This document shows positions 1 through 64,000 of a stretch of DNA of 64,000 nucleotides, one piece after another. The first letter of the stretch is position 1. Each line of letters starts with the position of its first letter. The notes under the pieces are model-generated. The model ran no database searches, was not told the DNA's origin, and saw only the letters and a list, made by a program, of their open reading frames with translations. The DNA lies in the NCBI RefSeq assembly GCF_003018235.1, contig NZ_CP027437.1; one strand, given 5' to 3'. The position numbers and the translations under genes are program-made. The stretch comes from Escherichia coli (GTDB taxonomy: Bacteria > Pseudomonadota > Gammaproteobacteria > Enterobacterales > Enterobacteriaceae).

Positions 1-17
1 GGGGTAAGATTTCCGGC

Positions 18-521
18 TCATGATTCGATGATTTTCAGAAACGGGTTAGTGGCTTTCTTCTGCCCCGCCAGGCCAATCAGACGCTGGCGGCTGCTGGGGT
101 CGAGTCCGAGCATTGCCCCCGTGCTGCTCATCTCGGACTCCTGTTCTTTTTTGGCGGTCAGCTCCGGGTTTTTGACCATACCGCCCATTGCACCGGTGAT
201 GGTGTTGCCCTGGCTGGCAATATTCTTCACGGCACGTCGCCAGAACTCATAGGCCACGCACCACCGCTCAAGTACCGCCAGGTCAGTCACGCACAACAGG
301 CCCTGACCGCAGAGTTCTTTGGTTGTCAGTTGCCACATGATCGTGGCGAGAGGGAGATCTTCTTCAGCGAACCACTCCGGTGGCTCAACACCTTTGATGG
401 GCGTAAAAACAGGTTCATCTTTGTTCAGGGCTCGCTTGCCGGGGTTTCCGGCCAGCGCCTTGCGCGCCGTTGGCTTGGGGCGACGCCCGGAACGCCCCGC
501 CGTTCCAGCCATATGCGGCAC
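18..521 (-). CDS. phage terminase small subunit (P27-type, by recall)
   Basis: 167-aa ORF immediately downstream of an HNH endonuclease gene in the late operon; family assignment from memory of similar proteins. Confidence 0.5.
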   Translation of the reverse strand: MPHMAGTAGRSGRRPKPTARKALAGNPGKRALNKDEPVFTPIKGVEPPEWFAEEDLPLATIMWQLTTKELCGQGLLCVTDLAVLERWCVAYEFWRRAVKNIASQGNTITGAMGGMVKNPELTAKKEQESEMSSTGAMLGLDPSSRQRLIGLAGQKKATNPFLKIIES

Positions 522-637
522 TCCTGGTTAAATTTCATTTTTCGCGGGTATAAAAAAACGATGGGGCGGGCAGTCCGGAAGACATCAGGTCACAGGGATT
601 TGACCCGCCCCTCCCCTCTGGCAGTGGGAACTGGTTC

Positions 638-988
638 TTACTTCAGCCATTCACGGGCCGTCTTCGCCTTGTGGCACGGCCAGCACAGACTCTGCAGATT
701 ACTGTCGGCATCAGTGCCGCCATGTGCTTTAGGGATGATGTGGTCAACGGTTTTCGCCTCACGCACCACACCGGCACGCAGACATAACTGACACAGGCCT
801 TTGTCACGCTTCAGGACACGCACGCGGATAACATCCCACTTCGAACCATAACCGCGCTGATGACGAGATTGTCCTGGCTTGTATTGCTTCCAGCCTTCGC
901 TTTTATGGCTTTCACAATAGCCTGACGGGTCAGTAGTGGTATTGCGGCAACCGCGAACGCGGCAGGCTTTTGGTGTTCGTGGCGGCAT
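638..988 (-). CDS. phage HNH endonuclease
   Basis: 116-aa product with CxxC ... DHIIP ... N ... CxxCH pattern typical of HNH nucleases; usual position next to terminase. Confidence 0.7.
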   Translation of the reverse strand: MPPRTPKACRVRGCRNTTTDPSGYCESHKSEGWKQYKPGQSRHQRGYGSKWDVIRVRVLKRDKGLCQLCLRAGVVREAKTVDHIIPKAHGGTDADSNLQSLCWPCHKAKTAREWLK

Positions 989-1040
989 ATCTACTCCAAT
1001 GAAAAAGCTACCGGTTGATAACCGATGGCTTTGATTGTTC

Positions 1041-1235
1041 TTACCTGTTTTGAAGAATCTCCCGCTTTCTTACAATACATTCCGTCGTTTCTCTATAGCT
1101 GCACACGTGCTCCCGTGAACATTGGTATGTGTGCAATTCGCCGATGGCATCACCGATACCAGTCAGCACATCTTTTTCATGCAGAATGGTCACCTGCAGA
1201 CGGTTGGTTGGGCAGATAATGTTTGAATAGTTCAT
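1041..1235 (-). CDS. hypothetical phage protein (64 aa)
   Basis: ATG at internal Met of track ORF 1041..1412, preceded by AAGGAG about 8 nt upstream; no recognisable family. Confidence 0.3.
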   Translation of the reverse strand: MNYSNIICPTNRLQVTILHEKDVLTGIGDAIGELHTYQCSREHVCSYRETTECIVRKREILQNR

Positions 1236-1605
1236 TTTGGTGTCTCCTTTGCTTTCGAGACACCAAAATCCCATCACGACACGTTTACCGCCACAAACAT
1301 TATTGCAGGCACCCATTGAATACCTGCGGGACTGATAAACACAGCCTCCTCCATACGTAGTGAAACCATTTTCATATCTCCAGTAATGAATTCTTTGAAG
1401 AGTCGCAATCAATACGACTCACTAATGGGGAGGCATGTCCAACGCGTTGGACGAGTTGCCTACTTGATTTAGATGACACTTTAGAAGGACAGAATGCCTT
1501 CCTCACTCAAATAACATCAATTAAGGAGGTTCAACATGCTTCGTTCCAAAAGTCAGTTGACTGTAATTATTACTACGTCACCTTATGCCGAAGACCTTTT
1601 CCGCT

Positions 1606-1881
1606 TCACTTTGAGCCTGATTCACTTCTACCTGACCGGCTCGCCTCTATCCTTCTGATCCCCGCTTTATCCAGATTGCACTGCCCTAGCGCCGACAACA
1701 GACTGACATTCAAATCTAGACTACCCGCATAAGTCAGCGGTTCAGAAATGGCTGGTTGCGGGGTTTCAGCGGTCAGACTCGCCGGTAACGGTATAGCCGG
1801 AACTGGCACGTAAACTGTCCGCGAACTTTCGCAACCGGTCAGCAGCGGCAGCAGGCACAGGGCGTACAGCACAATCATCAT
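1606..1881 (-). CDS. Rz1-like outer-membrane spanin lipoprotein (overlapping Rz in another frame)
   Basis: Internal start MMIVLYALCLLPLLTGC gives signal peptide plus lipobox LTGC, followed by a proline-rich segment; overlaps 3' end of the Rz-like gene out of frame. Confidence 0.55.
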   Translation of the reverse strand: MMIVLYALCLLPLLTGCESSRTVYVPVPAIPLPASLTAETPQPAISEPLTYAGSLDLNVSLLSALGQCNLDKAGIRRIEASRSGRSESGSK

Positions 1882-2158
1882 CCGCAACAGCCACTTTGAT
1901 ATCAGCCTGGGTTCTCTGTGACTCCAGTGCGATCTGCTGTTTTGCATGCTGGTTAGCCTCCAGAACTGTATTGACGATTTGCAGTGATTGCAGGACGTTA
2001 TTGGTAATAGCGGTTGCCGATTCGGCATTTTGTACAGCCTCATCAGCACGTTTCTTTTCGCGCTGGTATTTGCTGTGGTAGTGGTTAGCTGACCAGACGA
2101 GAGAACCGAATAAAGTCAGGAGGAAAGCAGAAATAACCAGCTTATAGCGAAGTTTCAT
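1766..2158 (-). CDS. Rz-like inner-membrane spanin
   Basis: N-terminal TM segment followed by predicted coiled coil, directly downstream of the endolysin; track ORF starts at TTG 2191, ATG at 2158 preferred. Confidence 0.6.
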   Translation of the reverse strand: MKLRYKLVISAFLLTLFGSLVWSANHYHSKYQREKKRADEAVQNAESATAITNNVLQSLQIVNTVLEANQHAKQQIALESQRTQADIKVAVADDDCAVRPVPAAAADRLRKFADSLRASSGYTVTGESDR

Positions 2159-2618
2159 TAACCACCCCGCCAGCTTCTTTGAATTTGGCAATCAGACTAT
2201 CGATCTTGTGTTCATACTGACCGTAGCCAGCACCGGGCAATGAGGCCCAAATATTGCTGCAACGATCAATAGCCTGACGAATATCACCCCGATCAATCAG
2301 CGGCAGCGCGCCGCGTTCTTTAATCTGCTGTAACGCCACCGCATCCTGGCTTTTCGGGGAGAAATCTTTCAGTCCAAGCTGTTTACGGTAGGCGTCCCAC
2401 CATTTCGACAGCAGTTGATAACGCCCGGCGGCGGTGGATTTCAGTTTCGGGTTAAGCGTAACCAGCTTACGTGGATGATCGGAGTAATCAGTAAGCAGTT
2501 CGCCACCAACGATAACGTCATAACCATGATTTCTGGTCTTCTGCCATCCGTTATCAGTTCCTTCTGACCACGCCAGCATATCGAGGAAGGCTTTACGCTG
2601 AGGATTAAGGTTTTGCAT
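2142..2618 (-). CDS. R: endolysin, lambda R-type lytic transglycosylase
   Basis: 158-aa product near-identical over most of its length to recalled lambda R (QRKAFLDMLAWSEGTDNG...GDIRQAIDRCSNIWASLPGAGYGQ). Confidence 0.9.
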   Translation of the reverse strand: MQNLNPQRKAFLDMLAWSEGTDNGWQKTRNHGYDVIVGGELLTDYSDHPRKLVTLNPKLKSTAAGRYQLLSKWWDAYRKQLGLKDFSPKSQDAVALQQIKERGALPLIDRGDIRQAIDRCSNIWASLPGAGYGQYEHKIDSLIAKFKEAGGVVNETSL

Positions 2619-2922
2619 TTTTCACCCCTGTCAGTCGTTCCCAGAAGTAAGTCAGCGCAACTGAACCCATTGCACCGCTGATCCCTGCTGTGGCGAGAAT
2701 CATGTAAATGCTAAATCCGCTTTCGATACTTATCAGGCCACCAATAACACCGGTAAAACCCGATACCACTATCTGAGCCAGAGCATTAATCCAGCTCCAT
2801 GTTGCTTTGCTCTGCTTCACATCAATCAGGTAACGGACAAGCCCGCCCCAGCACGCGAAGATCAGCAGAACGAGCCAGGACATCCCGGCAATGCTCTCTT
2901 TTTCGTGCATATGAATAGCCAT
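2605..2922 (-). CDS. holin (not lambda S family)
   Basis: About 105 aa with hydrophobic TM segments, dual-Met N-terminus MAIHMHEK, immediately upstream of and overlapping the endolysin gene. Confidence 0.55.
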   Translation of the reverse strand: MAIHMHEKESIAGMSWLVLLIFACWGGLVRYLIDVKQSKATWSWINALAQIVVSGFTGVIGGLISIESGFSIYMILATAGISGAMGSVALTYFWERLTGVKNAKP

Positions 2923-2951
2923 GATTTTGCCGCCGACGGATGATCGGGACT

Positions 2952-3449
2952 CTAAATGATAGGGAACAGACTCACGGGGTAATTTAACGACAAAGCACGG
3001 AGTTGAAGATCCCCACAAGCCTGGAATAAAAAAGCCAGCGACAGGCTGGCAATGTGAGGGTAACGCAAAGTGCTTAGAAACAAAAAAAGGCCGCCATCGG
3101 CGACCTTCGAGGTATCTAGCGTGCTGGATACTTTCAGCTTCGCCTTCAATTCAGCGTTGATTTCTTTCAGGCGATCAACATCGTTTTTAAGTTTTTCAAT
3201 GTCTTGCCCTTTATTATCAAGGTCGCGCTGAAGACCTTTAATAATTTCTGTTTGGGCCGCCTGTACTTCTCGTGTCGTCTGGAGAGACTTATCAATATCA
3301 TCAACTTGGTTAATCAAGCGTGTACCGAAAAAGCCTACAACTAACATAGTTATCCCAACCATAAAGTTGAGAACCCAGACTTTTGTTCCGGAAGCAGTGT
3401 TTGGAGTTTCGTCGATAAAGTGCACCTTATGCCAGTTAAAGTTACCCAA
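2952..3449 (-). CDS. hypothetical membrane/coiled-coil protein; 3' part of ORF probably non-coding
   Basis: TTG-initiated track ORF; internal ATG precedes a TM segment and coiled coil; C-terminal about 45 codons overlie two hairpin+T-tract terminators. Confidence 0.25.
   Translation of the reverse strand: MGNFNWHKVHFIDETPNTASGTKVWVLNFMVGITMLVVGFFGTRLINQVDDIDKSLQTTREVQAAQTEIIKGLQRDLDNKGQDIEKLKNDVDRLKEINAELKAKLKVSSTLDTSKVADGGLFLFLSTLRYPHIASLSLAFLFQACGDLQLRALSLNYPVSLFPII
3030..3107 (-). terminator. two tandem rho-independent terminators in the Q-to-holin interval (tR'-like)
   Basis: On minus strand: hairpin GCCAGCCTGTCGCTGGC followed by TTTTTTATT, and hairpin GGTCGCCGATGGCGGCC followed by TTTTTTTGTTT. 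Confidence 0.45.
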
Positions 3450-3908
3450 CGTCTGCGCAGATCGTTAGATTCGGCAACATTGTAACTGGATAAGGAATAG
3501 AAAACCTTGGAATTTTAAGAAGAAACTGATTGATCGATTATTTAACGAGCGAACACATCCATACACCCCAGACGGGTACTACGACAAAGGCCATGAAATA
3601 AGTAACTTTTGCTTGAATGTTTTGCATTTCGCTTCCTTAGCAGTCCGATAAGTACTGTCTGCTCATCCAACCTAACGAATGTAGATCAGAATGACAAGTC
3701 TTTCGCGCTAATTTCAATTTGATATCTGTTCGTAAACATGATGGCGCGAAATATTACGCATGAAGTGCTTCTACATCAACATAAAAGTTACTTTTTTTGT
3801 GTTCACAGCATGTAAAGTAAAAGCCCCGCACGATGGCGAGGCTGTTAATTCTTTGTCGACCAACAAAGCTATGGCGACGATATCAGATTTACATGAAATA
3901 TAAGCGTT

Positions 3909-4598
3909 TCAGTTCGGTTTTGCAAGACTTACGTGCAAACTTGTCGCCTTTTGTTGTGAACGTGATCGCGTTACTGAGATAAGCGCACCGCTATCGAGTC
4001 GCATAAAGCAGCTACGCATTGCCAACCAGTGAGGCAGGTATGTCTCTGTCCAGGTGGATTTCGCCACGCCAACCAGTTCCGCCAGCTTCTGGTATTCGTA
4101 GGCATCTTTCCCGACCAACCCTGCTTTGACATCCTGCGCTGCCAGCCATATCAGCTTCTTCAGGCGCTCCATGGTCTTGCCTGCCACCCTCTTCGCGCCG
4201 AGATACCCCCTGAATTCAGACCACGCCCACTGGGTGATCGCCACCTGGTATTCAAAGCTGATGTTTTCACTGTAACTCCACAGCAACCACGCTTTCTGAT
4301 GTTCTTCGAGAGACAGAACCGCGCGGCGCCATGAAGATGTTGAGAACTCAACCTGGCTGACCAGTGCAATGGATGAACCTTTTGCGTACGACTGCTTACC
4401 GGAAATCGGCGGATTATCCAGCGTAATCATCTTGCCCGTTACCTCATCCAGAATGCGCGGCTTCTTTCGTTTATATGTACCAGTATCAAATTGTGCATGC
4501 TCCAGCCAGGCTTCAAGCTGGCCTTTCGTTGCTCCGCTCAAATCAGCAGTAGCCACAATGAGTTGCTCGCGGACATACTGTAAATATTGGGTATTCAT
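3909..4598 (-). CDS. putative late-gene antiterminator Q-like protein
   Basis: 229-aa ORF occupying the Q position (downstream of rusA-ylcG, upstream of lysis genes); start overlaps ylcG stop (ATGA); family assignment tentative. Confidence 0.45.
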   Translation of the reverse strand: MNTQYLQYVREQLIVATADLSGATKGQLEAWLEHAQFDTGTYKRKKPRILDEVTGKMITLDNPPISGKQSYAKGSSIALVSQVEFSTSSWRRAVLSLEEHQKAWLLWSYSENISFEYQVAITQWAWSEFRGYLGAKRVAGKTMERLKKLIWLAAQDVKAGLVGKDAYEYQKLAELVGVAKSTWTETYLPHWLAMRSCFMRLDSGALISVTRSRSQQKATSLHVSLAKPN

Positions 4599-4735
4599 GC
4601 GGCAGCTCCTTTCAGTGTTTTGGCGTAATTCTTCAGTATCCGGTAATCGGTCAAAACAGAACCGGGGAAACGATATAAGCGCAGGCGCATCCAGCGGTGG
4701 CGAAGACGTTCTGCCATATAAGACTCAAACATCAT
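4595..4735 (-). CDS. ylcG: small DUF3950-type protein YlcG
   Basis: 46-codon ORF ([46 protein letters not shown]) coupled by ATGA overlaps to rusA and Q; matches recalled K-12 YlcG. Confidence 0.6.
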
Positions 4736-5094
4736 TCATTCCCCAGTTCGGTGATGGTCAGCTCCAGCTTCCCACCTTTGGTAACGGGCATCTTCACAAC
4801 ACGGTAATCAACGACCTGAACATCATCCAGCCAGAAACCTGCTTTGGTGAGTGCGTCAAAAGCGGCTTTTTGCAGATTATCCAGGTCACGGCGACGGCGA
4901 TCCGGCATGTGGCACTCAATACGGATTTTCACAGGCATAGCCAGGCCGATATCCAGCATTGCGTTTTTAATGATTTGGGCGACGTTATCGCGGTATGCCT
5001 GCCCCTCTGCGCTGACGTGCGTGCGCCCGCGATTATGGCGGTAATAGCGATTATTGCTCGGAGGCCAGGGTAATGTGATGCTGTAGGTATTCAC
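4732..5094 (-). CDS. rusA: RusA Holliday junction resolvase
   Basis: 120-aa product near-identical to recalled K-12 RusA ([38 protein letters not shown]...). Confidence 0.9.
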
Positions 5095-5381
5095 GCCTTA
5101 ATAACCCCCTCTTTCAGCCAGATAACCTGTGTTCTCGCCATACCTTCCAGCGCGCATTCTTTTGCATATCCAGCGTCAACAAAATGCGTGCGACGGTCGA
5201 TCTCATCGTGACAGGCAGAACATGCAATGGTGGCAATCAGGTCTGGCGGTTTGGTACCGGTGCCACACAATCCAGCCAGCCGGATATGTGCCAGTACAGA
5301 CGTTTCAGGGTTGCCATTACATATGCCAGGGATTCTTACCTGGCATTCCCGACCACGCGCTGCTTTTCTCAAATCAGCCAT
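5091..5381 (-). CDS. ybcO: DUF1364 prophage protein YbcO
   Basis: Internal ATG ([19 protein letters not shown]...) gives 96-aa product matching recalled K-12 YbcO. Confidence 0.8.
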
Positions 5382-5544
5382 GATTCCTCCTTGCTGCCAG
5401 TCGCAACCATTTTTTATCAACCAGGCTGGCGGTATACCCTAGCAGCGTTGGTATTTCGGATGGCTTCAGCTCAGGCTTACGCTTACGACGATTTGGTACT
5501 CTGTAGATGTGTCCGTTCATGACCCGAATAAGCGGTGTAGTCAT
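5374..5544 (-). CDS. ninE: NinE
   Basis: 56-aa product [28 protein letters not shown]... matches recalled K-12 NinE; TAATG overlap with ybcN. Confidence 0.8.
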   Translation of the reverse strand: MTTPLIRVMNGHIYRVPNRRKRKPELKPSEIPTLLGYTASLVDKKWLRLAARRNHG

Positions 5545-5999
5545 TACGCCTCCTGCTTGTCGCGCAGCAGCTGGAACTCGCAGCTCTGTGGAATAGTCAG
5601 GTGGCAACCAATATTCATCGCCCAGGCTTCAACCTTACACAGGAAGACATACATCTCTCCGGTATCAAGATCGGAGGTATGGCGTAACGACTGGATAGTG
5701 GTGATATCACCGGTTACGACATCAACCAGGTCTTTGGTTTCATAACCGAGATATGTGTGTTTGAGAGCATCTTTTACCCAAGCTGGAGTGGCGAACGTTT
5801 TACCCCTGCTGATGAGGTATTCACTGATTTCGCTGTACCACATGTGGCTGAGTGCATTCTGGGAAAGACTGCGTCTCTCGCGCCACGGTTTAAGCACCAT
5901 GCGAAAGCATTTGCCGTCCTCCAGATAAGGCTGGATCTGCCGACCGATAGCGGTGAAGTTACCGCGATGCAATTTGATACCATCTTGTGGGAGGTTCAC
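5544..5999 (-). CDS. ybcN: DUF1367 prophage protein YbcN
   Basis: 151-aa product matches recalled K-12 YbcN over full length. Confidence 0.85.
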
Positions 6000-6191
6000 G
6001 CTTCACCTCCGCAGAGATCAAACGCTGGATGCAAAATATCGCAGGTGCATTTCTGCATCTGTGAATGGAGAAGAGAGGTTGGATTGTATGTGCGCATAAA
6101 CGTCCCCGTTTAGCGCAGAAGTCACCGGAGGAGTTCAAACTCTGGTGACTTAATTATGGCAAGTTGATTGTTGAAAATCAATTTAGTGGAT

Positions 6192-6974
6192 TTAGGCGCA
6201 ATACAAAGGATCATTAGCAGCTCTAATACCGCCCTGAATCGCAAGCCCTGTATGGCAATTTGACATTGAGCATGATTGCCATCTGTGCAAGGGACCTCCA
6301 TTAATCGAAACTTCCAGCAGATCTTTATCTCCTTTCATCCTGACCCCTTCATACAACATATCAAGACGCTCAACAATCAATCCTGTTGGAGGTTCCATTT
6401 TTAGAACGAGGGCAAACTCTCCTGGCCCACGTCGTATTGTTATACGCGGGCCGGTACACTCCACATCCCAATTGTCTGATTTAGCTTTCCATTCATTTTC
6501 ATCTATCAGTAAAGTCTCCTTACCAATAGAATTACAGAAAATTCCTGATAAAAGCATCGGTCCATGTGGTATGGGTGAAGGTTTCACAGAAAGAATGGGT
6601 TGTTCGTTGACTACAATCAAATTTTGACAGTTATGAAACGTCACTCCTGCAAATTTTACTGTTATAGGCTCATTATGAAAATCAAACATTTCATTTGCAA
6701 AACCAGCCTGTAAGCACTTGGGATTTCTGTCAGCTATTTCCACTGTCTGTGCTGAAAGTCTACCACGAGCTCTTTTTTGATTGCATTGGGAGCAAAGAAG
6801 TGTCATTCCATTCGGATCATGTACTTTGGCATCAACGAAGTCAGGTTTAAAATGCTCATAATCATAAAATCCAAATCCACAAATTACACAGCCAAAGCCG
6901 CACCTTTGCCTTATCTGACGTTTTATTGTCTCAGGTATTCTTCTTGAGAGCCCGTGTTTATTAATATTGTCCAT
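6192..6974 (-). CDS. HNH-domain protein with uncharacterised C-terminal domain (prophage cargo)
   Basis: 260 aa; N-terminal CGFGCVICG...YEHFKP...NGMTLLCSQCNQK fits HNH nuclease motif; about 160-aa C-terminal region unrecognised; AT-rich codon usage. Confidence 0.5.
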   Translation of the reverse strand: MDNINKHGLSRRIPETIKRQIRQRCGFGCVICGFGFYDYEHFKPDFVDAKVHDPNGMTLLCSQCNQKRARGRLSAQTVEIADRNPKCLQAGFANEMFDFHNEPITVKFAGVTFHNCQNLIVVNEQPILSVKPSPIPHGPMLLSGIFCNSIGKETLLIDENEWKAKSDNWDVECTGPRITIRRGPGEFALVLKMEPPTGLIVERLDMLYEGVRMKGDKDLLEVSINGGPLHRWQSCSMSNCHTGLAIQGGIRAANDPLYCA

Positions 6975-7148
6975 ATGGTTAGTACGCTATAAGTTTGTTT
7001 CTATAATTTTACCACAATAGATAAGTTTGTATCAGAAATCGCTATATGGAGTGAGCGGAATATTTATATTATTCATGCAATTGCTCTCCCGTACGCAGCC
7101 CGCACTTCCGTCATCGCAGAATGACGGAAGCCTTACTAACTAGCGCCT

Positions 7149-7472
7149 TTATTGAAACAGATTCTGAGGTAAATGCGGCAATACTCGACTCCACTTATCA
7201 TCCTGCCACGGCTGAAGTTTTACATGTGCCGTTTCTCGGACGAGGATTGCTCGCGCTCTGTTGAGTATCTGGGGATATTCTTGCTCGATGGAAGTGAAGT
7301 GACCAGCTTCACCATGCTCCGCATCCTGAAGAAGATGAGTAACGTTCTGGTAGGCAATTAACATCACATTCCCTGCTCGCCATAACCAGGCGAGTGTGCA
7401 AAGTTCGTTATCAGTGAATTGTTTTGTGATTGGGGATTGTTGAACTGCTAGAACGAGAACGCCAGCATCCAT
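7149..7472 (-). CDS. hypothetical protein (uncertain coding status)
   Basis: 107-aa ORF between ybcK and the HNH gene; no recognisable motif; overlapped by a 62-aa plus-strand ORF. Confidence 0.2.
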   Translation of the reverse strand: MDAGVLVLAVQQSPITKQFTDNELCTLAWLWRAGNVMLIAYQNVTHLLQDAEHGEAGHFTSIEQEYPQILNRARAILVRETAHVKLQPWQDDKWSRVLPHLPQNLFQ

Positions 7473-7583
7473 TGGCAGTCCCTATAGTAAAACCATAGCT
7501 CAGGACGCTTCGTTCAGGATAGATAATTTTATTGTACTTACCTAACTTTCTTACTATAGCACGGTTGAAAAAGTGATTATTAC

Positions 7584-9110
7584 TCAAAAATAAACCTCAC
7601 CATCAACCATATATTTGAGAGTACTTATCGCCTGCCGGGCGGATATTGTTTTCATTAAAGGATAGTGTTTAAAAACAATGCCATTCATAAAATAGATATC
7701 ACAGGTTTTATTATCTGTATTGATTATGATTTTTTCGAATGTTTTATAGGCAAGTGTACGACATAGCTCTCGCCCATTTTTACTGGTTAAGTCAATAGCA
7801 TGAAAATCACCAAGTGAGCTCACCGCTTTACTCTTCAAAGTTTTTAATGATACAGAAGCCCTTCGTAATTCCTTATCTAATACTCTGATTTTTTCTGCTA
7901 TAGCGGTAACTTCAGGCGCAACAGATAATGCAGCAATTAAATTATTAATTTTCATATGGAGCTCAATAATTCTCAACTCTAAAGTTTCATTAGCATCTTT
8001 CTTGTTTTCAACTGGTTGGATTTTACTACAATTAAAAAGCAACTCATTAATGATATTATAATCAACCAAATCTCTCTTTATTGATGGCCTGCCACATCGA
8101 TGCAGTCTTCTCATCGGACAAACATAATAGCCATGCAAACTTCCAGATACCGCATGAACAATCATGGTATTACCACAAGCCTCGCACTTCATAACTGTTC
8201 GAAGTAGATTTATCAACATAGGATTTTTGCTACTATTGCTAATACCAAAAGGTGCCAACCGAATTTCCTGCACAGCGTAAAACAAATCATCTGATATGAC
8301 TCTGGGATAATAGCCAGCGATTTCACTTATTCCTTTACCTCTTGCACGATATGAAGGTACGCATATACCTATCAGAGCTTTATTCGCTAATAATTTTTCA
8401 ATTACAGAAGGCCCCCATGCACTTTCTTTTCCTGAGAAATTCTTTACAGCATGATCATTTAAATACTTGGCTATTGCATTCAATGAGCGCCTTTCCATCC
8501 TGAGTTTAAAAATTAGCTCAATAGTTTTCACCCTGTCGGGGTCTGGAACAAAAGCCGTTCTTTTGTCATCTAAGGAGAGCCATCTCGGACAAGACGCCGT
8601 CATAATCGTACCTGATTCCAGTGCATCCTGCCGTTTTTTCTTCCATGATAATTTAACCCGACTTGACTTTATCTCGCTTTCTTCATTTGCCCTTTGTGCT
8701 ATAAGTATGGCTTTTATTAATGAATATGGCTCATTCAAAGAGTCAATATTATAGACTGTATTGTCGCAAAGAGTTATAACATCAATACCGTGATTCAAAA
8801 TCAATTTCAGACGTTCAATCGCTTCACCGACTTTTTCTCTTGAAAGTCTGTCCAGACTTTCAACTAACAATGTAGTTCCTGGCAATATATAACCATGCTC
8901 TATAGCATCTAAAAATTCCGAAAAAGCTCCTGATTGTGCATGCTTTCCTTTGAATGCACTTAATCCTAAATCTTCATATGTTATGGTATCAAGATAATAA
9001 TCACTATTTACCTTTAACCATTCAGCAATAAGTCTTCTCTGTCGGTTTAATGAGTCGCCAGACATCTGACCTGGTGATGAAAATCGCATATATGCTATGG
9101 CTTTTTTCAT
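7584..9110 (-). CDS. ybcK: large serine recombinase YbcK
   Basis: 508 aa; N-terminal resolvase-type catalytic domain (YMRFSSPGQ...SLNRQ), recombinase domain and Cys-rich zinc ribbon; length and position match K-12 DLP12 ybcK. Confidence 0.85.
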   Translation of the reverse strand: MKKAIAYMRFSSPGQMSGDSLNRQRRLIAEWLKVNSDYYLDTITYEDLGLSAFKGKHAQSGAFSEFLDAIEHGYILPGTTLLVESLDRLSREKVGEAIERLKLILNHGIDVITLCDNTVYNIDSLNEPYSLIKAILIAQRANEESEIKSSRVKLSWKKKRQDALESGTIMTASCPRWLSLDDKRTAFVPDPDRVKTIELIFKLRMERRSLNAIAKYLNDHAVKNFSGKESAWGPSVIEKLLANKALIGICVPSYRARGKGISEIAGYYPRVISDDLFYAVQEIRLAPFGISNSSKNPMLINLLRTVMKCEACGNTMIVHAVSGSLHGYYVCPMRRLHRCGRPSIKRDLVDYNIINELLFNCSKIQPVENKKDANETLELRIIELHMKINNLIAALSVAPEVTAIAEKIRVLDKELRRASVSLKTLKSKAVSSLGDFHAIDLTSKNGRELCRTLAYKTFEKIIINTDNKTCDIYFMNGIVFKHYPLMKTISARQAISTLKYMVDGEVYF

Positions 9111-9364
9111 GGTGACACCTGCTAACGTATGCTTTTATAAACCTTAGTGGCGAGATATAATTTTTGTTTAATTTTTATTTAAAAAGACAATTAAGGTCAC
9201 ATTATCTTGAATATACAACAATAATCGTATTGCAATTTTCTTACGCCATAATCTTGAAAGCACAAAAGAATACATAAAAAATAAAGACATTAACAAAAAG
9301 CATAAAACGAGGCTCATATAAATATAAGAGCCTCCATATTTTAGTCGTTTAGAAACAAATTATT

Positions 9365-9697
9365 TTAATGTGGTGTGCTTCGTGACAATAAATTAATAAC
9401 CAACACACCGGCACAAATCAACATCATGCCTATAATGGCTGGCAGGTCCAGCCGTTGGCCGAAAAATCCCCATGACAGTAAGCTAATCAGGACAATACCG
9501 ACTCCTGACCAGATAGCATAAGCAATCCCTGTAGGAATATAAGCCAGCGTCTGAGCTAATAACCAGAATGATGCACAATAACAAATAATTGTACCAACAG
9601 ATGGCCATAACCGTGTAAAACCTTCTGAAAACTTCATTAAGGTTGTACCAATGACCTCTGCAAGTATTGCACCACCAAGATAAATATAAGGATTCAT
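9365..9697 (-). CDS. emrE: small multidrug resistance efflux transporter EmrE
   Basis: 110-aa product from internal ATG (MNPYIYLGGAILAEVIGTTLMKFSEGF...) matches recalled EmrE; four TM segments. Confidence 0.9.
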   Translation of the reverse strand: MNPYIYLGGAILAEVIGTTLMKFSEGFTRLWPSVGTIICYCASFWLLAQTLAYIPTGIAYAIWSGVGIVLISLLSWGFFGQRLDLPAIIGMMLICAGVLVINLLSRSTPH

Positions 9698-9764
9698 AGC
9701 ATATTCTTTCCTGTTCAAACTGGAGAGAATTGTACTACAGTTTGAACTCAACTCACCTGTTTCA

Positions 9765-10067
9765 TCATTGTGTACCCATTGATGTTCTTTTATATACCCT
9801 CAATACCCGTTTCATCGCGGCACTCTGGCGACACTCCTTAAAAATCAGATTCGTGCTCACCTTTCCTTCCCGTTCTTCTCTGGTAGCGAACCGGTAATAC
9901 ACCGTTCGCCAGACCTTACCATCAACGACCAGGATTCCTGCCCGCGCCATTTTAGCCGCAGCCTGATTTATGCTGGTTACGGTTGCGCCTGTTACCGCGG
10001 CAACGTCCTGTGCACAGAAGCTCTTATGCGTCCCCAGGTAATGAATAATTGCCTCTTTGCCCGTCAT
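9765..10067 (-). CDS. ren: Ren (Rex-exclusion relief protein)
   Basis: 100-aa product closely matches recalled lambda Ren (MTGKEAIIHYLGTH...FATREEREGK). Confidence 0.8.
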   Translation of the reverse strand: MTGKEAIIHYLGTHKSFCAQDVAAVTGATVTSINQAAAKMARAGILVVDGKVWRTVYYRFATREEREGKVSTNLIFKECRQSAAMKRVLRVYKRTSMGTQ

Positions 10068-10765
10068 ACACTTGCTCCTTTCAGTCCGAACTTAGCTTTG
10101 ATTTCTGCGATCTTCGCCAGAGCCTGTGCACGATTTAGAGGTCTACCGCCCATGACAGGAAGTTGTTTTACTGGTTCAGGTATCGCCTCACCACGGTTAA
10201 TTCGCGCGGTCATACAGGACAGTTCATCGGCAGCCTTGCGCCGTAATTCCGCGTCAGTCAACGCATTGGCCCGCATGTTCTGATACAGGTTGGTAACCAG
10301 CCAGTAGTGCGCGTTTGATTTCCACGGATAAGACTCTGCATCCGGATACAGACCACGCTTCCGGCAATACTCGTAAACCATATCAACCAGCTCGCTGACG
10401 TTTGGCAGCCCGGCGGTAACGGATGCTTCTTCCCGGCACCATGCAACAAACTGCCCGGGTGATGGCAGAAATGGTCTATTCTGCCGACGGGCAACACGCA
10501 TTCCGGCGCTCACCTGTTCCATCGTGGTGATCCCGTTTTCCCGGAAAGCCAGAACCCACTGGCGGCGGATTTCGTTCAGTTCGTTCTGGTCACGATTAGC
10601 CAGGCTCGCCGGGAAAGTTGCCAGTAACTGGCTGAATACACCGTTGATTATCTGCGCTACCTGCTGTACCTGCGGCTTTTCGTCGTACTGTTCCGGCATG
10701 TTGTTGGCGATCCGACGCATCTGCTCACGGTCAAAGTTAATCATCTGTGCGGCGATGTTTTTCAT
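10064..10765 (-). CDS. P: replication protein P (DnaB loader)
   Basis: 233-aa product near-identical to recalled lambda P. Confidence 0.9.
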   Translation of the reverse strand: MKNIAAQMINFDREQMRRIANNMPEQYDEKPQVQQVAQIINGVFSQLLATFPASLANRDQNELNEIRRQWVLAFRENGITTMEQVSAGMRVARRQNRPFLPSPGQFVAWCREEASVTAGLPNVSELVDMVYEYCRKRGLYPDAESYPWKSNAHYWLVTNLYQNMRANALTDAELRRKAADELSCMTARINRGEAIPEPVKQLPVMGGRPLNRAQALAKIAEIKAKFGLKGASV

Positions 10766-11781
10766 AGATCCACCCCGTAAATCCAGTCTGTGTTTGTCAG
10801 GTCGAGTTTTGGTTTGCTAGCTGTCACGCCTGCCTGTTGCTTGTTACGGTTGATTTCGAGTTGGGTCCACTTGTCGCGGAGTTTGGCCGGACTTAGCACG
10901 TTACCGGACCAGAAGTTGTCCTGGCATGCCCAGCGGAACAGCACGCACATGTCGCGGTGGTTACGTCCGTCACGTTCACGCATCAGGCGGATATCGTTAG
11001 CCCACCCTGCAAAATTCGGTTTTCTGGCTGATGGCGCGATGGTCTTCACCATGTCAAACATCCACTCTGCGGCGGTCAGGTCTTCTGCTGTCCCCCACTT
11101 GCTGCCGCTCTGAATTGCAGCATCCGGTTTCACCACAGGAAGATCGTTTTCTGGTTGGTCAGAGGATTCGCCAGAATTCTCGGACGAAAAAGGTTTTATA
11201 TTGTCTTTTGTTAGTTTGTCTTTTGTGTTTACCTGATTCGGGTAAACGCCTTTACCTGATTTGGGTAAACTTTTTTTACCTGATTCAGGTAAATTTACCT
11301 CTTTCAGGTAAACTTTATTTTTCTTACCTGATTCGGGTAATGTTGACCATTCACTGACCACATTATTAATGCCGGTATTCCGCCCGCTCTGAATAAAAAT
11401 CCCACGCTTTACCAGAACACTTTTTGCAGCAGAACACTTGTGCGGCAATATCCCGGTTAATTCGGAAAGTTGCTCGTTGCTAACCCAATCCAGTTTTTTA
11501 TTAAAGCCATATGTTTTGCGCATGACAGCCAGAAAGACCAGAAGCTGGTGCTGTGTTAATCCGGCCAGCATCACAGCTTCCAGCAACTCATTTGCAATGC
11601 GCGTATAACCATCATCGAGATCTGCCACGCGCGGCTCCTTTTGTGCCGCATCCGGCACTGGAAAATTGAATATCTCAGCAGTGTTTGCCATAATTCCTCC
11701 CGCAATGAGTGTGTTACGATTTGCACCTGAAAGTCGGTTCTGTTCCAGCAGACCGGCTTTCGCCATTTCTGAACCTGTCAT
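10762..11781 (-). CDS. O: replication initiator O-like protein (iteron-binding)
   Basis: 339-aa ORF upstream of P containing an internal array of 17-bp iterons; N-terminal region resembles lambda O (ADLDDGY...); C-terminal acidic linker. Confidence 0.8.
   Translation of the reverse strand: MTGSEMAKAGLLEQNRLSGANRNTLIAGGIMANTAEIFNFPVPDAAQKEPRVADLDDGYTRIANELLEAVMLAGLTQHQLLVFLAVMRKTYGFNKKLDWVSNEQLSELTGILPHKCSAAKSVLVKRGIFIQSGRNTGINNVVSEWSTLPESGKKNKVYLKEVNLPESGKKSLPKSGKGVYPNQVNTKDKLTKDNIKPFSSENSGESSDQPENDLPVVKPDAAIQSGSKWGTAEDLTAAEWMFDMVKTIAPSARKPNFAGWANDIRLMRERDGRNHRDMCVLFRWACQDNFWSGNVLSPAKLRDKWTQLEINRNKQQAGVTASKPKLDLTNTDWIYGVDL
11180..11340. repeat. phage replication origin: five 17-bp iterons (TTACC-N7-GGTAA) plus adjacent AT-rich tract, inside O
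   Basis: Repeats TTACCTGATTCGGGTAA (x2), TTACCTGATTTGGGTAA, TTACCTGATTCAGGTAA, TTACCTCTTTCAGGTAA at roughly 18-29 bp spacing; AT-rich block on the O-downstream side. Confidence 0.75.
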
Positions 11782-12317
11782 ATTGCCCCCAGCATGGTGG
11801 TGACCATTGCCATCAGTGGACCAGCCAGATCCGGGTCCACTCGAAACATCGACACAATGCCTTCACTCATCTCCTTCAGTTTCTGGTGGCGTGGTGCGTT
11901 GAGAATGACCGCCTGCTTTGCCTCACTGAGTTCCTTTTCCATTTCAGCCAGCCGAGCCATGAAGCTATCCTGCTCAACTAGGTAACCGCGATATTCCAGC
12001 GGTAGTACCGCCAGAATTGCCGGGGTCAGTTCACGCACGTTATTTCTGTATTTTTCAGAATCGAATTTGTTATCGAGGAAGCGGAACAGCTTCTGGCGTG
12101 CACGGCTGACATCATCAGGGAAATCGATGGTGCCGCCGCCCTGCTCCCGATACTCATTCACAATGAGTGCGGCAACGACATCCTGATTATCTACAGCCGA
12201 CCAGGCGCGGACGGCATCACGGATTTTTTCGTGGCCTGGAGCTTGTTTTGTTTGAGAACGATTTATCACCGCAGTCGGGCTAAATCCGCTAGTCTGTTGG
12301 TATGTAAGTGGTTGCAT
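11778..12317 (-). CDS. cII-position regulatory protein (possibly YdaT-like)
   Basis: 179-aa ORF between cro-like gene and O, ATGA overlap with O start; family not recognised with confidence. Confidence 0.35.
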   Translation of the reverse strand: MQPLTYQQTSGFSPTAVINRSQTKQAPGHEKIRDAVRAWSAVDNQDVVAALIVNEYREQGGGTIDFPDDVSRARQKLFRFLDNKFDSEKYRNNVRELTPAILAVLPLEYRGYLVEQDSFMARLAEMEKELSEAKQAVILNAPRHQKLKEMSEGIVSMFRVDPDLAGPLMAMVTTMLGAI

Positions 12318-12386
12318 AATTGACTCCTTTAGTTTGAATTGACTGTTAAGTTGATTGCTTATTGTTAAAGAGCGTGAAATGGAAAT

Positions 12387-12617
12387 TTAAGCTGCGTTCT
12401 TTTCAGTGTGTGGAAACAACTTCGGAAGATCCGGGCGAATCTGGTATGCCTTCACTACTCCACCAGTAGCCGTAACAATGCTGCCGACATGTTCAGGGGA
12501 TACCTTTGCTTTGTTGTGAAGCCACTTATAGACGGCCTGCTGTGAAACTTCGCAGGCAGCGCCTAGTTTCTTTTGTGAACCAACGATATTGATCGCTGTT
12601 TTGATGGCTGGGTTCAT
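12387..12617 (-). CDS. cro: Cro-like HTH regulator
   Basis: 76-aa protein with HTH (LGAACEVSQQAVYKWL), divergent from cI, GGAGG 5 nt upstream of ATG. Confidence 0.6.
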   Translation of the reverse strand: MNPAIKTAINIVGSQKKLGAACEVSQQAVYKWLHNKAKVSPEHVGSIVTATGGVVKAYQIRPDLPKLFPHTEKNAA

Positions 12618-12721
12618 AACAACCTCCGTGGTTAATTTGAATCAAGATTAAAACCATGGTTGTTTTTAGTCAACAACCATTTTCGTTTGATGAAATAAAA
12701 CCTTGGTTGTACATTTGGACT
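12618..12721. promoter_or_regulatory. OR-like operator/promoter region between cro and cI
   Basis: Three palindromic sites built on AACCA/TGGTT half-sites (AACCATGGTT; ACAACCATT; AACCTTGGTTGT) in a 100-bp divergent intergenic region. Confidence 0.45.
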
Positions 12722-13411
12722 ATGAAAACAACACTCTCAGAAAGACTTAAAGAAGCCAGATTAGCGCGAGGCCTTACACAAAAGGCGCTTGGGGATTTGG
12801 TCGGGGTTAGCCAAGCAGCTATTCAGAAAATCGAAACAGGGAAAGCTAACCAAACAACTAAAATCGTGGAGATCGCGAACGCTTTGGGTGTGCGCGCAGA
12901 ATGGTTATCTTCTGGCGTTGGAAATATGTCAGACAGTACAGTGCAACCAATACAAACAACTGTCAGCCATTCCAAATACTTTAAGATTGACGTTCTTGAT
13001 ATCGAAGTGAGTGCCGGGCCGGGAGTCATCAACCGTGAGTTTGTAGAAGTTCTACGCTCGGTTGAGTACTCGTTTGACGATGCTCGTCACATGTTCGATG
13101 GTAGGAAGGCAGAAAATATCCGCATCATTAACGTACGCGGTGACAGCATGTCAGGAACGATTGAACCTGGTGATCTTCTATTCGTTGATATCACGGTTAA
13201 ATCTTTCGACGGTGATGGTATCTATGCGTTTCTGTACGACGACACAGCCCATGTAAAGCGCCTGCAAATGATGAAGGATAAGCTGCTGGTTATCTCTGAT
13301 AACAAAAGCTACTCACCGTGGGACCCGATCGAGAAAGATGAGATGAACCGGGTATTTATCTTCGGGAAAGTTATTGGGAGCATGCCGCAGACGTATAGGA
13401 AGCATGGATAG
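12722..13411 (+). CDS. cI: CI-type prophage repressor (HTH plus S24 LexA-like peptidase domain)
   Basis: N-terminal HTH (LTQKALGDLVGVSQAAIQKIE), Ala-Gly cleavage site, GDSM serine motif and downstream Lys; ATG with almost no leader. Confidence 0.8.
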   Translation: MKTTLSERLKEARLARGLTQKALGDLVGVSQAAIQKIETGKANQTTKIVEIANALGVRAEWLSSGVGNMSDSTVQPIQTTVSHSKYFKIDVLDIEVSAGPGVINREFVEVLRSVEYSFDDARHMFDGRKAENIRIINVRGDSMSGTIEPGDLLFVDITVKSFDGDGIYAFLYDDTAHVKRLQMMKDKLLVISDNKSYSPWDPIEKDEMNRVFIFGKVIGSMPQTYRKHG

Positions 13412-13491
13412 TACCAATTAAAAATTATCAACCGGGCATTGTGCTCATTCAGTAAAACAACTTAATTATTCATTTTAGAATGGAGAACTTA

Positions 13492-14553
13492 ATGGATACT
13501 TTAAAATATGAGAAATTCTCTGATTTTGATCACAATGACCCATTTTTTGACTCTTTAAAAAAAGATTATAAAGAGTTTCCTCTTTGGTTAGAAAAAAAAG
13601 CCAGAGAAGGAGAATCAGCTTATGTGCTCTATGATGACAAGCATAAAATCGAAGGTTTTATGTATCTAAAAGAAAATGATGATGCAAATGACATTAATCC
13701 AGCGCTCCCACCAGGACGTCATCTAAAGATAGGAACATTCAAATTTGAATCTAAAGGCACCCTTCGCGGACAACGATTTCTAAAAAAAGCGTTTGACCAT
13801 GCATTTTCATCAAAATCTGATGATATTTATGTTACTGTTTTCGACAAACACGTCCATCTAATAAAACTTTTCCAAACGTACGGATTTTACATTCATGGTG
13901 AAAAAGAAACACATAACGGGAAAGAGTTTGTATATGCGAGGTCTTTGCATGAGCCTTATGGTGATATTTTATTAGATTACCCTCGAATAATGACATCAAG
14001 GGCCAACAAATATTTACTGGCGATTTATCCCGAATATCACACTAGACTATTCCCTGATTCAAAACTTGTAAATGAATCACCAGATATTGTCAAAGATATA
14101 TCCCATGCTAACAGCATTCATAAAATTTACATATGTGGAATGCGTTCTGTGATGGGAATGAAAAGAGGAGATATCATTGTCATCTATAGAACCGGAGACA
14201 AAAAAGGGCCAGCTCGCTATCGTTCTGTAGCCAGTACATTATGTGTAGTTGAGAGCGTAAAAAATATTTCTGAATTTTTAAGCGAAGATAGTTTTGTAGA
14301 CTATTGTATTCGTTTTAGCGTATTTTCTGAAGATGAACTCAGAAAAATCTATAAAGAACGTCGATACCCTTTCATTATAAGATTCACATACAATCTGTCT
14401 TTGCCAAAGAGACCCAATCGTGCTATTTTAATAGATCATGTGGGGCTAAATGGTTCGCGTGCATTCCGATGGAGTCACTTTAAACTCACAAATGAGCAGT
14501 TCTTAAAGATCATCGAGTTAGGCAAGATAAATGAAAGTTTTATTATCCATTAA
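13492..14553 (+). CDS. hypothetical protein, first gene of rexAB-position operon
   Basis: 353 aa from ATG with GGAG 6 nt upstream (track ORF starts 13480); AT-rich; no family recognised; C-terminal half has PUA-like-looking motifs (GDIIVIY). Confidence 0.4.
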   Translation: MDTLKYEKFSDFDHNDPFFDSLKKDYKEFPLWLEKKAREGESAYVLYDDKHKIEGFMYLKENDDANDINPALPPGRHLKIGTFKFESKGTLRGQRFLKKAFDHAFSSKSDDIYVTVFDKHVHLIKLFQTYGFYIHGEKETHNGKEFVYARSLHEPYGDILLDYPRIMTSRANKYLLAIYPEYHTRLFPDSKLVNESPDIVKDISHANSIHKIYICGMRSVMGMKRGDIIVIYRTGDKKGPARYRSVASTLCVVESVKNISEFLSEDSFVDYCIRFSVFSEDELRKIYKERRYPFIIRFTYNLSLPKRPNRAILIDHVGLNGSRAFRWSHFKLTNEQFLKIIELGKINESFIIH

Positions 14554-14908
14554 GCCTGAGTTTGCAGAAAAAATATTGAACGGAACAAAGCGGTTCGAGT
14601 TTCGTAAAGGTATATTCAAAAATCCGCAAATTAGCACCGTTGTTATTTATGCCACGATGCCATTAGGTAAAGTTGTTGGTCAATTCCGTATTGAATCAAT
14701 ACTAAGTGACGAACCGGAATCTCTTTGGAAAAAGACGGAAAAACACGCAGGTATTTCTAAGCAATTTTATGACTCATATTATTCAGGTAGAGAAAAGGCC
14801 TACGCAATAAAAATTGGTGAAGTGGAAAGATATAAAGAACCAATTCCTATCTCTGCTCTAGGTAGTAATATTAAGCCACCACAATCATATCTTTACCTAC
14901 CTGCGTAA
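14531..14908 (+). CDS. ASCH/PUA-like domain protein
   Basis: 125 aa; MKVLLSIKPEFAEKILNGTKRFEFRK N-terminus resembles ASCH-domain consensus; overlaps upstream gene by 23 nt (translational coupling). Confidence 0.5.
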   Translation: MKVLLSIKPEFAEKILNGTKRFEFRKGIFKNPQISTVVIYATMPLGKVVGQFRIESILSDEPESLWKKTEKHAGISKQFYDSYYSGREKAYAIKIGEVERYKEPIPISALGSNIKPPQSYLYLPA

Positions 14909-14912
14909 GAAT

Positions 14913-14939
14913 CCCGGCCACCGTGCCGGGTTTTCTTTT
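14913..14939 (+). terminator. rho-independent terminator ending the cI operon
   Basis: Hairpin CCCGGCCACCGTGCCGGG followed by TTTTCTTTT, 5 nt after the ASCH gene stop. Confidence 0.7.
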
Positions 14940-15049
14940 ATCCCCTCCCCTCATCACATATACCGTTCAAAAAACCACCACAATCTCCCTTCAGTTATCG
15001 CTATGCGATGCAAGTCACAAAATAAACCCATCCTAAATACAACCAGTTA

Positions 15050-15112
15050 CATCTAAAACAACCAATAAAACAACTTTTGTTGTTGACGATAAAACAACTA
15101 TAGTTTTAAATA
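15050..15112 (+). promoter_or_regulatory. pL/OL-like promoter with operator repeats
   Basis: TTGACG-N17-TTAAAT overlapped by ACAACCA and AACAACTTTTGTTGTT palindromes sharing half-sites with the OR region. Confidence 0.45.
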
Positions 15113-15184
15113 AATTCATCGCAACAACACAACGATACGGCAACCACCTGATTCACCGTTGCGATGACCGCTTAGATCCGCAGC

Positions 15185-15595
15185 TTGAATTTCAGCAGGC
15201 TCCGGGGAGTGCGAGGGGTGAAGCGGACGCGTGAACGTCGGTGTGACCAGCTGAAATCAACTCAACACTTCATACCTCAGTCGCTTCAACGAGGCGGCTT
15301 AGTTATGACAACCGGCGGCCATCCACCGCCTGAATACGCGCAGAAGTCTCCATATGTTCAGCAGCCCAGCTTACGGGCAGGAGTTTTTATGGTTCATCAA
15401 CATTATGGAACGCAGACCGTTAATCGAGGTGCGGTCATGCCAGGAATGCTGGTCAAACACAAAGATGGTACCTGGACTGCATCAGCTAATTTACGCGGAC
15501 GGCTTTATCTGCATCGCGGCATCGAGCGCACTTATACCCGTGATTTGCTCGTGGAAGTTTTTCTCGACGGACGCGGTAACGGCCTGAATCACTAA
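15185..15595 (+). CDS. hypothetical early-left protein (Arg-rich N-terminus; true start uncertain)
   Basis: 136-aa ORF between pL-like promoter and gam; Arg-rich N-terminus reminiscent of N-type ARM but no boxA/boxB nut site found. Confidence 0.25.
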
Positions 15596-15670
15596 TCCCC
15601 TTTCCTGTTTTCCTAATCAGCCTGGCATTTCGCGGGCGATATTTTCACAGCCATTTTCAGGAGGTCAGCC

Positions 15671-15967
15671 ATGAACGCTTATTACATTCAGGATCGTCTT
15701 GAGGCTCAGAGCTGGGCGCGTCACTACCAGCAGATCGCCCGTGAAGAGAAAGAGGCAGAACTGGCAGACGACATGGAAAAAGGCCTGCCCCAGCACCTGT
15801 TTGAATCGCTATGCATCGATCATTTGCAACGCCACGGGGCCAGCAAAAAAGCCATTACCCGTGCGTTTGATGACGATGTTGAGTTTCAGGAGCGCATGGC
15901 AGAACACATCCAGTACATGGTTGAAACCATTGCTCACCACCAGGTTGATATTGATTCAGAGGTATAA
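15671..15967 (+). CDS. gam: Gam (RecBCD inhibitor), short form
   Basis: 98-aa product near-identical to recalled lambda GamS ([21 protein letters not shown]...). Confidence 0.85.
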
Positions 15968-15972
15968 AACGG

Positions 15973-16758
15973 ATGAGTACAGCACTCGCAACGCTGGCAG
16001 GGAAGCTGGCTGAACGTGTCGGCATGGATTCTGTCGACCCACAGGAACTGATCACCACTCTTCGCCAGACGGCATTTAAAGGTGATGCCAGCGATGCGCA
16101 GTTCATCGCATTACTGATCGTTGCCAACCAGTACGGCCTTAATCCATGGACGAAAGAAATTTACGCCTTTCCTGATAAGCAGAATGGCATCGTTCCGGTG
16201 GTGGGCGTTGATGGCTGGTCCCGCATCATCAATGAAAACCAGCAGTTTGATGGCATGGACTTTGAGCAGGACAACGAATCCTGTACATGCCGGATTTACC
16301 GCAAGGACCGCAATCATCCGATCTGCGTTACCGAGTGGATGGATGAATGCCGCCGCGAACCATTCAAAACCCGCGAAGGCAGAGAAATTACGGGGCCGTG
16401 GCAGTCGCATCCCAAACGGATGTTACGGCATAAAGCCATGATTCAGTGTGCCCGTCTGGCCTTCGGATTTGCTGGTATCTATGACAAGGATGAAGCCGAG
16501 CGCATTGTCGAAAATACTGCATACACTGCAGAACGTCAGCCGGAACGCGACATCACTCCGGTTAACGATGAAACCATGCAGGAGATTAACACTCTGCTGA
16601 TCGCCCTGGATAAAACATGGGATGACGACTTATTGCCGCTCTGTTCCCAGATATTTCGCCGCGACATTCGTGCATCGTCAGAACTGACACAGGCCGAAGC
16701 AGTGAAAGCTCTTGGATTCCTGAAACAGAAAGCCACTGAGCAGAAGGTGGCAGCATGA
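15973..16758 (+). CDS. bet: Bet (Red-beta single-strand annealing protein)
   Basis: 261-aa product essentially identical to recalled lambda Bet. Confidence 0.95.
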
Positions 16759-17435
16759 CACCGTACATTATCCTGCAGCGTACCGGGATCGACGTGAGAG
16801 CTGTCGAACAGGGGGATGATGCATGGCACAAATTACGGCTCGGCGTCATCACCGCTTCAGAAGTTCACAACGTGATAGCAAAGCCCCGCTCAGGAAAGAA
16901 GTGGCCTGACATGAAAATGTCCTACTTCCACACCCTGCTGGCTGAGGTTTGCACCGGTGTGGCTCCGGAAGTTAATGCTAAGGCGCTGGCCTGGGGAAAA
17001 CAGTACGAGAACGACGCCAGAACCCTGTTTGAATTCACTTCCGGCGTGAATGTTACTGAATCCCCGATCATCTATCGCGACGAAAGTATGCGCACCGCCT
17101 GCTCTCCAGATGGTTTATGCAGTGACGGCAACGGCCTTGAACTGAAATGCCCGTTTACCTCCCGGGATTTCATGAAATTCCGGCTCGGTGGTTTTGAGGC
17201 AATAAAATCGGCTTACATGGCCCAGGTGCAGTACAGCATGTGGGTGACGCGAAAAGATGCCTGGTACTTTGCCAACTATGACCCGCGCATGAAGCGTGAA
17301 GGCCTGCATTATGTCGTGATTGAGCGGGATGAAAAGTACATAGCGAGTTTTGACGAGATGGTGCCGGAGTTCATCGAAAAAATGGACGAGGCACTGGCTG
17401 AAATTGGTTTTGTATTTGGGGAGCAATGGCGATGA
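16755..17435 (+). CDS. exo: Exo (Red-alpha 5'-3' exonuclease)
   Basis: 226-aa product near-identical to recalled lambda Exo. Confidence 0.95.
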
Positions 17436-17614
17436 CGCATCCTCACGATAATATCCGGGTAGGCGCGATCGCTTTCGTCTACTCCGTTACAAAGCGAGGC
17501 TGGGTATTTCCCGGCCTTTCTGTTATCAGAAATCCACTGAAAGCACAGCGGCTGGCTGAGAAGATAAATAATAAACGGGAGGCGGTATGCACAAAGCATC
17601 TCCTGTTGAGTTAA
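17426..17614 (+). CDS. lambda orf60a-like small protein
   Basis: 62-aa ORF directly after exo, position and size as in lambda. Confidence 0.35.
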
Positions 17615-17778
17615 GAACGAGTATTGAGATGGCACATAGCCTTGCTCAAATTGGAGTCAGGTTTGTGCCAATACCAGTAGAAACAGACGAAGAATTTCAT
17701 ACGTTAGCCACATCCCTTTCACAAAAGCTGGAAATGATGGTGGCGAAAGCAGAAGCAGATGAGAGAGACCAGGTATGA
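17587..17778 (+). CDS. lambda orf63-like protein
   Basis: 63-aa product [23 protein letters not shown]... matches recalled lambda Orf63. Confidence 0.5.
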   Translation: MHKASPVELRTSIEMAHSLAQIGVRFVPIPVETDEEFHTLATSLSQKLEMMVAKAEADERDQV

Positions 17779-17858
17779 CAACCACTGAATGCATTTTTCT
17801 GGCAGCGGGCTTCATATTCTGTGTGCTTATGCTTGCCGACATGGGGCTTGTTCAATGA
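17775..17858 (+). CDS. 27-aa hydrophobic micro-ORF (MTTTECIFLAAGFIFCVLMLADMGLVQ)
   Basis: ATGA-coupled to orf63 stop and to the following ORF start; single TM-like segment. Confidence 0.3.
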   Translation: MTTTECIFLAAGFIFCVLMLADMGLVQ

Positions 17859-18070
17859 CACCTCAGCAAGAAAACGCCCTTCGCAGCATTGCCCGTCAGG
17901 CTAATTCTGAAATCAAAAAAGCCAGACAGCATTTTCCGGATAAAAACGTCGATGACATTTGCCGTAGCGTACTAAAGAAGCACCGCGAAACGGTAACGCT
18001 GATGGGATTCACACCGACTCATTTAAGCCTGGCGATCGGCATGTTGAACGGCGTCTTTAAGGAACGGTGA
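17855..18070 (+). CDS. lambda orf61-like protein
   Basis: 71-aa product from ATG coupled to upstream micro-ORF (track ORF starts 17789). Confidence 0.35.
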   Translation: MTPQQENALRSIARQANSEIKKARQHFPDKNVDDICRSVLKKHRETVTLMGFTPTHLSLAIGMLNGVFKER

Positions 18071-18168
18071 ACATGAAAAGCAAAATCATCAGGGAGCTAC
18101 AGGCTCCTTTTTTATTATTCGCATTTACCCTCAAGCGTATTAACCAACAATTCAGGGATTAATGAAAG

Positions 18169-18387
18169 ATGGCAGACATCATTGATTCAGCATCAGAAAT
18201 CGAAGAATTACAGCGCAATACAGCAATAAAAATGCGTCGTCTGAACTACCAGACTGTATCCGCAACTCATTGTTGTGAGTGTGGCGATCCGATAGATGAG
18301 CGAAGACGCCTGGCTGTTCAGGGTTGTCGGACTTGTGCTAGTTGCCAGGAGGAGATCGAACTTAAGAACAAACAATGGGGACTGTGA
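18169..18387 (+). CDS. TraR/DksA-family C4 zinc-finger protein (lambda Orf73-like)
   Basis: 72 aa with CCECGDPIDERRRLAVQGCRTCASCQ (C4 finger typical of TraR/DksA family). Confidence 0.7.
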   Translation: MADIIDSASEIEELQRNTAIKMRRLNYQTVSATHCCECGDPIDERRRLAVQGCRTCASCQEEIELKNKQWGL

Positions 18388-18434
18388 TGGCCTCAAAGCA
18401 GCAAATTTCAACATCGTCCAACTGAGGTGTAAAA

Positions 18435-18713
18435 ATGTTCAGAATCATTTTTCCTAACACCTGGTACGTCGACCACCACGGCACTCCCTGCAAAATCCTG
18501 CGTTCTACCCACAACAAAGTTCACTACATCCGAAAAGGCAGAACATGTATCGCCAGCATGTTCCGCTTTAATCATGACTTTGAACCTGTGAATAAAGCTG
18601 ATGCAGATCGGATAGCAGAAGAGATCGAAACGGCAGAACACATTAAGAAGTTACGTGACATGCGTTCAAAAAGCAGAGGTAACCATGGAATCATACAGCC
18701 TCACACTCGATGA
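18435..18713 (+). CDS. hypothetical protein (Ea8.5 position)
   Basis: 92-aa ORF between orf73-like gene and xis; no motif recognised. Confidence 0.3.
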   Translation: MFRIIFPNTWYVDHHGTPCKILRSTHNKVHYIRKGRTCIASMFRFNHDFEPVNKADADRIAEEIETAEHIKKLRDMRSKSRGNHGIIQPHTR

Positions 18714-19056
18714 GGCCTGTCAGTTTCTTAAGATATCCAGACCAACCGCCACCAACTGGATACGAACAGGCCGCCTACAGGCAACACGTAAAGATCCAAC
18801 CAAGTCAAAATCTCCTTACCTCACAACACGGCAAGCCTGCATTGCGGCGCTTCAGTCTCCGCTGCATACTGTCCAGGTGAGCGCGGGTGATGGCATAACA
18901 GAGGAAAGAAAATGTCACTCTTCCGCAGAAATGAAATATGGTATGCCTCGTATTCGCTCCCGGGCGGGAAACGAATTAAGGAATCTCTTGGCACAAAGGA
19001 CAAGCGGCAAGCTCAGGAGTTGCACGACAAGCGAAAAGCAGAACTCTGGCGAGTAG
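18685..19056 (+). CDS. xis: putative excisionase
   Basis: ATG with GAGGT RBS within GTG-initiated track ORF 18655..19056; winged-helix-like N-terminus ([26 protein letters not shown]); 3' end overlaps int in another frame. Confidence 0.4.
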
Positions 19057-20075
19057 AAAAGCTAGGGGATTTACCTGATGTCACTTTTGAAGAGGCCTGC
19101 CTAAGATGGCTTGAGGAAAAAGCTGATAAAAAATCTCTCGATTCAGATAAAAGCCGGATTGAGTTCTGGCTTGAACATTTTGAGGGTATAAGGCTTAAAG
19201 ATATCTCGGAGGCAAAGATTTACTCTGCTGTAAGCAGAATGCATAACAGAAAGACGAAAGAAATATGGAAACAGAAAGTTCAGGCCGCCATCAGGAAAGG
19301 TAAAGAACCGCCTGTTTATGAACCAAAGCCAGTATCAACTCAGACAAAGGCAAAGCATCTTGCCATGATAAAGGCCATTCTCCGTGCTGCAGAACGCGAC
19401 TGGAAGTGGCTGGAAAAAGCGCCTGTCATCAAGATACCAGCGGTCAGAAACAAGCGAGTCAGATGGCTGGAAAAGGAGGAAGCAAAACGCCTTATTGATG
19501 AGTGCCCCGAACCACTGAAATCTGTCGTCAAGTTTGCGCTGGCAACTGGTCTGAGAAAGTCGAACATCATAAATCTGGAATGGCAACAAATCGACATGCA
19601 GCGACGAGTTGCCTGGGTGAATCCAGAAGAGAGCAAATCAAACCGCGCCATTGGTGTGGCGCTGAACGATACCGCCTGTAAAGTGTTGCGTGATCAAATA
19701 GGCAAGCATCACAAATGGGTGTTTGTACATACCAAGGCGGCTAAGCGAGCAGATGGAACATCAACGCCTGCGGTCAGGAAGATGCGCATCGACAGCAAGA
19801 CATCATGGCTATCAGCTTGTCGTCGTGCAGGAATTGAAGATTTCCGTTTCCATGACCTCAGACACACCTGGGCAAGCTGGCTGATTCAGTCAGGCGTCCC
19901 ATTATCAGTGCTTCAGGAAATGGGCGGATGGGAGTCCATAGAAATGGTTCGTAGGTATGCTCACCTTGCGCCTAATCATTTGACAGAGCATGCGAGGAAA
20001 ATAGACGACATTTTTGGTGATAATGTCCCAAATATGTCCCACTCTGGAATTATGGAGGATATAAAGAAGGCGTAA
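18912..20075 (+). CDS. intD: tyrosine integrase IntD
   Basis: 387-aa product with C-terminal catalytic R...HDLRHT...Y motifs; matches K-12 DLP12 IntD length and position next to argU. Confidence 0.9.
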
Positions 20076-20090
20076 CTGATTGAATTGTAA

Positions 20091-20167
20091 TGGCGCGCCC
20101 TGCAGGATTCGAACCTGCGGCCCACGACTTAGAAGGTCGTTGCTCTATCCAACTGAGCTAAGGGCGC
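20091..20167 (-). tRNA. argU: tRNA-Arg (anticodon UCU), argU; prophage attachment site
   Basis: Reverse complement reads GCGCCCTTAGCTCAGTTGGATAGAGCAACGACCTTCTAAGTCGTGGGCCGCAGGTTCGAATCCTGCAGGGCGCGCCA, a cloverleaf with UCU anticodon. Confidence 0.9.
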
Positions 20168-20198
20168 GTTGATACCGCAATGCGGTGTAATCGCGTGA

Positions 20199-20226
20199 AT
20201 TATACGGTCAACCCTTGCTGAGTCAA
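20199..20226 (-). promoter_or_regulatory. argU promoter
   Basis: On minus strand TTGACT-N16-TATAAT about 30 nt upstream of the tRNA 5' end. Confidence 0.55.
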
Positions 20227-20409
20227 TGGCTTTTGATCTGGTTGCTGAACAAGTGAACGACCGCGTCTGATTTTCTGATTTATTTCGCTATAGCGGCAAA
20301 CAAACGTACACCGCTGCGCGTCTGAATCAAGAAAACCCGTATTTTCATGTATCAAAGTACAATTTCCCGCCCTAACGGAAAATTGTCCGATCCTATGAGA
20401 CTGGTAACT

Positions 20410-21042
20410 ATGAAACCAACGTCGGTGATCATTATGGATACTCATCCTATCATCAGAATGTCTATTGAAGTTCTGTTGCAAAAAAACAGTGAATTGCAAA
20501 TTGTCCTGAAAACGGATGATTATCGCATAACCATCGATTATCTCCGAACCCGTCCTGTTGATTTAATCATTATGGATATAGACTTGCCCGGAACAGACGG
20601 TTTTACCTTCCTGAAAAGGATCAAACAAATCCAGAGCACAGTGAAAGTATTATTTTTATCATCGAAATCAGAATGCTTTTATGCTGGCAGAGCGATACAA
20701 GCTGGTGCTAACGGTTTTGTCAGTAAATGCAATGATCAGAATGATATTTTTCATGCCGTTCAGATGATCCTCTCCGGATACACTTTTTTTCCCAGCGAAA
20801 CGCTCAACTATATAAAAAGCAATAAATGTAGCACGAATAGTTCAACGATCACTGTGCTATCTAATCGTGAAGTGACCATATTACGTTATCTGGTCAGCGG
20901 ATTATCTAATAAAGAAATTGCCGATAAGTTATTACTTAGCAATAAAACAGTTAGTGCGCATAAATCTAATATTTATGGCAAGCTAGGATTGCATTCAATT
21001 GTAGAGCTTATCGACTACGCCAAATTATATGAATTAATATAA
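20410..21042 (+). CDS. fimZ: FimZ response-regulator (LuxR-type) fimbrial regulator
   Basis: 210 aa from internal ATG (MKPTSVIIMDTHPIIRM...); receiver domain plus LuxR HTH; matches recalled FimZ. Confidence 0.9.
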   Translation: MKPTSVIIMDTHPIIRMSIEVLLQKNSELQIVLKTDDYRITIDYLRTRPVDLIIMDIDLPGTDGFTFLKRIKQIQSTVKVLFLSSKSECFYAGRAIQAGANGFVSKCNDQNDIFHAVQMILSGYTFFPSETLNYIKSNKCSTNSSTITVLSNREVTILRYLVSGLSNKEIADKLLLSNKTVSAHKSNIYGKLGLHSIVELIDYAKLYELI

Positions 21043-21044
21043 TA

Positions 21045-21560
21045 TTAATTATAATTGATCATAAATATCGCATCCGCTTTCGCCACACCTGGCTGAACAC
21101 CGCTGGCTAACGCTCGATAATTGGCAAAAAAGTTTAGTGTGACATTGCCATTTGCATCTACTTCCTCAGTCGGGCTCGCCTCCCCCAGTGCGAGCCGGGA
21201 GCGATCGCTATTACGTAATTCGATGGCGACGGTTTGTGCCATTGCGGGATCATCCAGAGCCAGCAGGTTGGCATCAGATGCCGGCGTTCCCGTAAATAAA
21301 ATCGCAACTGAACCCGGAGGACATCCCTCCAGCCGCAGGCTAAAAGGGACGAGTGCCGTGGTATCGCCAGCGCTCAGTAATTGTGTCGTAGGCCATCTGC
21401 CTAAATCTACCGTCTTATCCTTATCCGCTGTGTTTACGGTACAGGAGAAATCAACAACGTTACCGTGCAAATTGATATTAATCGTTCCTAAAGGGTCAAC
21501 TGCCCATCCACTGGAACTCCACAGTAGCCCGCAGAAACAGCTAAAGAGTACTCTTCTCAT
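21045..21560 (-). CDS. sfmF: fimbrial minor subunit SfmF
   Basis: 171 aa from internal ATG (MRRVLFSCFCGLLWSSSGWA...), signal peptide plus fimbrial pilin domain. Confidence 0.8.
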   Translation of the reverse strand: MRRVLFSCFCGLLWSSSGWAVDPLGTININLHGNVVDFSCTVNTADKDKTVDLGRWPTTQLLSAGDTTALVPFSLRLEGCPPGSVAILFTGTPASDANLLALDDPAMAQTVAIELRNSDRSRLALGEASPTEEVDANGNVTLNFFANYRALASGVQPGVAKADAIFMINYN

Positions 21561-21570
21561 TCTCCGTACC

Positions 21571-22578
21571 TCATTGATAATCGACGCGTAAATACCCCAG
21601 CGCGCTAAACGGCCCTTCGGTCGGTTTTTGACCGGTAATACTGATAGGCCAGGCGCGAAGTGTGACATTGGCTGCCGCAGCTGCATCCAGACGGAAAGGA
21701 ATAACGCTATTGAGATCGTTAGGCGTGATCGGCGTATCGTTCTGATCGGCCACAATAAAACCTAAATCCTGATTGTCCGACACCATCGCCTGACCAGAAA
21801 CGGCACTGGCTTCCAGACGCATTGTTAAATAAGCCTGCGCAGCAACATTCGTACATTTGATCGCAATGCTCTTGGTTTGCGGCATGACACCAGCTGGTCG
21901 ATTCCCCGGCCCTGCCGCACTAAATAACGATGCGCCGATATCACCAAAATCAAATTCAACAATTTGCCCGGCATTTAATTCGCAGTTTTGCGGTACTTCA
22001 ACCCGGCCACCAAAACTAATGGTATAAACAGGTGTAACCAACGGATCGTTAGGCGTTGATGTCACATACACGGTAAACATCACCTGTCTGGGGATCTCCA
22101 CCATGTTAATAAAGGGACGAATAACCTTTAAACGAAATATCAAACGAGAATCCATCACCCCGAACGGAAGGTTTTGCGAAACGTTAGGATCTGTTCCCAT
22201 ACGGATATAATTTTGCGGGGGAAACTGAATATCCATCACGCTATCAACCAGACTCATCGCACCTAATAGATAATCATTTAATTTCATATATTTATAATTA
22301 TCGATAGTTTCCTGAACAATAAAGTTGGTGACATAACTACGGTATGTATAATTCACCAGCGTGCCGGGTGGACAAATTGCTGACACACCTACCCAGCCGG
22401 ATTTTTCCGGTAAAACAACAATCTGGCCTGGCTGGTTATTGGTGCTATTAAAGACATTTGAGAGATCATAGTGTTCATCTTCTGCTACGCCAGTACTATT
22501 TGCACAAACAGTAGCCCAGGATATGTTTGCCAGACACAAACATGCCATTGCCAATAATAATCTGCAGATTATCTTCAT
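21571..22578 (-). CDS. sfmH: fimbrial adhesin-like protein SfmH (start uncertain)
   Basis: About 330 aa, signal peptide, FimH-like position in the operon. Confidence 0.8.
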   Translation of the reverse strand: MKIICRLLLAMACLCLANISWATVCANSTGVAEDEHYDLSNVFNSTNNQPGQIVVLPEKSGWVGVSAICPPGTLVNYTYRSYVTNFIVQETIDNYKYMKLNDYLLGAMSLVDSVMDIQFPPQNYIRMGTDPNVSQNLPFGVMDSRLIFRLKVIRPFINMVEIPRQVMFTVYVTSTPNDPLVTPVYTISFGGRVEVPQNCELNAGQIVEFDFGDIGASLFSAAGPGNRPAGVMPQTKSIAIKCTNVAAQAYLTMRLEASAVSGQAMVSDNQDLGFIVADQNDTPITPNDLNSVIPFRLDAAAAANVTLRAWPISITGQKPTEGPFSALGYLRVDYQ

Positions 22579-22590
22579 TGATAATTTCCT

Positions 22591-25200
22591 TTATGAGCCA
22601 GAATGTGTGCAAACTGCCGAAATAACAGTGACGGCTTGCTGTAAGCTTTGCTTCGGCAATACATAGTGCGCAATGCAGCGTGAGTTCGCGCCGTCTCCCC
22701 ACTGAACCAGTAATTCACCAGACAATGGCGCACCACTTAAATAAACTTGCCCGTCATCACCCACCATACTGGTTATTCCGGTACTGTTTTCCCGTACCAG
22801 TGATCCAAACGGCACCGGTTTTCCGCCCTGGGTAACGGTAATGAGCGCCCGCACGCCTATGCGGGTATCAAAATTGGCACGAACCAACGCGCCTTGCGTC
22901 GGCACAACGCTGCTAATATTTTTTTCAACATCGATGGAATTCCCCATCGTATTGGTATCAAGCGCGATACGGTTATACCGATAAACCGTGGCATACGGCA
23001 TCACCGCATAGCCGCGCCAGTCGGTTAAAATTCCAGTTTGATTTTCAATGCGTACACCGCCTGCGCCTGGCGCTTTAATCAAAACATTGGTATCCCCTAA
23101 AGGCTGGCTCAGCGTTATACCATTTTCATGCCCGACCACACCGCCAGACAGCTGCCAGTTAACGTCATGTTGATCGCGGTCGTAGTTATACCCGACCCCC
23201 AGCGTACCGTAAGCGGCCTGCCAGTTTGCCGTGGCGCTGCCCGTATACCCATTATTCGAGGTATCGCCCTGGCTTACGTGATAACTCAGGTTGTGGCCTT
23301 CCAGTAAGGTCCCACCAACGCCTGCCAGCCAGCTATTTTGCCCGTTGCTGTTACGGTTGGCGTTAAAGGAGGCATAAGCGCGGTCGAGCGCATTTTCCCG
23401 GGTGTAGCGACGTTTGGTCAGAACATTGAAAGGCACTGAAACATTAAGTCCGACAATACGTTCGTTATCGGGGATCCCTACAGATTCATTCCACGAAAAT
23501 GAGAGTGAATAACTGATGCCAACCCAGCTGCTGGTATACCCCACCTGATACCAGGTATCTGAATCCGAAGTATTCCAGTATTTTTGATGGGTACCAGAGA
23601 TATAAAGCGAGCCAAAGTCATTAAGTGATTGTGAAATATTTAACTGCAAACGGTCTTTACGGCTAAAGCGTAAATTGTGGTAATTCACGATTATCGGTTC
23701 ATCGCGATGCTCACCGTCATAATCGTAATCATATTCGTACCCCTCCATTCGACGATACGCAACATCATCAAGGGTATAAAAACCTTGTGTCGAATAGCGG
23801 TAACCCATTAACTGAAAATTGGTGCCGAAAGTGTTCATTGATTTCGCATAGAGGAAGCGAATGGAATCCCCCTCATGACGACTGTCGTCGGCTAACTGAC
23901 TGCGCGCATGCGTTACATCCAGCGACACTGCGCCCCAGTTCCCGAGGTTGCGCCCCAGCCCTAACAAAAAGGCGGTGTAATTGGCAGATAATTGCGTCCC
24001 GCCGTAGGCAGTAAATTCCTGTGGTAAACCGCCGAGTGCCGTACCCTGAAAAAAGAAAGGCGATGATTGCTGACTATTACCGCTACGAAAATCGCCCGCC
24101 GTCAGGTCAAATTTGAAACGCCCTTCGCGTTGTAAAATTGGCACTGTTGAATACGGAATCGTGTAATTCTGCTGATTACCATCGCGCTCGTCGATGGTGA
24201 CGTCCAGATCGCCATTTGAAGATGTCGGGTGCAAATCTGTAATTTCAAAAGCGCCGGGGGAAACATAGCTTTGATAGATAATAAAACCATTTTGCCGAAT
24301 CGTTAGCTGGGCCGCCGTACGGGCAATCCCACGTACCGTTGGGGCAAACCCTTGCTGGCTATCAGGATACATATTATCGGAAGAGTAAAGCCGTACACCA
24401 CGAAATCCAACGCCATCGAAAATATCACTTCCTGTATTGCCGTCTCCCATTACCAGTTCACTTTTCAGCGGAATAATGGCGCGCTGTACCCAGGTGCCAA
24501 TATTATTCCACTGTTCTGAATGATATCCATTTCCGCGAAAATAGTTCCAGGAACCATTGTTGCGTAAACGCCACGGGCCAATATTAATCCCGCTGAGCTC
24601 ACTAAAAAAATAGCTATCGTTACCATTACCTCTGTTACCGGTGAAATTATAATTCAGGAGTAAAGCAGGAATACCTTCATCCCACTCTTCAGGCGGAATG
24701 TAACCGTGAGCGCTACTCAACAACGCTATCTGAGGAATAGTGATGTTCAGGCGCATCGCTGCAAAATCAAAGTTAATTGTGGCATCAGGTACAGCTTTCA
24801 GTAAATTAATGCATTTATTATTTTGCTGCTGGGCTAACTCGGGGAATGCACTGCTATTAAGGCCAATTCGTTCAAGGAGTGCCTGATTAAAACAAGGCAT
24901 TAACCCACCTGATTTATCACCTGTATTTACTGTCGTCGATTCAAATACGATATCCTGTGAACCAATGAACTCATCATTACGCCAGAGATCCACCCGATAC
25001 ACGCCTGCAGGTTGATGATTACCTCTCTCAAAGCGCGATAAATCAGCAACGGATGTGCCATTCTCTAATAAAAATGCCGGGTTGAAATAACTTTCCGCAT
25101 AGCTTAAAAAGGAGGGTAAAATGGCAAGAGATGAATAACAAATTCCGGCCAGACACCAGGTATACCTCTGCGGAATATCCGTAGTAGTGGGTATTTTCAT
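22591..25200 (-). CDS. sfmD: fimbrial outer-membrane usher SfmD
   Basis: 869 aa usher-family protein between chaperone and adhesin genes. Confidence 0.9.
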
Positions 25201-25230
25201 AATTAGCTCTGATATTGTCAGATGATTCGG

Positions 25231-25923
25231 TTAGTTTAAGTTCACTTCTCTGACCGGGGTTACTGAACCATAATCATTAACGGTCTGAAATTTCAGCTTT
25301 CCCTGCACTCCTGAGGGTAAGGGAATTTGTGAATTAACTCTGGGTGCAGCCATAGCATTCCCCAGTTTTTGGCTGCCCACTTGCAAGTTAACCAGGGTGA
25401 CATAAAAAGGTGATGGATTATGAACATTGATATAGTTACCGGATCGCGAAAACTTGAGTGTGTCCGGCGCTTCTGCGGGTAATTCTTGTAATTGAATTGG
25501 ACGGAGAAATAATTTCATGCGCGATAAAATCGCCAGTTGCAAAACATTCCTGCCGTTCAATGCATTTTTATCTACCGAAGGGATCGTCTTAACATTCATC
25601 CAGAACAGAGACTCACGATCTGCCGCCAGCGGTGGACCGGTGTAAATAATACGCAAAGTATTTTCGCTTTTGGGTTCACTAACAAACAGTGGCGGTGTAA
25701 TGATGAATGACTTTTCTTTTACACCGCTGCTGTTTTCAATCCACGAATTGACCAGAAAGCGCTCATTGGTATGGCTATTTCTAATCCATACTGCAGTCTG
25801 TTTAGCATCAGCGGGATAAATAATACGCGTGGCACCTAATGCGATCCCTCCGGCAGCATGGGCGCTGGCCGAAATGATTAAATAAAATATAATGAGCATC
25901 AATAACTTTATTTTAGTCATCAT
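25231..25923 (-). CDS. sfmC: periplasmic fimbrial chaperone SfmC
   Basis: 230 aa, signal peptide, PapD-like chaperone motifs. Confidence 0.9.
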
Positions 25924-26142
25924 AGTTAATACGCCTTGTGTATTCCTGACGGCAAAAATAAGAATTATAAAGAAATGATTGCTTTGGTTTCTTACAACAC
26001 ATCATTCCCTTTTCATTTAATAAAGCGGCATGATACAAAGTGAACATGATTTCGATTTACATTGCCACCATACCGCTTCTGACAACCGGTACATTACTTT
26101 GTTATAAGACGTGATATATAATTCAAAACAACGTGGTTTTGA

Positions 26143-26685
26143 TTATTCGTATCTCATAATAAAAGTCGCGTCAGCATTTGCTTGCCCTGCTGATGCACTT
26201 GTACCGGTGCCTTTATAACGTGCAGAAAAATGAAGAACGTTGGTCCCGGGGATCAAGTTCTGGTTGGTTGAGAAGCTATTCCCATCAGGTTTGAGAATTG
26301 CGGATGTATTATCAAGTATTTCAATACCGACACCCGTTGCTGTTGTTGTATTAGTACTGGATGCAATGGCCAATAAATTATCATTGATTGCATCCGCCTG
26401 ACCAGAAAATGCAACGGCAGCATTAGCGGCAACGACAGGATCGCAGTCGTTCAACTGTATAGTGAATGGAATTAATGCAGAGGTATTACCAACAGCATTG
26501 AAAATATCGGTACGATATTGACCGAGTGTGACAACCTGGTCTGCCGAGTCAGTATTCACTGAACAGGCAGCATTCACCAGTTCGCCCTCAAAGTGAATTG
26601 TACCGCCATCTACAACGGCAGCATAACTACCCGTAGCGGCGAATAGTGCGGCGGCCAGCGCAGACGAAATAAATCTTAATTTCAT
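26143..26685 (-). CDS. sfmA: type 1-like fimbrial major subunit SfmA
   Basis: 180 aa from internal ATG ([22 protein letters not shown]...), pilin fold with conserved C-terminal strand. Confidence 0.85.
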
Positions 26686-27155
26686 ATATATTCCTTCAAT
26701 CTCATTTATCGACTCCACATCCGTATATAACCGATTACTTTATTTAAGACACTGATAGTAGTAAATTCCTTTTTATCCTCTAAGAATGTCTTAATTGAAA
26801 ATATGCACTCTATTCTAAAAAATAGAGAGCCCCGTTAGATGAATACTTCCGCGCAAAATATATTCAACACAAATATAGACCTGAAGCGGTAAATTACCAG
26901 GCTGAAAATTCTTTTTATATTGTCAGGTATTTCTTAAATTATCTTAATCCTTTGACAAGGAAATAAGTCAGTTCCAGATTTACAACGCCATCATGGACGA
27001 AAAATGAAGCTTTCAATCTCAGCGACAGTACGCCTCACCTTCGCACGAGGTCGCTTCACGCGATAAATCTGAAACGAAACCTGACAGCGCGTCCCGCTTC
27101 TGACAAAATAGGCGCATCCCCTTCGACCTACGTAACAGATGGAATCCTCTCTCTG

Positions 27156-28022
27156 ATGGCAGCAAAGATTATTGACGGTAAAACGATTGCGCAGCAGGTG
27201 CGCTCTGAAGTTGCTCAAAAAGTTCAGGCGCGTATTGAAGCCGGACTGCGGGCACCAGGACTGGCCGTTGTGCTGGTGGGTAGTAACCCTGCATCGCAAA
27301 TTTATGTCGCAAGCAAACGCAAGGCTTGTGAAGAAGTCGGGTTCGTCTCCCGCTCTTACGACCTCCCGGAAACCACCAGCGAAGCGGAGCTGCTGGAGCT
27401 TATCGATACGCTGAATGCCGACAACACCATCGATGGCATTCTGGTTCAACTGCCGTTACCGGCGGGTATTGATAACGTCAAAGTGCTGGAACGTATACAC
27501 CCGGACAAAGACGTAGACGGTTTCCATCCTTATAACGTCGGTCGCCTGTGCCAGCGCGCGCCGCGTCTGCGTCCCTGCACCCCGCGCGGTATTGTCACGC
27601 TGCTTGAGCGTTACAACATTGATACCTTCGGCCTCAACGCCGTGGTGATTGGCGCATCGAATATCGTTGGCCGCCCGATGAGCATGGAACTGCTACTGGC
27701 AGGTTGCACCACCACCGTGACTCACCGTTTCACTAAAAATCTGCGTCACCACGTAGAAAATGCCGATCTATTGATCGTTGCCGTCGGTAAGCCAAGCTTT
27801 ATTCCCGGTGACTGGATCAAAGAAGGCGCAATTGTGATTGATGTCGGCATCAACCGTCTGGAAAATGGCAAAGTTGTGGGCGACGTCGTGTTTGAAGACG
27901 CGGCTAAACGCGCCTCATACATTACGCCTGTTCCCGGCGGCGTTGGCCCGATGACGGTTGCCACGCTGATTGAAAACACGCTACAGGCGTGCGTTGAATA
28001 TCATGATCCACAGGGTGAGTAA
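27156..28022 (+). CDS. folD: bifunctional methylenetetrahydrofolate dehydrogenase/cyclohydrolase FolD
   Basis: 288 aa, matches recalled FolD. Confidence 0.95.
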
Positions 28023-28023
28023 C

Positions 28024-28236
28024 ATGGCGACATTTTCTTTAGGTAAACATCCGCACGTTGAGCTGTGCGACTTGCTGAAACTGGAAGGCTGGAGCGAAAG
28101 CGGCGCGCAGGCGAAAATCGCGATTGCCGAAGGCCAGGTGAAAGTCGACGGTGCGGTTGAAACGCGCAAACGCTGCAAAATCGTTGCCGGGCAGACAGTG
28201 AGTTTTGCAGGTCACAGCGTACAGGTTGTTGCCTGA
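28024..28236 (+). CDS. ybcJ: S4-domain RNA-binding protein YbcJ
   Basis: 70 aa from ATG one nt after folD stop (MATFSLGKHPHVELCDLLK...). Confidence 0.85.
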   Translation: MATFSLGKHPHVELCDLLKLEGWSESGAQAKIAIAEGQVKVDGAVETRKRCKIVAGQTVSFAGHSVQVVA

Positions 28237-28343
28237 TCCCTTTCCCGGCCTGTAACAACAGGCCGGTTCTCTTTTCAGACTTTTGCCCTCTACGCCCCGT
28301 TCATCCATGCTGATAGCATCGACATTTTGCCGAAGTGACCATC

Positions 28344-28865
28344 ATGCCAACCGTTATTACGCACGCCGCCGTTCCCCTTTGCATTGGTTTAGGGTTGGGT
28401 TCGAAAGTCATCCCTCCGCGCCTGTTATTTGCCGGAATCATCCTGGCGATGCTGCCCGATGCCGACGTCTTGTCGTTTAAATTTGGCGTTGCTTACGGCA
28501 ATGTTTTTGGTCATCGCGGGTTTACCCATTCGCTGGTGTTTGCGTTTGTTGTCCCGCTGTTATGTGTGCTGATTGGGCGTCGATGGTTCAGGGCTGGGCT
28601 GATTCGCTGCTGGCTGTTTTTAACCGTCTCGTTGCTATCGCACAGCTTGCTGGATTCGGTAACCACTGGCGGTAAAGGGGTTGGCTGGCTGTGGCCGTGG
28701 TCAGATGAACGCTTTTTCGCTCCCTGGCAGGTGATTAAAGTCGCGCCGTTTGCATTGTCTCGTTACACCACGCCGTACGGGCATCAGGTGATTATTTCTG
28801 AATTGATGTGGGTGTGGTTGCCGGGGATGCTACTGATGGGAATGTTGTGGTGGCGCAGACGATAA
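28344..28865 (+). CDS. ybcI: inner-membrane DUF457 metal-dependent hydrolase-like protein YbcI
   Basis: 173 aa polytopic membrane protein (MPTVITHAAVPLCIGLGL...). Confidence 0.8.
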   Translation: MPTVITHAAVPLCIGLGLGSKVIPPRLLFAGIILAMLPDADVLSFKFGVAYGNVFGHRGFTHSLVFAFVVPLLCVLIGRRWFRAGLIRCWLFLTVSLLSHSLLDSVTTGGKGVGWLWPWSDERFFAPWQVIKVAPFALSRYTTPYGHQVIISELMWVWLPGMLLMGMLWWRRR

Positions 28866-28900
28866 CCGGATGCGAAAACTCGCATCCGGTAATAGCGCAA

Positions 28901-30286
28901 TTACTTACGACGCCAGGTGGTCCCTTGCGGGCCATCTTCCAGCACGATCCCCATCTCGTTAAGACGGTCACGCGCCGCATCTGCCGCCGCCCAGTCTTTC
29001 GCTTTACGGGCATCCAGACGCTGTTGAATTAACGCTTCAATCTCAGCCACTTCACTGTCGTCTGCCTGCGCACCGCTTTGCAGGAACGCTTCCGGTTCTT
29101 GCTCCAGCAGGCCCAATACAGCGGAAAGTTTACGCAGATGAGACGCCATTGCATTCGCCGCTGCCATATCTTCTGCTTTCAGACGGTTCACTTCACGGGC
29201 CATATCAAACAGCACGGAATAGGCTTCCGGGGTGTTGAAATCGTCATCCATCGCTTCAATAAAGCGCGCTTCAAACGCTTCGCCACCGGCAGGCGCAACG
29301 GTTTTATCTGTGCCGCGCAGCGCAGTGTAGAGGCGCTCCAGCGCCGCACGCGCCTGCTTCAGGTTCTCTTCGCTGTAGTTCAACTGGCTGCGATAGTGGC
29401 CCGACATCAGGAAGTAACGCACGGTTTCAGCATCGTAGTATTTCAGCACATCGCGCACGGTAAAGAAGTTACCCAGCGATTTGGACATCTTCTCGCGGTC
29501 AACCATTACCATCCCGGAGTGCATCCAGTAGTTCACATACTGACCATCATGTGCACAGGTGGACTGCGCGATTTCGTTTTCGTGGTGTGGGAACATCAGG
29601 TCTGAACCACCGCCGTGGATATCAAAGTGGTTACCCAACTGCTTGCAGTTCATTGCCGAACATTCAATGTGCCAGCCTGGACGGCCCGCGCCCCACGGAG
29701 ACGGCCAGCTCGGTTCGCCCTCTTTCGACATCTTCCACAGAACGAAGTCCATCGGGTTGCGTTTGTCGTCGACCACGTCAACGCGCGCGCCTGCCTGCAG
29801 CTGGTCGAGATCCTGACGCGACAGCACGCCATAAGTCGGATCGGTCGGGACGTCGAACATCACGTCGCCGTTGTCCGCCACATAAGCGTGACCTTTGGCG
29901 ATCAGTTGTTCAGTGAGTTCAATAATTTCTGCGATATGGTGCGTCGCGCGCGGCTCCATATCCGGGCGCAGAATGTTCAACGCATCAAAATCTTTGTGCA
30001 TTTCGGCGATCATGCGATCCACCAGCGCCACAAAGCTTTCGCCATTTTCATTGGCGCGTTTGATGATTTTGTCGTCGATATCGGTAATGTTGCGCACATA
30101 CTTCAGCTTATAGCCGAGGAAACGCAGATAGCGCGCAACCACGTCAAAGGCAACAAAGGTACGCCCGTGACCGATATGACAGAGATCGTAAACGGTGATT
30201 CCACACACGTACATGCCGACTTCCCCGGCGTGAATAGGCTTAAATTCCTCTTTTTGGCGTGTCAGAGTATTGAAGATTTTTAGCAT
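28901..30286 (-). CDS. cysS: cysteinyl-tRNA synthetase
   Basis: 461 aa with HIGH (CHIGHGRT) and KMSKS motifs. Confidence 0.95.
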
Positions 30287-30459
30287 CGAAGATTCCGTTT
30301 AGACATGTGTGGGTAATTGAGTTGCGTATAATACCCATATTTCCCGCGCGAATCAGCATACATTGCGTGATGATCCGATCGTGCGGTTATGCTATAACAC
30401 CACCCTATATATGACCCGAACCGGGTTGAAGCACCAATCAAACGGAACAGGATGCAAAA

Positions 30460-30954
30460 ATGGTTACTTTCCACACCAATCACGGCGATATTGTCATCAA
30501 AACTTTTGACGATAAAGCACCTGAAACAGTTAAAAACTTCCTGGACTACTGCCGCGAAGGTTTTTACAACAACACCATTTTCCACCGTGTTATCAACGGC
30601 TTTATGATTCAGGGCGGCGGTTTTGAACCGGGCATGAAGCAAAAAGCCACCAAAGAACCGATCAAAAACGAAGCCAACAACGGTCTGAAAAATACCCGTG
30701 GTACGCTGGCAATGGCCCGTACTCAGGCACCGCACTCTGCAACTGCACAGTTCTTCATCAACGTGGTTGATAACGACTTCCTGAACTTCTCTGGCGAAAG
30801 CCTGCAAGGTTGGGGCTACTGCGTGTTTGCTGAAGTGGTTGAAGGCATGGACGTGGTAGACAAAATCAAAGGTGTGGCAACCGGTCGTAGCGGTATGCAC
30901 CAGGACGTGCCAAAAGAAGACGTTATCATTGAAAGCGTGACCGTTAGCGAGTAA
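30460..30954 (+). CDS. ppiB: peptidyl-prolyl cis-trans isomerase B (cyclophilin)
   Basis: 164 aa cyclophilin, matches recalled PpiB. Confidence 0.95.
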
Positions 30955-30956
30955 TC

Positions 30957-31679
30957 GTGGCGACACTCTTTATTGCAGATCTTCATCTCTGCGCGGAAGA
31001 ACCGGCGATCACCGCCGGTTTTCTGCGTTTTTTAGCGGGGGAAGCCCGCAAGGCCGACGCGCTGTATATTCTTGGCGATCTGTTTGAAGCATGGATTGGC
31101 GACGACGATCCCAACCCACTCCATCGCCAGATGGCGGCAGCGATCAAAGCGGTGTCCGATTCCGGCGTTCCCTGTTATTTCATTCATGGCAACCGTGATT
31201 TTCTGCTCGGCAAACGCTTTGCCCGTGAAAGCGGCATGACGTTATTGCCGGAAGAAAAGGTGCTCGAACTGTATGGTCGTCGGGTGTTGATTATGCATGG
31301 CGACACGCTGTGCACCGATGACGCGGGTTATCAGGCTTTTCGCGCCAAAGTCCACAAGCCGTGGCTGCAGACGCTATTCCTCGCCCTGCCGTTGTTTGTG
31401 CGCAAACGCATTGCCGCGCGAATGCGAGCGAACAGCAAAGAAGCCAACAGCAGTAAATCGCTGGCGATCATGGACGTTAACCAAAACGCGGTGGTCAGTG
31501 CGATGGAAAAACATCAGGTGCAATGGCTGATTCACGGGCATACCCATCGCCCGGCAGTACATGAACTTATCGCCAATCAGCAACCTGCTTTCCGCGTCGT
31601 GCTGGGTGCCTGGCATACGGAAGGTTCAATGGTGAAAGTCACGGCGGATGACGTTGAGCTAATTCATTTCCCGTTTTAA
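30957..31679 (+). CDS. lpxH: UDP-2,3-diacylglucosamine hydrolase LpxH
   Basis: 240 aa calcineurin-like phosphoesterase ([11 protein letters not shown]...), directly after ppiB. Confidence 0.9.
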
Positions 31680-31709
31680 AAAACCCGCAACTTTGCTGAT
31701 TTCACAGCC

Positions 31710-31725
31710 ACGCAACCGTTTTCCT
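31710..31725. promoter_or_regulatory. PurR operator upstream of purEK
   Basis: ACGCAACCGTTTTCCT resembles the PurR box consensus (ACGCAAACGTTTTCNT). Confidence 0.55.
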
Positions 31726-31796
31726 TGCTCTCTTTCCGTGCTATTCTCTGTGCCCTCTAAAGCCGAGAGTTGTGCACCACAGGAGTTTTAAGACGC

Positions 31797-32306
31797 ATGT
31801 CTTCCCGCAATAATCCGGCGCGTGTCGCCATCGTGATGGGGTCCAAAAGCGACTGGGCTACCATGCAGTTCGCCGCCGAAATCTTCGAAATCCTGAATGT
31901 CCCACACCACGTTGAAGTGGTTTCTGCTCACCGCACCCCCGATAAACTGTTCAGCTTCGCCGAAAGTGCCGAAGAGAACGGTTATCAGGTGATTATTGCG
32001 GGCGCAGGCGGCGCAGCGCACCTGCCTGGCATGATTGCCGCCAAAACGCTGGTGCCAGTGCTGGGCGTGCCAGTACAGAGCGCCGCACTGAGCGGTGTCG
32101 ATAGTCTCTACTCCATCGTACAAATGCCGCGCGGCATTCCGGTGGGTACACTGGCGATTGGTAAAGCTGGCGCGGCAAACGCGGCATTACTGGCAGCACA
32201 AATTCTCGCGACTCACGATAAAGAGCTACACCAGCGTCTGAATGACTGGCGCAAAGCCCAGACTGACGAAGTGCTGGAAAACCCGGACCCGCGAGGTGCG
32301 GCATGA
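31797..32306 (+). CDS. purE: N5-carboxyaminoimidazole ribonucleotide mutase PurE
   Basis: 169 aa from ATG with AGGAG RBS ([20 protein letters not shown]...). Confidence 0.9.
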
Positions 32307-33370
32307 AACAGGTTTGCGTCCTCGGTAACGGGCAGTTAGGCCGTATGCTGCGTCAGGCAGGCGAACCGTTAGGCATTGCTGTCTGGCCGGTCGGGCTGGA
32401 CGCTGAACCGGCGGCAGTGCCTTTTCAACAAAGCGTGATTACCGCTGAGATCGAACGCTGGCCGGAAACCGCATTAACCCGCGAGCTGGCGCGCCATCCG
32501 GCATTTGTGAACCGCGATGTGTTCCCGATTATTGCCGACCGTCTGACTCAGAAGCAGCTTTTCGACAAGCTTCACCTGCCGACCGCACCGTGGCAGTTAC
32601 TTGCCGATCGCAGCGAGTGGCCTGCGGTGTTTGATCGTTTAGGTGAGCTGGCGATTGTTAAGCGTCGCACTGGTGGCTATGACGGACGCGGTCAATGGCG
32701 TTTACGCGCCGATGAAACCGAACAGTTACCGGCTGAATGCTACGGCGAATGTATTGTCGAGCAGGGCATAAACTTCTCTGGCGAAGTGTCGCTGGTTGGC
32801 GCGCGCGGCTTTGATGGTAGCACCGTGTTTTATCCGCTGACGCATAACCTGCATCAGGACGGTATTTTGCGTACCAGCGTCGCTTTCCCGCAGGCCAATG
32901 CGCAGCAGCAAGCGCAAGCCGAAGAGATGCTGTCGGCGATTATGCAGGAGCTGGGCTATGTGGGCGTGATGGCGATGGAGTGTTTTGTCACCCCGCAAGG
33001 TCTGCTGATCAACGAACTGGCTCCGCGTGTGCATAACAGTGGTCACTGGACGCAAAACGGTGCCAGCATCAGCCAGTTTGAGCTGCATCTGCGGGCGATT
33101 ACCGATCTGCCGTTACCGCAACCGGTAGTGAATAGTCCGTCGGTGATGATCAACCTGATTGGTAGCGATGTGAATTATGACTGGCTGAAACTGCCGCTGG
33201 TACATCTGCACTGGTACGACAAAGAAGTCCGTCCGGGGCGTAAAGTGGGGCATCTGAATTTAACCGACAGCGACACATCGCGTCTGACCGCGACGCTGGA
33301 AGCCTTAATCCCGCTGCTGCCGCCGGAGTATGCCAGCGGCGTGATGTGGGCGCAGAGTAAGTTCAATTAA
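32303..33370 (+). CDS. purK: N5-carboxyaminoimidazole ribonucleotide synthetase PurK
   Basis: 355 aa ATP-grasp enzyme overlapping purE stop. Confidence 0.9.
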
Positions 33371-33384
33371 CCTGGTGCTCATAT

Positions 33385-33500
33385 TCTTGCCGGATTCGGC
33401 GTGAACGCCTTATCCGGCTTACCACTCCGGTACCCATTGTAGACCTGATAAGACGCGTCAAGCGTCGCATCAGGCATGGTGCGCCGATTGCCGGATGCTC
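33385..33500. repeat. REP/BIME element cluster
   Basis: GCCGGATTCGGCGTGAACGCCTTATCCGGC and TGATAAGACGCGTCAAGCGTCGCATCAGGC palindromic units after purK. Confidence 0.55.
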
Positions 33501-33506
33501 TCATCA

Positions 33507-34400
33507 CTACAGCGAAATACAGGTCCCCGCTTCGCCCGCCAGCGTCTCTTCAATCCGCGATAACGCCCCAATCCACGCAGGTTTGCCACGGCTTCTGACA
33601 TAGCCACTCACCGCCATTACCTTCGGCCCCATCGAACCATCGGCTTTGGCAAATGGCGCTAACTCATCCGGTGTGGCATGGCGAATGGCACGTTGCTGCG
33701 GGGTTCCCCAGTTTTCATATACCGCATCAGCATCGGTGAGGATCACCAGTCCATCGGCATTAATCTGCTCGGCGAGCAACGCAGCGGCGAGATCTTTATC
33801 AATCACCGCTTCACTCCCTGCCCCATCATCCGTCACAGGCACACCGCCGCCGCCGCTGCAAATCACCACATGCCCTTCTTTGAGCAACAACTCAATAGCT
33901 TCGCTGTCGAGAATTTTACGCGGTTGCGGAGACGCCACCACCCGGCGCAAGTATTTACCATCACGTTTCATCTGCCAGCCGTAAGCTGCTTCTAGTGCCT
34001 CTTGTTCTTCTGGCTGATAAACCGGACCAATAAACTTCTCTGGCTGCAAAAACGCCGGATCATCAGGCGAAACCTCAATGCGCGTCAGCACCGTCGTCAC
34101 GGGCGGCATCTGCGGCTGTGCGCTCAAGCTCTGCGCCAGCATATAGCCAATCATCCCCTAGCTTTCCGCCACCAGCACATCCAGCGGATACGGTTCTACC
34201 TCTTTCCACGCCAGATTCTGTAACGCCAGCAGCCCCACCTGCGGCCCGTTGCCGTGAACAATCGCCAGCCGATAAGAACGGGCCAGGCGCGCCAGCGCAG
34301 GTACAGCGCTGGCGATATTGCGATATTGATTTTCTGCCGTCAGCGCCTCACCGCGCTGAAGCAAGGCATTGCCCCCAAGAGCTACAACCAGTGTTTTCAT
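33507..34400 (-). pseudogene. ybcF: carbamate kinase-like YbcF interrupted by an in-frame amber (TAG) codon
   Basis: 80-aa ORF (34158..34400) and 215-aa ORF (33507..34154) are in the same frame, separated by TAG-GGG; read together they reconstitute the roughly 297-aa carbamate kinase (...VLVAES*GMIGYML...). Confidence 0.7.
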
Positions 34401-35212
34401 GGTTTTCCTTGTAATAATTGTTGACCAAGCCAGAACCCCAGCAGCGTATCTGCCCCTGACGTATGCCCCAGCGCCAGCAGCGAATCAATCGCAACAGCGG
34501 TACGTTTCGGGCAACTCAGAGCATGAACAAAGTGCAGGAGTGGCGAGGCGAAATATCCTTGCGCGGCATAACGTAAATAACTGACGCTCACCGCTGTGGT
34601 AACGAGTTGAAGATGGTCGGAACAGGCAAAAAACGGGCGACCGGAGCGCGCATCTAAAGCGCCATAATACCAGGCTGCCAGCAGCATTCCCGTCAGCGTG
34701 TCATCATGACTCGGCGTTAATCCCGGCCCTTTACCCAGCCAGTGCCGCCAGTCGGTCTTAACGCCATTGAGCGCGGCCTGAAAACAGTGACGAAACTGGC
34801 GTAATTCAGCAGGCAGCGGATCGCTTGTCGCCATCGCCAGTGGCCCGAAAAGCCCGGTTTCCTCCGCGCGTTGCATCCATGCAGCTGCAAGCGGTTGAGG
34901 ATGCGCAGGCGGCGTAATACGCAGCAAACAATAACGCTGTGGCTGTTTAACCGTGAAACGCCCGAGGCGAATCCCTTGTGCCACAACCTGCGGTCGTTCA
35001 TTGCCGCATAATCCACCACATAACGCATCGAATTGCGCGCGGCGAAGCACCCATCCTCCGGGGCCGAAACCACTACCCTGACGATGCAGCGTTAACAGTT
35101 CGCCGCTTTCCGTCATCAGGTTAATCGCCCGTCGCCACACTCCCGCTAACCGCCAGGACTGGCAATAATTCGGTGCGCTACGGCTGGCAAGCAGAGGATG
35201 GATGATCGTCAT
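34397..35212 (-). CDS. ylbF: YlbF (DUF2877 family, allantoin-associated)
   Basis: 271 aa from internal ATG ([18 protein letters not shown]...). Confidence 0.8.
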
Positions 35213-35222
35213 TGCGCGATCC

Positions 35223-36482
35223 TCAACCAATCCCCATGCTTTCAGCCAGTGCTTCCAGCGCCTGTTCAAAGCACGCCAGCGGTGCCCGCACAGTGCCTGC
35301 GCCAATCTGCCCGATCCCCGCCTCTTTATGGGCGATACCGGTATTGATGAGTGGCGTAATGCCGGTTTCTACCACGCGACGAATGTCCAGTCCCAGGCAC
35401 GCGCCCTGAAAATCCCAGCTTGGGATCTGCAACTGCATATTGCGTTCAAGGAAGATTTCCGCCATCTCTTCAGATACAGCTCTGGCCGCTTCCATGCCAC
35501 CCGCACCGACAAAGCGCGTTACGCCAGGCGCTGCGATCATTGCCGCTCCGCCAATACCAAAGGTTTCGGTAATTGCGCTATCGCCCATATCCGGGTTCGC
35601 CTGCTCCTGCGAGAAGCCGGTGAAAAACAGACCTTGCGGAGTGTTTACAGGCGCAGTAAACCAGCGTTCACCCAGCCCGCTTACCCGAATCCCGAACATA
35701 TTGCCGTTGCGGGTCATAGCCGTAACGATGCTGCCTGCGCGGATCATCGCGCCAGCATCCATCGCCGCCTTGCAGTAGGCCATCGCGAGGTTGAGGAAGA
35801 ACTGATCGGTCACGTTGAGGAAATCCATCACTTCCGCAATGTGCTGTTTATCATGATCGAGGCGAGCAATTTGTGGGGCCAGCGCACGCATTAACAGTGC
35901 AGAGGAAGCAATGTTGCGTTGATGGAACTCATCGCCCATGGTAATGCCCTGCGCCATCATCGCCGTGAGATCGATACCGCGCTCCATGCGCCCCAGCGCC
36001 GCGCTTAATACTGGCATTAACACATCGCGCATCCAGCGATGGCGAGTCAGGACATCTTCGCCGTAAGCGCCAAAACGCATCACTTTGCCGATACCTTCGT
36101 TGAGGTTGCAGTACGCCCGGTTGCCGTCGGTCACGTTCTCGACCACCAGCATCGGCATACTGGCAGAAGTAATGCCGCCCATTGGCCCGACGGCATTCAC
36201 ATGGTGACAAGGAATGAAGTTCACTTCCCCCTGATCCAGCATTGCCAGCGCCTGCGCTTCATCTTTCGCCCAGCCTTCAAACAGACATGCGCCCACACAT
36301 GCCCCTTTCATGGGTCCGGTCATCTCCTGCCAGCGCATTGGCGGCCCGGCGTGAAGCAGTGTTTTGCCCTCGTTTAGTTCGCTGATAAGTGAAGAAGCCG
36401 GTTGCACATCCAGCCAGTGTGGACGAGCACGACGAATTTGTTCGATAACCGCAGCATTGGCTTGCGCCACTGATGTAAACAT
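35223..36482 (-). CDS. ylbE: YlbE (DUF1116 family), intact
   Basis: 419-aa uninterrupted ORF. Confidence 0.85.
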
Positions 36483-36491
36483 GGGAACCCC

Positions 36492-38159
36492 TTATTGCAA
36501 ACGTTCTAATAAACGAGCCAGTTTTTTATTGCCGCCGGCGACTGGCGACCATTGGTAATGCACAACCGGTTTGCTGGCGCTTTGTAGCGCCAGCGCAAAG
36601 CTGCGTAATCCGATGTTAATCACGGCGACGTTTTCCAGTAATGACGGTGTGTGTTGCTGTGTGGCAGGCGAGAGCGGATGAATTAACGCTGCCGCCAGCA
36701 AGGTGGCTTCCGGCAGCGAACTCACGACCGCGATCCCCGCATCTTCCAGCGTGGCGATTTGTTGCGAGCGGCATTGCGGGTCACGTTCGGTGCCTGTCAC
36801 CGTGGCAATGGCATACAGTGGTTGATTGTCTGGACGCGCGGCACAGGCTTTTTGCCAGGCGCTCACCAGCGAGGCGGCAGGATCGGCAGTCGCACCGAAG
36901 CCAATCACGACATCAAGCAGCAACACGCGCACTTGCGGTTTAGCGCCGAGATCGGCAATTAACAGGTTGCGTAAGGTCGGGTCGATCATCGGATGGGGAC
37001 GCCCGACGGTGTAAAAATCATCGCCCAGGTCGAGGATCTGATGTCCGTCGGCGTCGAGCATCATGCCATGTTGATGGGTATCGTCGGCTTCCACGCCAAG
37101 GTGTCCGGCAAGTAATCCCGCCGCTTCAGCAGCCAGCGTACCGCCGGTATACAAACCGCAAATAAATCCGCTGCTGACAGGTGCTATTGCGTTACGTCGC
37201 GCCGTGACGCGTGAAAGCAGGCAAGCCAGGCGTGCGGCCTCATCAAGCGAGGAGGCAAACCAGACATTCTCGTCGCGGGCCACCGCCGGGGTATAACCTA
37301 AAAACAGCGCCACCGTCGGTTTGCCAGTTGCTTTCATGGCATTAACAATTTTCAGACGCACAGCTTCGGCAGGTGGTTTTGAAACAAATGCCAGCACTTC
37401 GCTTTTCTCGTCGGCGCTTAACATTTCCAGCGCCGTTAGCGCACTGATGCCGCCCACTTCAAGGCTGAGGTCGCGCCCGCCAAGACCAATCGCGTGGGTA
37501 ATTCCCTCACCTGCCAGCGCAATCTGTGAGCACAGCTCCTGAATCCCGGTACCGGAAGCGCCAATGACGCCAATGTTGCCTTCCGGCATCACGTTAGCAA
37601 AAGCCAGCGGCGTGCCGGCAATCATCGACGTACCGCAGTCCGGCCCCATCACCAGCAAGCCTTTTTCCCGCGCGCGGGTTTTAAGTTGGATTTCATCTTC
37701 CAGCGTGACGTTATCGGAGAACATCATCACGTTGAGGTTGCGATCCAGCGCCTGATTCGCCAGCTCCGCCGCATACTCGCCAGCCACTGAAATCAGCGCC
37801 AGACTGGCGTCGGGTAATTTCTGACAGGCACTGTCCCAGCGACGCACCTGCGTCAACGCCTGGCTGCTGCCTGACCCCTGCGCCAGTTGTTTTAGCGCCT
37901 CTTCAAGCTGCTGCATAATCGCCTGCGCGATCCCCGCATCCGCCGCTTCGCTACGAATTGCCACGCAAATATCGTTCGGCGTGGCGTTATTAAAATCGTC
38001 ATGCCAGAAACCTGTGGTATCTAATAACGCTTTATTGGCGGGCGTACCCATCATTACGGAAACATCATCAACATTTTCTGATTCGCTGAGTTTTCGTGAA
38101 ATAATCATTAAACTGACCGAATCCTGAAAACACCCTTTTTTAATAAAGGCGTGGATCAT
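36492..38159 (-). CDS. fdrA: FdrA (acyl-CoA synthetase/succinyl-CoA ligase alpha-like)
   Basis: 555 aa CoA-binding/ligase-like protein. Confidence 0.85.
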   Translation of the reverse strand: MIHAFIKKGCFQDSVSLMIISRKLSESENVDDVSVMMGTPANKALLDTTGFWHDDFNNATPNDICVAIRSEAADAGIAQAIMQQLEEALKQLAQGSGSSQALTQVRRWDSACQKLPDASLALISVAGEYAAELANQALDRNLNVMMFSDNVTLEDEIQLKTRAREKGLLVMGPDCGTSMIAGTPLAFANVMPEGNIGVIGASGTGIQELCSQIALAGEGITHAIGLGGRDLSLEVGGISALTALEMLSADEKSEVLAFVSKPPAEAVRLKIVNAMKATGKPTVALFLGYTPAVARDENVWFASSLDEAARLACLLSRVTARRNAIAPVSSGFICGLYTGGTLAAEAAGLLAGHLGVEADDTHQHGMMLDADGHQILDLGDDFYTVGRPHPMIDPTLRNLLIADLGAKPQVRVLLLDVVIGFGATADPAASLVSAWQKACAARPDNQPLYAIATVTGTERDPQCRSQQIATLEDAGIAVVSSLPEATLLAAALIHPLSPATQQHTPSLLENVAVINIGLRSFALALQSASKPVVHYQWSPVAGGNKKLARLLERLQ

Positions 38160-38475
38160 AACAACTCCTTAAAAATTGCACCCATGGCAATTGCACGAGC
38201 AGTGTTAATGTGGCGATTACGGTATCGATGACAACGAGTAAATAAGGTGATGAATATCACACAGGGATTATTAACAAAAGAATTCAAATAACCGCCAGGC
38301 TATTACGTGTTATTTTTTAATAAGCGTGGTTGTTTTAAAAACCAGGTTAAAAGCGAGCGGATTATCAAATAAATTCTAACTATATTTTTTTGCCTGTCTG
38401 GATCACATAATCCAGATATTTTCCCTGTATGTTAATTGCAGTCATGCTTCACACCGTCGTTAAAAAGGAAGACAG

Positions 38476-39525
38476 ATGAAAATCAGTCGGGAAACACTCC
38501 ACCAGCTAATCGAGAATAAACTCTGCCAGGCTGGGTTAAAACGTGAGCACGCTGCAACCGTGGCTGAAGTATTGGTTTACGCCGATGCCAGAGGGATCCA
38601 CTCTCATGGCGCGGTGCGCGTGGAATACTACGCGGAACGCATTTCAAAAGGCGGCACCAACCGCGAACCGGAGTTTCGTCTTGAGGAAACCGGGCCGTGT
38701 TCGGCAATTTTACATGCCGACAATGCTGCCGGACAGGTCGCGGCGAAAATGGGTATGGAACATGCCATCAAAACCGCCCAGCAAAAAGGCGTTGCGGTGG
38801 TCGGTATCAGCCGGATGGGTCACAGCGGCGCAATCTCTTATTTTGTACAGCAGGCAGCTCGCGCCGGGTTAATTGGCATTTCGATGTGCCAGTCCGATCC
38901 AATGGTGGTGCCGTTTGGCGGCGCGGAAATTTACTACGGTACTAACCCACTGGCCTTTGCCGCGCCGGGAGAGGGCGACGAGATCCTTACCTTTGATATG
39001 GCGACTACCGTACAGGCATGGGGAAAAGTGCTCGACGCCCGCTCGCGTAATATGTCTATCCCGGATACCTGGGCGGTCGATAAAAACGGTGCACCAACAA
39101 CCGATCCATTTGCAGTTAACGCCCTGCTCCCTGCCGCCGGACCGAAAGGGTATGGCCTGATGATGATGATTGACGTCCTCTCAGGCGTCTTACTCGGCTT
39201 ACCGTTCGGGCGACAGGTTAGTTCGATGTATGACGATTTACACGCCGGGCGTAATTTGGGGCAATTACATATCGTTATTAACCCGAACTTTTTCTCCTCC
39301 AGCGAATTATTCCGTCAACATCTTAGCCAGACCATGCGCGAATTAAATGCCATTACCCCCGCGCCCGGTTTTAATCAGGTTTATTATCCCGGACAGGATC
39401 AGGATATTAAACAACGCAAAGCCGCCGTCGAAGGCATCGAAATTGTTGATGATATTTACCAGTATTTAATTTCCGACGCGCTTTATAACACGTCATACGA
39501 AACGAAAAATCCCTTTGCGCAATAA
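38476..39525 (+). CDS. allD: ureidoglycolate dehydrogenase AllD
   Basis: 349 aa Ldh_2-family oxidoreductase at head of allDCE. Confidence 0.9.
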   Translation: MKISRETLHQLIENKLCQAGLKREHAATVAEVLVYADARGIHSHGAVRVEYYAERISKGGTNREPEFRLEETGPCSAILHADNAAGQVAAKMGMEHAIKTAQQKGVAVVGISRMGHSGAISYFVQQAARAGLIGISMCQSDPMVVPFGGAEIYYGTNPLAFAAPGEGDEILTFDMATTVQAWGKVLDARSRNMSIPDTWAVDKNGAPTTDPFAVNALLPAAGPKGYGLMMMIDVLSGVLLGLPFGRQVSSMYDDLHAGRNLGQLHIVINPNFFSSSELFRQHLSQTMRELNAITPAPGFNQVYYPGQDQDIKQRKAAVEGIEIVDDIYQYLISDALYNTSYETKNPFAQ

Positions 39526-39546
39526 TTATTGAGACAGGACTTTCTT

Positions 39547-40782
39547 ATGATTACACATTTCCGTCAAGCCATAGAAGAAACGCTGCCCTGGCTTTCCTCT
39601 TTTGGCGCTGACCCAACGGGTGGGATGACCCGTTTACTTTATTCGCCGGAATGGCTGGAAACCCAGCAGCAATTTAAAAAAAGAATGGCAGCAAGCGGGC
39701 TGGAAACACGTTTCGATGAAGTGGGGAATTTATACGGTCGCCTGAGTGGCACCGAATATCCACAGGAAGTGGTTCTGAGCGGTTCGCATATCGATACCGT
39801 GGTTAACGGCGGTAACCTCGACGGGCAATTCGGCGCGCTGGCGGCGTGGCTGGCAATTGACTGGTTGAAAACGCAATACGGCGCGCCGTTACGTACGGTC
39901 GAAGTGGTGGCGATGGCAGAAGAAGAAGGCAGCCGCTTCCCGTATGTCTTCTGGGGCAGTAAAAATATCTTTGGGCTGGCGAATCCTGACGACGTGCGGA
40001 ATATCTGTGATGCCAAAGGAAATAGTTTTGTCGATGCGATGAAGGCTTGCGGATTTACTCTGCCGAACGCCCCACTAACTCCGCGTCAGGATATTAAAGC
40101 CTTTGTCGAACTGCATATCGAACAGGGCTGTGTGCTGGAAAGTAATGGGCAGTCAATTGGCGTGGTGAATGCAATTGTCGGGCAGCGTCGTTATACGGTG
40201 ACGCTGAATGGCGAATCAAACCATGCAGGCACCACGCCGATGGGTTATCGTCGTGATACGGTTTACGCTTTCAGTCGCATATGCCATCAGTCGATCGAAA
40301 AAGCGAAAAAGATGGGCGACCCGCTGGTGCTGACCTTTGGCAAGGTGGAGCCGCGCCCGAATACGGTGAATGTGGTGCCGGGTAAAACCACGTTCACCAT
40401 TGATTGTCGCCATACCGATGCTGCCGTGCTGCGCGATTTCACCCAACAGTTAGAAAACGACATGCGGGCGATTTGCGATGAAATGGACATTGGTATTGAT
40501 ATCGATTTATGGATGGACGAAGAACCCGTGCCGATGAATAAGGAGCTGGTCGCCACCCTGACAGAATTGTGTGAAAGTGAAAAACTGAATTACCGGGTGA
40601 TGCACAGTGGTGCCGGGCACGACGCACAAATTTTCGCGCCGCGCGTGCCGACCTGCATGATTTTTATCCCCAGCATCAACGGGATCAGCCATAACCCGGC
40701 AGAACGCACCAATATTACCGACCTTGCCGAAGGGGTCAAAACGTTGGCACTCATGCTTTATCAACTTGCCTGGCAGAAATAA
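39547..40782 (+). CDS. allC: allantoate amidohydrolase AllC
   Basis: 411 aa M20-family amidohydrolase from ATG MITHFRQAIEETLPW. Confidence 0.9.
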   Translation: MITHFRQAIEETLPWLSSFGADPTGGMTRLLYSPEWLETQQQFKKRMAASGLETRFDEVGNLYGRLSGTEYPQEVVLSGSHIDTVVNGGNLDGQFGALAAWLAIDWLKTQYGAPLRTVEVVAMAEEEGSRFPYVFWGSKNIFGLANPDDVRNICDAKGNSFVDAMKACGFTLPNAPLTPRQDIKAFVELHIEQGCVLESNGQSIGVVNAIVGQRRYTVTLNGESNHAGTTPMGYRRDTVYAFSRICHQSIEKAKKMGDPLVLTFGKVEPRPNTVNVVPGKTTFTIDCRHTDAAVLRDFTQQLENDMRAICDEMDIGIDIDLWMDEEPVPMNKELVATLTELCESEKLNYRVMHSGAGHDAQIFAPRVPTCMIFIPSINGISHNPAERTNITDLAEGVKTLALMLYQLAWQK

Positions 40783-40792
40783 GGAGTCATAA

Positions 40793-41578
40793 ATGGGATA
40801 TTTAAATAACGTCACCGGTTACCGCGATGATTTACTGGCTAACCGTGCAATTGTTAAACACGGTAATTTCGCGCTGTTAACCCCGGATGGTCTGGTAAAA
40901 AATATTATTCCTGGCTTTGAAAATTGTGACGCGACAATCCTCTCCACGCCAAAGCTGGGTGCCTCTTTTGTTGATTATCTGGTCACACTGCATCAAAACG
41001 GTGGCAACCAACAGGGCTTCGGGGGTGAAGGAATTGAAACGTTCCTGTATGTGATCTCTGGAAATATCACTGCCAAAGCCGAAGGGAAAACATTTGCCTT
41101 AAGCGAAGGTGGCTATCTTTATTGCCCACCAGGCTCCTTAATGACGTTTGTTAACGCCCAGGCCGAAGACAGCCAAATCTTTTTATATAAGCGCCGCTAT
41201 GTTCCGGTAGAAGGCCATGCACCGTGGCTGGTTTCTGGCAATGCCAGCGAACTGGAACGCATTCATTATGAAGGCATGGACGATGTTATTCTGCTGGATT
41301 TTCTGCCCAAAGAGTTAGGTTTTGATATGAACATGCATATCCTCTCTTTTGCGCCAGGTGCCAGCCACGGTTATATCGAAACACATGTTCAGGAACACGG
41401 TGCCTATATTCTTTCCGGTCAGGGGGTTTATAACCTCGACAATAACTGGATCCCGGTGAAAAAAGGCGATTACATCTTTATGGGCGCTTATTCCTTACAG
41501 GCCGGTTATGGCGTAGGGCGTGGTGAAGCGTTCAGCTATATTTACTCGAAAGATTGCAACCGCGACGTAGAGATTTAA
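40793..41578 (+). CDS. allE: (S)-ureidoglycine aminohydrolase AllE (YlbA)
   Basis: 261 aa bicupin protein. Confidence 0.85.
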   Translation: MGYLNNVTGYRDDLLANRAIVKHGNFALLTPDGLVKNIIPGFENCDATILSTPKLGASFVDYLVTLHQNGGNQQGFGGEGIETFLYVISGNITAKAEGKTFALSEGGYLYCPPGSLMTFVNAQAEDSQIFLYKRRYVPVEGHAPWLVSGNASELERIHYEGMDDVILLDFLPKELGFDMNMHILSFAPGASHGYIETHVQEHGAYILSGQGVYNLDNNWIPVKKGDYIFMGAYSLQAGYGVGRGEAFSYIYSKDCNRDVEI

Positions 41579-41620
41579 GTCATACCACTCGCCTGATTAT
41601 TTTTAGCTATGTTGGATTTT

Positions 41621-41689
41621 GCCACGGTTTATACCGTGGCTTTTTTTGTAGTCAATTCAGGTAAAAAAAGATGCGATATAAATCGCATC
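41621..41689. terminator. convergent terminator pair between allE and glxK
   Basis: GCCACGGTTTATACCGTGGC+TTTTTTT (plus) and GATGCGATTTATATCGCATC+TTTTTTT (minus). Confidence 0.6.
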
Positions 41690-41706
41690 CGCTTTAAAGG
41701 TAATAG

Positions 41707-42852
41707 TCAATTTTTAATTCCCTGACCTATTTTAATGGCGCAGGCAATATTTCGTGCGCTGTTGAAGAGATTGGTTTCACCGCTGGCGAGCACTTCGGCT
41801 AAAGGTGCCAGACGTGGCAAAATGCTGAACACCGCGTCAATGCCGTACTGGTGCACCACTTCCACGCCATCACCCAATACGCCAGCAATCCCAATCACCG
41901 GGACATTAAACTGCTTCGCCACCGACGCCACGCCCAGCGGCGCTTTACCACCTGCCGTTTGCGAATCGATGCGCCCTTCCCCGGTGATCACCAGCGCTGC
42001 GCCCTGCACCGCCTGCTCCAGGTTGACCGCCCGCAGTACAATCTCAATACCCGGTTTAATATCCGCATTGAGGAATACCGCCGCCGCAATACCCATCCCG
42101 CCCGCCGCGCCGCCGCCCGCCATCTGGCAGACATTAATTTCAGTTTGCTGTTGTAAAACACGGGCGTAATTTTGCAGCCCCTGCTCCAGCTCTTCGACCA
42201 TTTCCGGCGTTGCCCCTTTTTGCGGGCCAAACACCGCCGCCGCGCCGCGTGCCCCTACCAGCGGGTTATCAACGTCACATGCGACTTCAATATGGCAGTT
42301 CGCCAGACGCGGATCGCATTCCTCCATCTCAATGCTTGCCACGCGCGCTAAATTGCCGCCGTTAGCCGCCAGCACCTGACCGTCGGCATCAAAGAAACGC
42401 ACACCGAGCGCCTGCGCCATGCCCATACCGCCGTCGACCGTCGCGCTACCACCAATGCCGAGAATAATATGGCGAATGCCGTTATCCAGCGCATGGCGAA
42501 TTAACTCCCCCGTACCAAAACTGGAGGCCAGCAACGGATTACGCTTTTCAGGCGCGACCAGCATCAGACCACTTGCTGCCGCCATCTCAATCACCGCTGT
42601 TTTCCCGTCGCCGGTAAGGCCATAAAAAGCATTCACTTTTTCGCCCATCGGCCCGCAGACTTCAAGCGTCACGATGTTGCCGCCCGTCGCGGCGACCATC
42701 GCATCCACCGTCCCTTCGCCGCCATCCGCTATCGGCAAACAGATATAGTTCGCATCGGGAAAGAGGGTCGAAAACCCGGCTTTAATTGCCTGACAACATT
42801 TTTCTGCACTTAAGCTCTCTTTAAAAGAGTCTGGCGCAATGACAATCTTCAT
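41707..42852 (-). CDS. glxK: glycerate 2-kinase GlxK
   Basis: 381 aa glycerate kinase ([20 protein letters not shown]...). Confidence 0.9.
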
Positions 42853-42873
42853 TATCAATCCTTTTTCAACAAA

Positions 42874-44175
42874 TTATTCGATGCGTTCCCACGGAATAAG
42901 ATTATCCATAAGAACAGCCAGTAAAATTCCGACCAGTAAGCCGTTACTGAGCAGAGGACGAAGCGTTAATGGAAGGTCTTGCAGATACACAGGCGGTAAT
43001 GCCATTAAAAATATGCCGACAAATAACGGCAATGCGAGTCGATAAATATTGCGAGCGGTAAACGTGATTTGCTGGCTAAACACCAGCGCGGAAAAGAGTA
43101 AAGGCAGATAAGAAACCAGCATGACCGCGCTACTCACTGGTAAGGGGATACTGCAAAACAGACGCGTGAGTGCCGGAACCAGCGCCACCAGCAGGCAAAT
43201 AACGCTGCCATAAATAAACGAACGCCGCGTGTAATCGCCAGTCTGGGTTAATAAACCAATGGATGAAACAAACGGTGAAAATGGAATTACCGCCAGCGGC
43301 ACGGTTATCAGCGTCATAAATCCGGTCGCCACAAAGCTGCGACGATAACGCGTATTCCCCGCGCCCTGTTGCGGATAAAAAACATCCGTGCCACGAATCG
43401 CACCGTAGGTATTGCTGATATTTACCAGACCTGTAATCACCGCCGTCAGAATAATCCCCGGCGACAAAGCACCGCCACTGCCGAGCGGGAACCACTGCCA
43501 GTGCAACTCACCGGAGAGCGAATGCGAAGAAGGAAAGCAAAAGTACCACAACAACCAGCCGGTTATCGTACCGACCAGCAGGCCATAACGGGCAAAACGT
43601 TGCGGCAGAAAGATAATCATCGCCAGTACCAGGCACATCACCGCCACCGAGAGCGCGAACGGTGGTAACTGAATTTTAAAATTTGGGTCGGCTATGCCAA
43701 ACGGCAGCCCGAGCATACCTTTGAAAAAGATAGTGGTCAGCTGCGCGCCCAGCATCAACATAAACAAGACCATCACCGACGGCGTAAATAACCGCGCCAG
43801 ACGATGACCTAATCCGCTAAAACCAATCAACATCGTCAACACGCCAGAGAGCGCAATCCCCACCGCCAGGCTGGTAGCGATATCGTTGATCGGTGTCCCG
43901 CGCGATGCTTCGCCAAGGGTGATAGTAAGGATGGTTCCCCACCACAGGCCACCCGGCCCTTCCATAATAGCGCGACGATGACCGCAGAACGCCTGAGCGA
44001 AGCAGGCCAGTGCGGTAGCAAGAAAAGCATATTGCGTGAGCGTAAGCAGGCTGCTTTGCGGCAACTGAAAAGCAGAAAGTAGCGTAGGAGGAACCACAAC
44101 AGTGTTGCAAAAAATAAAGAAAAACCACTGAAATCCTGATAACAGGCTTTCGCGGCTGACTGCAAAATTGAACAT
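42874..44175 (-). CDS. ybbY: putative purine/uracil permease YbbY
   Basis: 433 aa polytopic NCS2-family membrane protein. Confidence 0.8.
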   Translation of the reverse strand: MFNFAVSRESLLSGFQWFFFIFCNTVVVPPTLLSAFQLPQSSLLTLTQYAFLATALACFAQAFCGHRRAIMEGPGGLWWGTILTITLGEASRGTPINDIATSLAVGIALSGVLTMLIGFSGLGHRLARLFTPSVMVLFMLMLGAQLTTIFFKGMLGLPFGIADPNFKIQLPPFALSVAVMCLVLAMIIFLPQRFARYGLLVGTITGWLLWYFCFPSSHSLSGELHWQWFPLGSGGALSPGIILTAVITGLVNISNTYGAIRGTDVFYPQQGAGNTRYRRSFVATGFMTLITVPLAVIPFSPFVSSIGLLTQTGDYTRRSFIYGSVICLLVALVPALTRLFCSIPLPVSSAVMLVSYLPLLFSALVFSQQITFTARNIYRLALPLFVGIFLMALPPVYLQDLPLTLRPLLSNGLLVGILLAVLMDNLIPWERIE

Positions 44176-44231
44176 AAACACACCTTAACCGGAGAATGCC
44201 CGCCGCAAGGACGGGCATTGCAGGGGCCAGA

Positions 44232-45593
44232 TTACTGCTGATGTTTAAGGATAAATTGACCTTTCGGCGCAACAGGGAAGCCCTGTTCAATGTCGTAAAT
44301 CACATCACCACGTAAGATGGTTTTCGTGATACGCGCGCCAATGGTACGGCCAACATACGGGCTGACTTTGTGGCGATATTCCAGATCGTCATTGGTAAGA
44401 ACATAGCTGCTATTCGGCTGAATGAAGACGAAGTCGGCATCTTTTCCTGGGGCGATACGGCCTTTTTGCTGCAGACCGAAAATATCTGCTGCGTTAGTCG
44501 CCATTAATTTGCCGAACATTGGCAGAGACATTCCGCGTTTCTGTACCGCTTCATCGAACATCACGTCCATACAGTTTTGCAGACCGGCAATACCGCCCCA
44601 TGCTTCCATGATGTTGCCGGCTTTCATTTCCGGAGGGCATGGTGAGTGGTCGGAAACCAGGCAGTCGATTTCACCGTTAAATAGTTTTTCCCACATGCCT
44701 TTCTGGTTTTCCAGATCGCGGATCGGCGGAGAACACTTCGCCAGAGTACCGATTTCTTCGAACTGATCGGTATCCAGTACAAAGTAATGCGGGCAGGATT
44801 CACAGGTAACATCCTGACCTTCCTGACGTGCACGAGTCACTTCCTCAACGCCTTCCGGGCTGCTGATATGGCAAACGTGCAGACGGCAACCAGCAACTTT
44901 CGCCAGATACAGCACGCGGCGAATCGCTTCCACTTCGGTAAATACCGGACGCGAAGCCACATAGTCATGTGCGGTTACGCGACCTTCACGTTTCGCTTCT
45001 TCGCCAAGTTCGTCACAGATCAGCGCGTTTTCGCAGTGCACCAGCACCGGCTGTCCCAGTTCGCCCAGCTTCTGCGCACCTTTGAAGAACTGCCAGTCAT
45101 TGACGTCACGGAAGTCGTTGTCGATACCGCGATCGCCACAGGTCGCAACGAAGCATTTGAAGCCGACAACGCCCACTTCATCCAGCTCATGCAGACGGTC
45201 GATGTTGTAAGACACCAGGCCACCGAGTTGTGCCGCATCGATAGTCAGCTTGCCTTTAGCGGCATCGAACTTCAGTTCAATCGATGCGCGGTCAACCGTT
45301 GCAGGCAGCTGGTTGAGCGGCATTTCGATCATGGTGGTGATACCACCTTTTGCCGCTGCGCGAGTACCGGTTTCATAACCTTCCCAGTGGCTACGACCCG
45401 GCTCAGAAATATGGGTGTGCGCATCAACCATGCCTGGAGAAACCACCAGACCAGACGCATCCATAACTTCTTTTGCATCGCCCAGATCCTGACCGATAGC
45501 AGCAATTTTTCCGCCTTTAACGGCGATATCTACAACGCGAGCTTCGTTTTCTAAAATAACGGTGCCGTTTTTAATGATTAAATCAAAAGACAT
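44232..45593 (-). CDS. allB: allantoinase AllB
   Basis: 453 aa amidohydrolase from [15 protein letters not shown]; metal-binding HxH. Confidence 0.9.
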
Positions 45594-45653
45594 AACAAAC
45601 TCCTTGTAAAATACAGATTGGTTTTTTAACTCAATGTTCAATATCGGGATTAA

Positions 45654-47108
45654 TTAACCTGTGACTTTTTGTTCTCCTGTTTTTTCTGCTGTAGTACGTT
45701 TCTTTAATAAGGCGTAGGCCGCAAAGGCGACGATGACGCCGACAAACCATGAAACACGAGATAACGGTTCCATAAAGGGAATAAACTTACCGCCAAGAGA
45801 TAAAATAACGGCCACCAGAGTTACTGAAAACGCAGTGAGGTTAAAACCGTTATCGTAATATTTATAATCGCCAGGTGCGGTGTACAGTTCATCAAGATTA
45901 ATTTGCCCACGCATCACTACAAAATAATGCGCCATCATGACACCAATTACCGGGCCAAGCATTCCGCCGATAATATCGAGGAACAGATAAATACTGTCCT
46001 GATTTTCCATTAATTTCCACGGGCAGATCAGCAGGCTGATAATACTGGCAATCAGTACGCCGTTTTTATAGGTCAGTTTCGTCGGTGCAATAGCGGCAAT
46101 CTGATAACCGGCCGGAATAATATTACCGGTGGCGTTAGTGGAGATAGTTGTCATCAGAATAACCAGTACCGCAAAGAACGAGGCGAACAGGCTGTCCCAA
46201 CGCTGAACAATATCCAGCACGTTCCAGGTATCAGCGCCGTAGTGAATACTGGCTCCGGCAATAATACATACCCCGGCGACCGCAAACAGAATATAGGCCA
46301 CAACTAAACCCAGCGTTTGCCCCAGCGCTTGCTCACGAAACGAGTGGGCGTTTTGCGTAAAGTCGGATGCGCTCACCGCCGGTGCCGCCCAGACCGCAAC
46401 TACCGCGTTAATCACCACCAGGAACAGGAAGCCACTGTTTTCTGCTTTCTGAATACCGCTCGGAATGTAGTCAAAGATTGGACCGAGCCCGACCAGCGAA
46501 ATCGCCCAAATCGCCATACCGCCGAAAACGATATAGATGCACGGGTTAAGAATGGCAGTGAATTTATTTAAAACTTTGCCACCGCCAAAACCTATACCAA
46601 CGTTGACCAGCCAGAAGAGTAAGAAAGTAATTAAGCCCGGTAGAGAAAGGCCTAACAGAGTGAAATCATCACCGAGAGTTAAAAATCCCGGCCAGATTTT
46701 GCCAATCAGGATCAAGCAGGCCAGCGATCCAGCGTAACATTGCAGGCCAAACCACATAATGGCAGCAATCCCGCCTCTTAATAATCCGGGAAACAGTGCA
46801 CCACGTACGCCGTAAGAAGCACGCAGGATCATGGCAAAAGGCACACCGTATTTACTGCCCGCAGCACCGTTTAATACCATTACCGCGGCAATGAAAAAGG
46901 CGCTGAGGATAATTGCCAGCATAATACTAAAGGTAGACAAGCCGAGAATAAAAAAGCCGCCGACCATCACATAATTGGGAACGTTATGAACCGAACCCAT
47001 CCATAAGGTAAAATAGTTAAATGTTTTCCAGGTCCGCTGGCTTTGCGTTTTCGGCAATAGATCTTCGCTATAGCCGCGTTGCTGGAATAGTTTTCTCTGA
47101 TGTTCCAT
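45654..47108 (-). CDS. ybbW: allantoin permease YbbW
   Basis: 484 aa NCS1-family transporter. Confidence 0.85.
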   Translation of the reverse strand: MEHQRKLFQQRGYSEDLLPKTQSQRTWKTFNYFTLWMGSVHNVPNYVMVGGFFILGLSTFSIMLAIILSAFFIAAVMVLNGAAGSKYGVPFAMILRASYGVRGALFPGLLRGGIAAIMWFGLQCYAGSLACLILIGKIWPGFLTLGDDFTLLGLSLPGLITFLLFWLVNVGIGFGGGKVLNKFTAILNPCIYIVFGGMAIWAISLVGLGPIFDYIPSGIQKAENSGFLFLVVINAVVAVWAAPAVSASDFTQNAHSFREQALGQTLGLVVAYILFAVAGVCIIAGASIHYGADTWNVLDIVQRWDSLFASFFAVLVILMTTISTNATGNIIPAGYQIAAIAPTKLTYKNGVLIASIISLLICPWKLMENQDSIYLFLDIIGGMLGPVIGVMMAHYFVVMRGQINLDELYTAPGDYKYYDNGFNLTAFSVTLVAVILSLGGKFIPFMEPLSRVSWFVGVIVAFAAYALLKKRTTAEKTGEQKVTG

Positions 47109-47277
47109 AAATCCCTCTTAATTTCACGTATCGAATAACGTCTTTTTAATCTAGCTATGAGGAACAAATAAAATAAAAATATTATTTTTAATACTGAAGC
47201 AACATCTTTGGCTGCTTTCTTTTTTTAATATTGCTGGCCGATTCATTTTCTGATATCGGCCATTTTTATTGCGGGTA

Positions 47278-48156
47278 TCAGGCCAGTTTATGGTTAGCCA
47301 TTAATTCCAGCGCCTGCACTAACGCAGAGTGATCCAACTGGCTGCCACCGTTTGCCGCACAGGTATTAAACAATTCCTGGCAGGTCGCGGTGTTTGGCAG
47401 GTTCAGCGCCAGTGCTTTCGCACTTTGCAGTGCCAGGTTGAGATCTTTCTGGTGCAGCGCAATTTTAAAACCTGGATTAAAGGTGCGTTTAATCATGCGC
47501 TCACCGTGAACTTCCAGAATACGTGAGGAAGCAAAGCCGCCCATCAGCGCCTGGCGCACACGTACCGGATCTGCACCGGCTTTTGAAGCAAACAGCAGGG
47601 CTTCAGAAACCGCTTCAATATTGAGCGCCACGATAATCTGATTTGCCACTTTGCAGGTTTGACCGTCGCCGTTACCGCCCACGAGGGTGATATTTTTACC
47701 GAGCAGTTCAAACAGCGGTTTAACACGTTCAAATACCGCTTCGTCACCGCCAACCATAATCGACAACGTCCCTTCACGCGCGCCGATTTCACCGCCGGAG
47801 ACTGGCGCATCGAGATAATCGCCGCCCAGTTCATTCACCTGACGAGCGAAACGCTTAGTTTCAATCGGGGAAATGGAGCTCATATCAACAATGGTTTTGC
47901 CCTTCAGCGAGGCTTTGGTACAACCATTTTCACCGAACAGAACTTCTTCAACCTGTGGCGTATCCGGCACCATAATAAAAATGATGTCCGATGCTTCCGT
48001 TACCTGGCGCGCAGTTTCAACACTGACGGCACCCAGTGACAGTAATTCATCAGCAACCGGACCAATGGTTGTGACATGCAGTTGATGACCGGCACGCGAC
48101 AGATTAATGGCCATCGGTGTACCCATAATGCCTAAGCCAATAAATCCCAGTTTCAT
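47278..48156 (-). CDS. glxR: tartronate semialdehyde reductase GlxR
   Basis: 292 aa, NAD-binding GLGIMG motif at N-terminus. Confidence 0.9.
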   Translation of the reverse strand: MKLGFIGLGIMGTPMAINLSRAGHQLHVTTIGPVADELLSLGAVSVETARQVTEASDIIFIMVPDTPQVEEVLFGENGCTKASLKGKTIVDMSSISPIETKRFARQVNELGGDYLDAPVSGGEIGAREGTLSIMVGGDEAVFERVKPLFELLGKNITLVGGNGDGQTCKVANQIIVALNIEAVSEALLFASKAGADPVRVRQALMGGFASSRILEVHGERMIKRTFNPGFKIALHQKDLNLALQSAKALALNLPNTATCQELFNTCAANGGSQLDHSALVQALELMANHKLA

Positions 48157-48255
48157 AATTAACCTCTTTTAAATTTCGCTTTTCCTGAATTCAGACAACA
48201 CGATCCCCTGCCAACTTAGCGGCCTAAAAAAGCATTGTCTGAATAGCGTTACGTT

Positions 48256-49032
48256 TTAACGGTACGGATCCATCCAGCGTAAACCGGCTTCCGTGGTGGT
48301 TTGGGGTTTATATTCACACCCAACCCAACCGTTGTAGTCAGAATTTTCGATTACCTTAAAGAGATAATCATAATTAATTTCTCCGGTTCCCGGTTCGCCG
48401 CGATGCGGATTATCAGCAATTTGCAGGTGACCAATTTTATCGGCCCACTGAGTCATGGTATTAGTTAATTCACCTTCCATCCGCTGCATGTGATAAATGT
48501 CATACTGAATTTTCAAATTGCAGCAACCAACATCGTCAATCAGTTTCAGTGCCTGCCGAGTTCCGGTGAGATGGAAACCAGGAATATCAAAATGGTTAAT
48601 AGGTTCAATCAGTAATAAAATATCTTCTTTCATCAGCATATTCGCGGCATAACGCAGGTTTTCTACAAGCGTTGTGTGAATCTGTTCACTGCTGAAACCA
48701 GCCGGCGTTTTACCGACCAGACAGTTAATTTTTTTATTACCCAGCGCACGAGCATAACGAATCGCTGCTGCTACGCCATCCCGAAACTCTTCTTCACGAC
48801 CAGGAATACAAGCAATACCCCGCTCGCCCGCCGCCCAGTCACCTGCCGGTAAATTGTGCAACGTATGTTCGAGTTTATTACTCGCCAGCACCTGTTTTAA
48901 TTCTTCAATGTCATAGTCATAAGGGAACATAAATTCAACGCCGCGAAAACCACACTGCGCAGCTTTCTCAAAACGGGCGAGAAAATCATATTCACCAAAT
49001 AACATCGATAAATTAGCAGAGAAACGTAACAT
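48256..49032 (-). CDS. hyi: hydroxypyruvate isomerase Hyi
   Basis: 258 aa TIM-barrel isomerase. Confidence 0.9.
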   Translation of the reverse strand: MLRFSANLSMLFGEYDFLARFEKAAQCGFRGVEFMFPYDYDIEELKQVLASNKLEHTLHNLPAGDWAAGERGIACIPGREEEFRDGVAAAIRYARALGNKKINCLVGKTPAGFSSEQIHTTLVENLRYAANMLMKEDILLLIEPINHFDIPGFHLTGTRQALKLIDDVGCCNLKIQYDIYHMQRMEGELTNTMTQWADKIGHLQIADNPHRGEPGTGEINYDYLFKVIENSDYNGWVGCEYKPQTTTEAGLRWMDPYR

Positions 49033-49044
49033 TATTTATCTCCC

Positions 49045-50826
49045 TTATTCATAGTGCATGAAGCAGGTTTCAGTCGGTGCATCCACTGCGTTATCGGCGA
49101 TATCTTCAAATTCCATGACATTATCCAGTTCGCTGCCCATCGAAATATTGGTCACACGCTCGAGAATAACTTCCACGACTACCGGTACCCGATATTGCGC
49201 CATTAAGGCTTTCGCCTGTTCAAAGGCTGGTGCTATATCTTCCGGTTTGAAAACGCGAATCGCTTTACAACCTAAACCTTCCGCTACTTTTACGTGGTCG
49301 ACGCCGTAACCGTTCACTTCGCTGGAGTTAATATTTTCGAACGCGAGCTGTACGCAGTAATCCATATCAAACGCGCGCTGCGACTGGCGAATCAGACCCA
49401 GATAGGCGTTATTGACCAGTACATGGATGTACGGAATGTTGAACTGTGCGCCAACGGCTAATTCTTCAATCAGGAACTGGAAGTCGAAGTCACCGGAAAT
49501 CGCCACCACATTGCGCTCTGGATCAGCGGCACACACGCCCAGCGCCGCCGGAATGGTCCAGCCCAACGGGCCTGCCTGCCCACAGTTGATCCAGTGGCGG
49601 TCTTTAAAGACATGCAGCATTTGTGCCGCAGCGATTTGTGACAGACCAATGGTGGTGACATAACAAACATCGCGACCAAAGGCTTTGTTCATCTCTTCAT
49701 ACACGCGCTGCGGTTTCACCGGCACGTTGTCGAAGTGGGTTTTGCGCAGCAAAGTGCGTTTGCGCTGCTGGCAGTCGGCGACCCATTCTTTACGACACGG
49801 CAGACGACCCGCTTTTTGCATCTCCTGCGCCACTTCAACCAGCAGTGTCAGCGCCGCTTTAGCATCAGAGACAATGCCGAGATCCGGACACAGCACGCGG
49901 CCAATTTGCGTCGGCTCAATATCGATATGAACGATTTTGCGCCCTTCGGTGTATTTCTCTACCGAACCGGTATGACGGTTAGCAAAACGGTTACCGATAC
50001 CAAACACCATGTCGGACGCCAGCAACGTTGCGTTACCGTAACGATGCGCGGTTTGCAGACCCACCATCCCGGCCATCAGTTCATGATCGTCCGGGATACA
50101 GCCCCAGCCCATCAGCGTTGGGATCACCGGAACGCTGGTAAGTTCAGCAAACTGTTGTAACAGTGCAGCTGCGTCAGCATTAATTACCCCGCCCCCGGCA
50201 ACAATCACCGGACGTTCGGCCTGGATTAACATTTCTACCGCTTTTTCGATCTGCATACGGCTGGCAGCAGGTTTGTAGACCGGCAGCGGTTCGTACATGT
50301 CAGGATCAAACTCGATTTCCGCAACCTGAACGTCGAACGGTAAATCCACCAGTACCGGCCCCGGACGACCAGAACGCATCAGGTGAAATGCCTGTTGCAG
50401 CACGCGAGGCACCAGCGCCGCTTCACGAACTGTAACCGCCATTTTGCTGACCGGTTTAGCAATTGCTTCAATATCAACGGCCTGGAAATCTTCTTTATGC
50501 AGACGGGCGCGCGGAGCCTGGCCGGTAATACACAGAATAGGAATGGAATCAGCAGAAGCGGAATAGAGCGCGGTGATCATGTCCGTGCCTGCAGGACCGG
50601 AAGTCCCCAGACATACGCCGATATTCCCTGCCGTTGCGCGGGTATAACCTTCCGCCATGTGCGAAGCACCTTCCACATGACGCGCCAGAATGTGACGAAT
50701 ACCGCCGTGCTTACGCATCGCTGAGTAGAACGGATTGATTGCAGCTCCCGGAACGCCGAAGGCGGTGGTGATACCTTCTTTCTCCAGCACATACATTGCC
50801 GCGTCAACGGCTCTCATTTTTGCCAT
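49045..50826 (-). CDS. gcl: glyoxylate carboligase Gcl
   Basis: 593 aa ThDP enzyme from [21 protein letters not shown] (track ORF extends upstream). Confidence 0.95.
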
Positions 50827-50847
50827 TTTATTCCTACCTCTATTAAT

Positions 50848-50864
50848 TGGAAAAATTTTCCAAC
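50848..50864. promoter_or_regulatory. AllR operator in gcl promoter
   Basis: Perfect palindrome TTGGAAAAATTTTCCAA about 25 nt upstream of gcl start. Confidence 0.6.
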
Positions 50865-50878
50865 TTTCAAATTTTGTC

Positions 50879-50905
50879 AAAAAAACCCGCTCCGCAGAGC
50901 GGGAT
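50879..50905 (-). terminator. rho-independent terminator after allR
   Basis: Minus strand hairpin CCCGCTCTGCGGAGCGGG followed by TTTTTTT. Confidence 0.6.
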
Positions 50906-50915
50906 GCGACAGACA

Positions 50916-51731
50916 CTATGGATGTGCTTTCAGTCCCAACGCCGTGCTGATATCGCGGGCGGTGTCTCTGACCAGCTCACCCTGACTGACAAAACGATCT
51001 TCTGTCAGTCTTGATGAAGGCCCGGAGATGGAGATAGCGGCAACAACACTACCTACATCATCGTAAATTGCTGAAGCTATACAATTCAGGCCTACAACAT
51101 GCTCTTCTTTATCTACGGTATAGCCCAGTTCACGCGCTTGTTCCAGGTCCTTCAGCAAGGTGGGCATATCCACAAGCGTCGTTGGCGTAAACTGCTGCAA
51201 ACCGGTTTGCAGAATGATGCTCATCAACTCCTCTTCCGCCAGCGGATAAAGCAGCGCCTTGCCCGCACCAGAAGCATGCAGCGGCAGACGACTGCCCAGC
51301 GGCGCACACATCCTGACCATCGATTTACACTCTAACTGACCAATTAATACTGCTTCATTGCCGTTACGAATCGCGACATTGACCGTTTCGCCGGAAAGTA
51401 ACATCAGGCGGCGCATAAACGGCCCGGCTACGGAGAGGACATCGCGGTTATGGATGTACGCCGCACCGACGTTAAAGACACCTAATCCTATATGCCACCA
51501 GCCTAACTGACTGTCCTGATAGACAAAATCCGCTGCCTGTAAAACCTTCAGCAAGCGAAAGGTCGTGGAGAGCGGCAAATCCAGATTGAGAGAAATATCG
51601 CTAACCGATGAACTTCCCCCACTTTTTTCCAGATATTGCAGAATCGCAATTCCCCGCTCTAACGCCTGTGCGCCCTTCTGTGCCACAGGCTCCGCCTGTC
51701 CTGGCCTGCCGCGCCGTCTAACTTCCGTCAT
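50916..51731 (-). CDS. allR: allantoin regulon repressor AllR (IclR family)
   Basis: 271 aa IclR-family regulator. Confidence 0.9.
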
Positions 51732-51808
51732 ACCTACGTTAACTCCGACCTACAAGTGAGCATAAACAATGAACAATTAGTTTATCTTATGCAAGTCGGT
51801 TGCAGGCG

Positions 51809-52291
51809 TCACGCAAAACAGAGTTCCTGTTCAGGAATACTTTCAACATCACAGTTGTCACTGCCGCCGCGATCGATGGTCAGAAAATCGGTGACGCGCT
51901 GCCAGGCGAAAAGTGGGTGATGCCAGACGTTACGATGGTAATTCACCCCCTGTTCACCGTTGGTGATAAACGCCCGCAGCGTTGACAGGTCTGGTTTGTC
52001 GTCACCTAACGCCACGACCACCACAAACACTTCACCTTTCATCGGGATAAAGGCCTGAGTGCCCAGCGGATGACGTTCGAGTTCGTGAATGGTCAGCGGC
52101 AGATTCGCCGGTTGCGCGCGGTTAATGCTGATGAGCGTACGGTCTTGCTCAAGAATCTCAACCAGCGCCAAATCGTGGTAACGCTCTACCAGACCATTGT
52201 TAATATGGAAAAAATCCCGTTGCTGCGTTTCGATTACATCGCCATAAGCACTAAAGGCTTCCTGACTTAACGGTAATACCTGAAGTTTCAT
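51809..52291 (-). CDS. allA: ureidoglycolate lyase AllA
   Basis: 160 aa cupin. Confidence 0.9.
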
Positions 52292-52397
52292 CTTTTTGTC
52301 CTTGTAACATAATTCCGTTCAACCACCGCCGACCGGTCAGCTTGGTTTCAATAACAGGCAATCTAAAACCTTAAGAGAACAACATCAACACAAAAGT

Positions 52398-52414
52398 TGG
52401 AATATTTTTCCAAA
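52398..52414. promoter_or_regulatory. AllR operator in allA-allS intergenic region
   Basis: Inverted repeat TTGGAATATTTTTCCAA. Confidence 0.55.
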
Positions 52415-52520
52415 ACTAGATTTAGTCCACAAATTGAACAGGGTTATCATGTAAAAATACTGATAAATCAGAGGATAAGAAAATCACGCAACTTGCGGAT
52501 TTAAAAGGGGATACCTGAAG

Positions 52521-53447
52521 ATGTTCGATCCAGAAACCTTGCGGACTTTCATTGCGGTTGCTGAAACAGGAAGTTTTTCAAAAGCGGCAGAACGATTATG
52601 TAAAACCACGGCGACAATCAGTTATCGCATTAAACTTCTGGAAGAGAATACCGGAGTAGCGCTGTTTTTCCGCACGACTCGCAGCGTGACATTGACAGCG
52701 GCTGGCGAGCATCTACTTTCCCAGGCCAGAGACTGGCTGAGCTGGCTGGAAAGTATGCCCAGCGAGCTGCAACAGGTGAATGATGGCGTGGAACGCCAGG
52801 TGAATATTGTCATCAACAACCTGCTCTACAACCCCCAGGCCGTCGCCCAGTTGCTGGCGTGGCTGAATGAACGTTACCCCTTTACCCAGTTTCACATCTC
52901 CCGACAAATCTATATGGGCGTCTGGGATTCGCTATTATACGAAGGTTTTTCACTGGCTATCGGCGTCACGGGAACCGAGGCGCTGGCAAATACCTTTAGT
53001 CTTGATCCCTTAGGATCGGTGCAATGGCGCTTTGTCATGGCGGCGGATCATCCGCTGGCGAACGTTGAAGAGCCGCTAACAGAAGCGCAGTTGCGGCGCT
53101 TTCCGGCGGTCAATATTGAAGACAGCGCCCGCACACTAACCAAACGCGTCGCCTGGCGATTGCCGGGGCAAAAAGAGATTATTGTTCCCGATATGGAAAC
53201 GAAAATCGCCGCCCATCTGGCGGGCGTTGGCATTGGTTTTTTGCCAAAATCACTTTGCCAGTCAATGATCGATAATCAACAACTGGTCAGCCGGGTAATC
53301 CCAACGATGCGCCCTCCTTCGCCATTGAGTCTGGCATGGCGCAAATTTGGCAGCGGCAAAGCGGTAGAAGATATTGTGACCTTGTTTACCCAGCGCAGGC
53401 CAGAAATCAGCGGATTTTTAGAAATTTTCGGCAACCCACGCAGTTAA
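52521..53447 (+). CDS. allS: LysR-type activator AllS
   Basis: 308 aa LysR family regulator. Confidence 0.9.
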
Positions 53448-53500
53448 AAATCAAGTTTCCTTGCGCGTTGGCGCGTAAAATAGCGCGCAAGCTGATTTGA

Positions 53501-54610
<1,110 letters not shown>

Positions 54611-54677
54611 TGGGCGGTATTCTGAAACGGCGATTGTCGTGAGAACAGAATGGTTGCACCAGAATACAGATATAAAA

Positions 54678-54710
54678 AAACCGACATGACAGTCGGTTTT
54701 TTTATTTTTT
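54678..54710 (+). terminator. selU terminator
   Basis: AAAAAAACCGACATGACAGTCGG followed by TTTTTTTATTTTTT. Confidence 0.55.
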
Positions 54711-55021
54711 CCGCCCAAGACTTGGTGGTTCCGGGCAGAAATGAAACAGTCCTCATCTAGCAAGTGAATTATAAGTCAGGATGCCTACATATTCAAACAG
54801 CTATGTTGGCGATACAATCCCGACGCTAGTAGTGATACTGCCTCAAGGGATTACCGCAGTGCGGAAAAGTACTTTTAAGTCCTGGTCAGGATACAGGTGG
54901 TGCTGATTCTGGTGCTCTAATTTGGAGAGAGGCAGTCCTCATCTAGCACATGAAGAAAATCATAGTTACAGGCAACGTAAGGGTAAGCTGTGATTGTCTT
55001 TCTCCCTTAAGGGAGCAACGG

Positions 55022-55105
55022 ATGAAAACTTTTCTCGATAAAGTTCTCATCGTTCTTAAGGCGCTAATCGCGCTGCTGGAACTGATTCGTCAGTTTATTG
55101 AATAA
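55022..55105 (+). CDS. DinQ/TisB-like small hydrophobic peptide (candidate type I toxin), 27 aa
   Basis: MKTFLDKVLIVLKALIALLELIRQFIE; single amphipathic TM helix; start codon preceded by hairpin CTCCCTTAAGGGAG; resembles recalled DinQ (ALIALLELIR core). Confidence 0.35.
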   Translation: MKTFLDKVLIVLKALIALLELIRQFIE

Positions 55106-55203
55106 CTGAGGAAACGTAGCTAAGGCCGAAGGTTTACCACCTTCGGCCTTTAAAAAAACCGACATGACAGTTGGTTTCATATTTATTGCCAAAATGCATA
55201 CTG

Positions 55204-55240
55204 TTCATGCCAGATGCGGCGTAAACGCCTTATCCGGCCT
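55204..55240. repeat. REP element
   Basis: GATGCGGCGTAAACGCCTTATCCGGCCTAC palindromic unit. Confidence 0.55.
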
Positions 55241-55277
55241 ACACAATCTTGCAAAATCAATATATTGCACGCTCTTC

Positions 55278-56571
<1,294 letters not shown>

Positions 56572-56602
56572 CGTAGCGCATCAGGCAATCTAACACCTGT
56601 CA

Positions 56603-59017
56603 TCATCCCGCAAACTGCCTGAACAGCGCCTTACCCTTAACCAGTCGCGCACCCAGCCAGCCGCCGAAAAGCGACAGCAGCAGCGCACCGCTGCACGGCA
56701 GAACAATCCACAATCGCCAGTCTGGCTCCCACGGGAAATCAAACACTTTCGCCTGCAACACTGCCAGCGCCGTTTCCGCACCAATTGCGGCCACCAGGCC
56801 AGAAACAAACCCGAGCATGGCGAATTCACACCACAACGTGGTGTGCAGCAGTTTTTTCCCCGCACCGAGTGTGCGCCACACCACCAGCTCCTGATGACGC
56901 TGACGCATTCCCACCTGCACCTGTGCCAGCAACAGCAACATACCGCAGGCAGTGACCAGCACCACCATCACCTCCAGCGCCCGACTTACCTGCTCCAGCA
57001 CCTGACCGACCTGTTTTAAAATCGCGCCAATGTCTAACAGGCTAATGGTCGGGAACTGGCGGTTGAGTTGCGTCAACATGCCATTGCCATTCTCCCAGCG
57101 GAAACTGGTAAGCCAGCTCTGCGGTTGCCCGTCTAATGCCCCTTCCGGGAAAATAAAATAGAAATTAGGCCGCAGACTTTCCCAGTCCACTTTGCGCAGG
57201 CTGGTCACTTTAGCGCGGAACTCCTGGGTATCGCCCATAAAGGTGACTGTATCGCCGAGGCCAACGTTTAAGCGTTTCGCCAGCCCCTCTTCCATCGACA
57301 CTTCATCGGCTTTTGGCGGCCAGTTACCGGCGACAATCGGATTATGATCGGGCCGCGTATTTTGCCAGGTAAGATTAAGTTCGCGATTGAGCGCCTCATC
57401 TTCATTGCCTTCTGTCGGCTTGCCGTTAATCGCCGTCAGTCTCGCCCGCACCACCGGATAAAATGATTCCGGGACTATCTGATGTTCCGCGAGGAACGCT
57501 TTTAGCGGTGCTACCTGTTCTGTGGCGATGTTGATTAAAAAGTAGTTCGGGCTTTCTGGCGGTAGCTGCTGTTGCCAGCGGTCGAGCAGATCGCCACGCA
57601 ATACCAGCAACAGCGCCAGCAGCATAAAGGAGAGCGAAAATGCCGAAAGCTGGCTTAACGTTGACCACGGCTGACGTAACAGGCGGCTAACCGCCAGGCG
57701 CAGAGGCAGCGATTTCAGCGTCATGCGGCGAAGTACATTCAGCAGCATCCAGCCCAGCACACCGCACAGCAAAGCCAGTACTACCGCGCCCGCCAGCACC
57801 GCCCAAAGCAGCATGCTGCCACCCATTAATCCGGCGAGCAGCACCACAACCACCACACTGACAATCGGCAGATAAAACTTCAGCGGCCAGACGTTCGCTA
57901 CCACATCATTACGTAATACGCGTAAAGGCTGCGTTGCCAGCAACAAGCGGTATGGTCGTAGCCCCACCAGCAGCGAGATAACCGTCATGGTGCCCAGCGC
58001 CCATAGCCACGGCCAGAGGCTGGCTGGCGGTAGTGCAGCAGGCAGAACGGGCTTGAGCAGCACCATCAACACGTTTTCGAACAACAGGCCTATCGCCCCG
58101 CCGGTAACGGCTGAAAGCGCCAGCACCATCAACCACTGACCGACGATTAGCTTACGCAGTTGCGCTCGCCCTGCCCCCAGCGTTTTGAGGATCGCCACCA
58201 GATCGTAGCGACTGCGACAGTAATGATTCATCGCCACCGCCACCGCTGCCACTGCCAGCAGCAAGGTCAGAAGCGCCGAAAGCAGCAGGAACTGTTGCGA
58301 GCGTTCCATCGAGCGCCCCAGCGCGCCTTCGTCCTGTTCCAGACCGTACCAGCGTTGTTCGGGTTTAAGCTGGGGTAACAACCATTTCTCATAGCCGTCG
58401 AGCTGGTTCTCGTTGCCGCCGAATTTATAGCGCCAGGTGACCCGACTTCCCGGCTGCACGGCTCCGGTTTTATCGACATCCGCCAGATTCATCATCAGAC
58501 GCGGAGCCATCTGGAAGGGGTTAAAACCGGAATCCGGTTCCTGAATCACTTCTCCGGCAATCCGCAAGGTGGCATCACCCACGTCGATGGTGTCGCCTGT
58601 TTTCAGGTTAAGCAGTGCCATCAGGCGTGGGGCCAGCAATACGCTGCCCGCCTGCGGTTTCAGGCCAGGGGGATTAGTTTGCAGATCGCCATACATCGGG
58701 TAGATATCATCCACCGCTTTGACGTTCGCCAGCTGCGGTGTGTCGCCTGCAAATGTCATGGTGGCGAAAGTCAGCTGCTTGCCGACTTTCAGGCCGCGCT
58801 TTTGCGCTTCCTCCAGCCACGCTTGCGGCACTTCGCGCGAACTGCGCAACGCCCGATCGCCCGCCATAAACTCCCGGCTTTGCTGGCTTAAGCCCTTCTC
58901 CATGCGATCGCTGATATTGCCCAGCGCCAGCACGCAGGCCACCGCCAGGCTTAGCGCCAGCCAGACAATTAATAGCGACGGCGAGCGCCATTCGCGCCAG
59001 AACCAACGTGCAATCAT
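56603..59017 (-). CDS. ybbP: ABC transporter permease YbbP (FtsX-like)
   Basis: 804 aa with two FtsX-type permease modules. Confidence 0.9.
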   Translation of the reverse strand: MIARWFWREWRSPSLLIVWLALSLAVACVLALGNISDRMEKGLSQQSREFMAGDRALRSSREVPQAWLEEAQKRGLKVGKQLTFATMTFAGDTPQLANVKAVDDIYPMYGDLQTNPPGLKPQAGSVLLAPRLMALLNLKTGDTIDVGDATLRIAGEVIQEPDSGFNPFQMAPRLMMNLADVDKTGAVQPGSRVTWRYKFGGNENQLDGYEKWLLPQLKPEQRWYGLEQDEGALGRSMERSQQFLLLSALLTLLLAVAAVAVAMNHYCRSRYDLVAILKTLGAGRAQLRKLIVGQWLMVLALSAVTGGAIGLLFENVLMVLLKPVLPAALPPASLWPWLWALGTMTVISLLVGLRPYRLLLATQPLRVLRNDVVANVWPLKFYLPIVSVVVVVLLAGLMGGSMLLWAVLAGAVVLALLCGVLGWMLLNVLRRMTLKSLPLRLAVSRLLRQPWSTLSQLSAFSLSFMLLALLLVLRGDLLDRWQQQLPPESPNYFLINIATEQVAPLKAFLAEHQIVPESFYPVVRARLTAINGKPTEGNEDEALNRELNLTWQNTRPDHNPIVAGNWPPKADEVSMEEGLAKRLNVGLGDTVTFMGDTQEFRAKVTSLRKVDWESLRPNFYFIFPEGALDGQPQSWLTSFRWENGNGMLTQLNRQFPTISLLDIGAILKQVGQVLEQVSRALEVMVVLVTACGMLLLLAQVQVGMRQRHQELVVWRTLGAGKKLLHTTLWCEFAMLGFVSGLVAAIGAETALAVLQAKVFDFPWEPDWRLWIVLPCSGALLLSLFGGWLGARLVKGKALFRQFAG

Positions 59018-59700
59018 GCTTCCTCCTGCAACTGCCCGTTCATCAGCCGTAAGCAGCGGTCGCAGCGTGCCGCCAGTTGCAGGTCGTGGGTCACCATAAT
59101 CAACGTGGTGCCATGTTCACGGTTGAGGGAAAACAGCAGGTCGGCAATTTTATCGCCCGTCTGGCGGTCAAGGTTGCCGGTGGGTTCGTCGGCAAACAGC
59201 ACATCAGGCCGACCATTAAAGGCTCGCGCCAGCGCCACTCGTTGCTGTTCGCCGCCGGAAAGCTGTGCCGGAAGATGATCAAGACGTTTACCCAGCCCTA
59301 ACTGTTCGAGCAACGCTTTCGCTCCGTTACGACTTTCCGCGCTACTCTCACCGCGCAGCAGCGCCGGAAGCTCGACGTTTTCCAGCGCGTTAAGGGTAGG
59401 AATTAACATAAATGACTGAAAAACAAAGCCGACGTGCTTCGCGCGCAACTTTGCCCGCGCTTCTTCGTCCATATTATGTAGCGGTTGTCCCACCAGACTC
59501 ACTTCGCCACTGCTGCCGTCATCCAGCCCGGCGAGGATCGCCAGCAAGGTTGACTTACCCGATCCCGACTCGCCCACCAGTGCGATGGTCTCGCCACGTT
59601 TGACAACCAGCTCAACTCCGGTGAGGATGGAGAGTTCATGCTCCCCCTGACCGACGGACTTCTTAAGATGATGAACTTCAACAATGTTTTCCGCTGGCAT
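59014..59700 (-). CDS. ybbA: ABC transporter ATP-binding protein YbbA
   Basis: 228 aa, Walker A GESGSGKST, signature LSGGEQQR. Confidence 0.9.
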   Translation of the reverse strand: MPAENIVEVHHLKKSVGQGEHELSILTGVELVVKRGETIALVGESGSGKSTLLAILAGLDDGSSGEVSLVGQPLHNMDEEARAKLRAKHVGFVFQSFMLIPTLNALENVELPALLRGESSAESRNGAKALLEQLGLGKRLDHLPAQLSGGEQQRVALARAFNGRPDVLFADEPTGNLDRQTGDKIADLLFSLNREHGTTLIMVTHDLQLAARCDRCLRLMNGQLQEEA

Positions 59701-60294
59701 TTGCCCTTCCTGTTCCTGGTCCTGTTAACCTTCCGTGCCGCCGCAGCGGACACGTTATTGATTCTGGGTGATAGCCTGAGCGCCGGGTATCGAATGTCTG
59801 CCAGCGCGGCCTGGCCTGCCTTGTTGAATGATAAGTGGCAGAGTAAAACGTCGGTAGTCAATGCCAGCATCAGCGGCGACACCTCGCAACAAGGGCTGGC
59901 GCGCCTTCCGGCTCTGCTGAAACAGCATCAGCCGCGTTGGGTGCTGGTTGAACTGGGCGGCAATGACGGTTTGCGTGGTTTTCAGCCACAGCAAACCGAG
60001 CAAACGCTGCGCCAGATTTTGCAGGATGTCAAAGCCGCCAACGCTGAACCATTGTTAATGCAAATACGTCTGCCTGCAAACTATGGTCGCCGTTATAATG
60101 AAGCCTTTAGCGCCATTTACCCCAAACTCGCCAAAGAGTTTGATGTTCCGCTGCTGCCCTTTTTTATGGAAGAGGTCTACCTCAAGCCACAATGGATGCA
60201 GGATGACGGTATTCATCCCAACCGCGACGCCCAGCCGTTTATTGCCGACTGGATGGCGAAGCAGTTGCAGCCTTTAGTAAATCATGACTCATAA
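59668..60294 (+). CDS. tesA: acyl-CoA thioesterase I / lysophospholipase L1 TesA
   Basis: 208 aa SGNH hydrolase with GDSLSAG motif; start MMNFNNVFRWHL. Confidence 0.9.
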   Translation: MMNFNNVFRWHLPFLFLVLLTFRAAAADTLLILGDSLSAGYRMSASAAWPALLNDKWQSKTSVVNASISGDTSQQGLARLPALLKQHQPRWVLVELGGNDGLRGFQPQQTEQTLRQILQDVKAANAEPLLMQIRLPANYGRRYNEAFSAIYPKLAKEFDVPLLPFFMEEVYLKPQWMQDDGIHPNRDAQPFIADWMAKQLQPLVNHDS

Positions 60295-61093
60295 AGCAAC
60301 GGAGATCCTGACAGGTAAAGTTATGCAAAAATCGGTCTTAATTACCGGATGTTCCAGTGGAATTGGCCTGGAAAGCGCGCTCGAATTAAAACGCCAGGGT
60401 TTTCATGTGCTGGCAGGTTGCCGGAAACAGGATGATGTTGAGCGCATGAACAGCATGGGATTTACCGGCGTGTTGATCGATCTGGATTCACCAGAAAGTG
60501 TTGATCGCGCAGCCGACGAAGTGATCGCCCTGACCGATAATTGTCTGTATGGGATCTTTAACAATGCCGGATTCGGCATGTATGGCCCCCTTTCCACCAT
60601 CAGCCGTGCGCAGATGGAACAGCAGTTTTCCGCCAACTTTTTCGGCGCACACCAGCTCACCATGCGCCTGTTACCCGCGATGTTACCGCACGGTGAAGGA
60701 CGTATTGTGATGACCTCATCGGTGATGGGATTAATCTCCACGCCGGGTCGTGGCGCTTACGCGGCCAGTAAATATGCGCTGGAGGCGTGGTCAGACGCGC
60801 TGCGCATGGAGCTGCGCCACAGCGGAATAAAAGTCAGCCTGATCGAACCCGGTCCCATTCGTACTCGCTTCACCGACAACGTCAACCAGACGCAAAGTGA
60901 TAAACCAGTCGAAAATCCCGGCATCGCCGCTCGCTTTACGTTGGGGCCGGAAGCGGTGGTGGACAAAGTACGCCATGCTTTTATTAGCGAGAAGCCGAAG
61001 ATGCGCTATCCGGTAACGCTGGTGACCTGGGCAGTAATGGTGCTTAAGCGCCTGCTGCCGGGGCGCGTGATGGACAAAATATTGCAGGGGTGA
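60284..61093 (+). CDS. ybbO: short-chain dehydrogenase/reductase YbbO
   Basis: 269 aa SDR (TGCSSGIG ... YxxxK). Confidence 0.85.
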   Translation: MTHKATEILTGKVMQKSVLITGCSSGIGLESALELKRQGFHVLAGCRKQDDVERMNSMGFTGVLIDLDSPESVDRAADEVIALTDNCLYGIFNNAGFGMYGPLSTISRAQMEQQFSANFFGAHQLTMRLLPAMLPHGEGRIVMTSSVMGLISTPGRGAYAASKYALEAWSDALRMELRHSGIKVSLIEPGPIRTRFTDNVNQTQSDKPVENPGIAARFTLGPEAVVDKVRHAFISEKPKMRYPVTLVTWAVMVLKRLLPGRVMDKILQG

Positions 61094-61111
61094 GTTGAAG
61101 CGCGCGCTTAA

Positions 61112-62008
<897 letters not shown>

Positions 62009-62070
62009 TTTTCCGTTGATCGGCACATGAACCACAACGCCGGATGCGATGCTGCGCATCCGGCATCGCA

Positions 62071-62850
62071 TCATTTCTTCTTCAATTGCGTCACCACCAA
62101 CTGGTGGCGCGAATTATAAAACTTACGATAGGTTAAATAGCAGGCAATAATGGTCGACAAGCTGGCGGTTGAGAGCAGCATAAAGGTCACCATAATCTGA
62201 TATTTAATCGCCTTCACCGGATCAATCCCGGCAAATATCAGCCCGGACATCATTCCTGGTAAACTCACTAAGCCAACCGTTTTTGCTGAATCGACCGTCG
62301 GAATTAAAGCCGCGCGAATACTGTCGCGAATCAATATCGCTGAAGCCTGTTTCGGCGTCGCGCCAAGACTCAGTTTCTCCTGAATCTGTTGCTGTTCGCT
62401 AATCACCCGTTGCCCTAAATTGTTGTAACACAACCCCACCGCTACCATGGCGTTACCGGCTATCATCCCGGCGATAGGGATCACCTGCATCGGGATAAAT
62501 TCAATCGACCCTGAGAGAATCAGCACCGCCAGGGTAATTCCCGCCCCGACCGTAATGGCAATAAACGATGAGATAAAAGCTTTAGCAATATATTTACTGC
62601 GTTTTTGCGCGTTCCACGCCGCATTAAAGCAGATAAATAACACCATCAATAATGTCAGGCTGGCATCATCCACGCTGAAAATATACTTCAGCACATAGCC
62701 GACAATAATCAGCTGAATTATCGCGCGCCCGACGCTCCAGAGAATATCTTTCTCCAGCGCCAGTTTTTCTTTATGGCTAATTAAGATTGCCACCACCACC
62801 AGCATTAATGCCAGTGCCAATGATTCGTTAGTAATATTATGCGAGTTCAT
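62071..62850 (-). CDS. fetB: iron export ABC permease FetB (YbbM)
   Basis: 259 aa polytopic membrane protein overlapping fetA stop. Confidence 0.85.
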   Translation of the reverse strand: MNSHNITNESLALALMLVVVAILISHKEKLALEKDILWSVGRAIIQLIIVGYVLKYIFSVDDASLTLLMVLFICFNAAWNAQKRSKYIAKAFISSFIAITVGAGITLAVLILSGSIEFIPMQVIPIAGMIAGNAMVAVGLCYNNLGQRVISEQQQIQEKLSLGATPKQASAILIRDSIRAALIPTVDSAKTVGLVSLPGMMSGLIFAGIDPVKAIKYQIMVTFMLLSTASLSTIIACYLTYRKFYNSRHQLVVTQLKKK

Positions 62851-63514
62851 AGCGTGCTTCCTGCATTTCTCCGGCATGCGGTTGCAGTGTAATCACTTTA
62901 TCCGCATGATTAATTTCGTCTTTATCGTGTGTCACCCACAGCACGGCAATATTTTGCTCGCGCACATAGCGATGGATCATCTCATTAACGTTATGTTTAT
63001 TACTTTCATCCAGCGCACTGGTGATTTCATCCAGCAATAAAACCTTCGGCATAAATTGCAGGTTACGAATCAATGAGATGCGTTGTTTTTCACCACCAGA
63101 TAGCTCGGCGATATTCTTCGTCAAAATGGTGTCCGGTAAGGCGAAGCGTTCGAGAAAATCGAGAAAAATGGCTGGGTCAGGCTGCTGGTTACGGATCTGC
63201 CAGGGAAAAATCAGGTTATCGTATACCGTATCGCCAAACAGCGTCGGCGTCTGGGCGCAGTAAGAAACTTGCTGGCGGTAGATTTCTGGCTTTAGTGTGC
63301 TGACATCCTCACCTTCAAACAGTAACGTTCCGCTGGTTGGGCTGATCAATGAAGCAACTATTTTTAGCAGCGTACTTTTGCCACAACCAGAAGGACCAGT
63401 AATTAACTTAAATTCGCCAGCACGCAGCGAAAAATTGATGTTATTAAGAATCTTCGCATCACCCACCAGATATCCTACGTTTTGTAGCTGAACCAAAGGA
63501 CTATTTTCCTGCAT
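62837..63514 (-). CDS. fetA: iron export ABC ATPase FetA (YbbL)
   Basis: 225 aa, Walker A GPSGCGKST, signature LSGGEKQR. Confidence 0.85.
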   Translation of the reverse strand: MQENSPLVQLQNVGYLVGDAKILNNINFSLRAGEFKLITGPSGCGKSTLLKIVASLISPTSGTLLFEGEDVSTLKPEIYRQQVSYCAQTPTLFGDTVYDNLIFPWQIRNQQPDPAIFLDFLERFALPDTILTKNIAELSGGEKQRISLIRNLQFMPKVLLLDEITSALDESNKHNVNEMIHRYVREQNIAVLWVTHDKDEINHADKVITLQPHAGEMQEARYELA

Positions 63515-63659
63515 CGCTGTTCCCTTTTTCTGATTTTTACTAAAAACAGTTTATCCTTCGCAGGAATAAGGGGGAACTCTCTTTCAGTAATCAGGTATAA
63601 TTTGTTTAATCAAGCAGCAATTTTGCTGATTATGGACGGTACAACAGGAGGTTTTTCCG

Positions 63660-64000
63660 ATGCTTATCTTTATCCCGATTCTCATTTTTGTCGCGCTGGT
63701 CATTGTTGGCGCGGGCGTCAAAATCGTGCCGCAGGGCTACCAGTGGACAGTAGAACGTTTTGGTCGCTATACCAAAACGTTACAGCCAGGTCTAAGCCTG
63801 GTGGTGCCGTTTATGGATCGCATTGGTCGCAAGATCAATATGATGGAGCAAGTGCTCGACATCCCTTCCCAGGAAGTTATCTCGAAAGATAACGCCAACG
63901 TTACTATCGACGCCGTGTGCTTTATTCAGGTGATTGACGCGCCGCGCGCGGCTTATGAAGTCAGCAATCTGGAGCTGGCGATCATCAACCTGACCATGAC
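63660..64000 (+). CDS. qmcA: SPFH/band-7 protein QmcA (YbbK), 5' part; continues beyond window
   Basis: ATG at about 63660 opens [37 protein letters not shown]..., no stop before the window end; not in ORF track because it is truncated. Confidence 0.8.

Follow-up and report, generated by a model that had tools for sequence, protein, structure and literature searches.

A mosaic lambdoid prophage at argU of Escherichia coli that is probably still functional

Some 74% of E. coli/Shigella strains have a prophage at the argU locus, often in a degraded state (PMC6379469). The argU prophage in the 64,000-nucleotide stretch of contig NZ_CP027437.1 analysed here (the window) was originally predicted to be a largely intact, possibly inducible relative of the K-12 prophage DLP12 that shows what DLP12 lost. 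Is this element still a phage, and what does it reveal of DLP12? Judged from its sequence, the element appears to be a temperate lambdoid phage of ~39.3 kb, a mosaic of modules that is most likely still functional, and window 1-20135 is its attL-proximal half. Every gene named in the original prediction was present and full length, and all 25 ORFs checked were full length without internal stops (Table 1).

Table 1. Predicted features of the argU prophage, by window position
Feature	Position	Strand	Basis or remark
Terminase small subunit TerS, P27 family	18-512	-	PF05119, Pfam E 4e-21
HNH endonuclease of HNH-TerS-TerL packaging module	638-988	-	PF01844 E 2e-16
64-aa ORF	1041-1235	-	phrog_31491 E 3e-49; bor/iss slot of relatives
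o-spanin lipoprotein, overlapping i-spanin	1606-1881	-	phrog_456 E 1e-26; lipobox LLTGC in translation
i-spanin, DUF2570 type	1766-2158	-	phrog_214 E 7e-48
Endolysin, lambda R-like	2142-2618	-	BLASTP 91% over 155 aa to lambda R (90-91% aa)
Holin, LydA-like, holin superfamily III	2605-2922	-	PF16083 E 2e-22; phrog_785 E 2e-40
131-aa coiled-coil ORF	2952-3347	-	moron slot between pR' and holin; weak coiled-coil matches only
Late promoter region	3820-3925	-	pR'-like promoter, short isrJ-family leader RNA, tR'-like terminator (predicted)
Late antiterminator Q	3909-4598	-	PF06323, Pfam E 1e-91
ylcG	in nin-region block 4595-5999	-	96-98% aa identity for block to K-12 DLP12
rusA	4732-5094	-	nin block, 96-98% aa to K-12 DLP12
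ybcO	5091-5381	-	nin block, 96-98% aa to K-12 DLP12
ninE	5374-5544	-	nin block, 96-98% aa to K-12 DLP12
ybcN	5544-5999	-	nin block, 96-98% aa to K-12 DLP12
260-aa HNH-like protein, variable cargo slot	6192-6974	-	phrog_6544; also annotated in relatives
107-aa P22AR_C-domain ORF, variable cargo slot	7149-7472	-	also annotated in relatives
ybcK, large serine recombinase	7584-9110	-	PF00239 + PF07508 + PF13408; 97.2% to K-12 YbcK
emrE (SMR efflux pump), phage moron	9365-9697	-	99.1% to K-12 EmrE
ren	9765-10067	-	90% aa identity to lambda Ren
P	10064-10765	-	97.9% identical to lambda P
O	10762-11781	-	lambda-like in C-terminal part only
AT-rich stretch adjoining iterons	11196-11225
Five iterons (TTTACCTGATTCGGGTAAA-like)	11228-11349		inside O
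YdaT-domain protein, cII position	11778-12317	-	PF06254 E 1e-29
Cro, YdaS family	12387-12617	-	PF15943 E 4e-17
OR operator/promoter region	12620-12720	.	repeated palindromic sites, AAAACCATGGTTGTTTT type (predicted from sequence)
CI repressor	12722-13411	+	HTH + S24 peptidase, PF01381 + PF00717
PDC-M11 candidate defence / toxin-antitoxin pair	13480-14930	+	rexAB slot; PADLOC match
PDC-M11 gene A	13480/13492-14553	+	GNAT + EVE-like
PDC-M11 gene B	14531-14908	+	ASCH
Intrinsic terminator after PDC-M11 pair	14913-14930
OL operators and PL	15033-15112	+	PL = TTGACG-17-TTAAAT, rightward; operator repeats common to OR
kil	15389-15595	+	phrog_294
gam	15671-15967	+	96.9% aa identity to lambda
bet	15973-16758	+	99.6% aa identity to lambda
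exo	16755-17435	+	98.2% aa identity to lambda
Small ORFs: orf60a-like DUF1317, orf63-like, orf61-like	within 17426-18713	+	PHROG matches, annotation of relatives
TraR/DksA-like ORF	18169-18387	+	PHROG, annotation of relatives
DUF4222 ORF	18435-18713	+	PHROG, annotation of relatives
Excisionase	18685-19056	+	HTH_17, PF12728 E 1.5e-8; overlaps int
Tyrosine integrase IntD	18912-20075	+	99.5% identical to K-12 IntD
attL: 47-bp att core	20089-20135	-	within and just past argU 3' end; same as both K-12 DLP12 ends
tRNA-Arg(UCU) = argU	20091-20167	-	identical to K-12 argU

The int/xis/att module appears to be of DLP12 type. The att core shared with the cryptic prophage DLP12 (argU; NC_000913 564755-586056) occurs once in the window, and the excisionase is full length, whereas K-12 xisD keeps only aa 43-123. 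Using blastn, K-12 DLP12 was matched at 4594-6181 (ylcH to ylcG, with ybcN, ninE, ybcO and rusA; 95.8%), 7545-9978 (ybcK, ylcJ, emrE and the 3' part of ren; 97.1%), 9977-10375 (ren/P fragment; 96.7%), 17156-17461 (exoD; 99%) and 18817-20200 (xisD, intD and argU; 99.8%). The predicted DLP12 counterparts rusA, ybcO, ninE, ybcN, ybcK, emrE and intD all lie in these blocks, at 95.8-99.8% nucleotide identity, and the ren-emrE-ylcJ-ybcK and ylcH-ybcN-ninE-ybcO-rusA-ylcG blocks are collinear in the two prophages at 96-97%. DLP12 lacks window 10375-17156 (N-terminal P, O, the cII analogue, cro, cI, kil, gam, bet and N-terminal exo) and 17461-18817 (small ORFs and the N-terminal HTH of xis), has insertions in ren (IS3) and nmpC (IS5), and has ybcL/ybcM in the slot taken here by the 260-aa ORF and the P22AR_C ORF. 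The late half of DLP12 (quuD, nmpC, essD-rrrD-rzpD, bor, nohD and lambda-type tail remnants) is unrelated to the Q, lysis genes and SfII-type virion genes of this prophage. The idea that this prophage shows what DLP12 lost therefore holds for the collinear int-to-nin arm, where the lost segments can be pinpointed, and fails for the late half, which is not DLP12-like.

Better models of an intact DLP12 exist. The isolated phage PhiR34_1 (PV340559; GenBank host MG1655) and the full-length argU prophage of O55:H7 CB9615 (NC_013941) share with the window int/xis/att, Red, cI-cro-ydaT, O/P/ren, emrE, ybcK and the nin genes, at 98-99% nucleotide and 97-100% protein identity. Seven proteins (O, P, Ren, Cro, Kil, Gam and EmrE) are shared with PhiR34_1 at 100% identity, and Int and Xis at 99.7% and 98.4%. 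The PDC-M11 pair is present in CB9615 and absent from PhiR34_1. Unlike the window prophage, both keep the DLP12 late half (ybcL/M, quuD, porin, essD/rrrD/rzpD, bor/iss and nohD) and have a complete lambda-type siphovirus virion module. PhiR34_1 matches 13.5 of the 21.3 kb of DLP12 and the window prophage only 6.0 kb. Since the CB9615 prophage combines all DLP12 landmarks with a complete virion module, the losses of DLP12 are already shown by better models; by these comparisons, it and PhiR34_1 are the real intact relatives of DLP12 and serve far better as models of it than the prophage studied here.

Lambda (NC_001416) has the same overall gene order and was matched by blastn at 15589-18364 (kil-gam-bet-exo-orf60a/63/61; 97.1%), 9792-11228 (ren, P and the C-terminal part of O; 94.9%) and 2167-2601 (R; 81.6%), suggesting that the kil-gam-bet-exo module is lambda-type. 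Lambda integrates at attB(gal-bio) rather than argU, and its cI, cro, cII, N, rexAB, cIII, Q, S, Rz/Rz1, nu1/A and virion genes are missing here. The immunity that had been called lambda-type is so in gene order only; the genes themselves differ, with a CI only 26% identical to that of lambda (99.6% to that of PhiR34_1), a YdaS-type Cro, a YdaT protein in the cII slot, and neither N nor rexAB in the immunity region. In prophage CP-933P, YdaS is a Cro analogue and YdaT a CII analogue (PMC8630535). The autocleavage motifs of CI were intact as predicted: Ala98-Gly99, Ser142 and Lys179 align with A111-G112, S149 and K192 of lambda cI. The half-sites of OR recur at OL, and the OL/PL-to-kil region is kept in 16 isolated phages. 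Against a functional phage, searches for an N-type antiterminator and a put-like RNA gave nothing, and the PL leader had a fold z-score of -0.64, although isolated relatives have the same N-less PL arrangement.

Between cI and PL (13480-14908) lie the two PDC-M11 ORFs, which had gone unnamed in the original prediction and are annotated GevT/GevA in the PhiR47_2 group of relatives. This candidate defence pair is the most notable cargo of the prophage.

Full-length O with iterons was confirmed by five iterons inside the gene. Homology to lambda O begins at 11228, the last iteron, and the O N-terminal domain and iterons differ in specificity from those of lambda. The immunity and replication block (S24 CI, YdaS-type Cro, YdaT-type CII analogue, O with its own iterons, lambda-like P and ren) appears to be of the PhiR34_1 / 4A7 / Lambda_4C10 phage group type, and the nin region, with emrE and ybcK as morons, of DLP12 type.

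The late part comprises a Q of 82 type, lysis genes that include a lambda R-like endolysin, and an HNH/P27-TerS packaging module. Q is 75% identical to that of PhiR47_2 and had no match to either lambda Q or DLP12 quuD. Directly downstream are a promoter-like site (3925-3897), an isrJ Rfam match (3820-3893; 64.9 bits, where the gathering score is 37) and a terminator (3843-3822). The lysis genes, described as lambda-type, follow lambda in gene order and in the R endolysin and differ in the holin and spanins: lambda S was rejected for the holin in favour of the PF16083 LydA-like type, and lambda Rz/Rz1 in favour of an i-spanin of DUF2570 type and the o-spanin that overlaps it. In strain S1bESBLb the 131-aa and 64-aa ORFs are both annotated as hypothetical; the stretch with the former is missing in two relatives (H1 and H3).

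The virion module starts inside the window, with HNH and TerS. Thousands of public contigs encode the exact TerS protein, with TerL and portal next in line in every case, and an exact-protein look-up with the HNH endonuclease returned contigs 100% identical to the window. Two public contigs, L016 (GCA_041857655.1) and L017 (Logan SRR15713652), are 100% identical to window 1-10988 and reach 9.4 kb further left through head and contractile-tail genes of SfII/SfIV type that run without a break, with ORFs back-to-back for TerL (577 aa), portal, S78 protease, major capsid protein, connectors, sheath, tube and tail assembly chaperone. This continuation is 97-98% identical to phages SfII, SfI, SfIV and vB_EcoM-720R4 (genomes of 35-41 kb), suggesting that the genes for an HK97-like head and a Mu-like contractile tail, both of SfII/SfIV type, lie to the left of window position 1. 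A structural region missing or disrupted would have spoken against an intact phage; instead, in the identical contigs virion genes run on without interruption for 9.4 kb left of position 1.

Could the window be a chimera, with reads of different prophages joined across shared lambdoid sequence? Such modules are repeated in genomes (a median of three matching places per genome). However, two independent assemblies (NCBI and Logan) match 10,988 bp of the window at 100% and agree with each other over 20,351 bp save one SNP, and ~20 further similar places were recorded, making an assembly artefact extremely improbable. A single mosaic element is also favoured over a DLP12-like remnant (int to Q) abutting an SfII-like myovirus prophage or fragment, in tandem or as a composite. 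The halves do differ in nearest relatives (PhiR34_1/DLP12 against SfII/SfIV), and tandem lambdoid arrays occur at tRNA sites. Against this, Q, pR', the lysis genes and HNH/TerS follow one another at the junction in the usual order, the halves have no further integrase, immunity region or att core between them, and the joint architecture forms a single unit elsewhere: in S1bESBLb, at lambda attB with a lambda-type int, and in pCE-O153H30-A (NZ_CP172337), a 44.8-kb circular 'plasmid' record. Two adjoining elements are therefore very unlikely.

The whole architecture of pCE-O153H30-A is that of the window prophage (SfII-type virion, lysis, Q, DLP12-type nin, ybcK, emrE, ren-P-O, ydaT-cro-cI and Red), with window 1-19180 matched at 94.9% identity and 73% covered. 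It differs in its integrase, Avs2 beside attP, IS2 in ybcN, a Panacea-domain pair instead of PDC-M11 and iss instead of the 64-aa ORF. PhiR47_2 (PV340567), with 4A7, Lambda_4C10, 1W, 3W and Perceval, is 97% identical over window 7299-18664, PDC-M11 included, and shares the Q type, holin type and N-less PL region; this group has another integrase and attachment site, lambda-type virion genes and other ybcK-ybcN cargo. The Shigella serotype-converting phages SfII, SfI and SfIV and vB_EcoM-720R4 showed no similarity in searches with the early arm (window 1-20200). Parts from several phage groups thus seem to make up a typical module mosaic.

For the full extent of the element, the Logan contig L017, of 39,348 bp, was informative. 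It starts at window 20118, 29 nt past the att-core boundary at 20089, and so opens with 30 core bases, as would be expected at k=31 for a repeated core. A contig starting exactly 30 nt into the 47-bp core implies an element of ~39.3 kb bounded by att repeats and argues for a second core copy ~39.3 kb away; absence of an attR repeat, which would have counted against an intact prophage, is thus not what the contig suggests. From its size and boundary, the last ~9.9 kb would run from tape measure to fibres and end in attR, a length in keeping with a full set of tail, fibre and invertase genes sized as in relatives. A near-identical contig of another sample (L018; 99.6%) passes attL into the chromosome unbroken, so that some carriers may lack an attR copy.

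That contig also fits a grounded prophage, with a lesion in the tail or fibre genes, attR, a regulatory site or the cos site, whose visible 29 kb would show no damage. The frequent degradation of argU prophages points the same way, as does a relative (H1) truncated just past the lysis genes and followed by trkG. The ren-to-argU arm is present in 511 of 5,426 complete E. coli genomes; many complete genomes hold part of the query and none of the 5,426 covers at least 80% of window 1-20200. On the other side, stops, frameshifts and IS elements are absent from all 29.4 kb of the visible prophage and its contig continuation, early proteins match those of a plaque-forming phage at 97-100% identity, the contiguous virion ORFs equal those of SfII-type phages in size, and the 39,348-bp contig agrees with the genome size of that group. 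A functional element is also favoured by the CI cleavage site and catalytic dyad, the iterons, the OL/OR operators and PL, the late promoter region behind Q, and the circular 44.8-kb assembly of a phage with this architecture. Grounding is thus considered unlikely.

A working scheme for a functional prophage can be drawn from well-studied homologues, the operators, terminator, operon layout and CI residues being those described above. CI dimers on palindromic operators at OR and OL would silence PR and PL, while PRM would keep cI and the co-transcribed PDC-M11 pair on. Upon DNA damage, RecA would stimulate CI autocleavage; PL would then express Kil, Gam, Bet, Exo, Xis and Int, and PR would express Cro, the CII analogue, O and P. 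O would act on the five iterons and P would recruit DnaB. Transcription would read through to Q, which would modify RNA polymerase at pR' to pass the isrJ-like leader terminator and transcribe the lysis and virion genes. Int and Xis would recombine the 47-bp cores, excising the genome.

If grounded, the prophage would be kept only as cargo (emrE, PDC-M11, Red and rusA), like DLP12. Collectively, these comparisons show that it is real, not novel and probably functional. Closely related plaque-forming phages, and full copies within published genomes, are already in databases, which makes this an ordinary argU prophage.

The element at the left of the window, which ends at argU, is a real prophage and, judged from its sequence, is most likely complete and functional. 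The single tRNA that ARAGORN found in the window, a tRNA-Arg(UCU) on the minus strand, is identical to K-12 argU. Its 3' end is overlapped by the window's one copy of the 47-bp core CTTCTAAGTCGTGGGCCGCAGGTTCGAATCCTGCAGGGCGCGCCATT, which stands at both ends of the defective prophage DLP12 in K-12; the 47-bp attR of DLP12 is also given in PMC6379469. An IntD-type tyrosine integrase, 99.5% identical to K-12 IntD, adjoins argU, and the integration is thus of the DLP12 type. Phage DNA fills the window to the left of argU and runs off at position 1; to the right, the window continues as normal chromosomal DNA of E. coli, with fimZ and the sfm genes among others. The best identity for the chromosomal flank at 20100-44000 (fimZ, sfm, fdrA, allC and others) was 98.6% among 5,426 complete RefSeq E. 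coli genomes, which places the host in a poorly sampled lineage.

Since an HNH gene and a P27-family TerS gene lie within the window, the virion module begins inside it. When the HNH protein was used for an exact-protein look-up, it led to two source contigs, NCBI ABUMTU010000001.1 (assembly GCA_041857655.1) and Logan SRR15713652_12, both 100% identical to window 1-10988 and differing from each other by 1 base in 20,351. They extend 9,363 bp to the left of position 1 as back-to-back ORFs, and Pfam analysis of these contigs gave the SfII/SfIV-type module order of HNH, P27 TerS, TerL, portal, S78 protease, HK97-fold major capsid protein, sheath and tube. The structural genes sought upstream of position 1 were thereby recovered, uninterrupted, over these 9,363 bp. 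The continuation is 97-98% identical to Shigella SfII, SfI and SfIV and to Escherichia vB_EcoM-720R4, phages with genomes of 35-41 kb. By coordinates, the first base of the 39,348-bp Logan contig is window position 20118, so that the contig opens with 30 bases of the att core. Exactly such a start is produced by k=31 graph assembly if the core has a second context, which points to an element bounded by core repeats. The prophage would be a ~39.3-kb element flanked by these repeats, the contig boundary and the size being the sole pointers to the second core copy (attR). The remaining 9.9 kb agrees in size with the tape measure, baseplate, fibre and invertase genes that relatives have.

Exact-protein walks with TerS, the tail assembly chaperone, sheath and tube toward the last ~10 kb and attR returned only other lineages, 96-98.6% identical, because these proteins occur in 2,700-63,000 blocks; HNH was the sole exact-protein look-up to reach the source prophage. 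Scanning IMG/VR with a 41-mer specific to the lineage brought up four contigs at 96-98%, none of them identical. The main rival to a complete and functional prophage is a hidden defect in this last ~10 kb or in regulatory sites, which we consider rather improbable; the 25 ORFs extracted (25/25) are full length, as is the TerL of the continuation. The coordinates of the features are collected in the table.

Features of the prophage and of its continuation in the source contigs
Feature	Position	Strand	Remarks
TerS, P27 family	18-512
HNH	638-988
TerL, portal, S78 protease, major capsid protein, connectors, tail terminator, sheath, tube, tail assembly chaperone	left of position 1		continuation ORFs; TerL 577 aa, intact
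131-aa coiled-coil ORF	2952-3347	minus	N-terminal hydrophobic segment; moron position between pR' and holin
Terminator after Q	3843-3822	minus
isrJ-family short RNA	3820-3893	minus	Rfam 64.9 bits
Promoter-like site after Q	3925-3897	minus
R endolysin			81.6% nucleotide (blastn), 90-91% protein identity to lambda R
ylcH to ylcG, including ybcN, ninE, ybcO, rusA	4594-6181		95.8% to DLP12 (blastn)
Variable slot ybcK-ybcN	6192-7472	minus	260-aa Cys-rich HNH-like protein (phrog_6544) and 107-aa fragment
ybcK, ylcJ, emrE, ren 3' part	7545-9978		97.1% to DLP12 (blastn)
ren, P, O C-terminal part	9792-11228		94.9% to lambda (blastn)
DLP12 block	9977-10375		96.7% to DLP12 (blastn)
Five iterons inside O	11228-11349
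Operator sites, OR	12650-12713
PDC-M11 A	13480-14553		PADLOC profile E 2e-133, full length
PDC-M11 B	14531-14908		PADLOC profile E 7e-52
Intrinsic terminator	14913-14930
Operator sites, OL/PL	15033-15112		PL TTGACG-17-TTAAAT
kil through orf61	15589-18364		97.1% to lambda (blastn)
exoD	17156-17461		99% to DLP12 (blastn)
xisD, intD, argU	18817-20200		99.8% to DLP12 (blastn)
47-bp att core	20089-20135
tRNA-Arg(UCU), argU	20091-20167	minus

Blastn revealed five blocks collinear with K-12 DLP12 and three blocks that match lambda. Of P, Exo and Xis, K-12 DLP12 keeps just aa 131-233, aa 108-226 and aa 43-123, respectively, and IS3 splits its ren. The DLP12 late genes quuD, nmpC, essD-rrrD-rzpD, bor and nohD had no match in the window's prophage by blastn or tblastn. 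Where DLP12 has its late region, the prophage instead has a PF06323 Q, a different lysis cassette and the HNH/P27 TerS genes, and its late half is unrelated to DLP12. The Pfam and PHROG ORF map and the virion continuation together give the lambdoid gene order of int-xis, recombination, repressor with divergent PL and PR, replication, nin, Q, lysis and packaging-head-tail. Lambda homology is 95-97% across ren-P and the Red region, which is a sequence homology, the classical definition of a lambdoid phage being recombination with lambda into viable hybrids.

Five iterons lie inside O next to an AT-rich stretch, and the homology to lambda starts exactly at the last of them; this is the classical exchange of the N-terminal domain of O along with its iterons. 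CI is an S24 repressor 26% identical to lambda CI, and its Ala98-Gly99, Ser142 and Lys179 align with the cleavage site and catalytic dyad of lambda CI. Cro belongs to the YdaS family (PF15943) and the cII slot is taken by a YdaT-domain protein (PF06254); in prophage CP-933P, YdaS and YdaT were shown by experiment to act as Cro and CII analogues (PMC8630535). Palindromic operators of the form AAAACAAC...GTTGTTTT recur at OR and at OL/PL, so that an S24 repressor with an autocleavage site is joined to operators common to OL and OR, as in lambdoid phages. The original prediction, a largely intact DLP12 relative with lambda-type immunity and lysis, was right in its gene list, every named gene being seen, and the DLP12 and lambda alignments qualify the rest. 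The kinship to DLP12 extends to the left arm only. The immunity region has the lambda layout and intact CI autocleavage residues, but its genes are not those of lambda. In the lysis cassette the R endolysin is lambda-like, but the holin is LydA-like (PF16083) and the spanins are a DUF2570-type i-spanin and an overlapping o-spanin.

No homologue of N was present among the ORFs, nor were cIII and rexAB, and PL-kil (14931-15388) contained no N gene, nut/boxB or put-like structured RNA. For antitermination after PL, a put-like or N-dependent element was considered and dropped, as the PL leader had no Rfam match and its fold did not beat that of shuffled sequences (z -0.64). In front of kil, an in-frame extension rich in arginine (from a TTG at 15185) was likewise dropped as a possible N-like ARM, since boxB is lacking and PGAP places the start of kil at 15389. 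The N-less PL-kil region is common to 16 isolated phages, and N/put antitermination is therefore not required for viability in this group, for which the arrangement is normal.

Directly after Q lie a promoter-like site, an isrJ-family short RNA and a terminator, which together form the usual pR'-qut-tR' arrangement. What Rfam matches as 'isrJ sRNA' would thus seem to be, in this prophage, the short leader transcribed from pR' in a lambdoid late operon. A 131-aa ORF occupies the moron position between pR' and the holin, which holds stx in Stx phages and nmpC in DLP12. The 3' end of this ORF contains two terminator-like hairpins, which leaves its true extent uncertain. A 64-aa ORF fills the slot where relatives carry bor/iss. 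Besides these two ORFs and PDC-M11, the morons are emrE, ybcK (a large serine recombinase), the 260-aa HNH-like protein and the 107-aa fragment, which bears only the P22 antirepressor C-terminal domain (P22AR_C). The ybcK-ybcN slot that contains the last two holds ybcL/ybcM in K-12 and CB9615 and a different 347-aa ORF in PhiR47_2, and in S1bESBLb a Kiwa system replaces this slot and the whole ren-to-ybcK block. On the plus strand at ~1410-1432, a sequence (AATACGACTCACTA, then ATGGGGAGG) matches the core of the T7 RNA polymerase promoter exactly over 14 nt. Downstream of it come a palindrome, a strong Shine-Dalgarno sequence and a conserved unannotated 43-aa ORF (1537-1668, plus strand), which runs antisense to the o-spanin gene at the latter's 3' end. 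A T7 RNA polymerase-triggered gene at ~1412 was rejected, since relatives carry A, not G, at the critical -11 and the block around it is simply conserved; the resemblance is probably due to chance.

The early arm is essentially that of an isolated Escherichia phage, PhiR34_1 (PV340559, host listed as MG1655), to which O, P, Ren, Cro, Kil, Gam and EmrE are 100% identical, CI 99.6%, Int 99.7% and Xis 98.4%. A second phage, PhiR47_2, is 97% identical across 7299-18664, including both ORFs between cI and PL. The ren-to-argU segment is at least 80% covered in 511 of the 5,426 complete E. coli genomes, and all of it is present, at 98.5%, in O55:H7 CB9615. As a full-length counterpart of DLP12, the CB9615 prophage has ybcL/M, quuD, the porin, essD-rrrD-rzpD, iss and nohD, and its lambda-type virion set is complete. 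Of the 21.3 kb of DLP12, PhiR34_1 covers 13.5 kb and the prophage described here 6.0 kb. The present prophage does supply early-arm genes that DLP12 lost, as had been proposed, but these losses are already documented by its closer relatives, the CB9615 prophage and PhiR34_1.

A tandem array of two elements, or an assembly chimera, could also place a DLP12-type arm beside an SfII-type virion module. Against both, the DLP12-type early/nin arm and the SfII-type virion recur as one unit at lambda attB in S1bESBLb, and the same joint architecture is found in a 44.8-kb circular molecule, pCE-O153H30-A (NZ_CP172337.1), which argues for a single prophage. Deposited as a plasmid, pCE-O153H30-A is a complete phage genome with Avs2 next to the integrase and a Panacea-domain pair after cI, and is likely an excised or replicating phage, not a plasmid. 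The prophage belongs to a very well-populated kind, its modules being common to several plaque-forming phages and published full-length prophages.

Between cI and PL, two adjacent genes with a 23-nt overlap match both profiles of PDC-M11, a candidate defence pair in PADLOC. An intrinsic terminator closes the pair just before OL, so that PDC-M11 sits in the cI operon, in the place of lambda's rexAB. Protein A combines a GNAT acetyltransferase with an EVE-type domain, whose fold recognizes modified bases, and protein B is an ASCH domain (PF04266; PDB 5GUQ, E 9e-16). The pair is labelled GevT toxin and GevA antitoxin in the PhiR47_2 record (PV340567), as GenBank product names only, and a search of one paper library found no paper on GevT/GevA, PDC-M11 or PhiR phages. 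The cassette is present at ≥99% identity in 274 of the 5,426 genomes. As a speculative reading to which we give little weight, PDC-M11 might be a lysogen-expressed abortive-infection module with EVE sensing, a GNAT toxin and ASCH control. On infection, modified nucleic acid of the incoming phage would be detected by the EVE domain, which would release the GNAT toxin; once freed, the toxin would block translation; ordinarily the ASCH partner would restrain the toxin or undo its modification. Such a mechanism was described in no paper found, and, since GenBank already names the pair as toxin and antitoxin, the novelty would lie in the mechanism and not in the existence of the pair.

The prophage is a clean case of lambdoid module shuffling, with a DLP12-type integration/nin arm, lambda Red, PhiR34_1-type immunity and an SfII-type myovirus virion, and it confirms that live phages carry the K-12 genes emrE, ybcK, rusA and ybcN. 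Intact DLP12-type prophages at argU are common (511/5,426 complete genomes), and the CB9615 prophage and PhiR34_1 are the better references for them. The prophage described here matters little as a discovery, and its practical value is as a further natural carrier of PDC-M11 (GevT/GevA) in a repressor operon. It also illustrates how defence or toxin-antitoxin cargo is exchanged at the cI-PL slot, which holds PDC-M11 in this prophage and a Panacea-domain pair in pCE-O153H30-A and is empty in other relatives.

Follow-up and report, generated by a model that had tools for sequence, protein, structure and literature searches.

Is a 40-codon open reading frame that runs against the late operon of a lambdoid prophage a gene, and if so, which RNA polymerase would read it? 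The ORF lies in the 64-kb stretch of E. coli DNA analyzed here (hereafter the window), where the late operon of an HK97/SfIV-like lambdoid prophage is encoded on the minus strand. Our best explanation, which we consider fairly probable, is that positions ~1410-1658 of the plus strand form a compact cassette, probably defensive, for the single-subunit RNA polymerase (RNAP) of invading T7-family (Autographiviridae) phages. Transcription of the cassette by such a polymerase in vivo, a toxic or inhibitory action of the peptide and a resulting protection are points which we infer.

The ORF and its surroundings

The neighboring late genes are terS (18..521), an HNH endonuclease (638..988), a 64-aa ORF (1041..1235), the Rz1-like o-spanin gene lysC (1606..1881), Rz (DUF2570; 1766..2158), the endolysin (2142..2618) and the holin. 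All of them are on the minus strand, and the first-pass annotation was right in placing the ORF opposite to every one. Matching gene annotation is found in a 99.7% identical E. coli locus, where lysC is annotated by PGAP, and in Shigella phage SfIV. The 40-aa plus-strand ORF is present with the translation given before, MLRSKSQLTVIITTSPYAEDLFRFTLSLIHFYLTGSPLSF, but its true coordinates are 1536..1658 and not 1537-1659. Its overlap with the 3' end of the Rz1-like gene, also described in the first-pass annotation, consists of the last 53 nt of lysC in antisense. The strong Shine-Dalgarno (SD) sequence reported upstream of the ATG exists as well (AAGGAGGT, 1523..1530, plus strand), with a spacer of 5 nt (TCAAC) instead of 6 nt. 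An Rfam scan of window positions 1-6000 gave no family and no antitoxin-like sRNA in the cassette block; the sole match, isrJ at 3820-3893, lies outside the block.

The SD is the only copy of AAGGAGGT in the window, versus 0.91 copies expected from shuffles. Judged within the window alone, the ORF and its SD are not beyond chance; it is because of the conservation, the substitution pattern and the promoters upstream that we regard the ORF as more than a chance frame.

Positions 1380-1700 of the window were matched in 625 of the 5,426 complete E. coli genomes. Approximately 20 of these matches are nearly identical to the window, and about 590 have 84-86% identity and another architecture; in the latter genomes (JJ1887/O157-type) the block sits between the HNH gene and plus-strand iss/bor, and no lysC is annotated there. 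SfIV has the block too, as do Klebsiella prophages. When 100,044 species-representative genomes were scanned with the C-terminal pattern of the ORF and with the P1...P2 pattern (see below), zero matches were obtained; the cassette is strain-variable accessory DNA. Alignments and the diversity profile show that a conserved 3' flank (1659..1735, plus strand), which is lysC 3' coding sequence in the window, moves with the cassette; in most E. coli carriers its equivalent is a lysC remnant upstream of iss/bor. Since the block and the lysC 3' remnant are found together in differing architectures, they can be considered a mobile unit. The sequence downstream of the cassette varies and can be lysC in antisense, iss, a 125-aa gene or minus-strand genes.

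Conservation in related prophages, which had been proposed as a check on the ORF, turned out to be complete: the ORF, the SD and the ATG are kept in all 144 cassettes from E. coli, Shigella and Klebsiella, and in the E. coli-type cassettes (96/96) the ORF is intact and 40 aa long. A scan that was anchored outside the ORF regained 71 of 73 loci, i.e. essentially the same set. Among 54 unique IMG/VR sequences the diversity is lowest at 1476-1550 and 1596-1670, with a variable patch at 1551-1595; the stretch with the lowest diversity of the whole block is that of the SD (pi of 0.009 over 1521-1535).

The substitution pattern differs between the two halves of the ORF. Where the ORF overlaps lysC, the variable sites occupy codon position 3 of the plus frame and codon position 2 of lysC (R>K, S>N, G>D), so that the variants are silent in the ORF and change the amino acids of the lysC product. 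Codons 24-40, which form this overlap, have 11 synonymous versus 4 non-synonymous alleles (p = 8e-4); when the Klebsiella copies are included, the shared C-terminus has 18 versus 9 (p = 9e-5). Codons 2-23 have 4 synonymous versus 27 non-synonymous alleles, and no purifying selection is seen in the N-terminal half. These counts point to a C-terminal half that is protein-constrained in the plus frame and to an N-terminal half that is free or diversifying. In every payload type the 3' end of the ORF overlaps the 3' end of lysC or its remnant; given this constant overlap, part of the ORF composition could be a by-product of lysC. The earlier suggestion that the ORF may be due to chance is rejected by its retention in 144 of 144 cassettes together with the purifying selection on its C-terminal half in the plus frame.

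Promoter-like sites upstream of the ORF

A search for promoters upstream of the ORF, as advised in the first-pass annotation, found no sigma-70 promoter on the sense strand in window positions 1000-2300, in positions 3900-4800 of a related locus (L002) or near the cassette in L097. The region does hold T7-type and SP6/K1E-type phage promoter-like sites. With phage-RNAP promoter-like sites in place of a sigma-70-type promoter, the idea of a moron expressed in the lysogen is not supported.

The sites were scored with PWMs; the T7 PWM was built from 17 annotated T7 promoters, and those for K11, SP6, K1E and K1F were likewise built from annotated or motif-defined promoters. The T7-type site, P1 (CAATACGACTCACTAATGGGGAG; 1410..1432, plus strand), spans positions -17..+6 with a predicted +1 at G1427. 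Its score of 26.2 bits on the T7 PWM falls in the range of genuine T7 promoters (26.0-39.2; leave-one-out 22.0-38.7), and by this score range its sequence is of the T7 (Teseptimavirus) promoter type, with the consensus TAATACGACTCACTATAGGGAGA. The runner-up on both strands of the 64-kb window reaches 7.7 bits, and the background is -36 +/- 9.7. An exact search of the window for the 23-nt T7 consensus allowing 3 mismatches returned no match. PWM scoring was used because P1 differs from the consensus, in an ungapped comparison, at 6 of 23 positions, three of these in +4..+6, and is missed by a search of this kind. The departures from the consensus are each found in some T7 promoter, namely C at -17 in phi1.1A, A at -2 in phi1.5, phi1.6 and phi3.8, and T at -1 in phi2.5; the pairing of A at -2 with T at -1 is absent from every single one of the 17 T7 promoters compared. 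The conserved position -6 is changed to G in 22 of the 96 P1 copies, and this counts against our best explanation. The common E. coli variant of P1, CAATACAACTCACTAATGGAGAG, has an A at -11 that is also present in T7 phiOL, and phiOL (TAATACAACTCACTATAAGGAGA) is the natural site closest to this variant. K1F was considered as its cognate phage and discarded, since K1F promoters read CTAAACTATCACTATAGG.

The predicted P1 transcript carries a 5' stem-loop (CATGTCCAA/CGCG/TTGGACGAG; 1434..1455, plus strand), which is indicated by covariation and folding. Across 12 sequence variants 92.6% of the cells are paired, 3 pairs show compensatory double changes, and the covariation score was reached by 0 of 500 shuffles. 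The U.G intermediates are valid solely in plus-strand RNA. For the common variant, folding predicts a stem of 13 bp.

P2 (ATTTAGATGACACTTTAGAAGGA; 1467..1489, plus strand, predicted +1 at G1484) is the top match in the window on two PWMs. It scores 26.8 bits for SP6 (runner-up 11.4; genuine promoters 12.7-34.7 in leave-one-out) and 23.9 bits for K1E (runner-up 16.3; genuine promoters 21.0-36.8 in leave-one-out). By score range it belongs with the SP6/K1E-type (Molineuxvirinae) promoter sequences, the consensus of which is ATTTAGGTGACACTATAGAAG for SP6 and ATTTACTGGACACTATAGAAG for K1E. The copy in the window departs at -3 (T) and -11 (A), and a T at -3 is found in no sampled SP6 or K1E promoter. 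A search for a lytic phage that uses the P2 core of the window and SfIV-type copies, GGTGACACTTTAGAAG, yielded just isolated chance matches in coding sequences of unrelated origin and no cognate phage with multiple copies. At P2, most E. coli-type cassettes (60/96) read ATTTACTGGACACTATAGAAGGA, which is identical to the K1E promoter consensus and has the maximum score of 36.9 bits. A separate lineage (L115-L118), which is absent from complete E. coli genomes, combines the exact SP6 consensus, ATTTAGGTGACACTATAGAAGGA, at P2 with AATTACGACTCACTATTGGGAAA at P1. The window copy, with its T at -3 of P2 and its weakly hydrophobic peptide, is not the best example of the cassette.

The predicted P2 transcript begins at +1 with a hairpin (GAAGG-ACAGAATG-CCTTC; 1484..1501, plus strand). 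This element is nearly invariant (pi of 0.03 among the 54 unique sequences), folding predicts the same hairpin, and it is akin to the 5' stem-loops that follow T7 and K11 promoters.

P1 and P2 are both oriented towards the ORF, and all sites of the arrays point at a consensus SD and an ORF of 37-40 aa. We counted sites that reach 20 bits or more and KP34 matches with no more than 2 mismatches. Each of the 144 cassettes has one or more such sites on the sense strand within 300 nt upstream, versus none on both strands of 2.43 Mb of flanks from the same loci. The promoter types follow the host, with T7 and K1E/SP6 types in E. coli and Shigella and with K11/T7, Klebsiella-SP6-like and KP34 types in Klebsiella. 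We saw no resemblance to a phage RNAP in any long ORF of the window. Because the sites resemble promoters of T7-family RNAPs and the polymerase is not encoded by the prophage, expression is expected in superinfection and not in the resting lysogen.

Klebsiella cassettes and payload peptides

On hundreds of Klebsiella contigs we found, at the identical lysis/packaging junction, a 38-aa ORF that has just the C-terminal LSLIHFYLTGSPLSF in common with the ORF of the window. The arrays upstream of it contain three promoter types. The first is a variable T7-group site, for example AATTAGGGCCCACTATAGAGACC, AATTAGGTAGCACTATAGGGAGG, TATTAAGACTCACTATTAGGAAG or TAATGCGACTCACTATAGGAGAC, of which AATTAGGGCCCACTATAGAGACC is K11-type with 28.8 bits on the K11 PWM (genuine leave-one-out range 25.5-38.7). 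The second, (C/T)AATAGTGGCGAGTATAGAA, is present in 3-5 copies, on one strand and upstream of genes, in contigs of ~45 kb that encode K1E-like RNAP, capsid, DNAP and portal proteins. On account of these multiple, co-directional, pre-gene copies on contigs with a K1E-like RNAP we assign it as the promoter of an SP6-like phage group. The third type, TAATGTTAC(A/C)(C/G)GAGTA followed by GG, is KP34-type and one base away from TAATGTTACAGGAGTA.

TAATGTTACAGGAGTA is a strong promoter of KP34 RNAP as determined by in vitro transcription and 5'-RACE (PMC6834552); the 16-nt sequence TAATGTTACAGGAGTA or TGATGTTACAGGAGTA directs transcription by this polymerase in vitro (PMC6834552). The sequence TAATGTTACACGAGTA in Klebsiella cassettes agrees with TAATGTTACAGGAGTA at 15 of 16 positions. 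Altogether, KP34-type (Drulisvirus) sites occur in the Klebsiella relatives with one mismatch in 41 cassettes and without mismatch in 1, and some Klebsiella cassettes carry the TGATG variant of the second strong KP34 promoter. The site is absent from the window and from E. coli-type cassettes, in which 5-7 positions are mismatched. A possible fourth Klebsiella promoter, TAAGTTACACAA(G/T)AGAA, is not claimed, as no multi-copy phage contig was found for it.

Each of the 144 cassettes encodes, after a strong SD, a payload peptide of 37-40 aa; the payloads comprise at least 4 sequence types. Those of the Klebsiella-type arrays (MLKISLLSTIVNHKITFAVIYFLLSLIHFYLTGSPLSF, MLEVLNSLAPFAPAINAIVILICSIIAKYYGVLPLPF, MSHIEIIHLIDSYVLLATHIISLIIVCRKLIADLSRRS and MHKPLIKLFLIKLLFSEFFQRFTLSLAHYYLTGYPLYF) all have 37-38 aa and are mostly strongly hydrophobic. 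The best 17-aa Kyte-Doolittle window of the payloads reaches up to 2.45; the peptide encoded in our window is weakly hydrophobic, with a GRAVY of 0.45 and a best 17-aa window of 1.05. No family match to the payloads was obtained in Pfam, PADLOC or PHROG, tblastn against Autographiviridae found no homologue, and just 7 clusters came up when 1.84 billion representatives were searched with a profile. Their constant length of 37-40 aa and usually strong hydrophobicity make it plausible that the payloads are toxins.

Possible function and alternative explanations

We envisage that the tandem promoters P1 (T7-type) and P2 (SP6/K1E-type), each with its 5' stem-loop, would feed the SD and the 40-codon ORF. 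Because it has no recognizable promoter for the host RNA polymerase, the cassette should be silent in the lysogen. Once a T7-like or SP6-like phage infects the cell and makes its own polymerase, the peptide would be produced fast and in quantity. This small and usually hydrophobic peptide could then abort the infection before progeny appear, by damage to the inner membrane or by other means. The purpose would most likely be the defence of the lysogen population by a natural device of the 'triggered-suicide' or promoter-trap kind. Host DNA is broken down by T7 within minutes, and the time for expression would be limited for this reason. On a more general proposition we are evenly divided: prophages of E. 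coli, Shigella and Klebsiella may carry a natural promoter trap in which an array of promoters, copied from or converged on those of the various T7-family lytic phages with the same host, is wired to a tiny membrane-active peptide, so that the RNAP of the invader triggers abortive infection and the promoter set serves as an evolvable modular sensor for the phages to be warded off.

An alternative, which we consider unlikely, is that the array is real and driven by phage RNAPs but that the peptide is incidental. The output would then be RNA or transcription itself, for example read-through into iss/bor or plus-strand prophage genes farther away, an antisense RNA to the lysis cassette or an interference with the polymerase of the invader. 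No clear terminator was found 3' of the ORF; T7-family RNAPs would therefore read past it, with other downstream effects possible, and in the ~590 JJ1887/O157-type genomes the next plus-strand gene is iss. The lack of purifying selection in the N-terminal half of the ORF and the different payload sequences of the lineages would also fit with an incidental peptide. However, the SD with a small ORF is the sole downstream element that is common to all architectures, and nowhere in the block is conservation higher than at the SD and ATG. The ORF furthermore keeps 37-40 codons in every cassette, with its C-terminal half under purifying selection in the plus frame.

We give little credence to a lysogen-expressed moron or type I toxin gene that is read by the host RNA polymerase and in which the likeness to phage promoters is irrelevant. 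The position on the opposite strand between lysis and packaging genes is indeed a classic site of morons such as bor and iss, and a small hydrophobic ORF with a strong SD, antisense to the late transcript, would suit this explanation. Yet no sigma-70-like promoter is present in positions 1000-2300 of the window or 3900-4800 of L002, and neither an Rfam family nor an antitoxin-like sRNA was found in the block. In addition, five phage RNAP specificities are matched by sites that are absent from the 2.43 Mb of flanks, which excludes coincidence. Compared with type I toxins (Hok, TisB, Ldr, Ibs, ZorO), the cassette is similar in its very small hydrophobic peptide, its strong ribosome-binding site and the overlapping antisense transcript, here that of the late operon. 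In contrast to type I toxin-antitoxin systems it has, as far as our searches go, no host (sigma-70) promoter, no dedicated antitoxin sRNA or Rfam match in the block, and no family match or sequence similarity to the toxins; control would be by promoter specificity instead of antisense RNA. With the lambdoid morons bor and iss the cassette shares the lysis/packaging niche and the opposite strand, and in most E. coli carriers it lies directly upstream of iss. Morons have their own sigma-70 promoter and a terminator and are expressed in the lysogen, whereas neither a sigma-70-type promoter nor a terminator after the ORF was found for the cassette.

Slightly less credible still is a non-functional relic, that is, a scrap of T7-like or SP6-like phage DNA that has been recombined into the prophage and hitch-hikes at a lambdoid module junction. 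Lambdoid genomes are mosaics, the block shifts between architectures together with the lysC remnant, and core promoter positions are changed in some copies. A relic is difficult to reconcile, however, with a single array that holds promoters of up to three Autographiviridae subfamilies, a mixture that could not come from one donor phage, or with a peptide that has no homologue in Autographiviridae. The promoters, the SD and the ATG are moreover the least variable parts, the hairpin shows covariation and the plus frame purifying selection, and 625 of the 5,426 complete E. coli genomes carry the block. Finally, although AAGGAGGT is expected 0.9 times per window and 17 of the 40 codons overlap lysC, as does the 3' end of the ORF in every lineage, a chance antisense frame kept open purely by the constraint on lysC is the most improbable explanation, since the variants of the overlap fall on lysC position 2 and plus-frame position 3, opposite to what lysC constraint predicts, since the block is equally conserved in the ~590 genomes without an annotated lysC there, and since lysC does not extend over 23 of the codons, the SD or the promoters.

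To our knowledge, what the known anti-phage systems detect is phage proteins, nucleic acids or host damage, and no PADLOC model of an anti-phage defence family matched the cassette. If the promoter-trap explanation is true, detection through promoters of the invader itself would follow another principle, which needs no sensor protein and is specific by construction. The sequence of the array alone would predict the lytic phages against which a strain is guarded. A trap of this kind would bear on the treatment of E. coli (O157 and ST131-type strains among them) and Klebsiella pneumoniae with phages, a field in which Autographiviridae are favored. It would also offer an explanation of why promoter and RNAP specificity diversify rapidly in the T7 family, and the known effector peptides would be joined by a family of 37-40 aa that is mostly missed by gene callers. 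We found no published account of such a cassette in full-text searches of the literature; isolated T7-like sites in bacterial genomes may have been noted earlier. Chen and Schneider (2005) reportedly scanned bacterial genomes with T7-like promoter models.

The proposed promoter trap has relatives among known systems. One is cross-activation between unrelated phage elements, as in P2/P4 late-promoter transactivation or in satellites that respond to helper factors; these systems use transcription factors that act on the host RNAP, and they serve piracy. Cross-activation of this type resembles the cassette in that a mobile element has regulatory sites which answer the transcription machinery of another virus; the cassette differs by carrying whole promoters for a foreign RNAP, and its likely aim is exclusion. 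A second relative is engineered phage-triggered suicide, the original work on which is reportedly that of Djordjevic and Klaenhammer. In lactic acid bacteria (dairy lactococci) a phage-inducible promoter was fused to a lethal gene (PMC3530524). Here too a lethal or inhibitory payload, an effect that is presumed in the case of the cassette, is silent until the transcription apparatus of the invader acts. The engineered system is man-made and uses a promoter dependent on a phage transcription factor with a restriction cassette, whereas the cassette described here is natural and has arrayed promoters for phage single-subunit RNAPs and a tiny peptide.

In its layout the cassette is like the promoter-leader-gene units of the T7 group (T7 phi10/gene 10 and phi17/gene 17; K11 phi9), which consist of a 23-bp promoter, a stable 5' stem-loop, a near-consensus SD and a short gap to the ATG. 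The likeness extends to the laboratory pET/T7 expression system, which is built from such units. Unlike these units, the cassette resides in a temperate lambdoid prophage without such a polymerase, its array combines promoters of mutually orthogonal polymerases, and its product, a peptide of 37-40 aa, has no Autographiviridae homologue. Near-consensus SDs, such as TAAGGAGGT in the phi17 leader of T7, and 5' stem-loops are typical of the promoter-proximal leaders of T7 and K11.

The lysC overlap and its remnant in other E. coli

The 3' end of lysC, which encodes the Rz1-like o-spanin on the minus strand, lies antisense to the 40-codon mini-ORF of the plus strand. In the final ~17 codons of LysC (window 1606-1658, minus strand) the replacements R>K, S>N, G>D and S>L are tolerated, while the antisense frame, i.e. 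that of the mini-ORF, remains synonymous at these changes. Judged from these sequences, the spanin tail therefore seems to be under weaker constraint than the overlapping mini-ORF.

In ~590 complete E. coli genomes, among them ST131-type JJ1887 and O157:H7, the last ~130 nt of a lysC gene persist upstream of iss/bor as a remnant that carries no annotation. This remnant is located at ~4225-4345 in the two loci L002 and L003, which is equivalent to window 1606-1735. These genomes have lambda Rz/Rz1-type spanins of their own. The cassette, meaning the promoter-like sites together with the mini-ORF, and the remnant move together.

Variation and borders of the promoter arrays

Some lineages contain a tandem pair of SP6-like promoter copies as well as hybrid cores (L189, ~1010-1200; also L124, L138 and L144). 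One such hybrid core, AATTACTGGCGAGTATAGAAGAG, is in part K1E-like and in part Klebsiella-SP6-like. The occurrence of these tandem copies and hybrid cores suggests that promoters are shuffled inside the arrays.

In the Klebsiella arrays the perfect palindrome TTGTCTCTTATAAGAGACAA is positioned immediately 5' of the first promoter (~3790-3812 in L097, with equivalent positions in other Klebsiella loci). The E. coli P1 hairpin (window 1434-1455, plus strand) with its U-rich tract is terminator-like by prediction. Both structures may shield the cassette against host read-through.

The cassette region in the phage records ON470600, ON470607 and ON470621 (vB_EcoS-569R6 and others) is labeled "protein of unknown function DUF4347", which looks like a spurious call over non-coding promoter DNA.

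Neighboring genes and an sRNA match

Some Klebsiella prophages carry, 3' of the mini-ORF, a plus-strand gene for a 125-aa protein without a Pfam match (4510-4887 in L096 and L098, 3938-4312 in L124); phage-RNAP read-through would co-transcribe it. In both the window and PapM-32-1, a 64-aa hypothetical gene (MNYSNIICPTNRLQ...; window 1041-1235, minus strand) separates the cassette from the HNH gene. SfIV and ECOR29 are devoid of this gene, and their cassette adjoins the HNH gene directly.

On the minus strand at 3820-3893, the window matches the Rfam model of isrJ (RF01393), an Hfq-binding sRNA, over its full length. The match scores 64.9 bits (E = 1e-10; gathering score 37), and its position is between the holin and the antiterminator Q side.

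Follow-up and report, generated by a model that had tools for sequence, protein, structure and literature searches.

A probable late-operon leader carrying a two-gene cassette between Q and the lysis genes of an Escherichia coli prophage, with a predicted terminator inside an open reading frame

The interval between the Q antiterminator gene and the lysis genes in a 64,000-nt stretch of Escherichia coli DNA (contig NZ_CP027437.1; hereafter the window) is interpreted here, with rather more confidence than doubt, as a lambdoid late-operon leader carrying an inserted, self-contained two-gene cassette, or moron; this judgement covers jointly the non-stop mode of control proposed below for the second gene. 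The cassette holds a gene for a 29-residue hydrophobic peptide and a longer gene whose weak start and lack of a stop codon before its own terminator suggest that the protein accumulates only under special conditions. A terminator preceding the first stop codon of a gene is a layout known so far only from bacterial ribosome-rescue genes.

Late-promoter unit and cassette boundaries

Every element listed for this interval in a first-pass annotation was found in place on the minus strand, to which all features described below belong. The AT-rich non-coding stretch reported there is indeed AT-rich (3450-3908, 459 nt, 39.4% GC, compared with 49.7% for the window and 51.6% for the Q gene), but it is not all non-coding, as it holds a conserved micro-ORF gene and two predicted promoters. 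Q itself (3909..4598; 229 aa; PF06323 E=1e-91, phrog_304 E=1e-104) lies outside the cassette and forms its context. Just 3′ of Q, where pR′, qut and tR′ had been anticipated, the predictions agree with that expectation. A pR′-like sigma-70 promoter directed towards the lysis genes (3925..3897; -35 TTGCAA, 17 nt, -10 TATATT), the -35 of which overlaps the 3′ end of Q (stop at 3909), precedes a 74-nt leader RNA (3893..3820) that matches Rfam isrJ (RF01393) and ends in a tR′-like terminator. This was the sole promoter-like site in a simple consensus scan of 2500-4700. Terminator prediction returned the leader terminator, a hairpin at 3843..3822 followed by a T run to 3815 that would end the RNA just after Q, and two further terminators, T1 and T2, discussed below.

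The leader scores 64.9 bits over positions 1-75 of the 75 of the RF01393 model (gathering score 37), which places it in the family; Gifsy-1's own isrJ copy scores 100.3 bits. Its predicted fold has an energy of -23 kcal/mol (z = -2.3). An isrJ-type element is also found directly 3′ of the same Q type in loci L002 and L004, an arrangement seen in E. coli and Klebsiella. In five loci with a PF06323-type Q, hardly any variation is seen in the late promoter or in bases +1 to about +17 (TGTAAATCTGATAT), while the remainder of the leader can vary; Gifsy-1 and a phage with an empty site are among these five. Loci with other Q families have leaders unrelated to that of the window. IsrJ is an RNA detected in Salmonella (PMC4825925). 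For one Q type, the leader transcribed from the late promoter seems to be the RNA that Rfam lists as isrJ, which bears on the interpretation of the reported virulence phenotype of IsrJ. Such a leader would halt at its own terminator unless Q has modified the polymerase.

The cassette occupies 0.7 kb (window about 3785-3072) between Q and the lysis genes, the first of which encodes a LydA-type holin (2605..2922; PF16083 E=1.7e-22, phrog_785 E=2e-40) with in-frame ATGs at 2922 and 2910, the latter being the PGAP start. Copies of the cassette were found in 59 further prophage loci, in each case with a Q gene on one side and lysis genes on the other. Its Q partners there belong to at least four families (PF06323, PF03589, PF06530 and one unassigned), and the genes 3′ of it are holins of at least five families or a methyltransferase. 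Among 5426 complete E. coli genomes, just 2 contain the whole interval and 24 some version of it. The E. coli strains EC21Z-137 and S1bESBLb carry the cassette, with 99.7-100% identity across the interval. Searches with tblastn of both cassette proteins against 50,697 deposited phage genomes gave no match, and a second scan of viral contigs, seeded on distant relatives that have a normal stop, gave no further contigs. An empty site is seen in a phage (L067) whose Q type and holin match those of the window but which lacks the cassette. Similarity between lineages begins at the -35 of the cassette promoter and stops within a few nucleotides of the T-tract of T1. The features by which morons are recognized are thus found together: a predicted promoter at the 5′ edge, a predicted terminator at the 3′ edge, presence or absence among related phages, and a deviant base composition (41% GC against 50%).

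Coding content of the cassette

The predicted sigma-70 promoter of the cassette (3743..3779) consists of a -35 TTGATG (3779..3774), a 17-nt spacer and a -10 TAATAT (3756..3751), followed by a GC-rich discriminator, TTCGCGCC. The window copy scores 8/12, under the threshold of the promoter scan; the pattern TTGnnn-16/17-TAnnAT-(N)GCGC is conserved in 58 of the 59 loci, most commonly as TTGATA-16-TATAAT. It is followed by a 5′ UTR of about 115 nt (3628..3742; about 115-150 nt across loci), in which an alignment of 36 non-redundant upstream regions reveals conserved sequence blocks, including an invariant CTAAGGA Shine-Dalgarno (SD) sequence at 3640..3634. RNAalifold found neither a consensus structure nor consensus pairs in this UTR.

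The 29-codon ORF with its ribosome-binding site had been recognized from the outset, and it lies at 3627..3538 with an ATG behind CTAAGGAAG. Its product, MQNIQAKVTYFMAFVVVPVWGVWMCSLVK, has a mean Kyte-Doolittle hydropathy of 1.04, one hydrophobic run of helix length and no lipobox. The ORF is found in all 59 loci, always with 29 codons (32 DNA versions, 21 peptide versions), and starts with a weak TTG in 43 of them. Its variable sites are distributed 18/6/23 over the three codon positions, and the ratio of non-synonymous to synonymous changes (N/S) is 0.53 in frame against 3.8 and 9.3 in the shifted frames. To judge by this in-frame purifying selection it is a real gene, although it is mostly unannotated and was called in only one (L009) of the loci whose gene calls were inspected. 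For both cassette ORFs, N/S ranges from 0.50 to 0.55 in frame and from 2.6 to 9.3 in shifted frames.

The spacer between the two ORFs (3417..3537) is conserved as nucleic acid in an alignment of 34 versions. It contains an invariant TAnAAT box (3484..3479), a small hairpin CTAAC...GTTGG (3468..3446) and an invariant TAAGG SD (3429..3425). At 6 of the 8 pairs of this hairpin, both partners have changed and pairing is retained. A longer stem sequestering the SD, CCTTATCCAGTTA...TAACTGGCATAAGG, had been seen by eye and was discarded: RNAalifold on 23 versions does not support it, the look-alike stems of other lineages use non-homologous columns, and only the small central hairpin covaries.

The longer ORF was drawn from a TTG as 2952..3449 (165 aa), and in RefSeq/PGAP the same frame, with an identical stop, begins at a GTG at 3425 and is given as a hypothetical protein of 157 aa. 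The 165-aa frame is present as described, but its TTG, held within the small hairpin, is in all likelihood not the start: the segment around it is conserved at the DNA level, with a reading frame that differs among lineages. In-frame ATA (51 loci) or ATC (8 loci) occurs 8-10 nt after the SD in 59 of 59 loci, the window having ATC at 3416..3414, and 16 loci are without any in-frame ATG, GTG or TTG upstream of it. At this position N/S in the ORF frame switches from 7.7 just upstream to 0.55 (codons 2-18). Conservation and the point where the coding signal begins thus argue for AUC/AUA as the start of the long gene. AUA and AUC initiate at about 1-2% of the efficiency of AUG (10.1101/063800). A conserved AUA start is unusual.

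From this start, a core of 111 codons (3416..3084) is represented by 16 homologue clusters and 39 unique coding sequences (CDS) drawn from six genera. Across the 39 versions, N/S is 0.50 in frame against 4.3 and 7.3 in the shifted frames, the signature expected of a gene of about 111 codons that codes for a protein under purifying selection. The first-pass suggestion that the region encodes regulatory RNA rather than a protein fails on this point.

The predicted protein comprises a short N-terminus, one transmembrane helix (VWVLNFMVGITMLVVGFFG), a coiled coil of about 65 residues and a short tail, the final eight or so residues of which are encoded by the terminator. The hairpin-encoded residues have an N/S of 1.41, as expected of constraint on RNA rather than on protein. 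In the AF2 model, the protein is a single helix over residues 7-100 (pLDDT 73) and the hairpin-encoded end is disordered. Searches of Pfam, PHROG, NCBIfam, PADLOC and PDB sequences with the cassette proteins returned only coiled-coil noise. An Rz-type i-spanin was considered and rejected: the PHROG match was weak (E=5e-4), hhalign to the Rz of this phage gave a probability of 0.3%, and this phage already has Rz/Rz1. As a guess, the cassette proteins may serve a membrane function triggered late or by stress, such as lysis control or exclusion.

The predicted terminator within the frame and its possible consequences

The two hairpin and T-tract terminators that had been placed in the 3′ part of the drawn ORF are both recovered by prediction. 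T1 (3079..3108; GAAGGTCGCC-GAT-GGCGGCCTT followed by T7), with a stem at 3108..3086 (-15.4 kcal/mol, z = -3.2), forms the 3′ edge of the cassette within the open frame. T2 (3028..3050; GCCAGC-CTGTC-GCTGGC followed by T6) has a stem at 3050..3034 (-10.9 kcal/mol, z = -3.6). It belongs to the phage backbone upstream of the holin, outside the cassette, and the empty-site phage has it. Six terminator-like sites occur in the region, compared with 2.3 ± 1.6 in shuffled sequences. T1 is found at the same codon position in 59 of 59 loci, in 24 hairpin variants; directly visible in every version are 8-10 contiguous pairs followed by T5-8. Compensatory variation (3-4 pair types at levels 3-7) was counted on structure-anchored pairs, since MAFFT misregistered the sequences with 3-nt loops, and this count leans towards pairing. 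The recurrence of a terminator inside the ORF in every relative had gone unremarked in the first-pass annotation.

In none of the 59 loci does a stop codon precede T1 in the frame of the long gene. Transcripts terminated there would therefore be non-stop mRNAs, as with arfA and brfA. The first in-frame stop lies 14-171 nt beyond the start of the T-tract, with a distribution like that of shuffled sequence (mean 74 nt against 74 nt, KS p = 0.40, 28 junction clusters). No junction of the 28 has a zero-frame stop within 13 nt, compared with 11 of 56 in the other frames, the 28 junctions not being fully independent. Beyond 13 nt there is no signal of stop avoidance, the mean first-stop distance being 72, 68 and 56 nt in the three frames. 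In two distant relatives, a TAA or TGA is found 12 and 4 nt before the hairpin, and the stop-less state is therefore not forced by the layout.

Doubts had been raised about the last 45 or so codons of the drawn ORF, and they proved justified. The tails are unrelated among the 28 junction clusters and random in length. That of the window (2952..3083, about 43 codons and a TAG at 2954..2952) is phage-backbone leader DNA; 3068..2900 aligns at 84% with a phage that has Q and the holin without the cassette. The tail is no part of the long gene and is read in frame only because no stop precedes the backbone DNA. By the same alignments, the 165-aa ORF as drawn is a chimera of a cassette gene and a backbone tail. 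Gene callers mis-annotate this family in every genome, with wrong starts and arbitrary C-termini, one protein being called at lengths from 97 to 165 aa.

Natural precedents exist for such an arrangement: arfA and brfA have a terminator within the ORF, yield non-stop mRNAs and are controlled by tmRNA (PMC6881298, PMC8012679). It has also been established that closely coupled ribosomes suppress terminators situated near the ends of ORFs, and that the terminated transcripts trigger trans-translation (PMC4824070). In a lysogen, the constitutive-looking cassette promoter would yield an RNA ending at T1, which would also shield the lysis genes from read-through. The 29-aa membrane peptide would be translated normally and the larger gene only rarely, its weak start preventing ribosomes from following close behind the polymerase and so disabling the terminator. 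Any ribosome translating the larger gene would reach the 3′ end of a non-stop mRNA and run off, so that tmRNA would tag the product for degradation, a fate shared with ArfA and BrfA. Two routes to accumulation can be envisaged. During lytic growth, Q-modified polymerase that had started at the late promoter would pass T1 and add an arbitrary downstream stop to the transcript; otherwise, trans-translation would have to be saturated or disabled. From the layout we infer that the long protein is kept off in lysogens and accumulates only upon Q read-through or failure of trans-translation.

A more specific proposal, advanced tentatively, is that the terminator serves as a gate at the protein level: the gene would be deliberately stop-less, its product destroyed whenever transcription ends at its own terminator and stable only if Q read-through borrows a downstream stop or if tmRNA cannot keep up, as might happen upon superinfection by a phage or through the action of RNA-cleaving toxins. 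Q antitermination would then switch an upstream-encoded protein as well as the downstream genes; alternatively, the cassette would gauge ribosome-rescue capacity in the manner of ArfA and set off a membrane effector. The stop-less state might, on the other hand, be tolerated rather than selected. This is the core of a plainer account, possible though doubtful, in which the cassette would be an unremarkable moron, serving lysogenic conversion or a late accessory role, whose 3′ end is simply untidy. Gene and terminator would then happen to overlap, the missing stop would regulate nothing, and the protein would be made with any tail, through read-through or from ribosome-protected transcripts, an occasional non-stop product doing no harm. 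Such an account fits tails that look random, with a zero frame no more open than the others past 13 nt, hairpin-encoded residues constrained as RNA rather than protein (N/S 1.41), a disordered end in the AF2 model in which junk tails may be tolerated, and the ability of ribosomes to suppress terminators late in ORFs (PMC4824070). It accommodates less readily a stop-less state that persists across 39 CDS, 24 hairpin variants and 28 junctions, given that one point mutation could make a stop and that two distant relatives have one. Moreover, every locus couples the lack of a stop to a start expected to work at about 1-2% efficiency; a weak start implies less ribosome protection of the terminator, and hence non-stop products as the rule rather than the exception. 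If Q-modified polymerase makes most cassette transcripts in nature, termination at T1 would be a rare event and non-stop mRNAs would be of little consequence.

Other explanations assign the cassette a different kind of function. The size and hydrophobicity of the 29-aa peptide resemble those of type I toxins such as TisB, ZorO and DinQ (Ibs and ShoB being others), as expected of a small hydrophobic toxin peptide. This raises the prospect, on balance improbable, of a type I toxin-antitoxin-like or small-toxin module for addiction or abortive infection, the peptide acting as a membrane toxin held in check by RNA structure, an antisense RNA or the long protein as a labile antitoxin. The long conserved 5′ UTR (about 115-150 nt), the weak TTG start in 43 of 59 loci and a partner predicted to be unstable would suit this logic, but the simple consensus scan of 2500-4700, which a weak promoter could escape, shows no promoter or terminator on the opposite strand. 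Likewise, no Rfam antitoxin RNA matches at E<=1, the 5′ UTR has no consensus structure, PADLOC gives no match, and an AUA-started antitoxin would be far scarcer than a toxin with a strong SD. Very improbable, too, is translation-coupled attenuation of the lysis genes by way of the long ORF. A ribosome close behind the polymerase would melt T1, and here also T2, so that translation would decide whether transcription from the cassette promoter reaches the lysis genes. The frame in the window does pass both terminators and ends at 2952, 30 nt before the holin ATG, and ribosome suppression of terminators within ORFs is documented (PMC4824070). Yet most loci close the frame 14-100 nt after T1, with a methyltransferase or tRNAs frequently coming next, T2 and the long tail come from the backbone of this phage rather than from the cassette, and a constitutive promoter reaching the holin would be lethal to the lysogen. 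Scarcely credible, finally, is the notion that the interval holds regulatory RNA and terminator features only, the long ORF being open by chance. A GC content of 39-44%, several terminators, the lack of a Pfam family and of a canonical conserved start would all be compatible with it, but it is refuted by the frame-shift controls, in which purifying selection shows up in one frame only across the 111 codons of the 39 versions, taken from six genera, and it leaves unexplained the conserved transmembrane segment and heptad-type coiled coil.

Comparison with known systems

In lambda, the constitutive promoter pR′, just after Q, yields the short 6S RNA terminated at tR′, with qut. The unit described here resembles this arrangement and that of Gifsy-1 IsrJ in having a promoter 3′ of Q, a short RNA predicted to be terminated, and a promoter and early transcribed bases that co-vary with the Q type. 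It differs in that Salmonella IsrJ has been described as a virulence-related sRNA and not as a late-operon leader (PMC4825925), and in that a C4/antirepressor module lies between isrJ and Q in Gifsy-1.

Morons are promoter-gene-terminator cassettes in lambdoid late regions, such as HK97 gp15 and lambda bor/lom, and stx, located between Q and S, is a further example. The cassette shares with them its self-contained nature, with a predicted promoter and terminator of its own, a GC content below that of its surroundings, its absence from otherwise similar phages and, here, its insertion between Q and the lysis genes. In contrast, it has two genes rather than one, its terminator lies within the second gene instead of after it, and the start codon of that gene is non-canonical. 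Near-cognate starts are known from infC and pcnB of E. coli, both of which use AUU. These and the long gene would have in common a conserved AUN start keeping translation low or regulated, while the codon here is AUA/AUC and no sign of IF3-linked autoregulation is seen. If correct, the cassette adds a naturally conserved AUA/AUC initiation codon in enterobacterial phages. With type I toxins the cassette shares the size of a single-helix hydrophobic peptide of about 29 aa and a long 5′ UTR; it lacks sequence similarity to them, no antisense or divergent sRNA was found, and the 29-aa gene is always predicted to be co-transcribed with the gene of a second membrane protein.

The closest parallel in layout is provided by arfA of E. 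coli and brfA of Bacillus subtilis. In these genes a terminator or cleavage hairpin lies in the coding region, upstream of the stop, and codons past the terminator are dispensable. Their natural transcripts accordingly lack a stop, which makes the products substrates of trans-translation (PMC6881298, PMC8012679). In all 59 loci the cassette likewise has its terminator within the ORF, 5′ of the first in-frame stop. No sequence relationship exists, the long protein matching neither family in Pfam or NCBIfam, and it is a transmembrane and coiled-coil protein; the resemblance is therefore one of gene layout and not of membership. ArfA and BrfA are small cytoplasmic ribosome-rescue factors encoded on the chromosome, with ordinary starts and a fixed stop a few codons past the terminator, whereas the cassette gene encodes a predicted phage membrane/coiled-coil protein from an AUA/AUC start. 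Being part of a mobile cassette, it takes its downstream stop from whatever DNA follows, and it lies downstream of a Q-dependent promoter predicted to be able to override the terminator. If this is true, non-stop control by design would not be confined to the two ribosome-rescue factors known to use it but would also apply to a mobile phage gene, and an antiterminator would control the stability of a protein by deciding whether its mRNA contains a stop codon.

Predicted late promoter unit and gene order

On the minus strand of the window, a Q antiterminator (4598..3909; PF06323, E=1e-91) is followed by the interval, a LydA-type holin (2922..2605), a GH24 lysozyme and then Rz/Rz1. The stretch after Q is AT-rich (39.4% GC at 3450-3908 versus 49.7% for the window), as the first-pass annotation had stated, and the place where it expected pR' and tR' is occupied by a promoter-like site, an isrJ match and a hairpin with a T run. 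The late promoter (TTGCAA-17-TATATT, 3925..3897, minus strand) overlaps the 3′ end of Q and is the sole promoter-like site detected within 2500-4700. The Rfam isrJ model matches over its full length from 4 nt past this promoter (64.9 bits against a cutoff of 37), the match terminating in the hairpin at 3843..3822 and its T run. An isrJ-type element also directly follows a PF06323-type Q in E. coli M37H and Klebsiella. In five loci compared, the putative late promoter and the initial ∼17 transcribed bases hardly vary, even in one phage whose leader then carries another hairpin; behind other Q families the leaders are unrelated. A Q-loading site followed by a short terminated leader constitutes the lambda pR'/6S/tR' arrangement, and the sequence of the late promoter unit has the pattern expected for it. 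The published descriptions examined present IsrJ as an sRNA that has a start site and a terminator to itself, and give it no role as late-operon leader (PMC4825925); that isrJ would serve as such a leader is a link drawn in the present analysis. In Gifsy-1 (L003), from which IsrJ was originally defined, a C4-antisense/antirepressor module separates Q from isrJ, with Rfam matches to isrK, the C4 antisense RNA and its a1/b1 targets (c4-a1b1) at 1684-1882 and 2533-2607. What has been published as the isrK-orf45-anrP unit thus resembles a C4/antirepressor module of the P1/P7 immI type, set as an insert between Q and the isrJ leader.

Other features of the window deserve mention. The holin has two in-frame ATGs, at 2922 and 2910 (minus strand), four codons apart (M-A-I-H-M...), of which PGAP takes the second; they may form a dual-start holin/antiholin motif. 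Five ∼19-nt palindromic repeats TTTACCTGATTYGGGTAAA at 11228-11349, spaced by 19-29 nt, resemble the iteron array of a lambdoid replication origin; a 15-nt tandem pair (11196-11225) comes before them. The palindromic repeats cause a weak Rfam rliD match, rejected as spurious. Upstream of the nin-region genes, a patch of lower GC holds a 260-aa ORF (6192-6974, minus strand) with Cys-rich motifs (CGFGCVICGF..., CSQCNQ), possibly a further accessory insert.

A mobile cassette between Q and holin

The 0.7-kb cassette (∼3785-3072) comprises a promoter, a 29-codon micro-ORF, a spacer, a long gene and a terminator, T1 (3108..3079). The whole interval occurs in two of 5426 complete E. coli genomes, in both of which RefSeq annotates the long frame from GTG 3425 to TAG 2952 as a hypothetical protein. 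Most other E. coli matches share only the Q end with isrJ, and the holin end; at lower stringency, some version of the cassette is found in 24 genomes of this set. A cassette-free phage shares both Q type and holin with the window but has just 320 bp between the two genes; its alignment with the window runs up to 3880 and resumes from 3068. A search of 5.8 billion proteins gave 16 clusters of homologues of the long protein, and a profile search of 1.84 billion gave 17 representatives (E<=1e-10); the DNA of homologues together with 51 viral contigs provided 59 loci. The cassette lies between antiterminator and lysis genes in every locus with neighbours examined, beside antiterminators of PF06323, PF03589, PF06530/DUF1133 and one unassigned family and holins of at least five families, a methyltransferase or tRNAs sometimes intervening before the lysis genes. 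Similarity between lineages starts at the -35 hexamer and ends with the T-tract. A search of 50,697 deposited phage genomes did not find the cassette; one 50-kb Enterobacter 'plasmid' carries it. In the related phages L002 and L100, tRNA clusters (Asn/Thr/Arg) occupy the Q-to-holin interval in its place; the only tRNA in the window is a tRNA-Arg (anticodon TCT) at 20091-20167 (minus strand).

The predicted cassette promoter (TTGATG 3779..3774, 17 nt, TAATAT 3756..3751, minus strand, with a GC-rich discriminator) follows a pattern found in 58 of the 59 loci, 33 of which have TTGATA-16-TATAAT. In L068, a distant relative with a normal stop, tandem repeats (GTTCTAGATG x3.9, AAAACGATACT x2.5; 1156-1229) lie just upstream of its own cassette promoter. 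The 29-codon ORF noticed earlier was found at 3627..3538, preceded by CTAAGGAAG. It is present in all loci, invariably with 29 codons, in 32 DNA and 21 peptide versions, and starts with TTG (43 loci) or ATG (16) behind an invariant CTAAGGA. Its variable sites are distributed 18/6/23 over the codon positions, and N/S (non-synonymous over synonymous single-base codon differences) is 0.53 in frame versus 3.8 and 9.3 in shifted frames. On these substitution patterns the micro-ORF is a real gene, its predicted product a single-helix membrane peptide. Among loci with gene calls shown, it is called only in L009. The following spacer (∼120 nt) is conserved at the nucleic-acid level. It contains a small hairpin, 6 of whose 8 pairs have changed on both sides with pairing kept, and a Shine-Dalgarno, TAAGG, that does not vary. 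An invariant TAnAAT box at 3484-3479 (minus strand) occupies the same column in 34 spacer versions; an AAG lying 22 nt upstream is equally invariant, and no -35 can be recognised. The box may represent an internal promoter or else a sigma-dependent pause element.

The long gene, from its start to its terminator

The long frame is open throughout from TTG 3449 to TAG 2952, as first drawn, but its proposed TTG start does not hold: it falls within the 3′ arm of the spacer hairpin, and it is not in frame in the Enterobacter group, where the 25 nt around it hardly differ from those of the window group. The GTG chosen by PGAP shares bases with the Shine-Dalgarno, and close relatives have GTA in its place; conservation does not extend to the first internal ATG, and 16 loci lack any in-frame ATG, GTG or TTG as far upstream as the preceding stop. 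Each of the 59 loci has an ATA (51) or ATC (8) in frame 8-10 nt past the Shine-Dalgarno core, at a fixed 48-49 codons upstream of an EVQ motif. N/S is 7.7 in the 30 nt before this codon and 0.55 in codons 2-18 (shifted frames 2.65 and 9.1). The fixed position, this switch and the unconserved alternatives point to AUC 3416..3414 as the most likely start. In E. coli, initiation at codons of this type reaches ∼1-2% of that at AUG (10.1101/063800).

Over the 111-codon core, N/S is 0.50 in frame versus 4.3 and 7.3 out of frame, which excludes the earlier reading of the interval as non-coding and leaves it barely credible. AlphaFold predicts one continuous helix (residues 7-100, pLDDT 73), part transmembrane segment (13-31) and part coiled coil, with a disordered end. 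Comparison with curated families, defence models and solved structures gave coiled-coil noise only; the Rz of the window phage, considered as a relative, is unrelated. Gene callers give this one protein 97 to 165 aa (public records P0001-P0016; L001, L100), with varying starts (TTG, GTG, internal ATG) and arbitrary C-termini. One record is named 'conjugal transfer protein TraF', apparently from its junk tail.

The doubt raised earlier about the 3′ end was justified. Conservation runs via ...KLKVSSTLDTSK into KVADGGLF, encoded by the stem, loop and T-tract of the terminator, beyond which homologues share nothing; the window tail (3083..2952) is backbone leader DNA, also present in the cassette-free phage, and includes the backbone terminator T2. 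Both hairpin and T-tract sites reported there were recovered, at 3108..3086 (z = -3.2) and 3050..3034 (z = -3.6; folding energy against own shuffles). A canonical hairpin with T5-8 occurs at the KVADGGLF codon position, with no earlier in-frame stop, in 59 of 59 loci. These hairpins (stems 8-10 bp, loops 3-4 nt, frequently UUCG, -11 to -18 kcal/mol) represent 24 distinct sequences, with three or four pair types at each of pair levels 3-7 (at level 3, for example, G-C, C-G and A-T). N/S climbs to 1.41 in the hairpin-encoded codons, so constraint there is on RNA, not peptide.

The first in-frame stop lies 14-171 nt beyond the T-tract start in 28 unrelated downstream contexts, at a mean distance of 74 nt versus 74 nt in shuffled tails (KS p = 0.40). 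Zero-frame stops are absent from the first 13 nt of every junction, versus 11/56 for the two shifted frames (Fisher p = 0.008, with junctions partly non-independent); beyond 13 nt, the three frames are alike across the 28 junctions. Two distant relatives retain the micro-ORF and an ATA at a similar distance behind an SD-like sequence, with stops before the hairpin (TAA by 12 nt, TGA by 4 nt). From this comparison, the hairpin is the gene's putative terminator, ahead of which the protein can end, and the stop-less state is judged to be maintained in the main clade without being obligatory.

Proposed regulation, rivals and precedents

A functional T1 would place the RNA 3′ end within the T-tract, leaving the long gene without a stop codon; ribosomes reaching this end would be rescued by tmRNA and the long product tagged for degradation. 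With a weak AUA/AUC start, few ribosomes would trail the polymerase, T1 would stay efficient and transcription from the cassette promoter would be barred from the holin. Q-modified polymerase from the late promoter would ignore T1, and its mRNA would gain some downstream stop. Weak start, non-stop decay and Q read-through thus lead to the proposal that the lysogen makes the 29-aa peptide while the first two hold off the long protein, which would accumulate only in late lytic growth or upon trans-translation failure. We infer this whole mechanism, from non-stop mRNA and tagging to Q read-through and conditional accumulation.

That the missing stop is simply tolerated, without use, is possible though rather doubtful. 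It is improbable that the cassette is a small-toxin module, as the antisense RNA signals of such a module were not found, and a translation-coupled attenuator of lysis is more improbable still, since that arrangement is not general across loci.

The proposed non-stop regulation has precedents. It is supported by a study in which terminators put inside ORFs give terminated transcripts that trigger trans-translation, and one late in the ORF is partly suppressed by a closely trailing ribosome (PMC4824070). No description of a phage or prophage gene with the terminator-before-stop layout was found in the literature searched, and the cassette is rated as joining two kinds already known, the moron and the non-stop-regulated gene. 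In brfA and arfA, the terminator-in-ORF layout and the non-stop logic have been shown experimentally (PMC6881298, PMC8012679); the long gene would share both, its case being read from sequence.

What the first reader, a model, noticed from the sequence alone, without database searches (positions are those of the whole stretch)
6192..7583. Prophage nin-region cargo: HNH-nuclease-domain protein with unknown C-terminal domain, replacing K-12 ybcL/ybcM
Between ybcK and ybcN, K-12 DLP12 carries ybcL, ybcM and ylcH. Here that slot holds a 260-aa protein with an N-terminal HNH motif and a roughly 160-aa unrecognised C-terminal domain, in AT-rich sequence, plus an uncertain 107-aa ORF. Variable cargo with a nuclease domain in the nin region is typical of phage defence or exclusion genes.
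Basis: partly seen in the sequence, partly recalled or inferred. Interest (0 to 1): 0.55.

Follow-up and report, generated by a model that had tools for sequence, protein, structure and literature searches.

The report
Prophage HNH nuclease with orphan domain
A 260-residue gene carried as swappable cargo in an E. coli lambda-like prophage joins an intact HNH DNA-cutting domain to an acidic all-beta domain with no known relatives; it is a plausible but untested single-gene anti-phage nuclease from a large uncharacterised family.

Summary
Window 6192-6974 (- strand) encodes a 260-aa protein. Its N-terminal ~90 residues are a zinc-finger HNH nuclease with conserved catalytic residues. Its C-terminal ~170 residues are an all-beta domain with no Pfam, PDB or AlphaFold-DB relative outside this family.

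The gene lies in a 1363-bp AT-rich cassette (6182-7544) that replaces K-12 ybcL-ybcM. ylcH is retained. The 107-aa ORF is the 5'-truncated remnant of a rha/antirepressor gene.

The protein belongs to a large unnamed family (PHROG 6544; 423 clusters at E<1e-30) found in several phyla. It is under strong purifying selection and has no conserved neighbour gene.

It recurs as single-gene cargo in unrelated mobile elements:
- lambdoid ren-ninB slots, which hold PD-lambda-1 or a SIR2 protein in sibling prophages;
- the P2 gpQ-side hotspot;
- a P4-like satellite;
- an inovirus;
- a prophage end, beside a type IV enzyme and a DUF4238 protein.

The best reading (about 0.5) is a self-contained defence or exclusion DNase gated by its acidic beta domain. 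No experiment supports this, and no defence database model matches. The rivals are direct restriction, a phage-benefit nuclease, and a homing endonuclease. I rate it a new variant of a known kind, of moderate interest.

The parts
6192..6974 (-). Coding sequence of the 260-aa HNH-beta protein (RefSeq WP_001348590.1, 'hypothetical protein'; PHROG 6544), stop codon included
   Evidence: ORF list. RefSeq annotation of an identical locus. PHROG 6544 matched full length, E 1.8e-141. 305 homologues found. Sixteen homologous ORFs are intact, with dN 0.14-0.49 and saturated dS.
6705..6974 (-). N-terminal HNH (beta-beta-alpha-metal) nuclease domain, residues 1-90; basic (pI about 9)
6195..6704 (-). C-terminal all-beta domain, residues 91-260; about 17 strands; acidic (family median pI 4.9); no known relatives
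6975..7097 (-). Module-specific 5' region of the gene. It has a sigma-70-like site with an extended -10 (CTGATA-18-TAAAAT, 7035..7006) and no Shine-Dalgarno sequence before the ATG.
   Evidence: Promoter scan, though the number of sites in the region is not above shuffles. Sequence read directly. The segment is unique to carriers of this gene.
6182..7097 (-). The 916-bp segment specific to this gene: ORF plus 123 bp upstream and 10 bp downstream. Sibling lambdoid phages carry other cargo between the same end points.
   Evidence: BLASTN junctions: every sibling (K-12, Turner, PhiR26_1, PhiR5_1, PhiR30_1) breaks at 6181, and the PhiR phages resume at 7098.
6182..7544 (-). The whole cassette that differs from K-12 DLP12, which has ybcL-ybcM here
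   Evidence: BLASTN against NC_000913.
7149..7472 (-). 107-aa ORF: the 5'-truncated remnant of a rha/antirepressor gene, with only the P22AR C-terminal domain left. It is not part of the nuclease unit.
   Evidence: Pfam P22_AR_C, E 1.5e-13. 79% identical to residues 147-249 of the 249-aa Rha protein of phage PhiR5_1. PHROG 7640. RefSeq marks it as a pseudogene in E24377A.
7104..7131 (-). 12-bp-stem hairpin just after the rha remnant, with no U-run. It is shared with phages that carry full-length rha, so it belongs to the rha module and bounds the nuclease module upstream.
   Evidence: RNA fold: -26.6 kcal/mol, z -3.6. It lies inside the 7098-7459 block shared with the PhiR phages.
5996..6097 (-). 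ylcH homologue (33 aa), retained downstream of the cassette
   Evidence: RefSeq CDS in an identical locus. 85% identity to K-12 YlcH.

Best explanation
The gene is a self-contained, single-gene cargo nuclease of temperate phages and other mobile elements. It most likely protects the lysogen, and so the prophage, against other phages.

Shown:
- It encodes a soluble 29-kDa protein whose basic N-terminal domain is a zinc-finger HNH nuclease with an intact catalytic set (E40-H41 ... N65).
- Its acidic C-terminal beta domain is found only in this family.
- Both domains are under strong purifying selection.
- It has no conserved partner gene.
- It moves as a compact module into accessory slots of unrelated elements.

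Inferred mechanism:
1. In the uninfected cell the acidic beta domain holds the DNA-binding HNH domain inactive.
2. A cue produced during infection engages the beta domain. The cue could be a phage protein, a nucleic-acid structure or a small molecule.
3. The released HNH domain cuts DNA, stopping the invading phage either directly or by abortive infection.

Expression in the lysogen from the gene's own promoter-like site is also inferred, not shown.

For: 2. A real, maintained gene. dS is saturated while dN is 0.14-0.49, and all 16 homologous ORFs examined are intact. The family has 423 clusters at E<1e-30 and spans Proteobacteria, Bacteroidota and Cyanobacteria.

3. A single-gene unit. In 34 dereplicated viral groups, no protein cluster at position -1 or +1 is shared by more than 2 groups.

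4. Cargo behaviour. It is a 916-bp module swapped between fixed junctions and is AT-rich. It is present in 98 IMG/VR contigs but in only 1 of 50,697 GenBank phage records.

5. Defence-type locations:
- The same ren-ninB slot holds PD-lambda-1 (PADLOC 1.9e-198) or a SIR2 protein (4.8e-63) in siblings.
- A P2-like prophage carries it beside portal gpQ, with a RelE/ParE toxin gene and an XRE regulator gene between them; this is the side on which Rousset et al. place the P2 defence hotspot.
- A P4-like satellite carries it next to the primase.
- An inovirus carries it next to the integrase.
- An Alcaligenes prophage end carries it beside a type IV REase-like HNH and a DUF4238 protein.
- It is next to HicAB plus an IS in Undibacterium.
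- It is next to a HerA-like ATPase on a Calothrix plasmid.

6. The acidic beta domain (median pI 4.9, net charge -8) against a basic HNH domain, together with a confident fixed two-domain model (pTM 0.80), fits a regulatory or sensor role better than a DNA reader.

7. A validated precedent for the architecture: DS-7, a single protein with an N-terminal Cap5-like HNH and a C-terminal beta domain, protects E. coli (PMC13092281).
Against: - No experiment on any family member was found.
- No significant match to PADLOC-DB v2 (2023) or NCBIfam. The accession is absent from the stored part of the DefensePredictor tables.
- The slot also carries non-defence cargo, so location alone is weak evidence.
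- In this window the gene is co-oriented with the nin operon. The promoter-like site is not above chance, no ribosome-binding site is visible, and no terminator follows. Expression may therefore be lytic only.
- High sequence conservation of the putative sensor domain across distant hosts is unusual for sensors of fast-evolving phage proteins.
- The gating role of the beta domain is inference from charge and a predicted model only.
Confidence: 0.5

Rival explanations
1. Direct restriction nuclease. The protein cuts incoming DNA that differs chemically from host DNA, and no activation step is needed. It would be either modification-dependent (type IV, like McrA of prophage e14) or blocked by methylation.
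For: - EcoKMcrA and other type IV HNH enzymes are among the best fold matches for the HNH domain.
- It is a single gene with no immunity partner.
- Strong conservation of the second domain would suit a chemically constant ligand.
- DNA methyltransferases of several families lie within 2 genes in 6-8 of 34 viral groups.
Against: - The beta domain is acidic and shows no similarity to SRA, EVE, YTH, winged-helix or NEco readers.
- The PADLOC type IV models do not match it, although they do match the neighbouring HNH protein in Alcaligenes.
- Adjacent methyltransferases belong to unrelated families and are absent from most contexts, including this window. This rules out a cognate type II pair.
Confidence: 0.13
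2. Phage-benefit nuclease. It is made from the early (nin) operon during lytic growth and helps the phage itself, for example by degrading host or competitor DNA, processing recombination or replication intermediates, or countering a host defence.
For: - In this window and in most enterobacterial relatives the gene lies in the nin region, on the same strand as recombination and repair genes (ninB/ybcN, ybcO, rusA).
- 25 of 34 upstream neighbours are co-oriented.
- No convincing independent promoter, ribosome-binding site or terminator.
- It often lies near phage methyltransferases, which are anti-restriction genes.
Against: - It is also found where a lytic-cycle role makes little sense: antisense in a Pseudomonas prophage, in an inovirus, in a P4-like satellite, in a chromosomal islet with HicAB and an IS, and on a cyanobacterial plasmid.
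- It is almost absent from sequenced phage isolates.
- Closely related phages do without it.
Confidence: 0.17
3. Selfish free-standing homing endonuclease. It spreads among related phages by cutting gene-less alleles and gives the host no benefit.
For: - The order N-terminal HNH plus a second domain is that of free-standing HNH homing enzymes.
- The gene occupies an intergenic, presence/absence-variable position between conserved genes with sharp junctions.
- PHROG 'HNH endonuclease' families give weak hits.
Against: - Homologues only 75-79% identical already sit between different neighbours, and no flanking gene is conserved across 34 groups.
- The cassette replaces unrelated DNA rather than interrupting a target.
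- The second domain is acidic and has no NUMOD, IENR1, AP2 or HTH module.
- Both domains are under strong purifying selection across phyla, unlike the usual decay of homing genes.
- There is no intron or intein context.
Confidence: 0.08
4. An inert leftover of a cryptic prophage, with no current function.
For: - It lies in a DLP12-like element next to a truncated rha gene.
- The gene is split by an IS in 2 of about 81 E. coli carriers, and 26 genomes keep only a 50-bp scar of it.
Against: - The ORF is intact in 79 genomes at 99.7% identity or more.
- All 16 diverged homologues examined are intact, with omega far below 1.
- The catalytic residues are invariant.
Confidence: 0.02

Closest known systems
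Cap5, the HNH-SAVED effector nuclease of CBASS (PDB 7rwk)
   Different: There is no SAVED domain. No cyclase or other partner gene is present. There is no sequence similarity to any PDB chain.
EcoKMcrA, the type IV HNH restriction enzyme of cryptic prophage e14 (PDB 6ghc)
   Different: The domain order is reversed: McrA has its reader N-terminal and its HNH C-terminal. The beta domain here is unrelated and acidic. The PADLOC type IV model does not match.
DS-7 ('SVIR', WP_225403053.1) of the DefensePredictor study
   Same: It is a single protein validated as anti-phage in E. coli, with an N-terminal Cap5-like HNH and a C-terminal beta-rich domain (PMC13092281).
   Different: No detectable sequence or profile similarity (hhalign probability 0.3%). 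Its C-terminal domain is a baseplate DUF2634 fold, which is not found here.
PD-lambda-1 and other cargo of the lambdoid ren-ninB slot
   Same: They occupy the same genomic slot in sibling lambdoid phages and prophages, bounded by the same downstream junction.
   Different: The proteins are unrelated. Sharing a slot shows only that the position accepts accessory and defence cargo.
Septu PtuB / TIGR02646-type HNH (also the HNH of retron Eco7)
   Different: The score is below significance. There is no PtuA-type ATPase or reverse transcriptase next to it.

Membership tests
HNH (beta-beta-alpha-metal) nuclease superfamily | Two CxxC pairs forming the structural zinc site around the beta-beta-alpha core | tested here: met
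   C29, C32 and C61 are invariant and C64 is at least 90% conserved in 40 homologues. They are also conserved in 25 distant members.
HNH (beta-beta-alpha-metal) nuclease superfamily | A catalytic His preceded by an acidic residue, and a downstream Asn or His metal ligand | tested here: met
HNH (beta-beta-alpha-metal) nuclease superfamily | Metal-dependent nuclease activity | not testable with these tools
   This needs purified protein.
CBASS Cap5 effector | C-terminal SAVED domain | tested here: not met
CBASS Cap5 effector | Encoded next to a CD-NTase cyclase | tested here: not met
   Neighbours here are a rha remnant and ylcH/ybcN. No neighbour is conserved in 34 groups.
Septu (PtuAB) | A PtuB-type HNH with an adjacent PtuA ATPase | tested here: not met
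   The PtuB model scores only E 0.031. No ATPase neighbour is present.
Type IV (modification-dependent) HNH restriction enzymes, McrA-like | A recognised modified-base reader domain (SRA, EVE, YTH, winged helix, NEco) fused to HNH | tested here: not met
Type IV (modification-dependent) HNH restriction enzymes, McrA-like | Cleavage only of modified DNA | not testable with these tools
   This needs biochemical or plating assays.
Type II restriction-modification | A cognate methyltransferase always encoded beside the nuclease | tested here: not met
   No methyltransferase is annotated from the cI-side genes to the lysis genes of an identical locus. One lies within 2 genes in only 6-8 of 34 groups, and these belong to unrelated families.
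Free-standing HNH homing endonuclease | A constant insertion site next to, or inside, a conserved target gene (or an intron/intein context) | tested here: not met
   Flanking genes differ even among homologues 75-79% identical. No cluster at position -1 or +1 is shared by more than 2 of 34 groups. The cassette replaces unrelated DNA.
Free-standing HNH homing endonuclease | C-terminal DNA-binding modules (NUMOD, IENR1, AP2, HTH) | tested here: not met
   Pfam finds none. The C-terminal domain has a net negative charge.
Packaging-associated HNH (HK97 gp74-like) | A small (about 100-130 aa) HNH encoded next to the terminase genes at the cos end | tested here: not met
   The protein is 260 aa and lies in the early nin region between ybcK and ybcN. 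No terminase cluster recurs among the neighbours.
DS-7 (DefensePredictor) | Sequence homology and a DUF2634 baseplate-like C-terminal domain | tested here: not met
   hhalign probability is 0.3%. No DUF2634 hit.
PHROG 6544 (unnamed phage protein family) | Full-length match to the family profile | tested here: met
   E 1.8e-141, residues 1-255 against profile positions 1-248 of 248. The family has no assigned function.

The most novel reading that the evidence does not exclude
The acidic all-beta domain is a previously undescribed sensor or gating fold, and the HNH-beta protein is the founder of a new, widespread single-gene anti-phage system. The family has more than 1,300 clusters at 50% identity and is found in several bacterial phyla. 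It is carried in the accessory hotspots of at least five kinds of mobile element (lambdoid, P2-like, P4-like, filamentous phages, plasmids), sometimes with extra SEC-C or TPR modules.
Probability: 0.4. Interest if true: 0.62.

Novelty: new variant of a known kind. Interest (0 to 1): 0.45.

Why it matters
If the defence reading is right, this adds a compact (0.9-kb) single-gene immune nuclease to the known repertoire. Its control domain has no structural relatives. The family is common enough to affect phage host range in Enterobacteria, Pseudomonas, Burkholderia, Vibrio and beyond, which matters for phage therapy.

It would also mark the ren-ninB interval of lambdoid prophages as a defence-cargo hotspot comparable to the P2 and P4 hotspots.

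If instead the gene serves the phage, it would be a new accessory nuclease of the nin region. Either way, a large family now labelled 'hypothetical protein' would gain a function.

Tried and rejected
- PADLOC, NCBIfam and Pfam on the protein gave nothing significant except a marginal HNH and a marginal PtuB hit.
- Sequence and profile searches of the PDB gave only chance hits.
- Comparison with the validated DS-7 HNH protein showed no homology.
- A fold search with the C-terminal domain alone found no relatives outside the family. SRA, SAVED and baseplate ideas were therefore dropped.
- Rfam on 5900-7700 found nothing.
- A terminator after the gene: the hairpin is not significant.
- The promoter scan found no more sites than in shuffles.
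- Literature searches by accession, PHROG id and keywords found no paper on the family.
- The DefensePredictor tables held as text lack this accession and its motifs, but several files are truncated. The candidate 'HNH1' (WP_252151320.1, 301 aa), which was tested and carries no DS number in the stored tables, could not be compared because its sequence is not in the stored tables.
- The idea that the second HNH gene in the Alcaligenes locus is a paralogue was rejected: it is a McrA-like type IV enzyme.
- A type II R-M pairing was rejected because methyltransferases are absent from most contexts.
- I did not run the genome contigs or metagenome scans. The viral contigs and per-protein look-ups gave enough context.

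Full report
**What is in the window.** The window runs opposite to the K-12 DLP12 map. On the minus strand the genes run in this order:
- emrE;
- ybcK (7584-9110);
- a 107-aa ORF (7149-7472);
- a 260-aa ORF (6192-6974);
- a 33-aa ylcH homologue (5996-6097);
- ybcN (5544-5999);
- ninE, ybcO, rusA, ylcG and a 229-aa Q-like gene.

GC falls to 0.37-0.42 over 6300-7050, against 0.50-0.53 on both sides. BLASTN against MG1655 shows that homology stops at 7545 and resumes at 6181. So 1363 bp here stand where K-12 has 1814 bp carrying ybcL and ybcM. ylcH is kept: it is 85% identical to the K-12 protein.

**Distribution in E. coli.** The identical 1.7-kb arrangement is present in 79 of 5426 complete E. 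coli genomes, including E24377A. RefSeq calls the 260-aa product 'hypothetical protein'.

**The 107-aa ORF.** It carries only a P22 antirepressor C-terminal domain (Pfam E 1.5e-13). It is 79% identical to residues 147-249 of the 249-aa Rha protein of phage PhiR5_1. It is therefore the 3' remnant of a rha/ant gene, not a partner of the nuclease. A strong hairpin at 7104-7131 (-26.6 kcal/mol, z -3.6) follows it. That hairpin lies in the block shared with rha-carrying phages (7098-7459).

**Module boundaries.** Every sibling examined (K-12, phages Turner, PhiR26_1, PhiR5_1 and PhiR30_1) loses homology at exactly 6181. The PhiR phages regain it at 7098. The nuclease-specific module is therefore 6182-7097, or 916 bp: the ORF, 123 bp upstream and 10 bp downstream. 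The upstream piece has a sigma-70-like site with an extended -10 (7035..7006), but such sites are no more frequent here than in shuffles. No Shine-Dalgarno sequence precedes the ATG, and no convincing terminator follows. Rfam finds nothing.

**The protein: HNH domain.** In an alignment of 40 homologues the invariant residues include C25, C29, C32, E40, H41, H52, C61 and N65, with C64 at 90% or more. This is the CxxC...(E)H...CxxC(N/H) pattern of zinc-finger HNH nucleases. In more distant members position 65 is the canonical His. Pfam HNH is marginal on this sequence (E 0.05) but significant in relatives (2.4e-5).

**The protein: beta domain.**
- Pfam finds nothing in it.
- It has its own conserved polar residues: N160 and D170 are invariant in both the close and the distant sets.
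- It is acidic, with median pI 4.9 and net charge about -8, whereas the HNH domain is basic (pI about 9).
- The protein has no hydrophobic segment of membrane-spanning strength.

**The family.** The protein matches PHROG 6544 (unknown function) over its full length (E 1.8e-141). A search of 1.84 billion cluster representatives finds 2041 relatives at E<=1e-3, 1388 at E<=1e-10 and 423 at E<=1e-30. Named hits come from Enterobacteria, Burkholderia, Comamonas, Pseudomonas and Vibrio, and all are 'hypothetical' or 'HNH endonuclease'. Foldseek finds the same two-domain fold in Bacteroidota and Cyanobacteria. Some members add a C-terminal extension: a SEC-C motif in 5-7 of 25 long members, and TPR or CxxCxxCC modules once each. 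Against 16 diverged homologues, synonymous sites are saturated while dN is 0.14-0.49, and every ORF is intact. The gene is under strong purifying selection in both domains.

**No partner gene.** Ninety-eight IMG/VR contigs encode relatives. I called ORFs crudely, clustered the neighbours and collapsed the loci to 34 groups at 85% identity of the nuclease. No protein cluster at position -1 or +1 is shared by more than two groups. The most recurrent clusters within five genes (5 of 34) are phage backbone genes: DinI-like, DNA methylase, DUF1367, NinB, RusA, O and Q. The unit is a single gene.

**Where it sits.**
- In Klebsiella and Enterobacter prophages it follows the replication genes, as it does here.
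- In a Pseudomonas prophage it lies antisense in the early-left region.
- In an inovirus prophage it lies next to the integrase.
- In a P2-like prophage of Pseudomonas luteola it lies beside portal gpQ, with a RelE/ParE toxin gene and an XRE regulator gene between them. This is the side on which Rousset et al. describe the P2 defence hotspot between gpA and gpQ; the stretch I read shows no gpA.
- In a Hafnia P4-like satellite it is next to the primase, and the satellite also carries a KAP/PifA-like NTPase.
- At an Alcaligenes prophage end it is followed by a McrA-like type IV enzyme (PADLOC 3.5e-7) and a DUF4238 protein. DUF4238 is a domain validated in defence by Rousset et al..
- In Undibacterium it lies beside HicAB and an IS.
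- On a Calothrix plasmid it lies beside a HerA-like ATPase.
- Only 1 of 50,697 GenBank phage records carries it, and that record is a Klebsiella phage whose name points to a prophage of its host strain. Only 7 of 72,556 plasmids carry it.

**The ren-ninB slot.** The slot in the lambdoid backbone is highly variable:
- K-12 has ybcL-ybcM.
- Phage Turner has three small ORFs.
- PhiR26_1 has PD-lambda-1 (PADLOC 1.9e-198), rha and a 169-aa ORF.
- PhiR5_1 has rha and a 168-aa ORF.
- PhiR30_1 has an acyltransferase and a lipoprotein.
- Strain Res13-Lact-PEA06-10 has a 643-aa SIR2 protein (PADLOC 4.8e-63); it is one of 26 E. coli genomes that keep only a 50-bp scar of the 3' end of the nuclease gene.

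The slot therefore accepts defence genes, but other cargo as well.

**Interpretation.** The shown facts are:
- an intact HNH nuclease;
- a conserved, acidic, family-specific second domain;
- purifying selection;
- no partner gene;
- compact modular transfer into accessory regions of unrelated mobile elements, several of which are known defence hotspots.

I infer a single-gene defence or exclusion nuclease whose beta domain keeps the HNH domain off until infection (confidence about 0.5). DS-7 of the DefensePredictor study shows that a lone Cap5-like HNH fused to a beta-rich domain can protect E. coli (PMC13092281). It is only an analogue, because hhalign finds no homology.

**Weak points.**
- There are no experimental data.
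- No defence-database model matches.
- Expression in the lysogen is unproven.
- The putative sensor is unusually conserved.

**Rivals.**
- Direct restriction, type IV-like or methylation-sensitive (0.13). It is favoured by the McrA resemblance and by nearby methyltransferases. It is disfavoured by the acidic domain, which resembles no known reader.
- A phage-benefit nuclease of the nin operon (0.17). It is favoured by co-orientation and the lack of clear independent signals. It is disfavoured by the non-lambdoid and non-phage contexts.
- A homing endonuclease (0.08). It is disfavoured by variable flanks at 75-79% identity, replacement rather than insertion, an acidic second domain and long-term purifying selection.
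- Junk (0.02).

**Novelty and score.** A nuclease fused to a gating or sensor domain and carried as prophage cargo is a known kind of system. What is new is the orphan beta domain and the size of the unstudied family. I therefore rate it a new variant of a known kind, with interest 0.45. It is a good, cheap candidate for a plating test, but nothing here would astonish a specialist until function is shown.

Noticed in passing
window 5996-6097 (- strand): A 33-aa ylcH homologue, 85% identical to K-12 YlcH, is retained and overlaps the ybcN start.
   Followed up: yes
window 7149-7472 (- strand): The 107-aa ORF is the 3' part of a rha/antirepressor gene, with only the P22AR C-terminal domain left. 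It is 79% identical to residues 147-249 of the Rha protein of phage PhiR5_1. It is nevertheless conserved as a 107-aa ORF (PHROG 7640) and is also present in phage Turner.
   Followed up: yes
L103, L104, L113 (between ybcK and the rha remnant, or inside it; window about 7300-7583); L105 and L107 (inside the nuclease gene): Five independent IS insertions were seen among the carriers examined. ISVsa5, an IS3-family element and IS66 lie upstream. IS1203 and IS3 split the nuclease gene itself in two genomes.
   Followed up: partly
L106 (E. coli Res13-Lact-PEA06-10), 2501-2550 and 3040-4971: Twenty-six E. coli genomes keep only the last 50 bp of the nuclease gene. In the one examined this is fused to a decayed rha fragment, with a 643-aa SIR2-family protein (strong PADLOC SIR2 hits) upstream in the same slot. 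This looks like a deletion scar showing cargo turnover.
   Followed up: partly
IMG/VR loci L045, L050, L065, L070, L074, L077, L078, L097; Klebsiella L005: DNA methyltransferases of at least four unrelated families lie within two genes of the nuclease gene in 6-8 of 34 dereplicated groups. With one representative per group, 6 are observed against 2.2 expected if placement within the locus were random (binomial tail 0.008), but the groups are not fully independent. No methyltransferase is nearby in this window. The meaning is unknown.
   Followed up: partly
window 6826-6853 (+ strand): The best sigma-70 consensus match in the region (TTGGCA-16-TAAAAT, 10 of 12) is antisense, inside the 5' part of the nuclease ORF. 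It depends on the K43 codon, which is specific to the close subfamily, so it is probably a chance match in AT-rich coding sequence.
   Followed up: partly
window 7104-7131 (- strand): A strong 12-bp-stem hairpin (-26.6 kcal/mol, z -3.6) without a U-run lies just after the rha remnant and is shared with phages carrying full-length rha. It could be a transcript-end or processing signal, or a recombination boundary.
   Followed up: partly
window 3909-4598 (- strand): The antiterminator here is a 229-aa Q-like protein (PHROG 304, E 1e-104), not the 125-127-aa QuuD-type Q found in K-12 and in strain 582. The late-gene regulator has therefore also been swapped relative to otherwise near-identical prophages.
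   Followed up: partly
L110 (Alcaligenes faecalis prophage end), 10001-13338: Here the nuclease gene is followed by a 67-aa ORF, a McrA-like type IV HNH enzyme and a DUF4238 protein. The group looks like a small defence cluster between tail/lysis genes and the chromosome.
   Followed up: partly
distant family members P0125, P0195, P0202, P0205, P0218, P0238 and others: Many longer relatives end in a SEC-C zinc motif (CPCGSGKKFKxCHG). Others carry TPR or CxxCxxCC modules after the beta domain. The core HNH-beta unit is thus combined with variable tails.
   Followed up: partly
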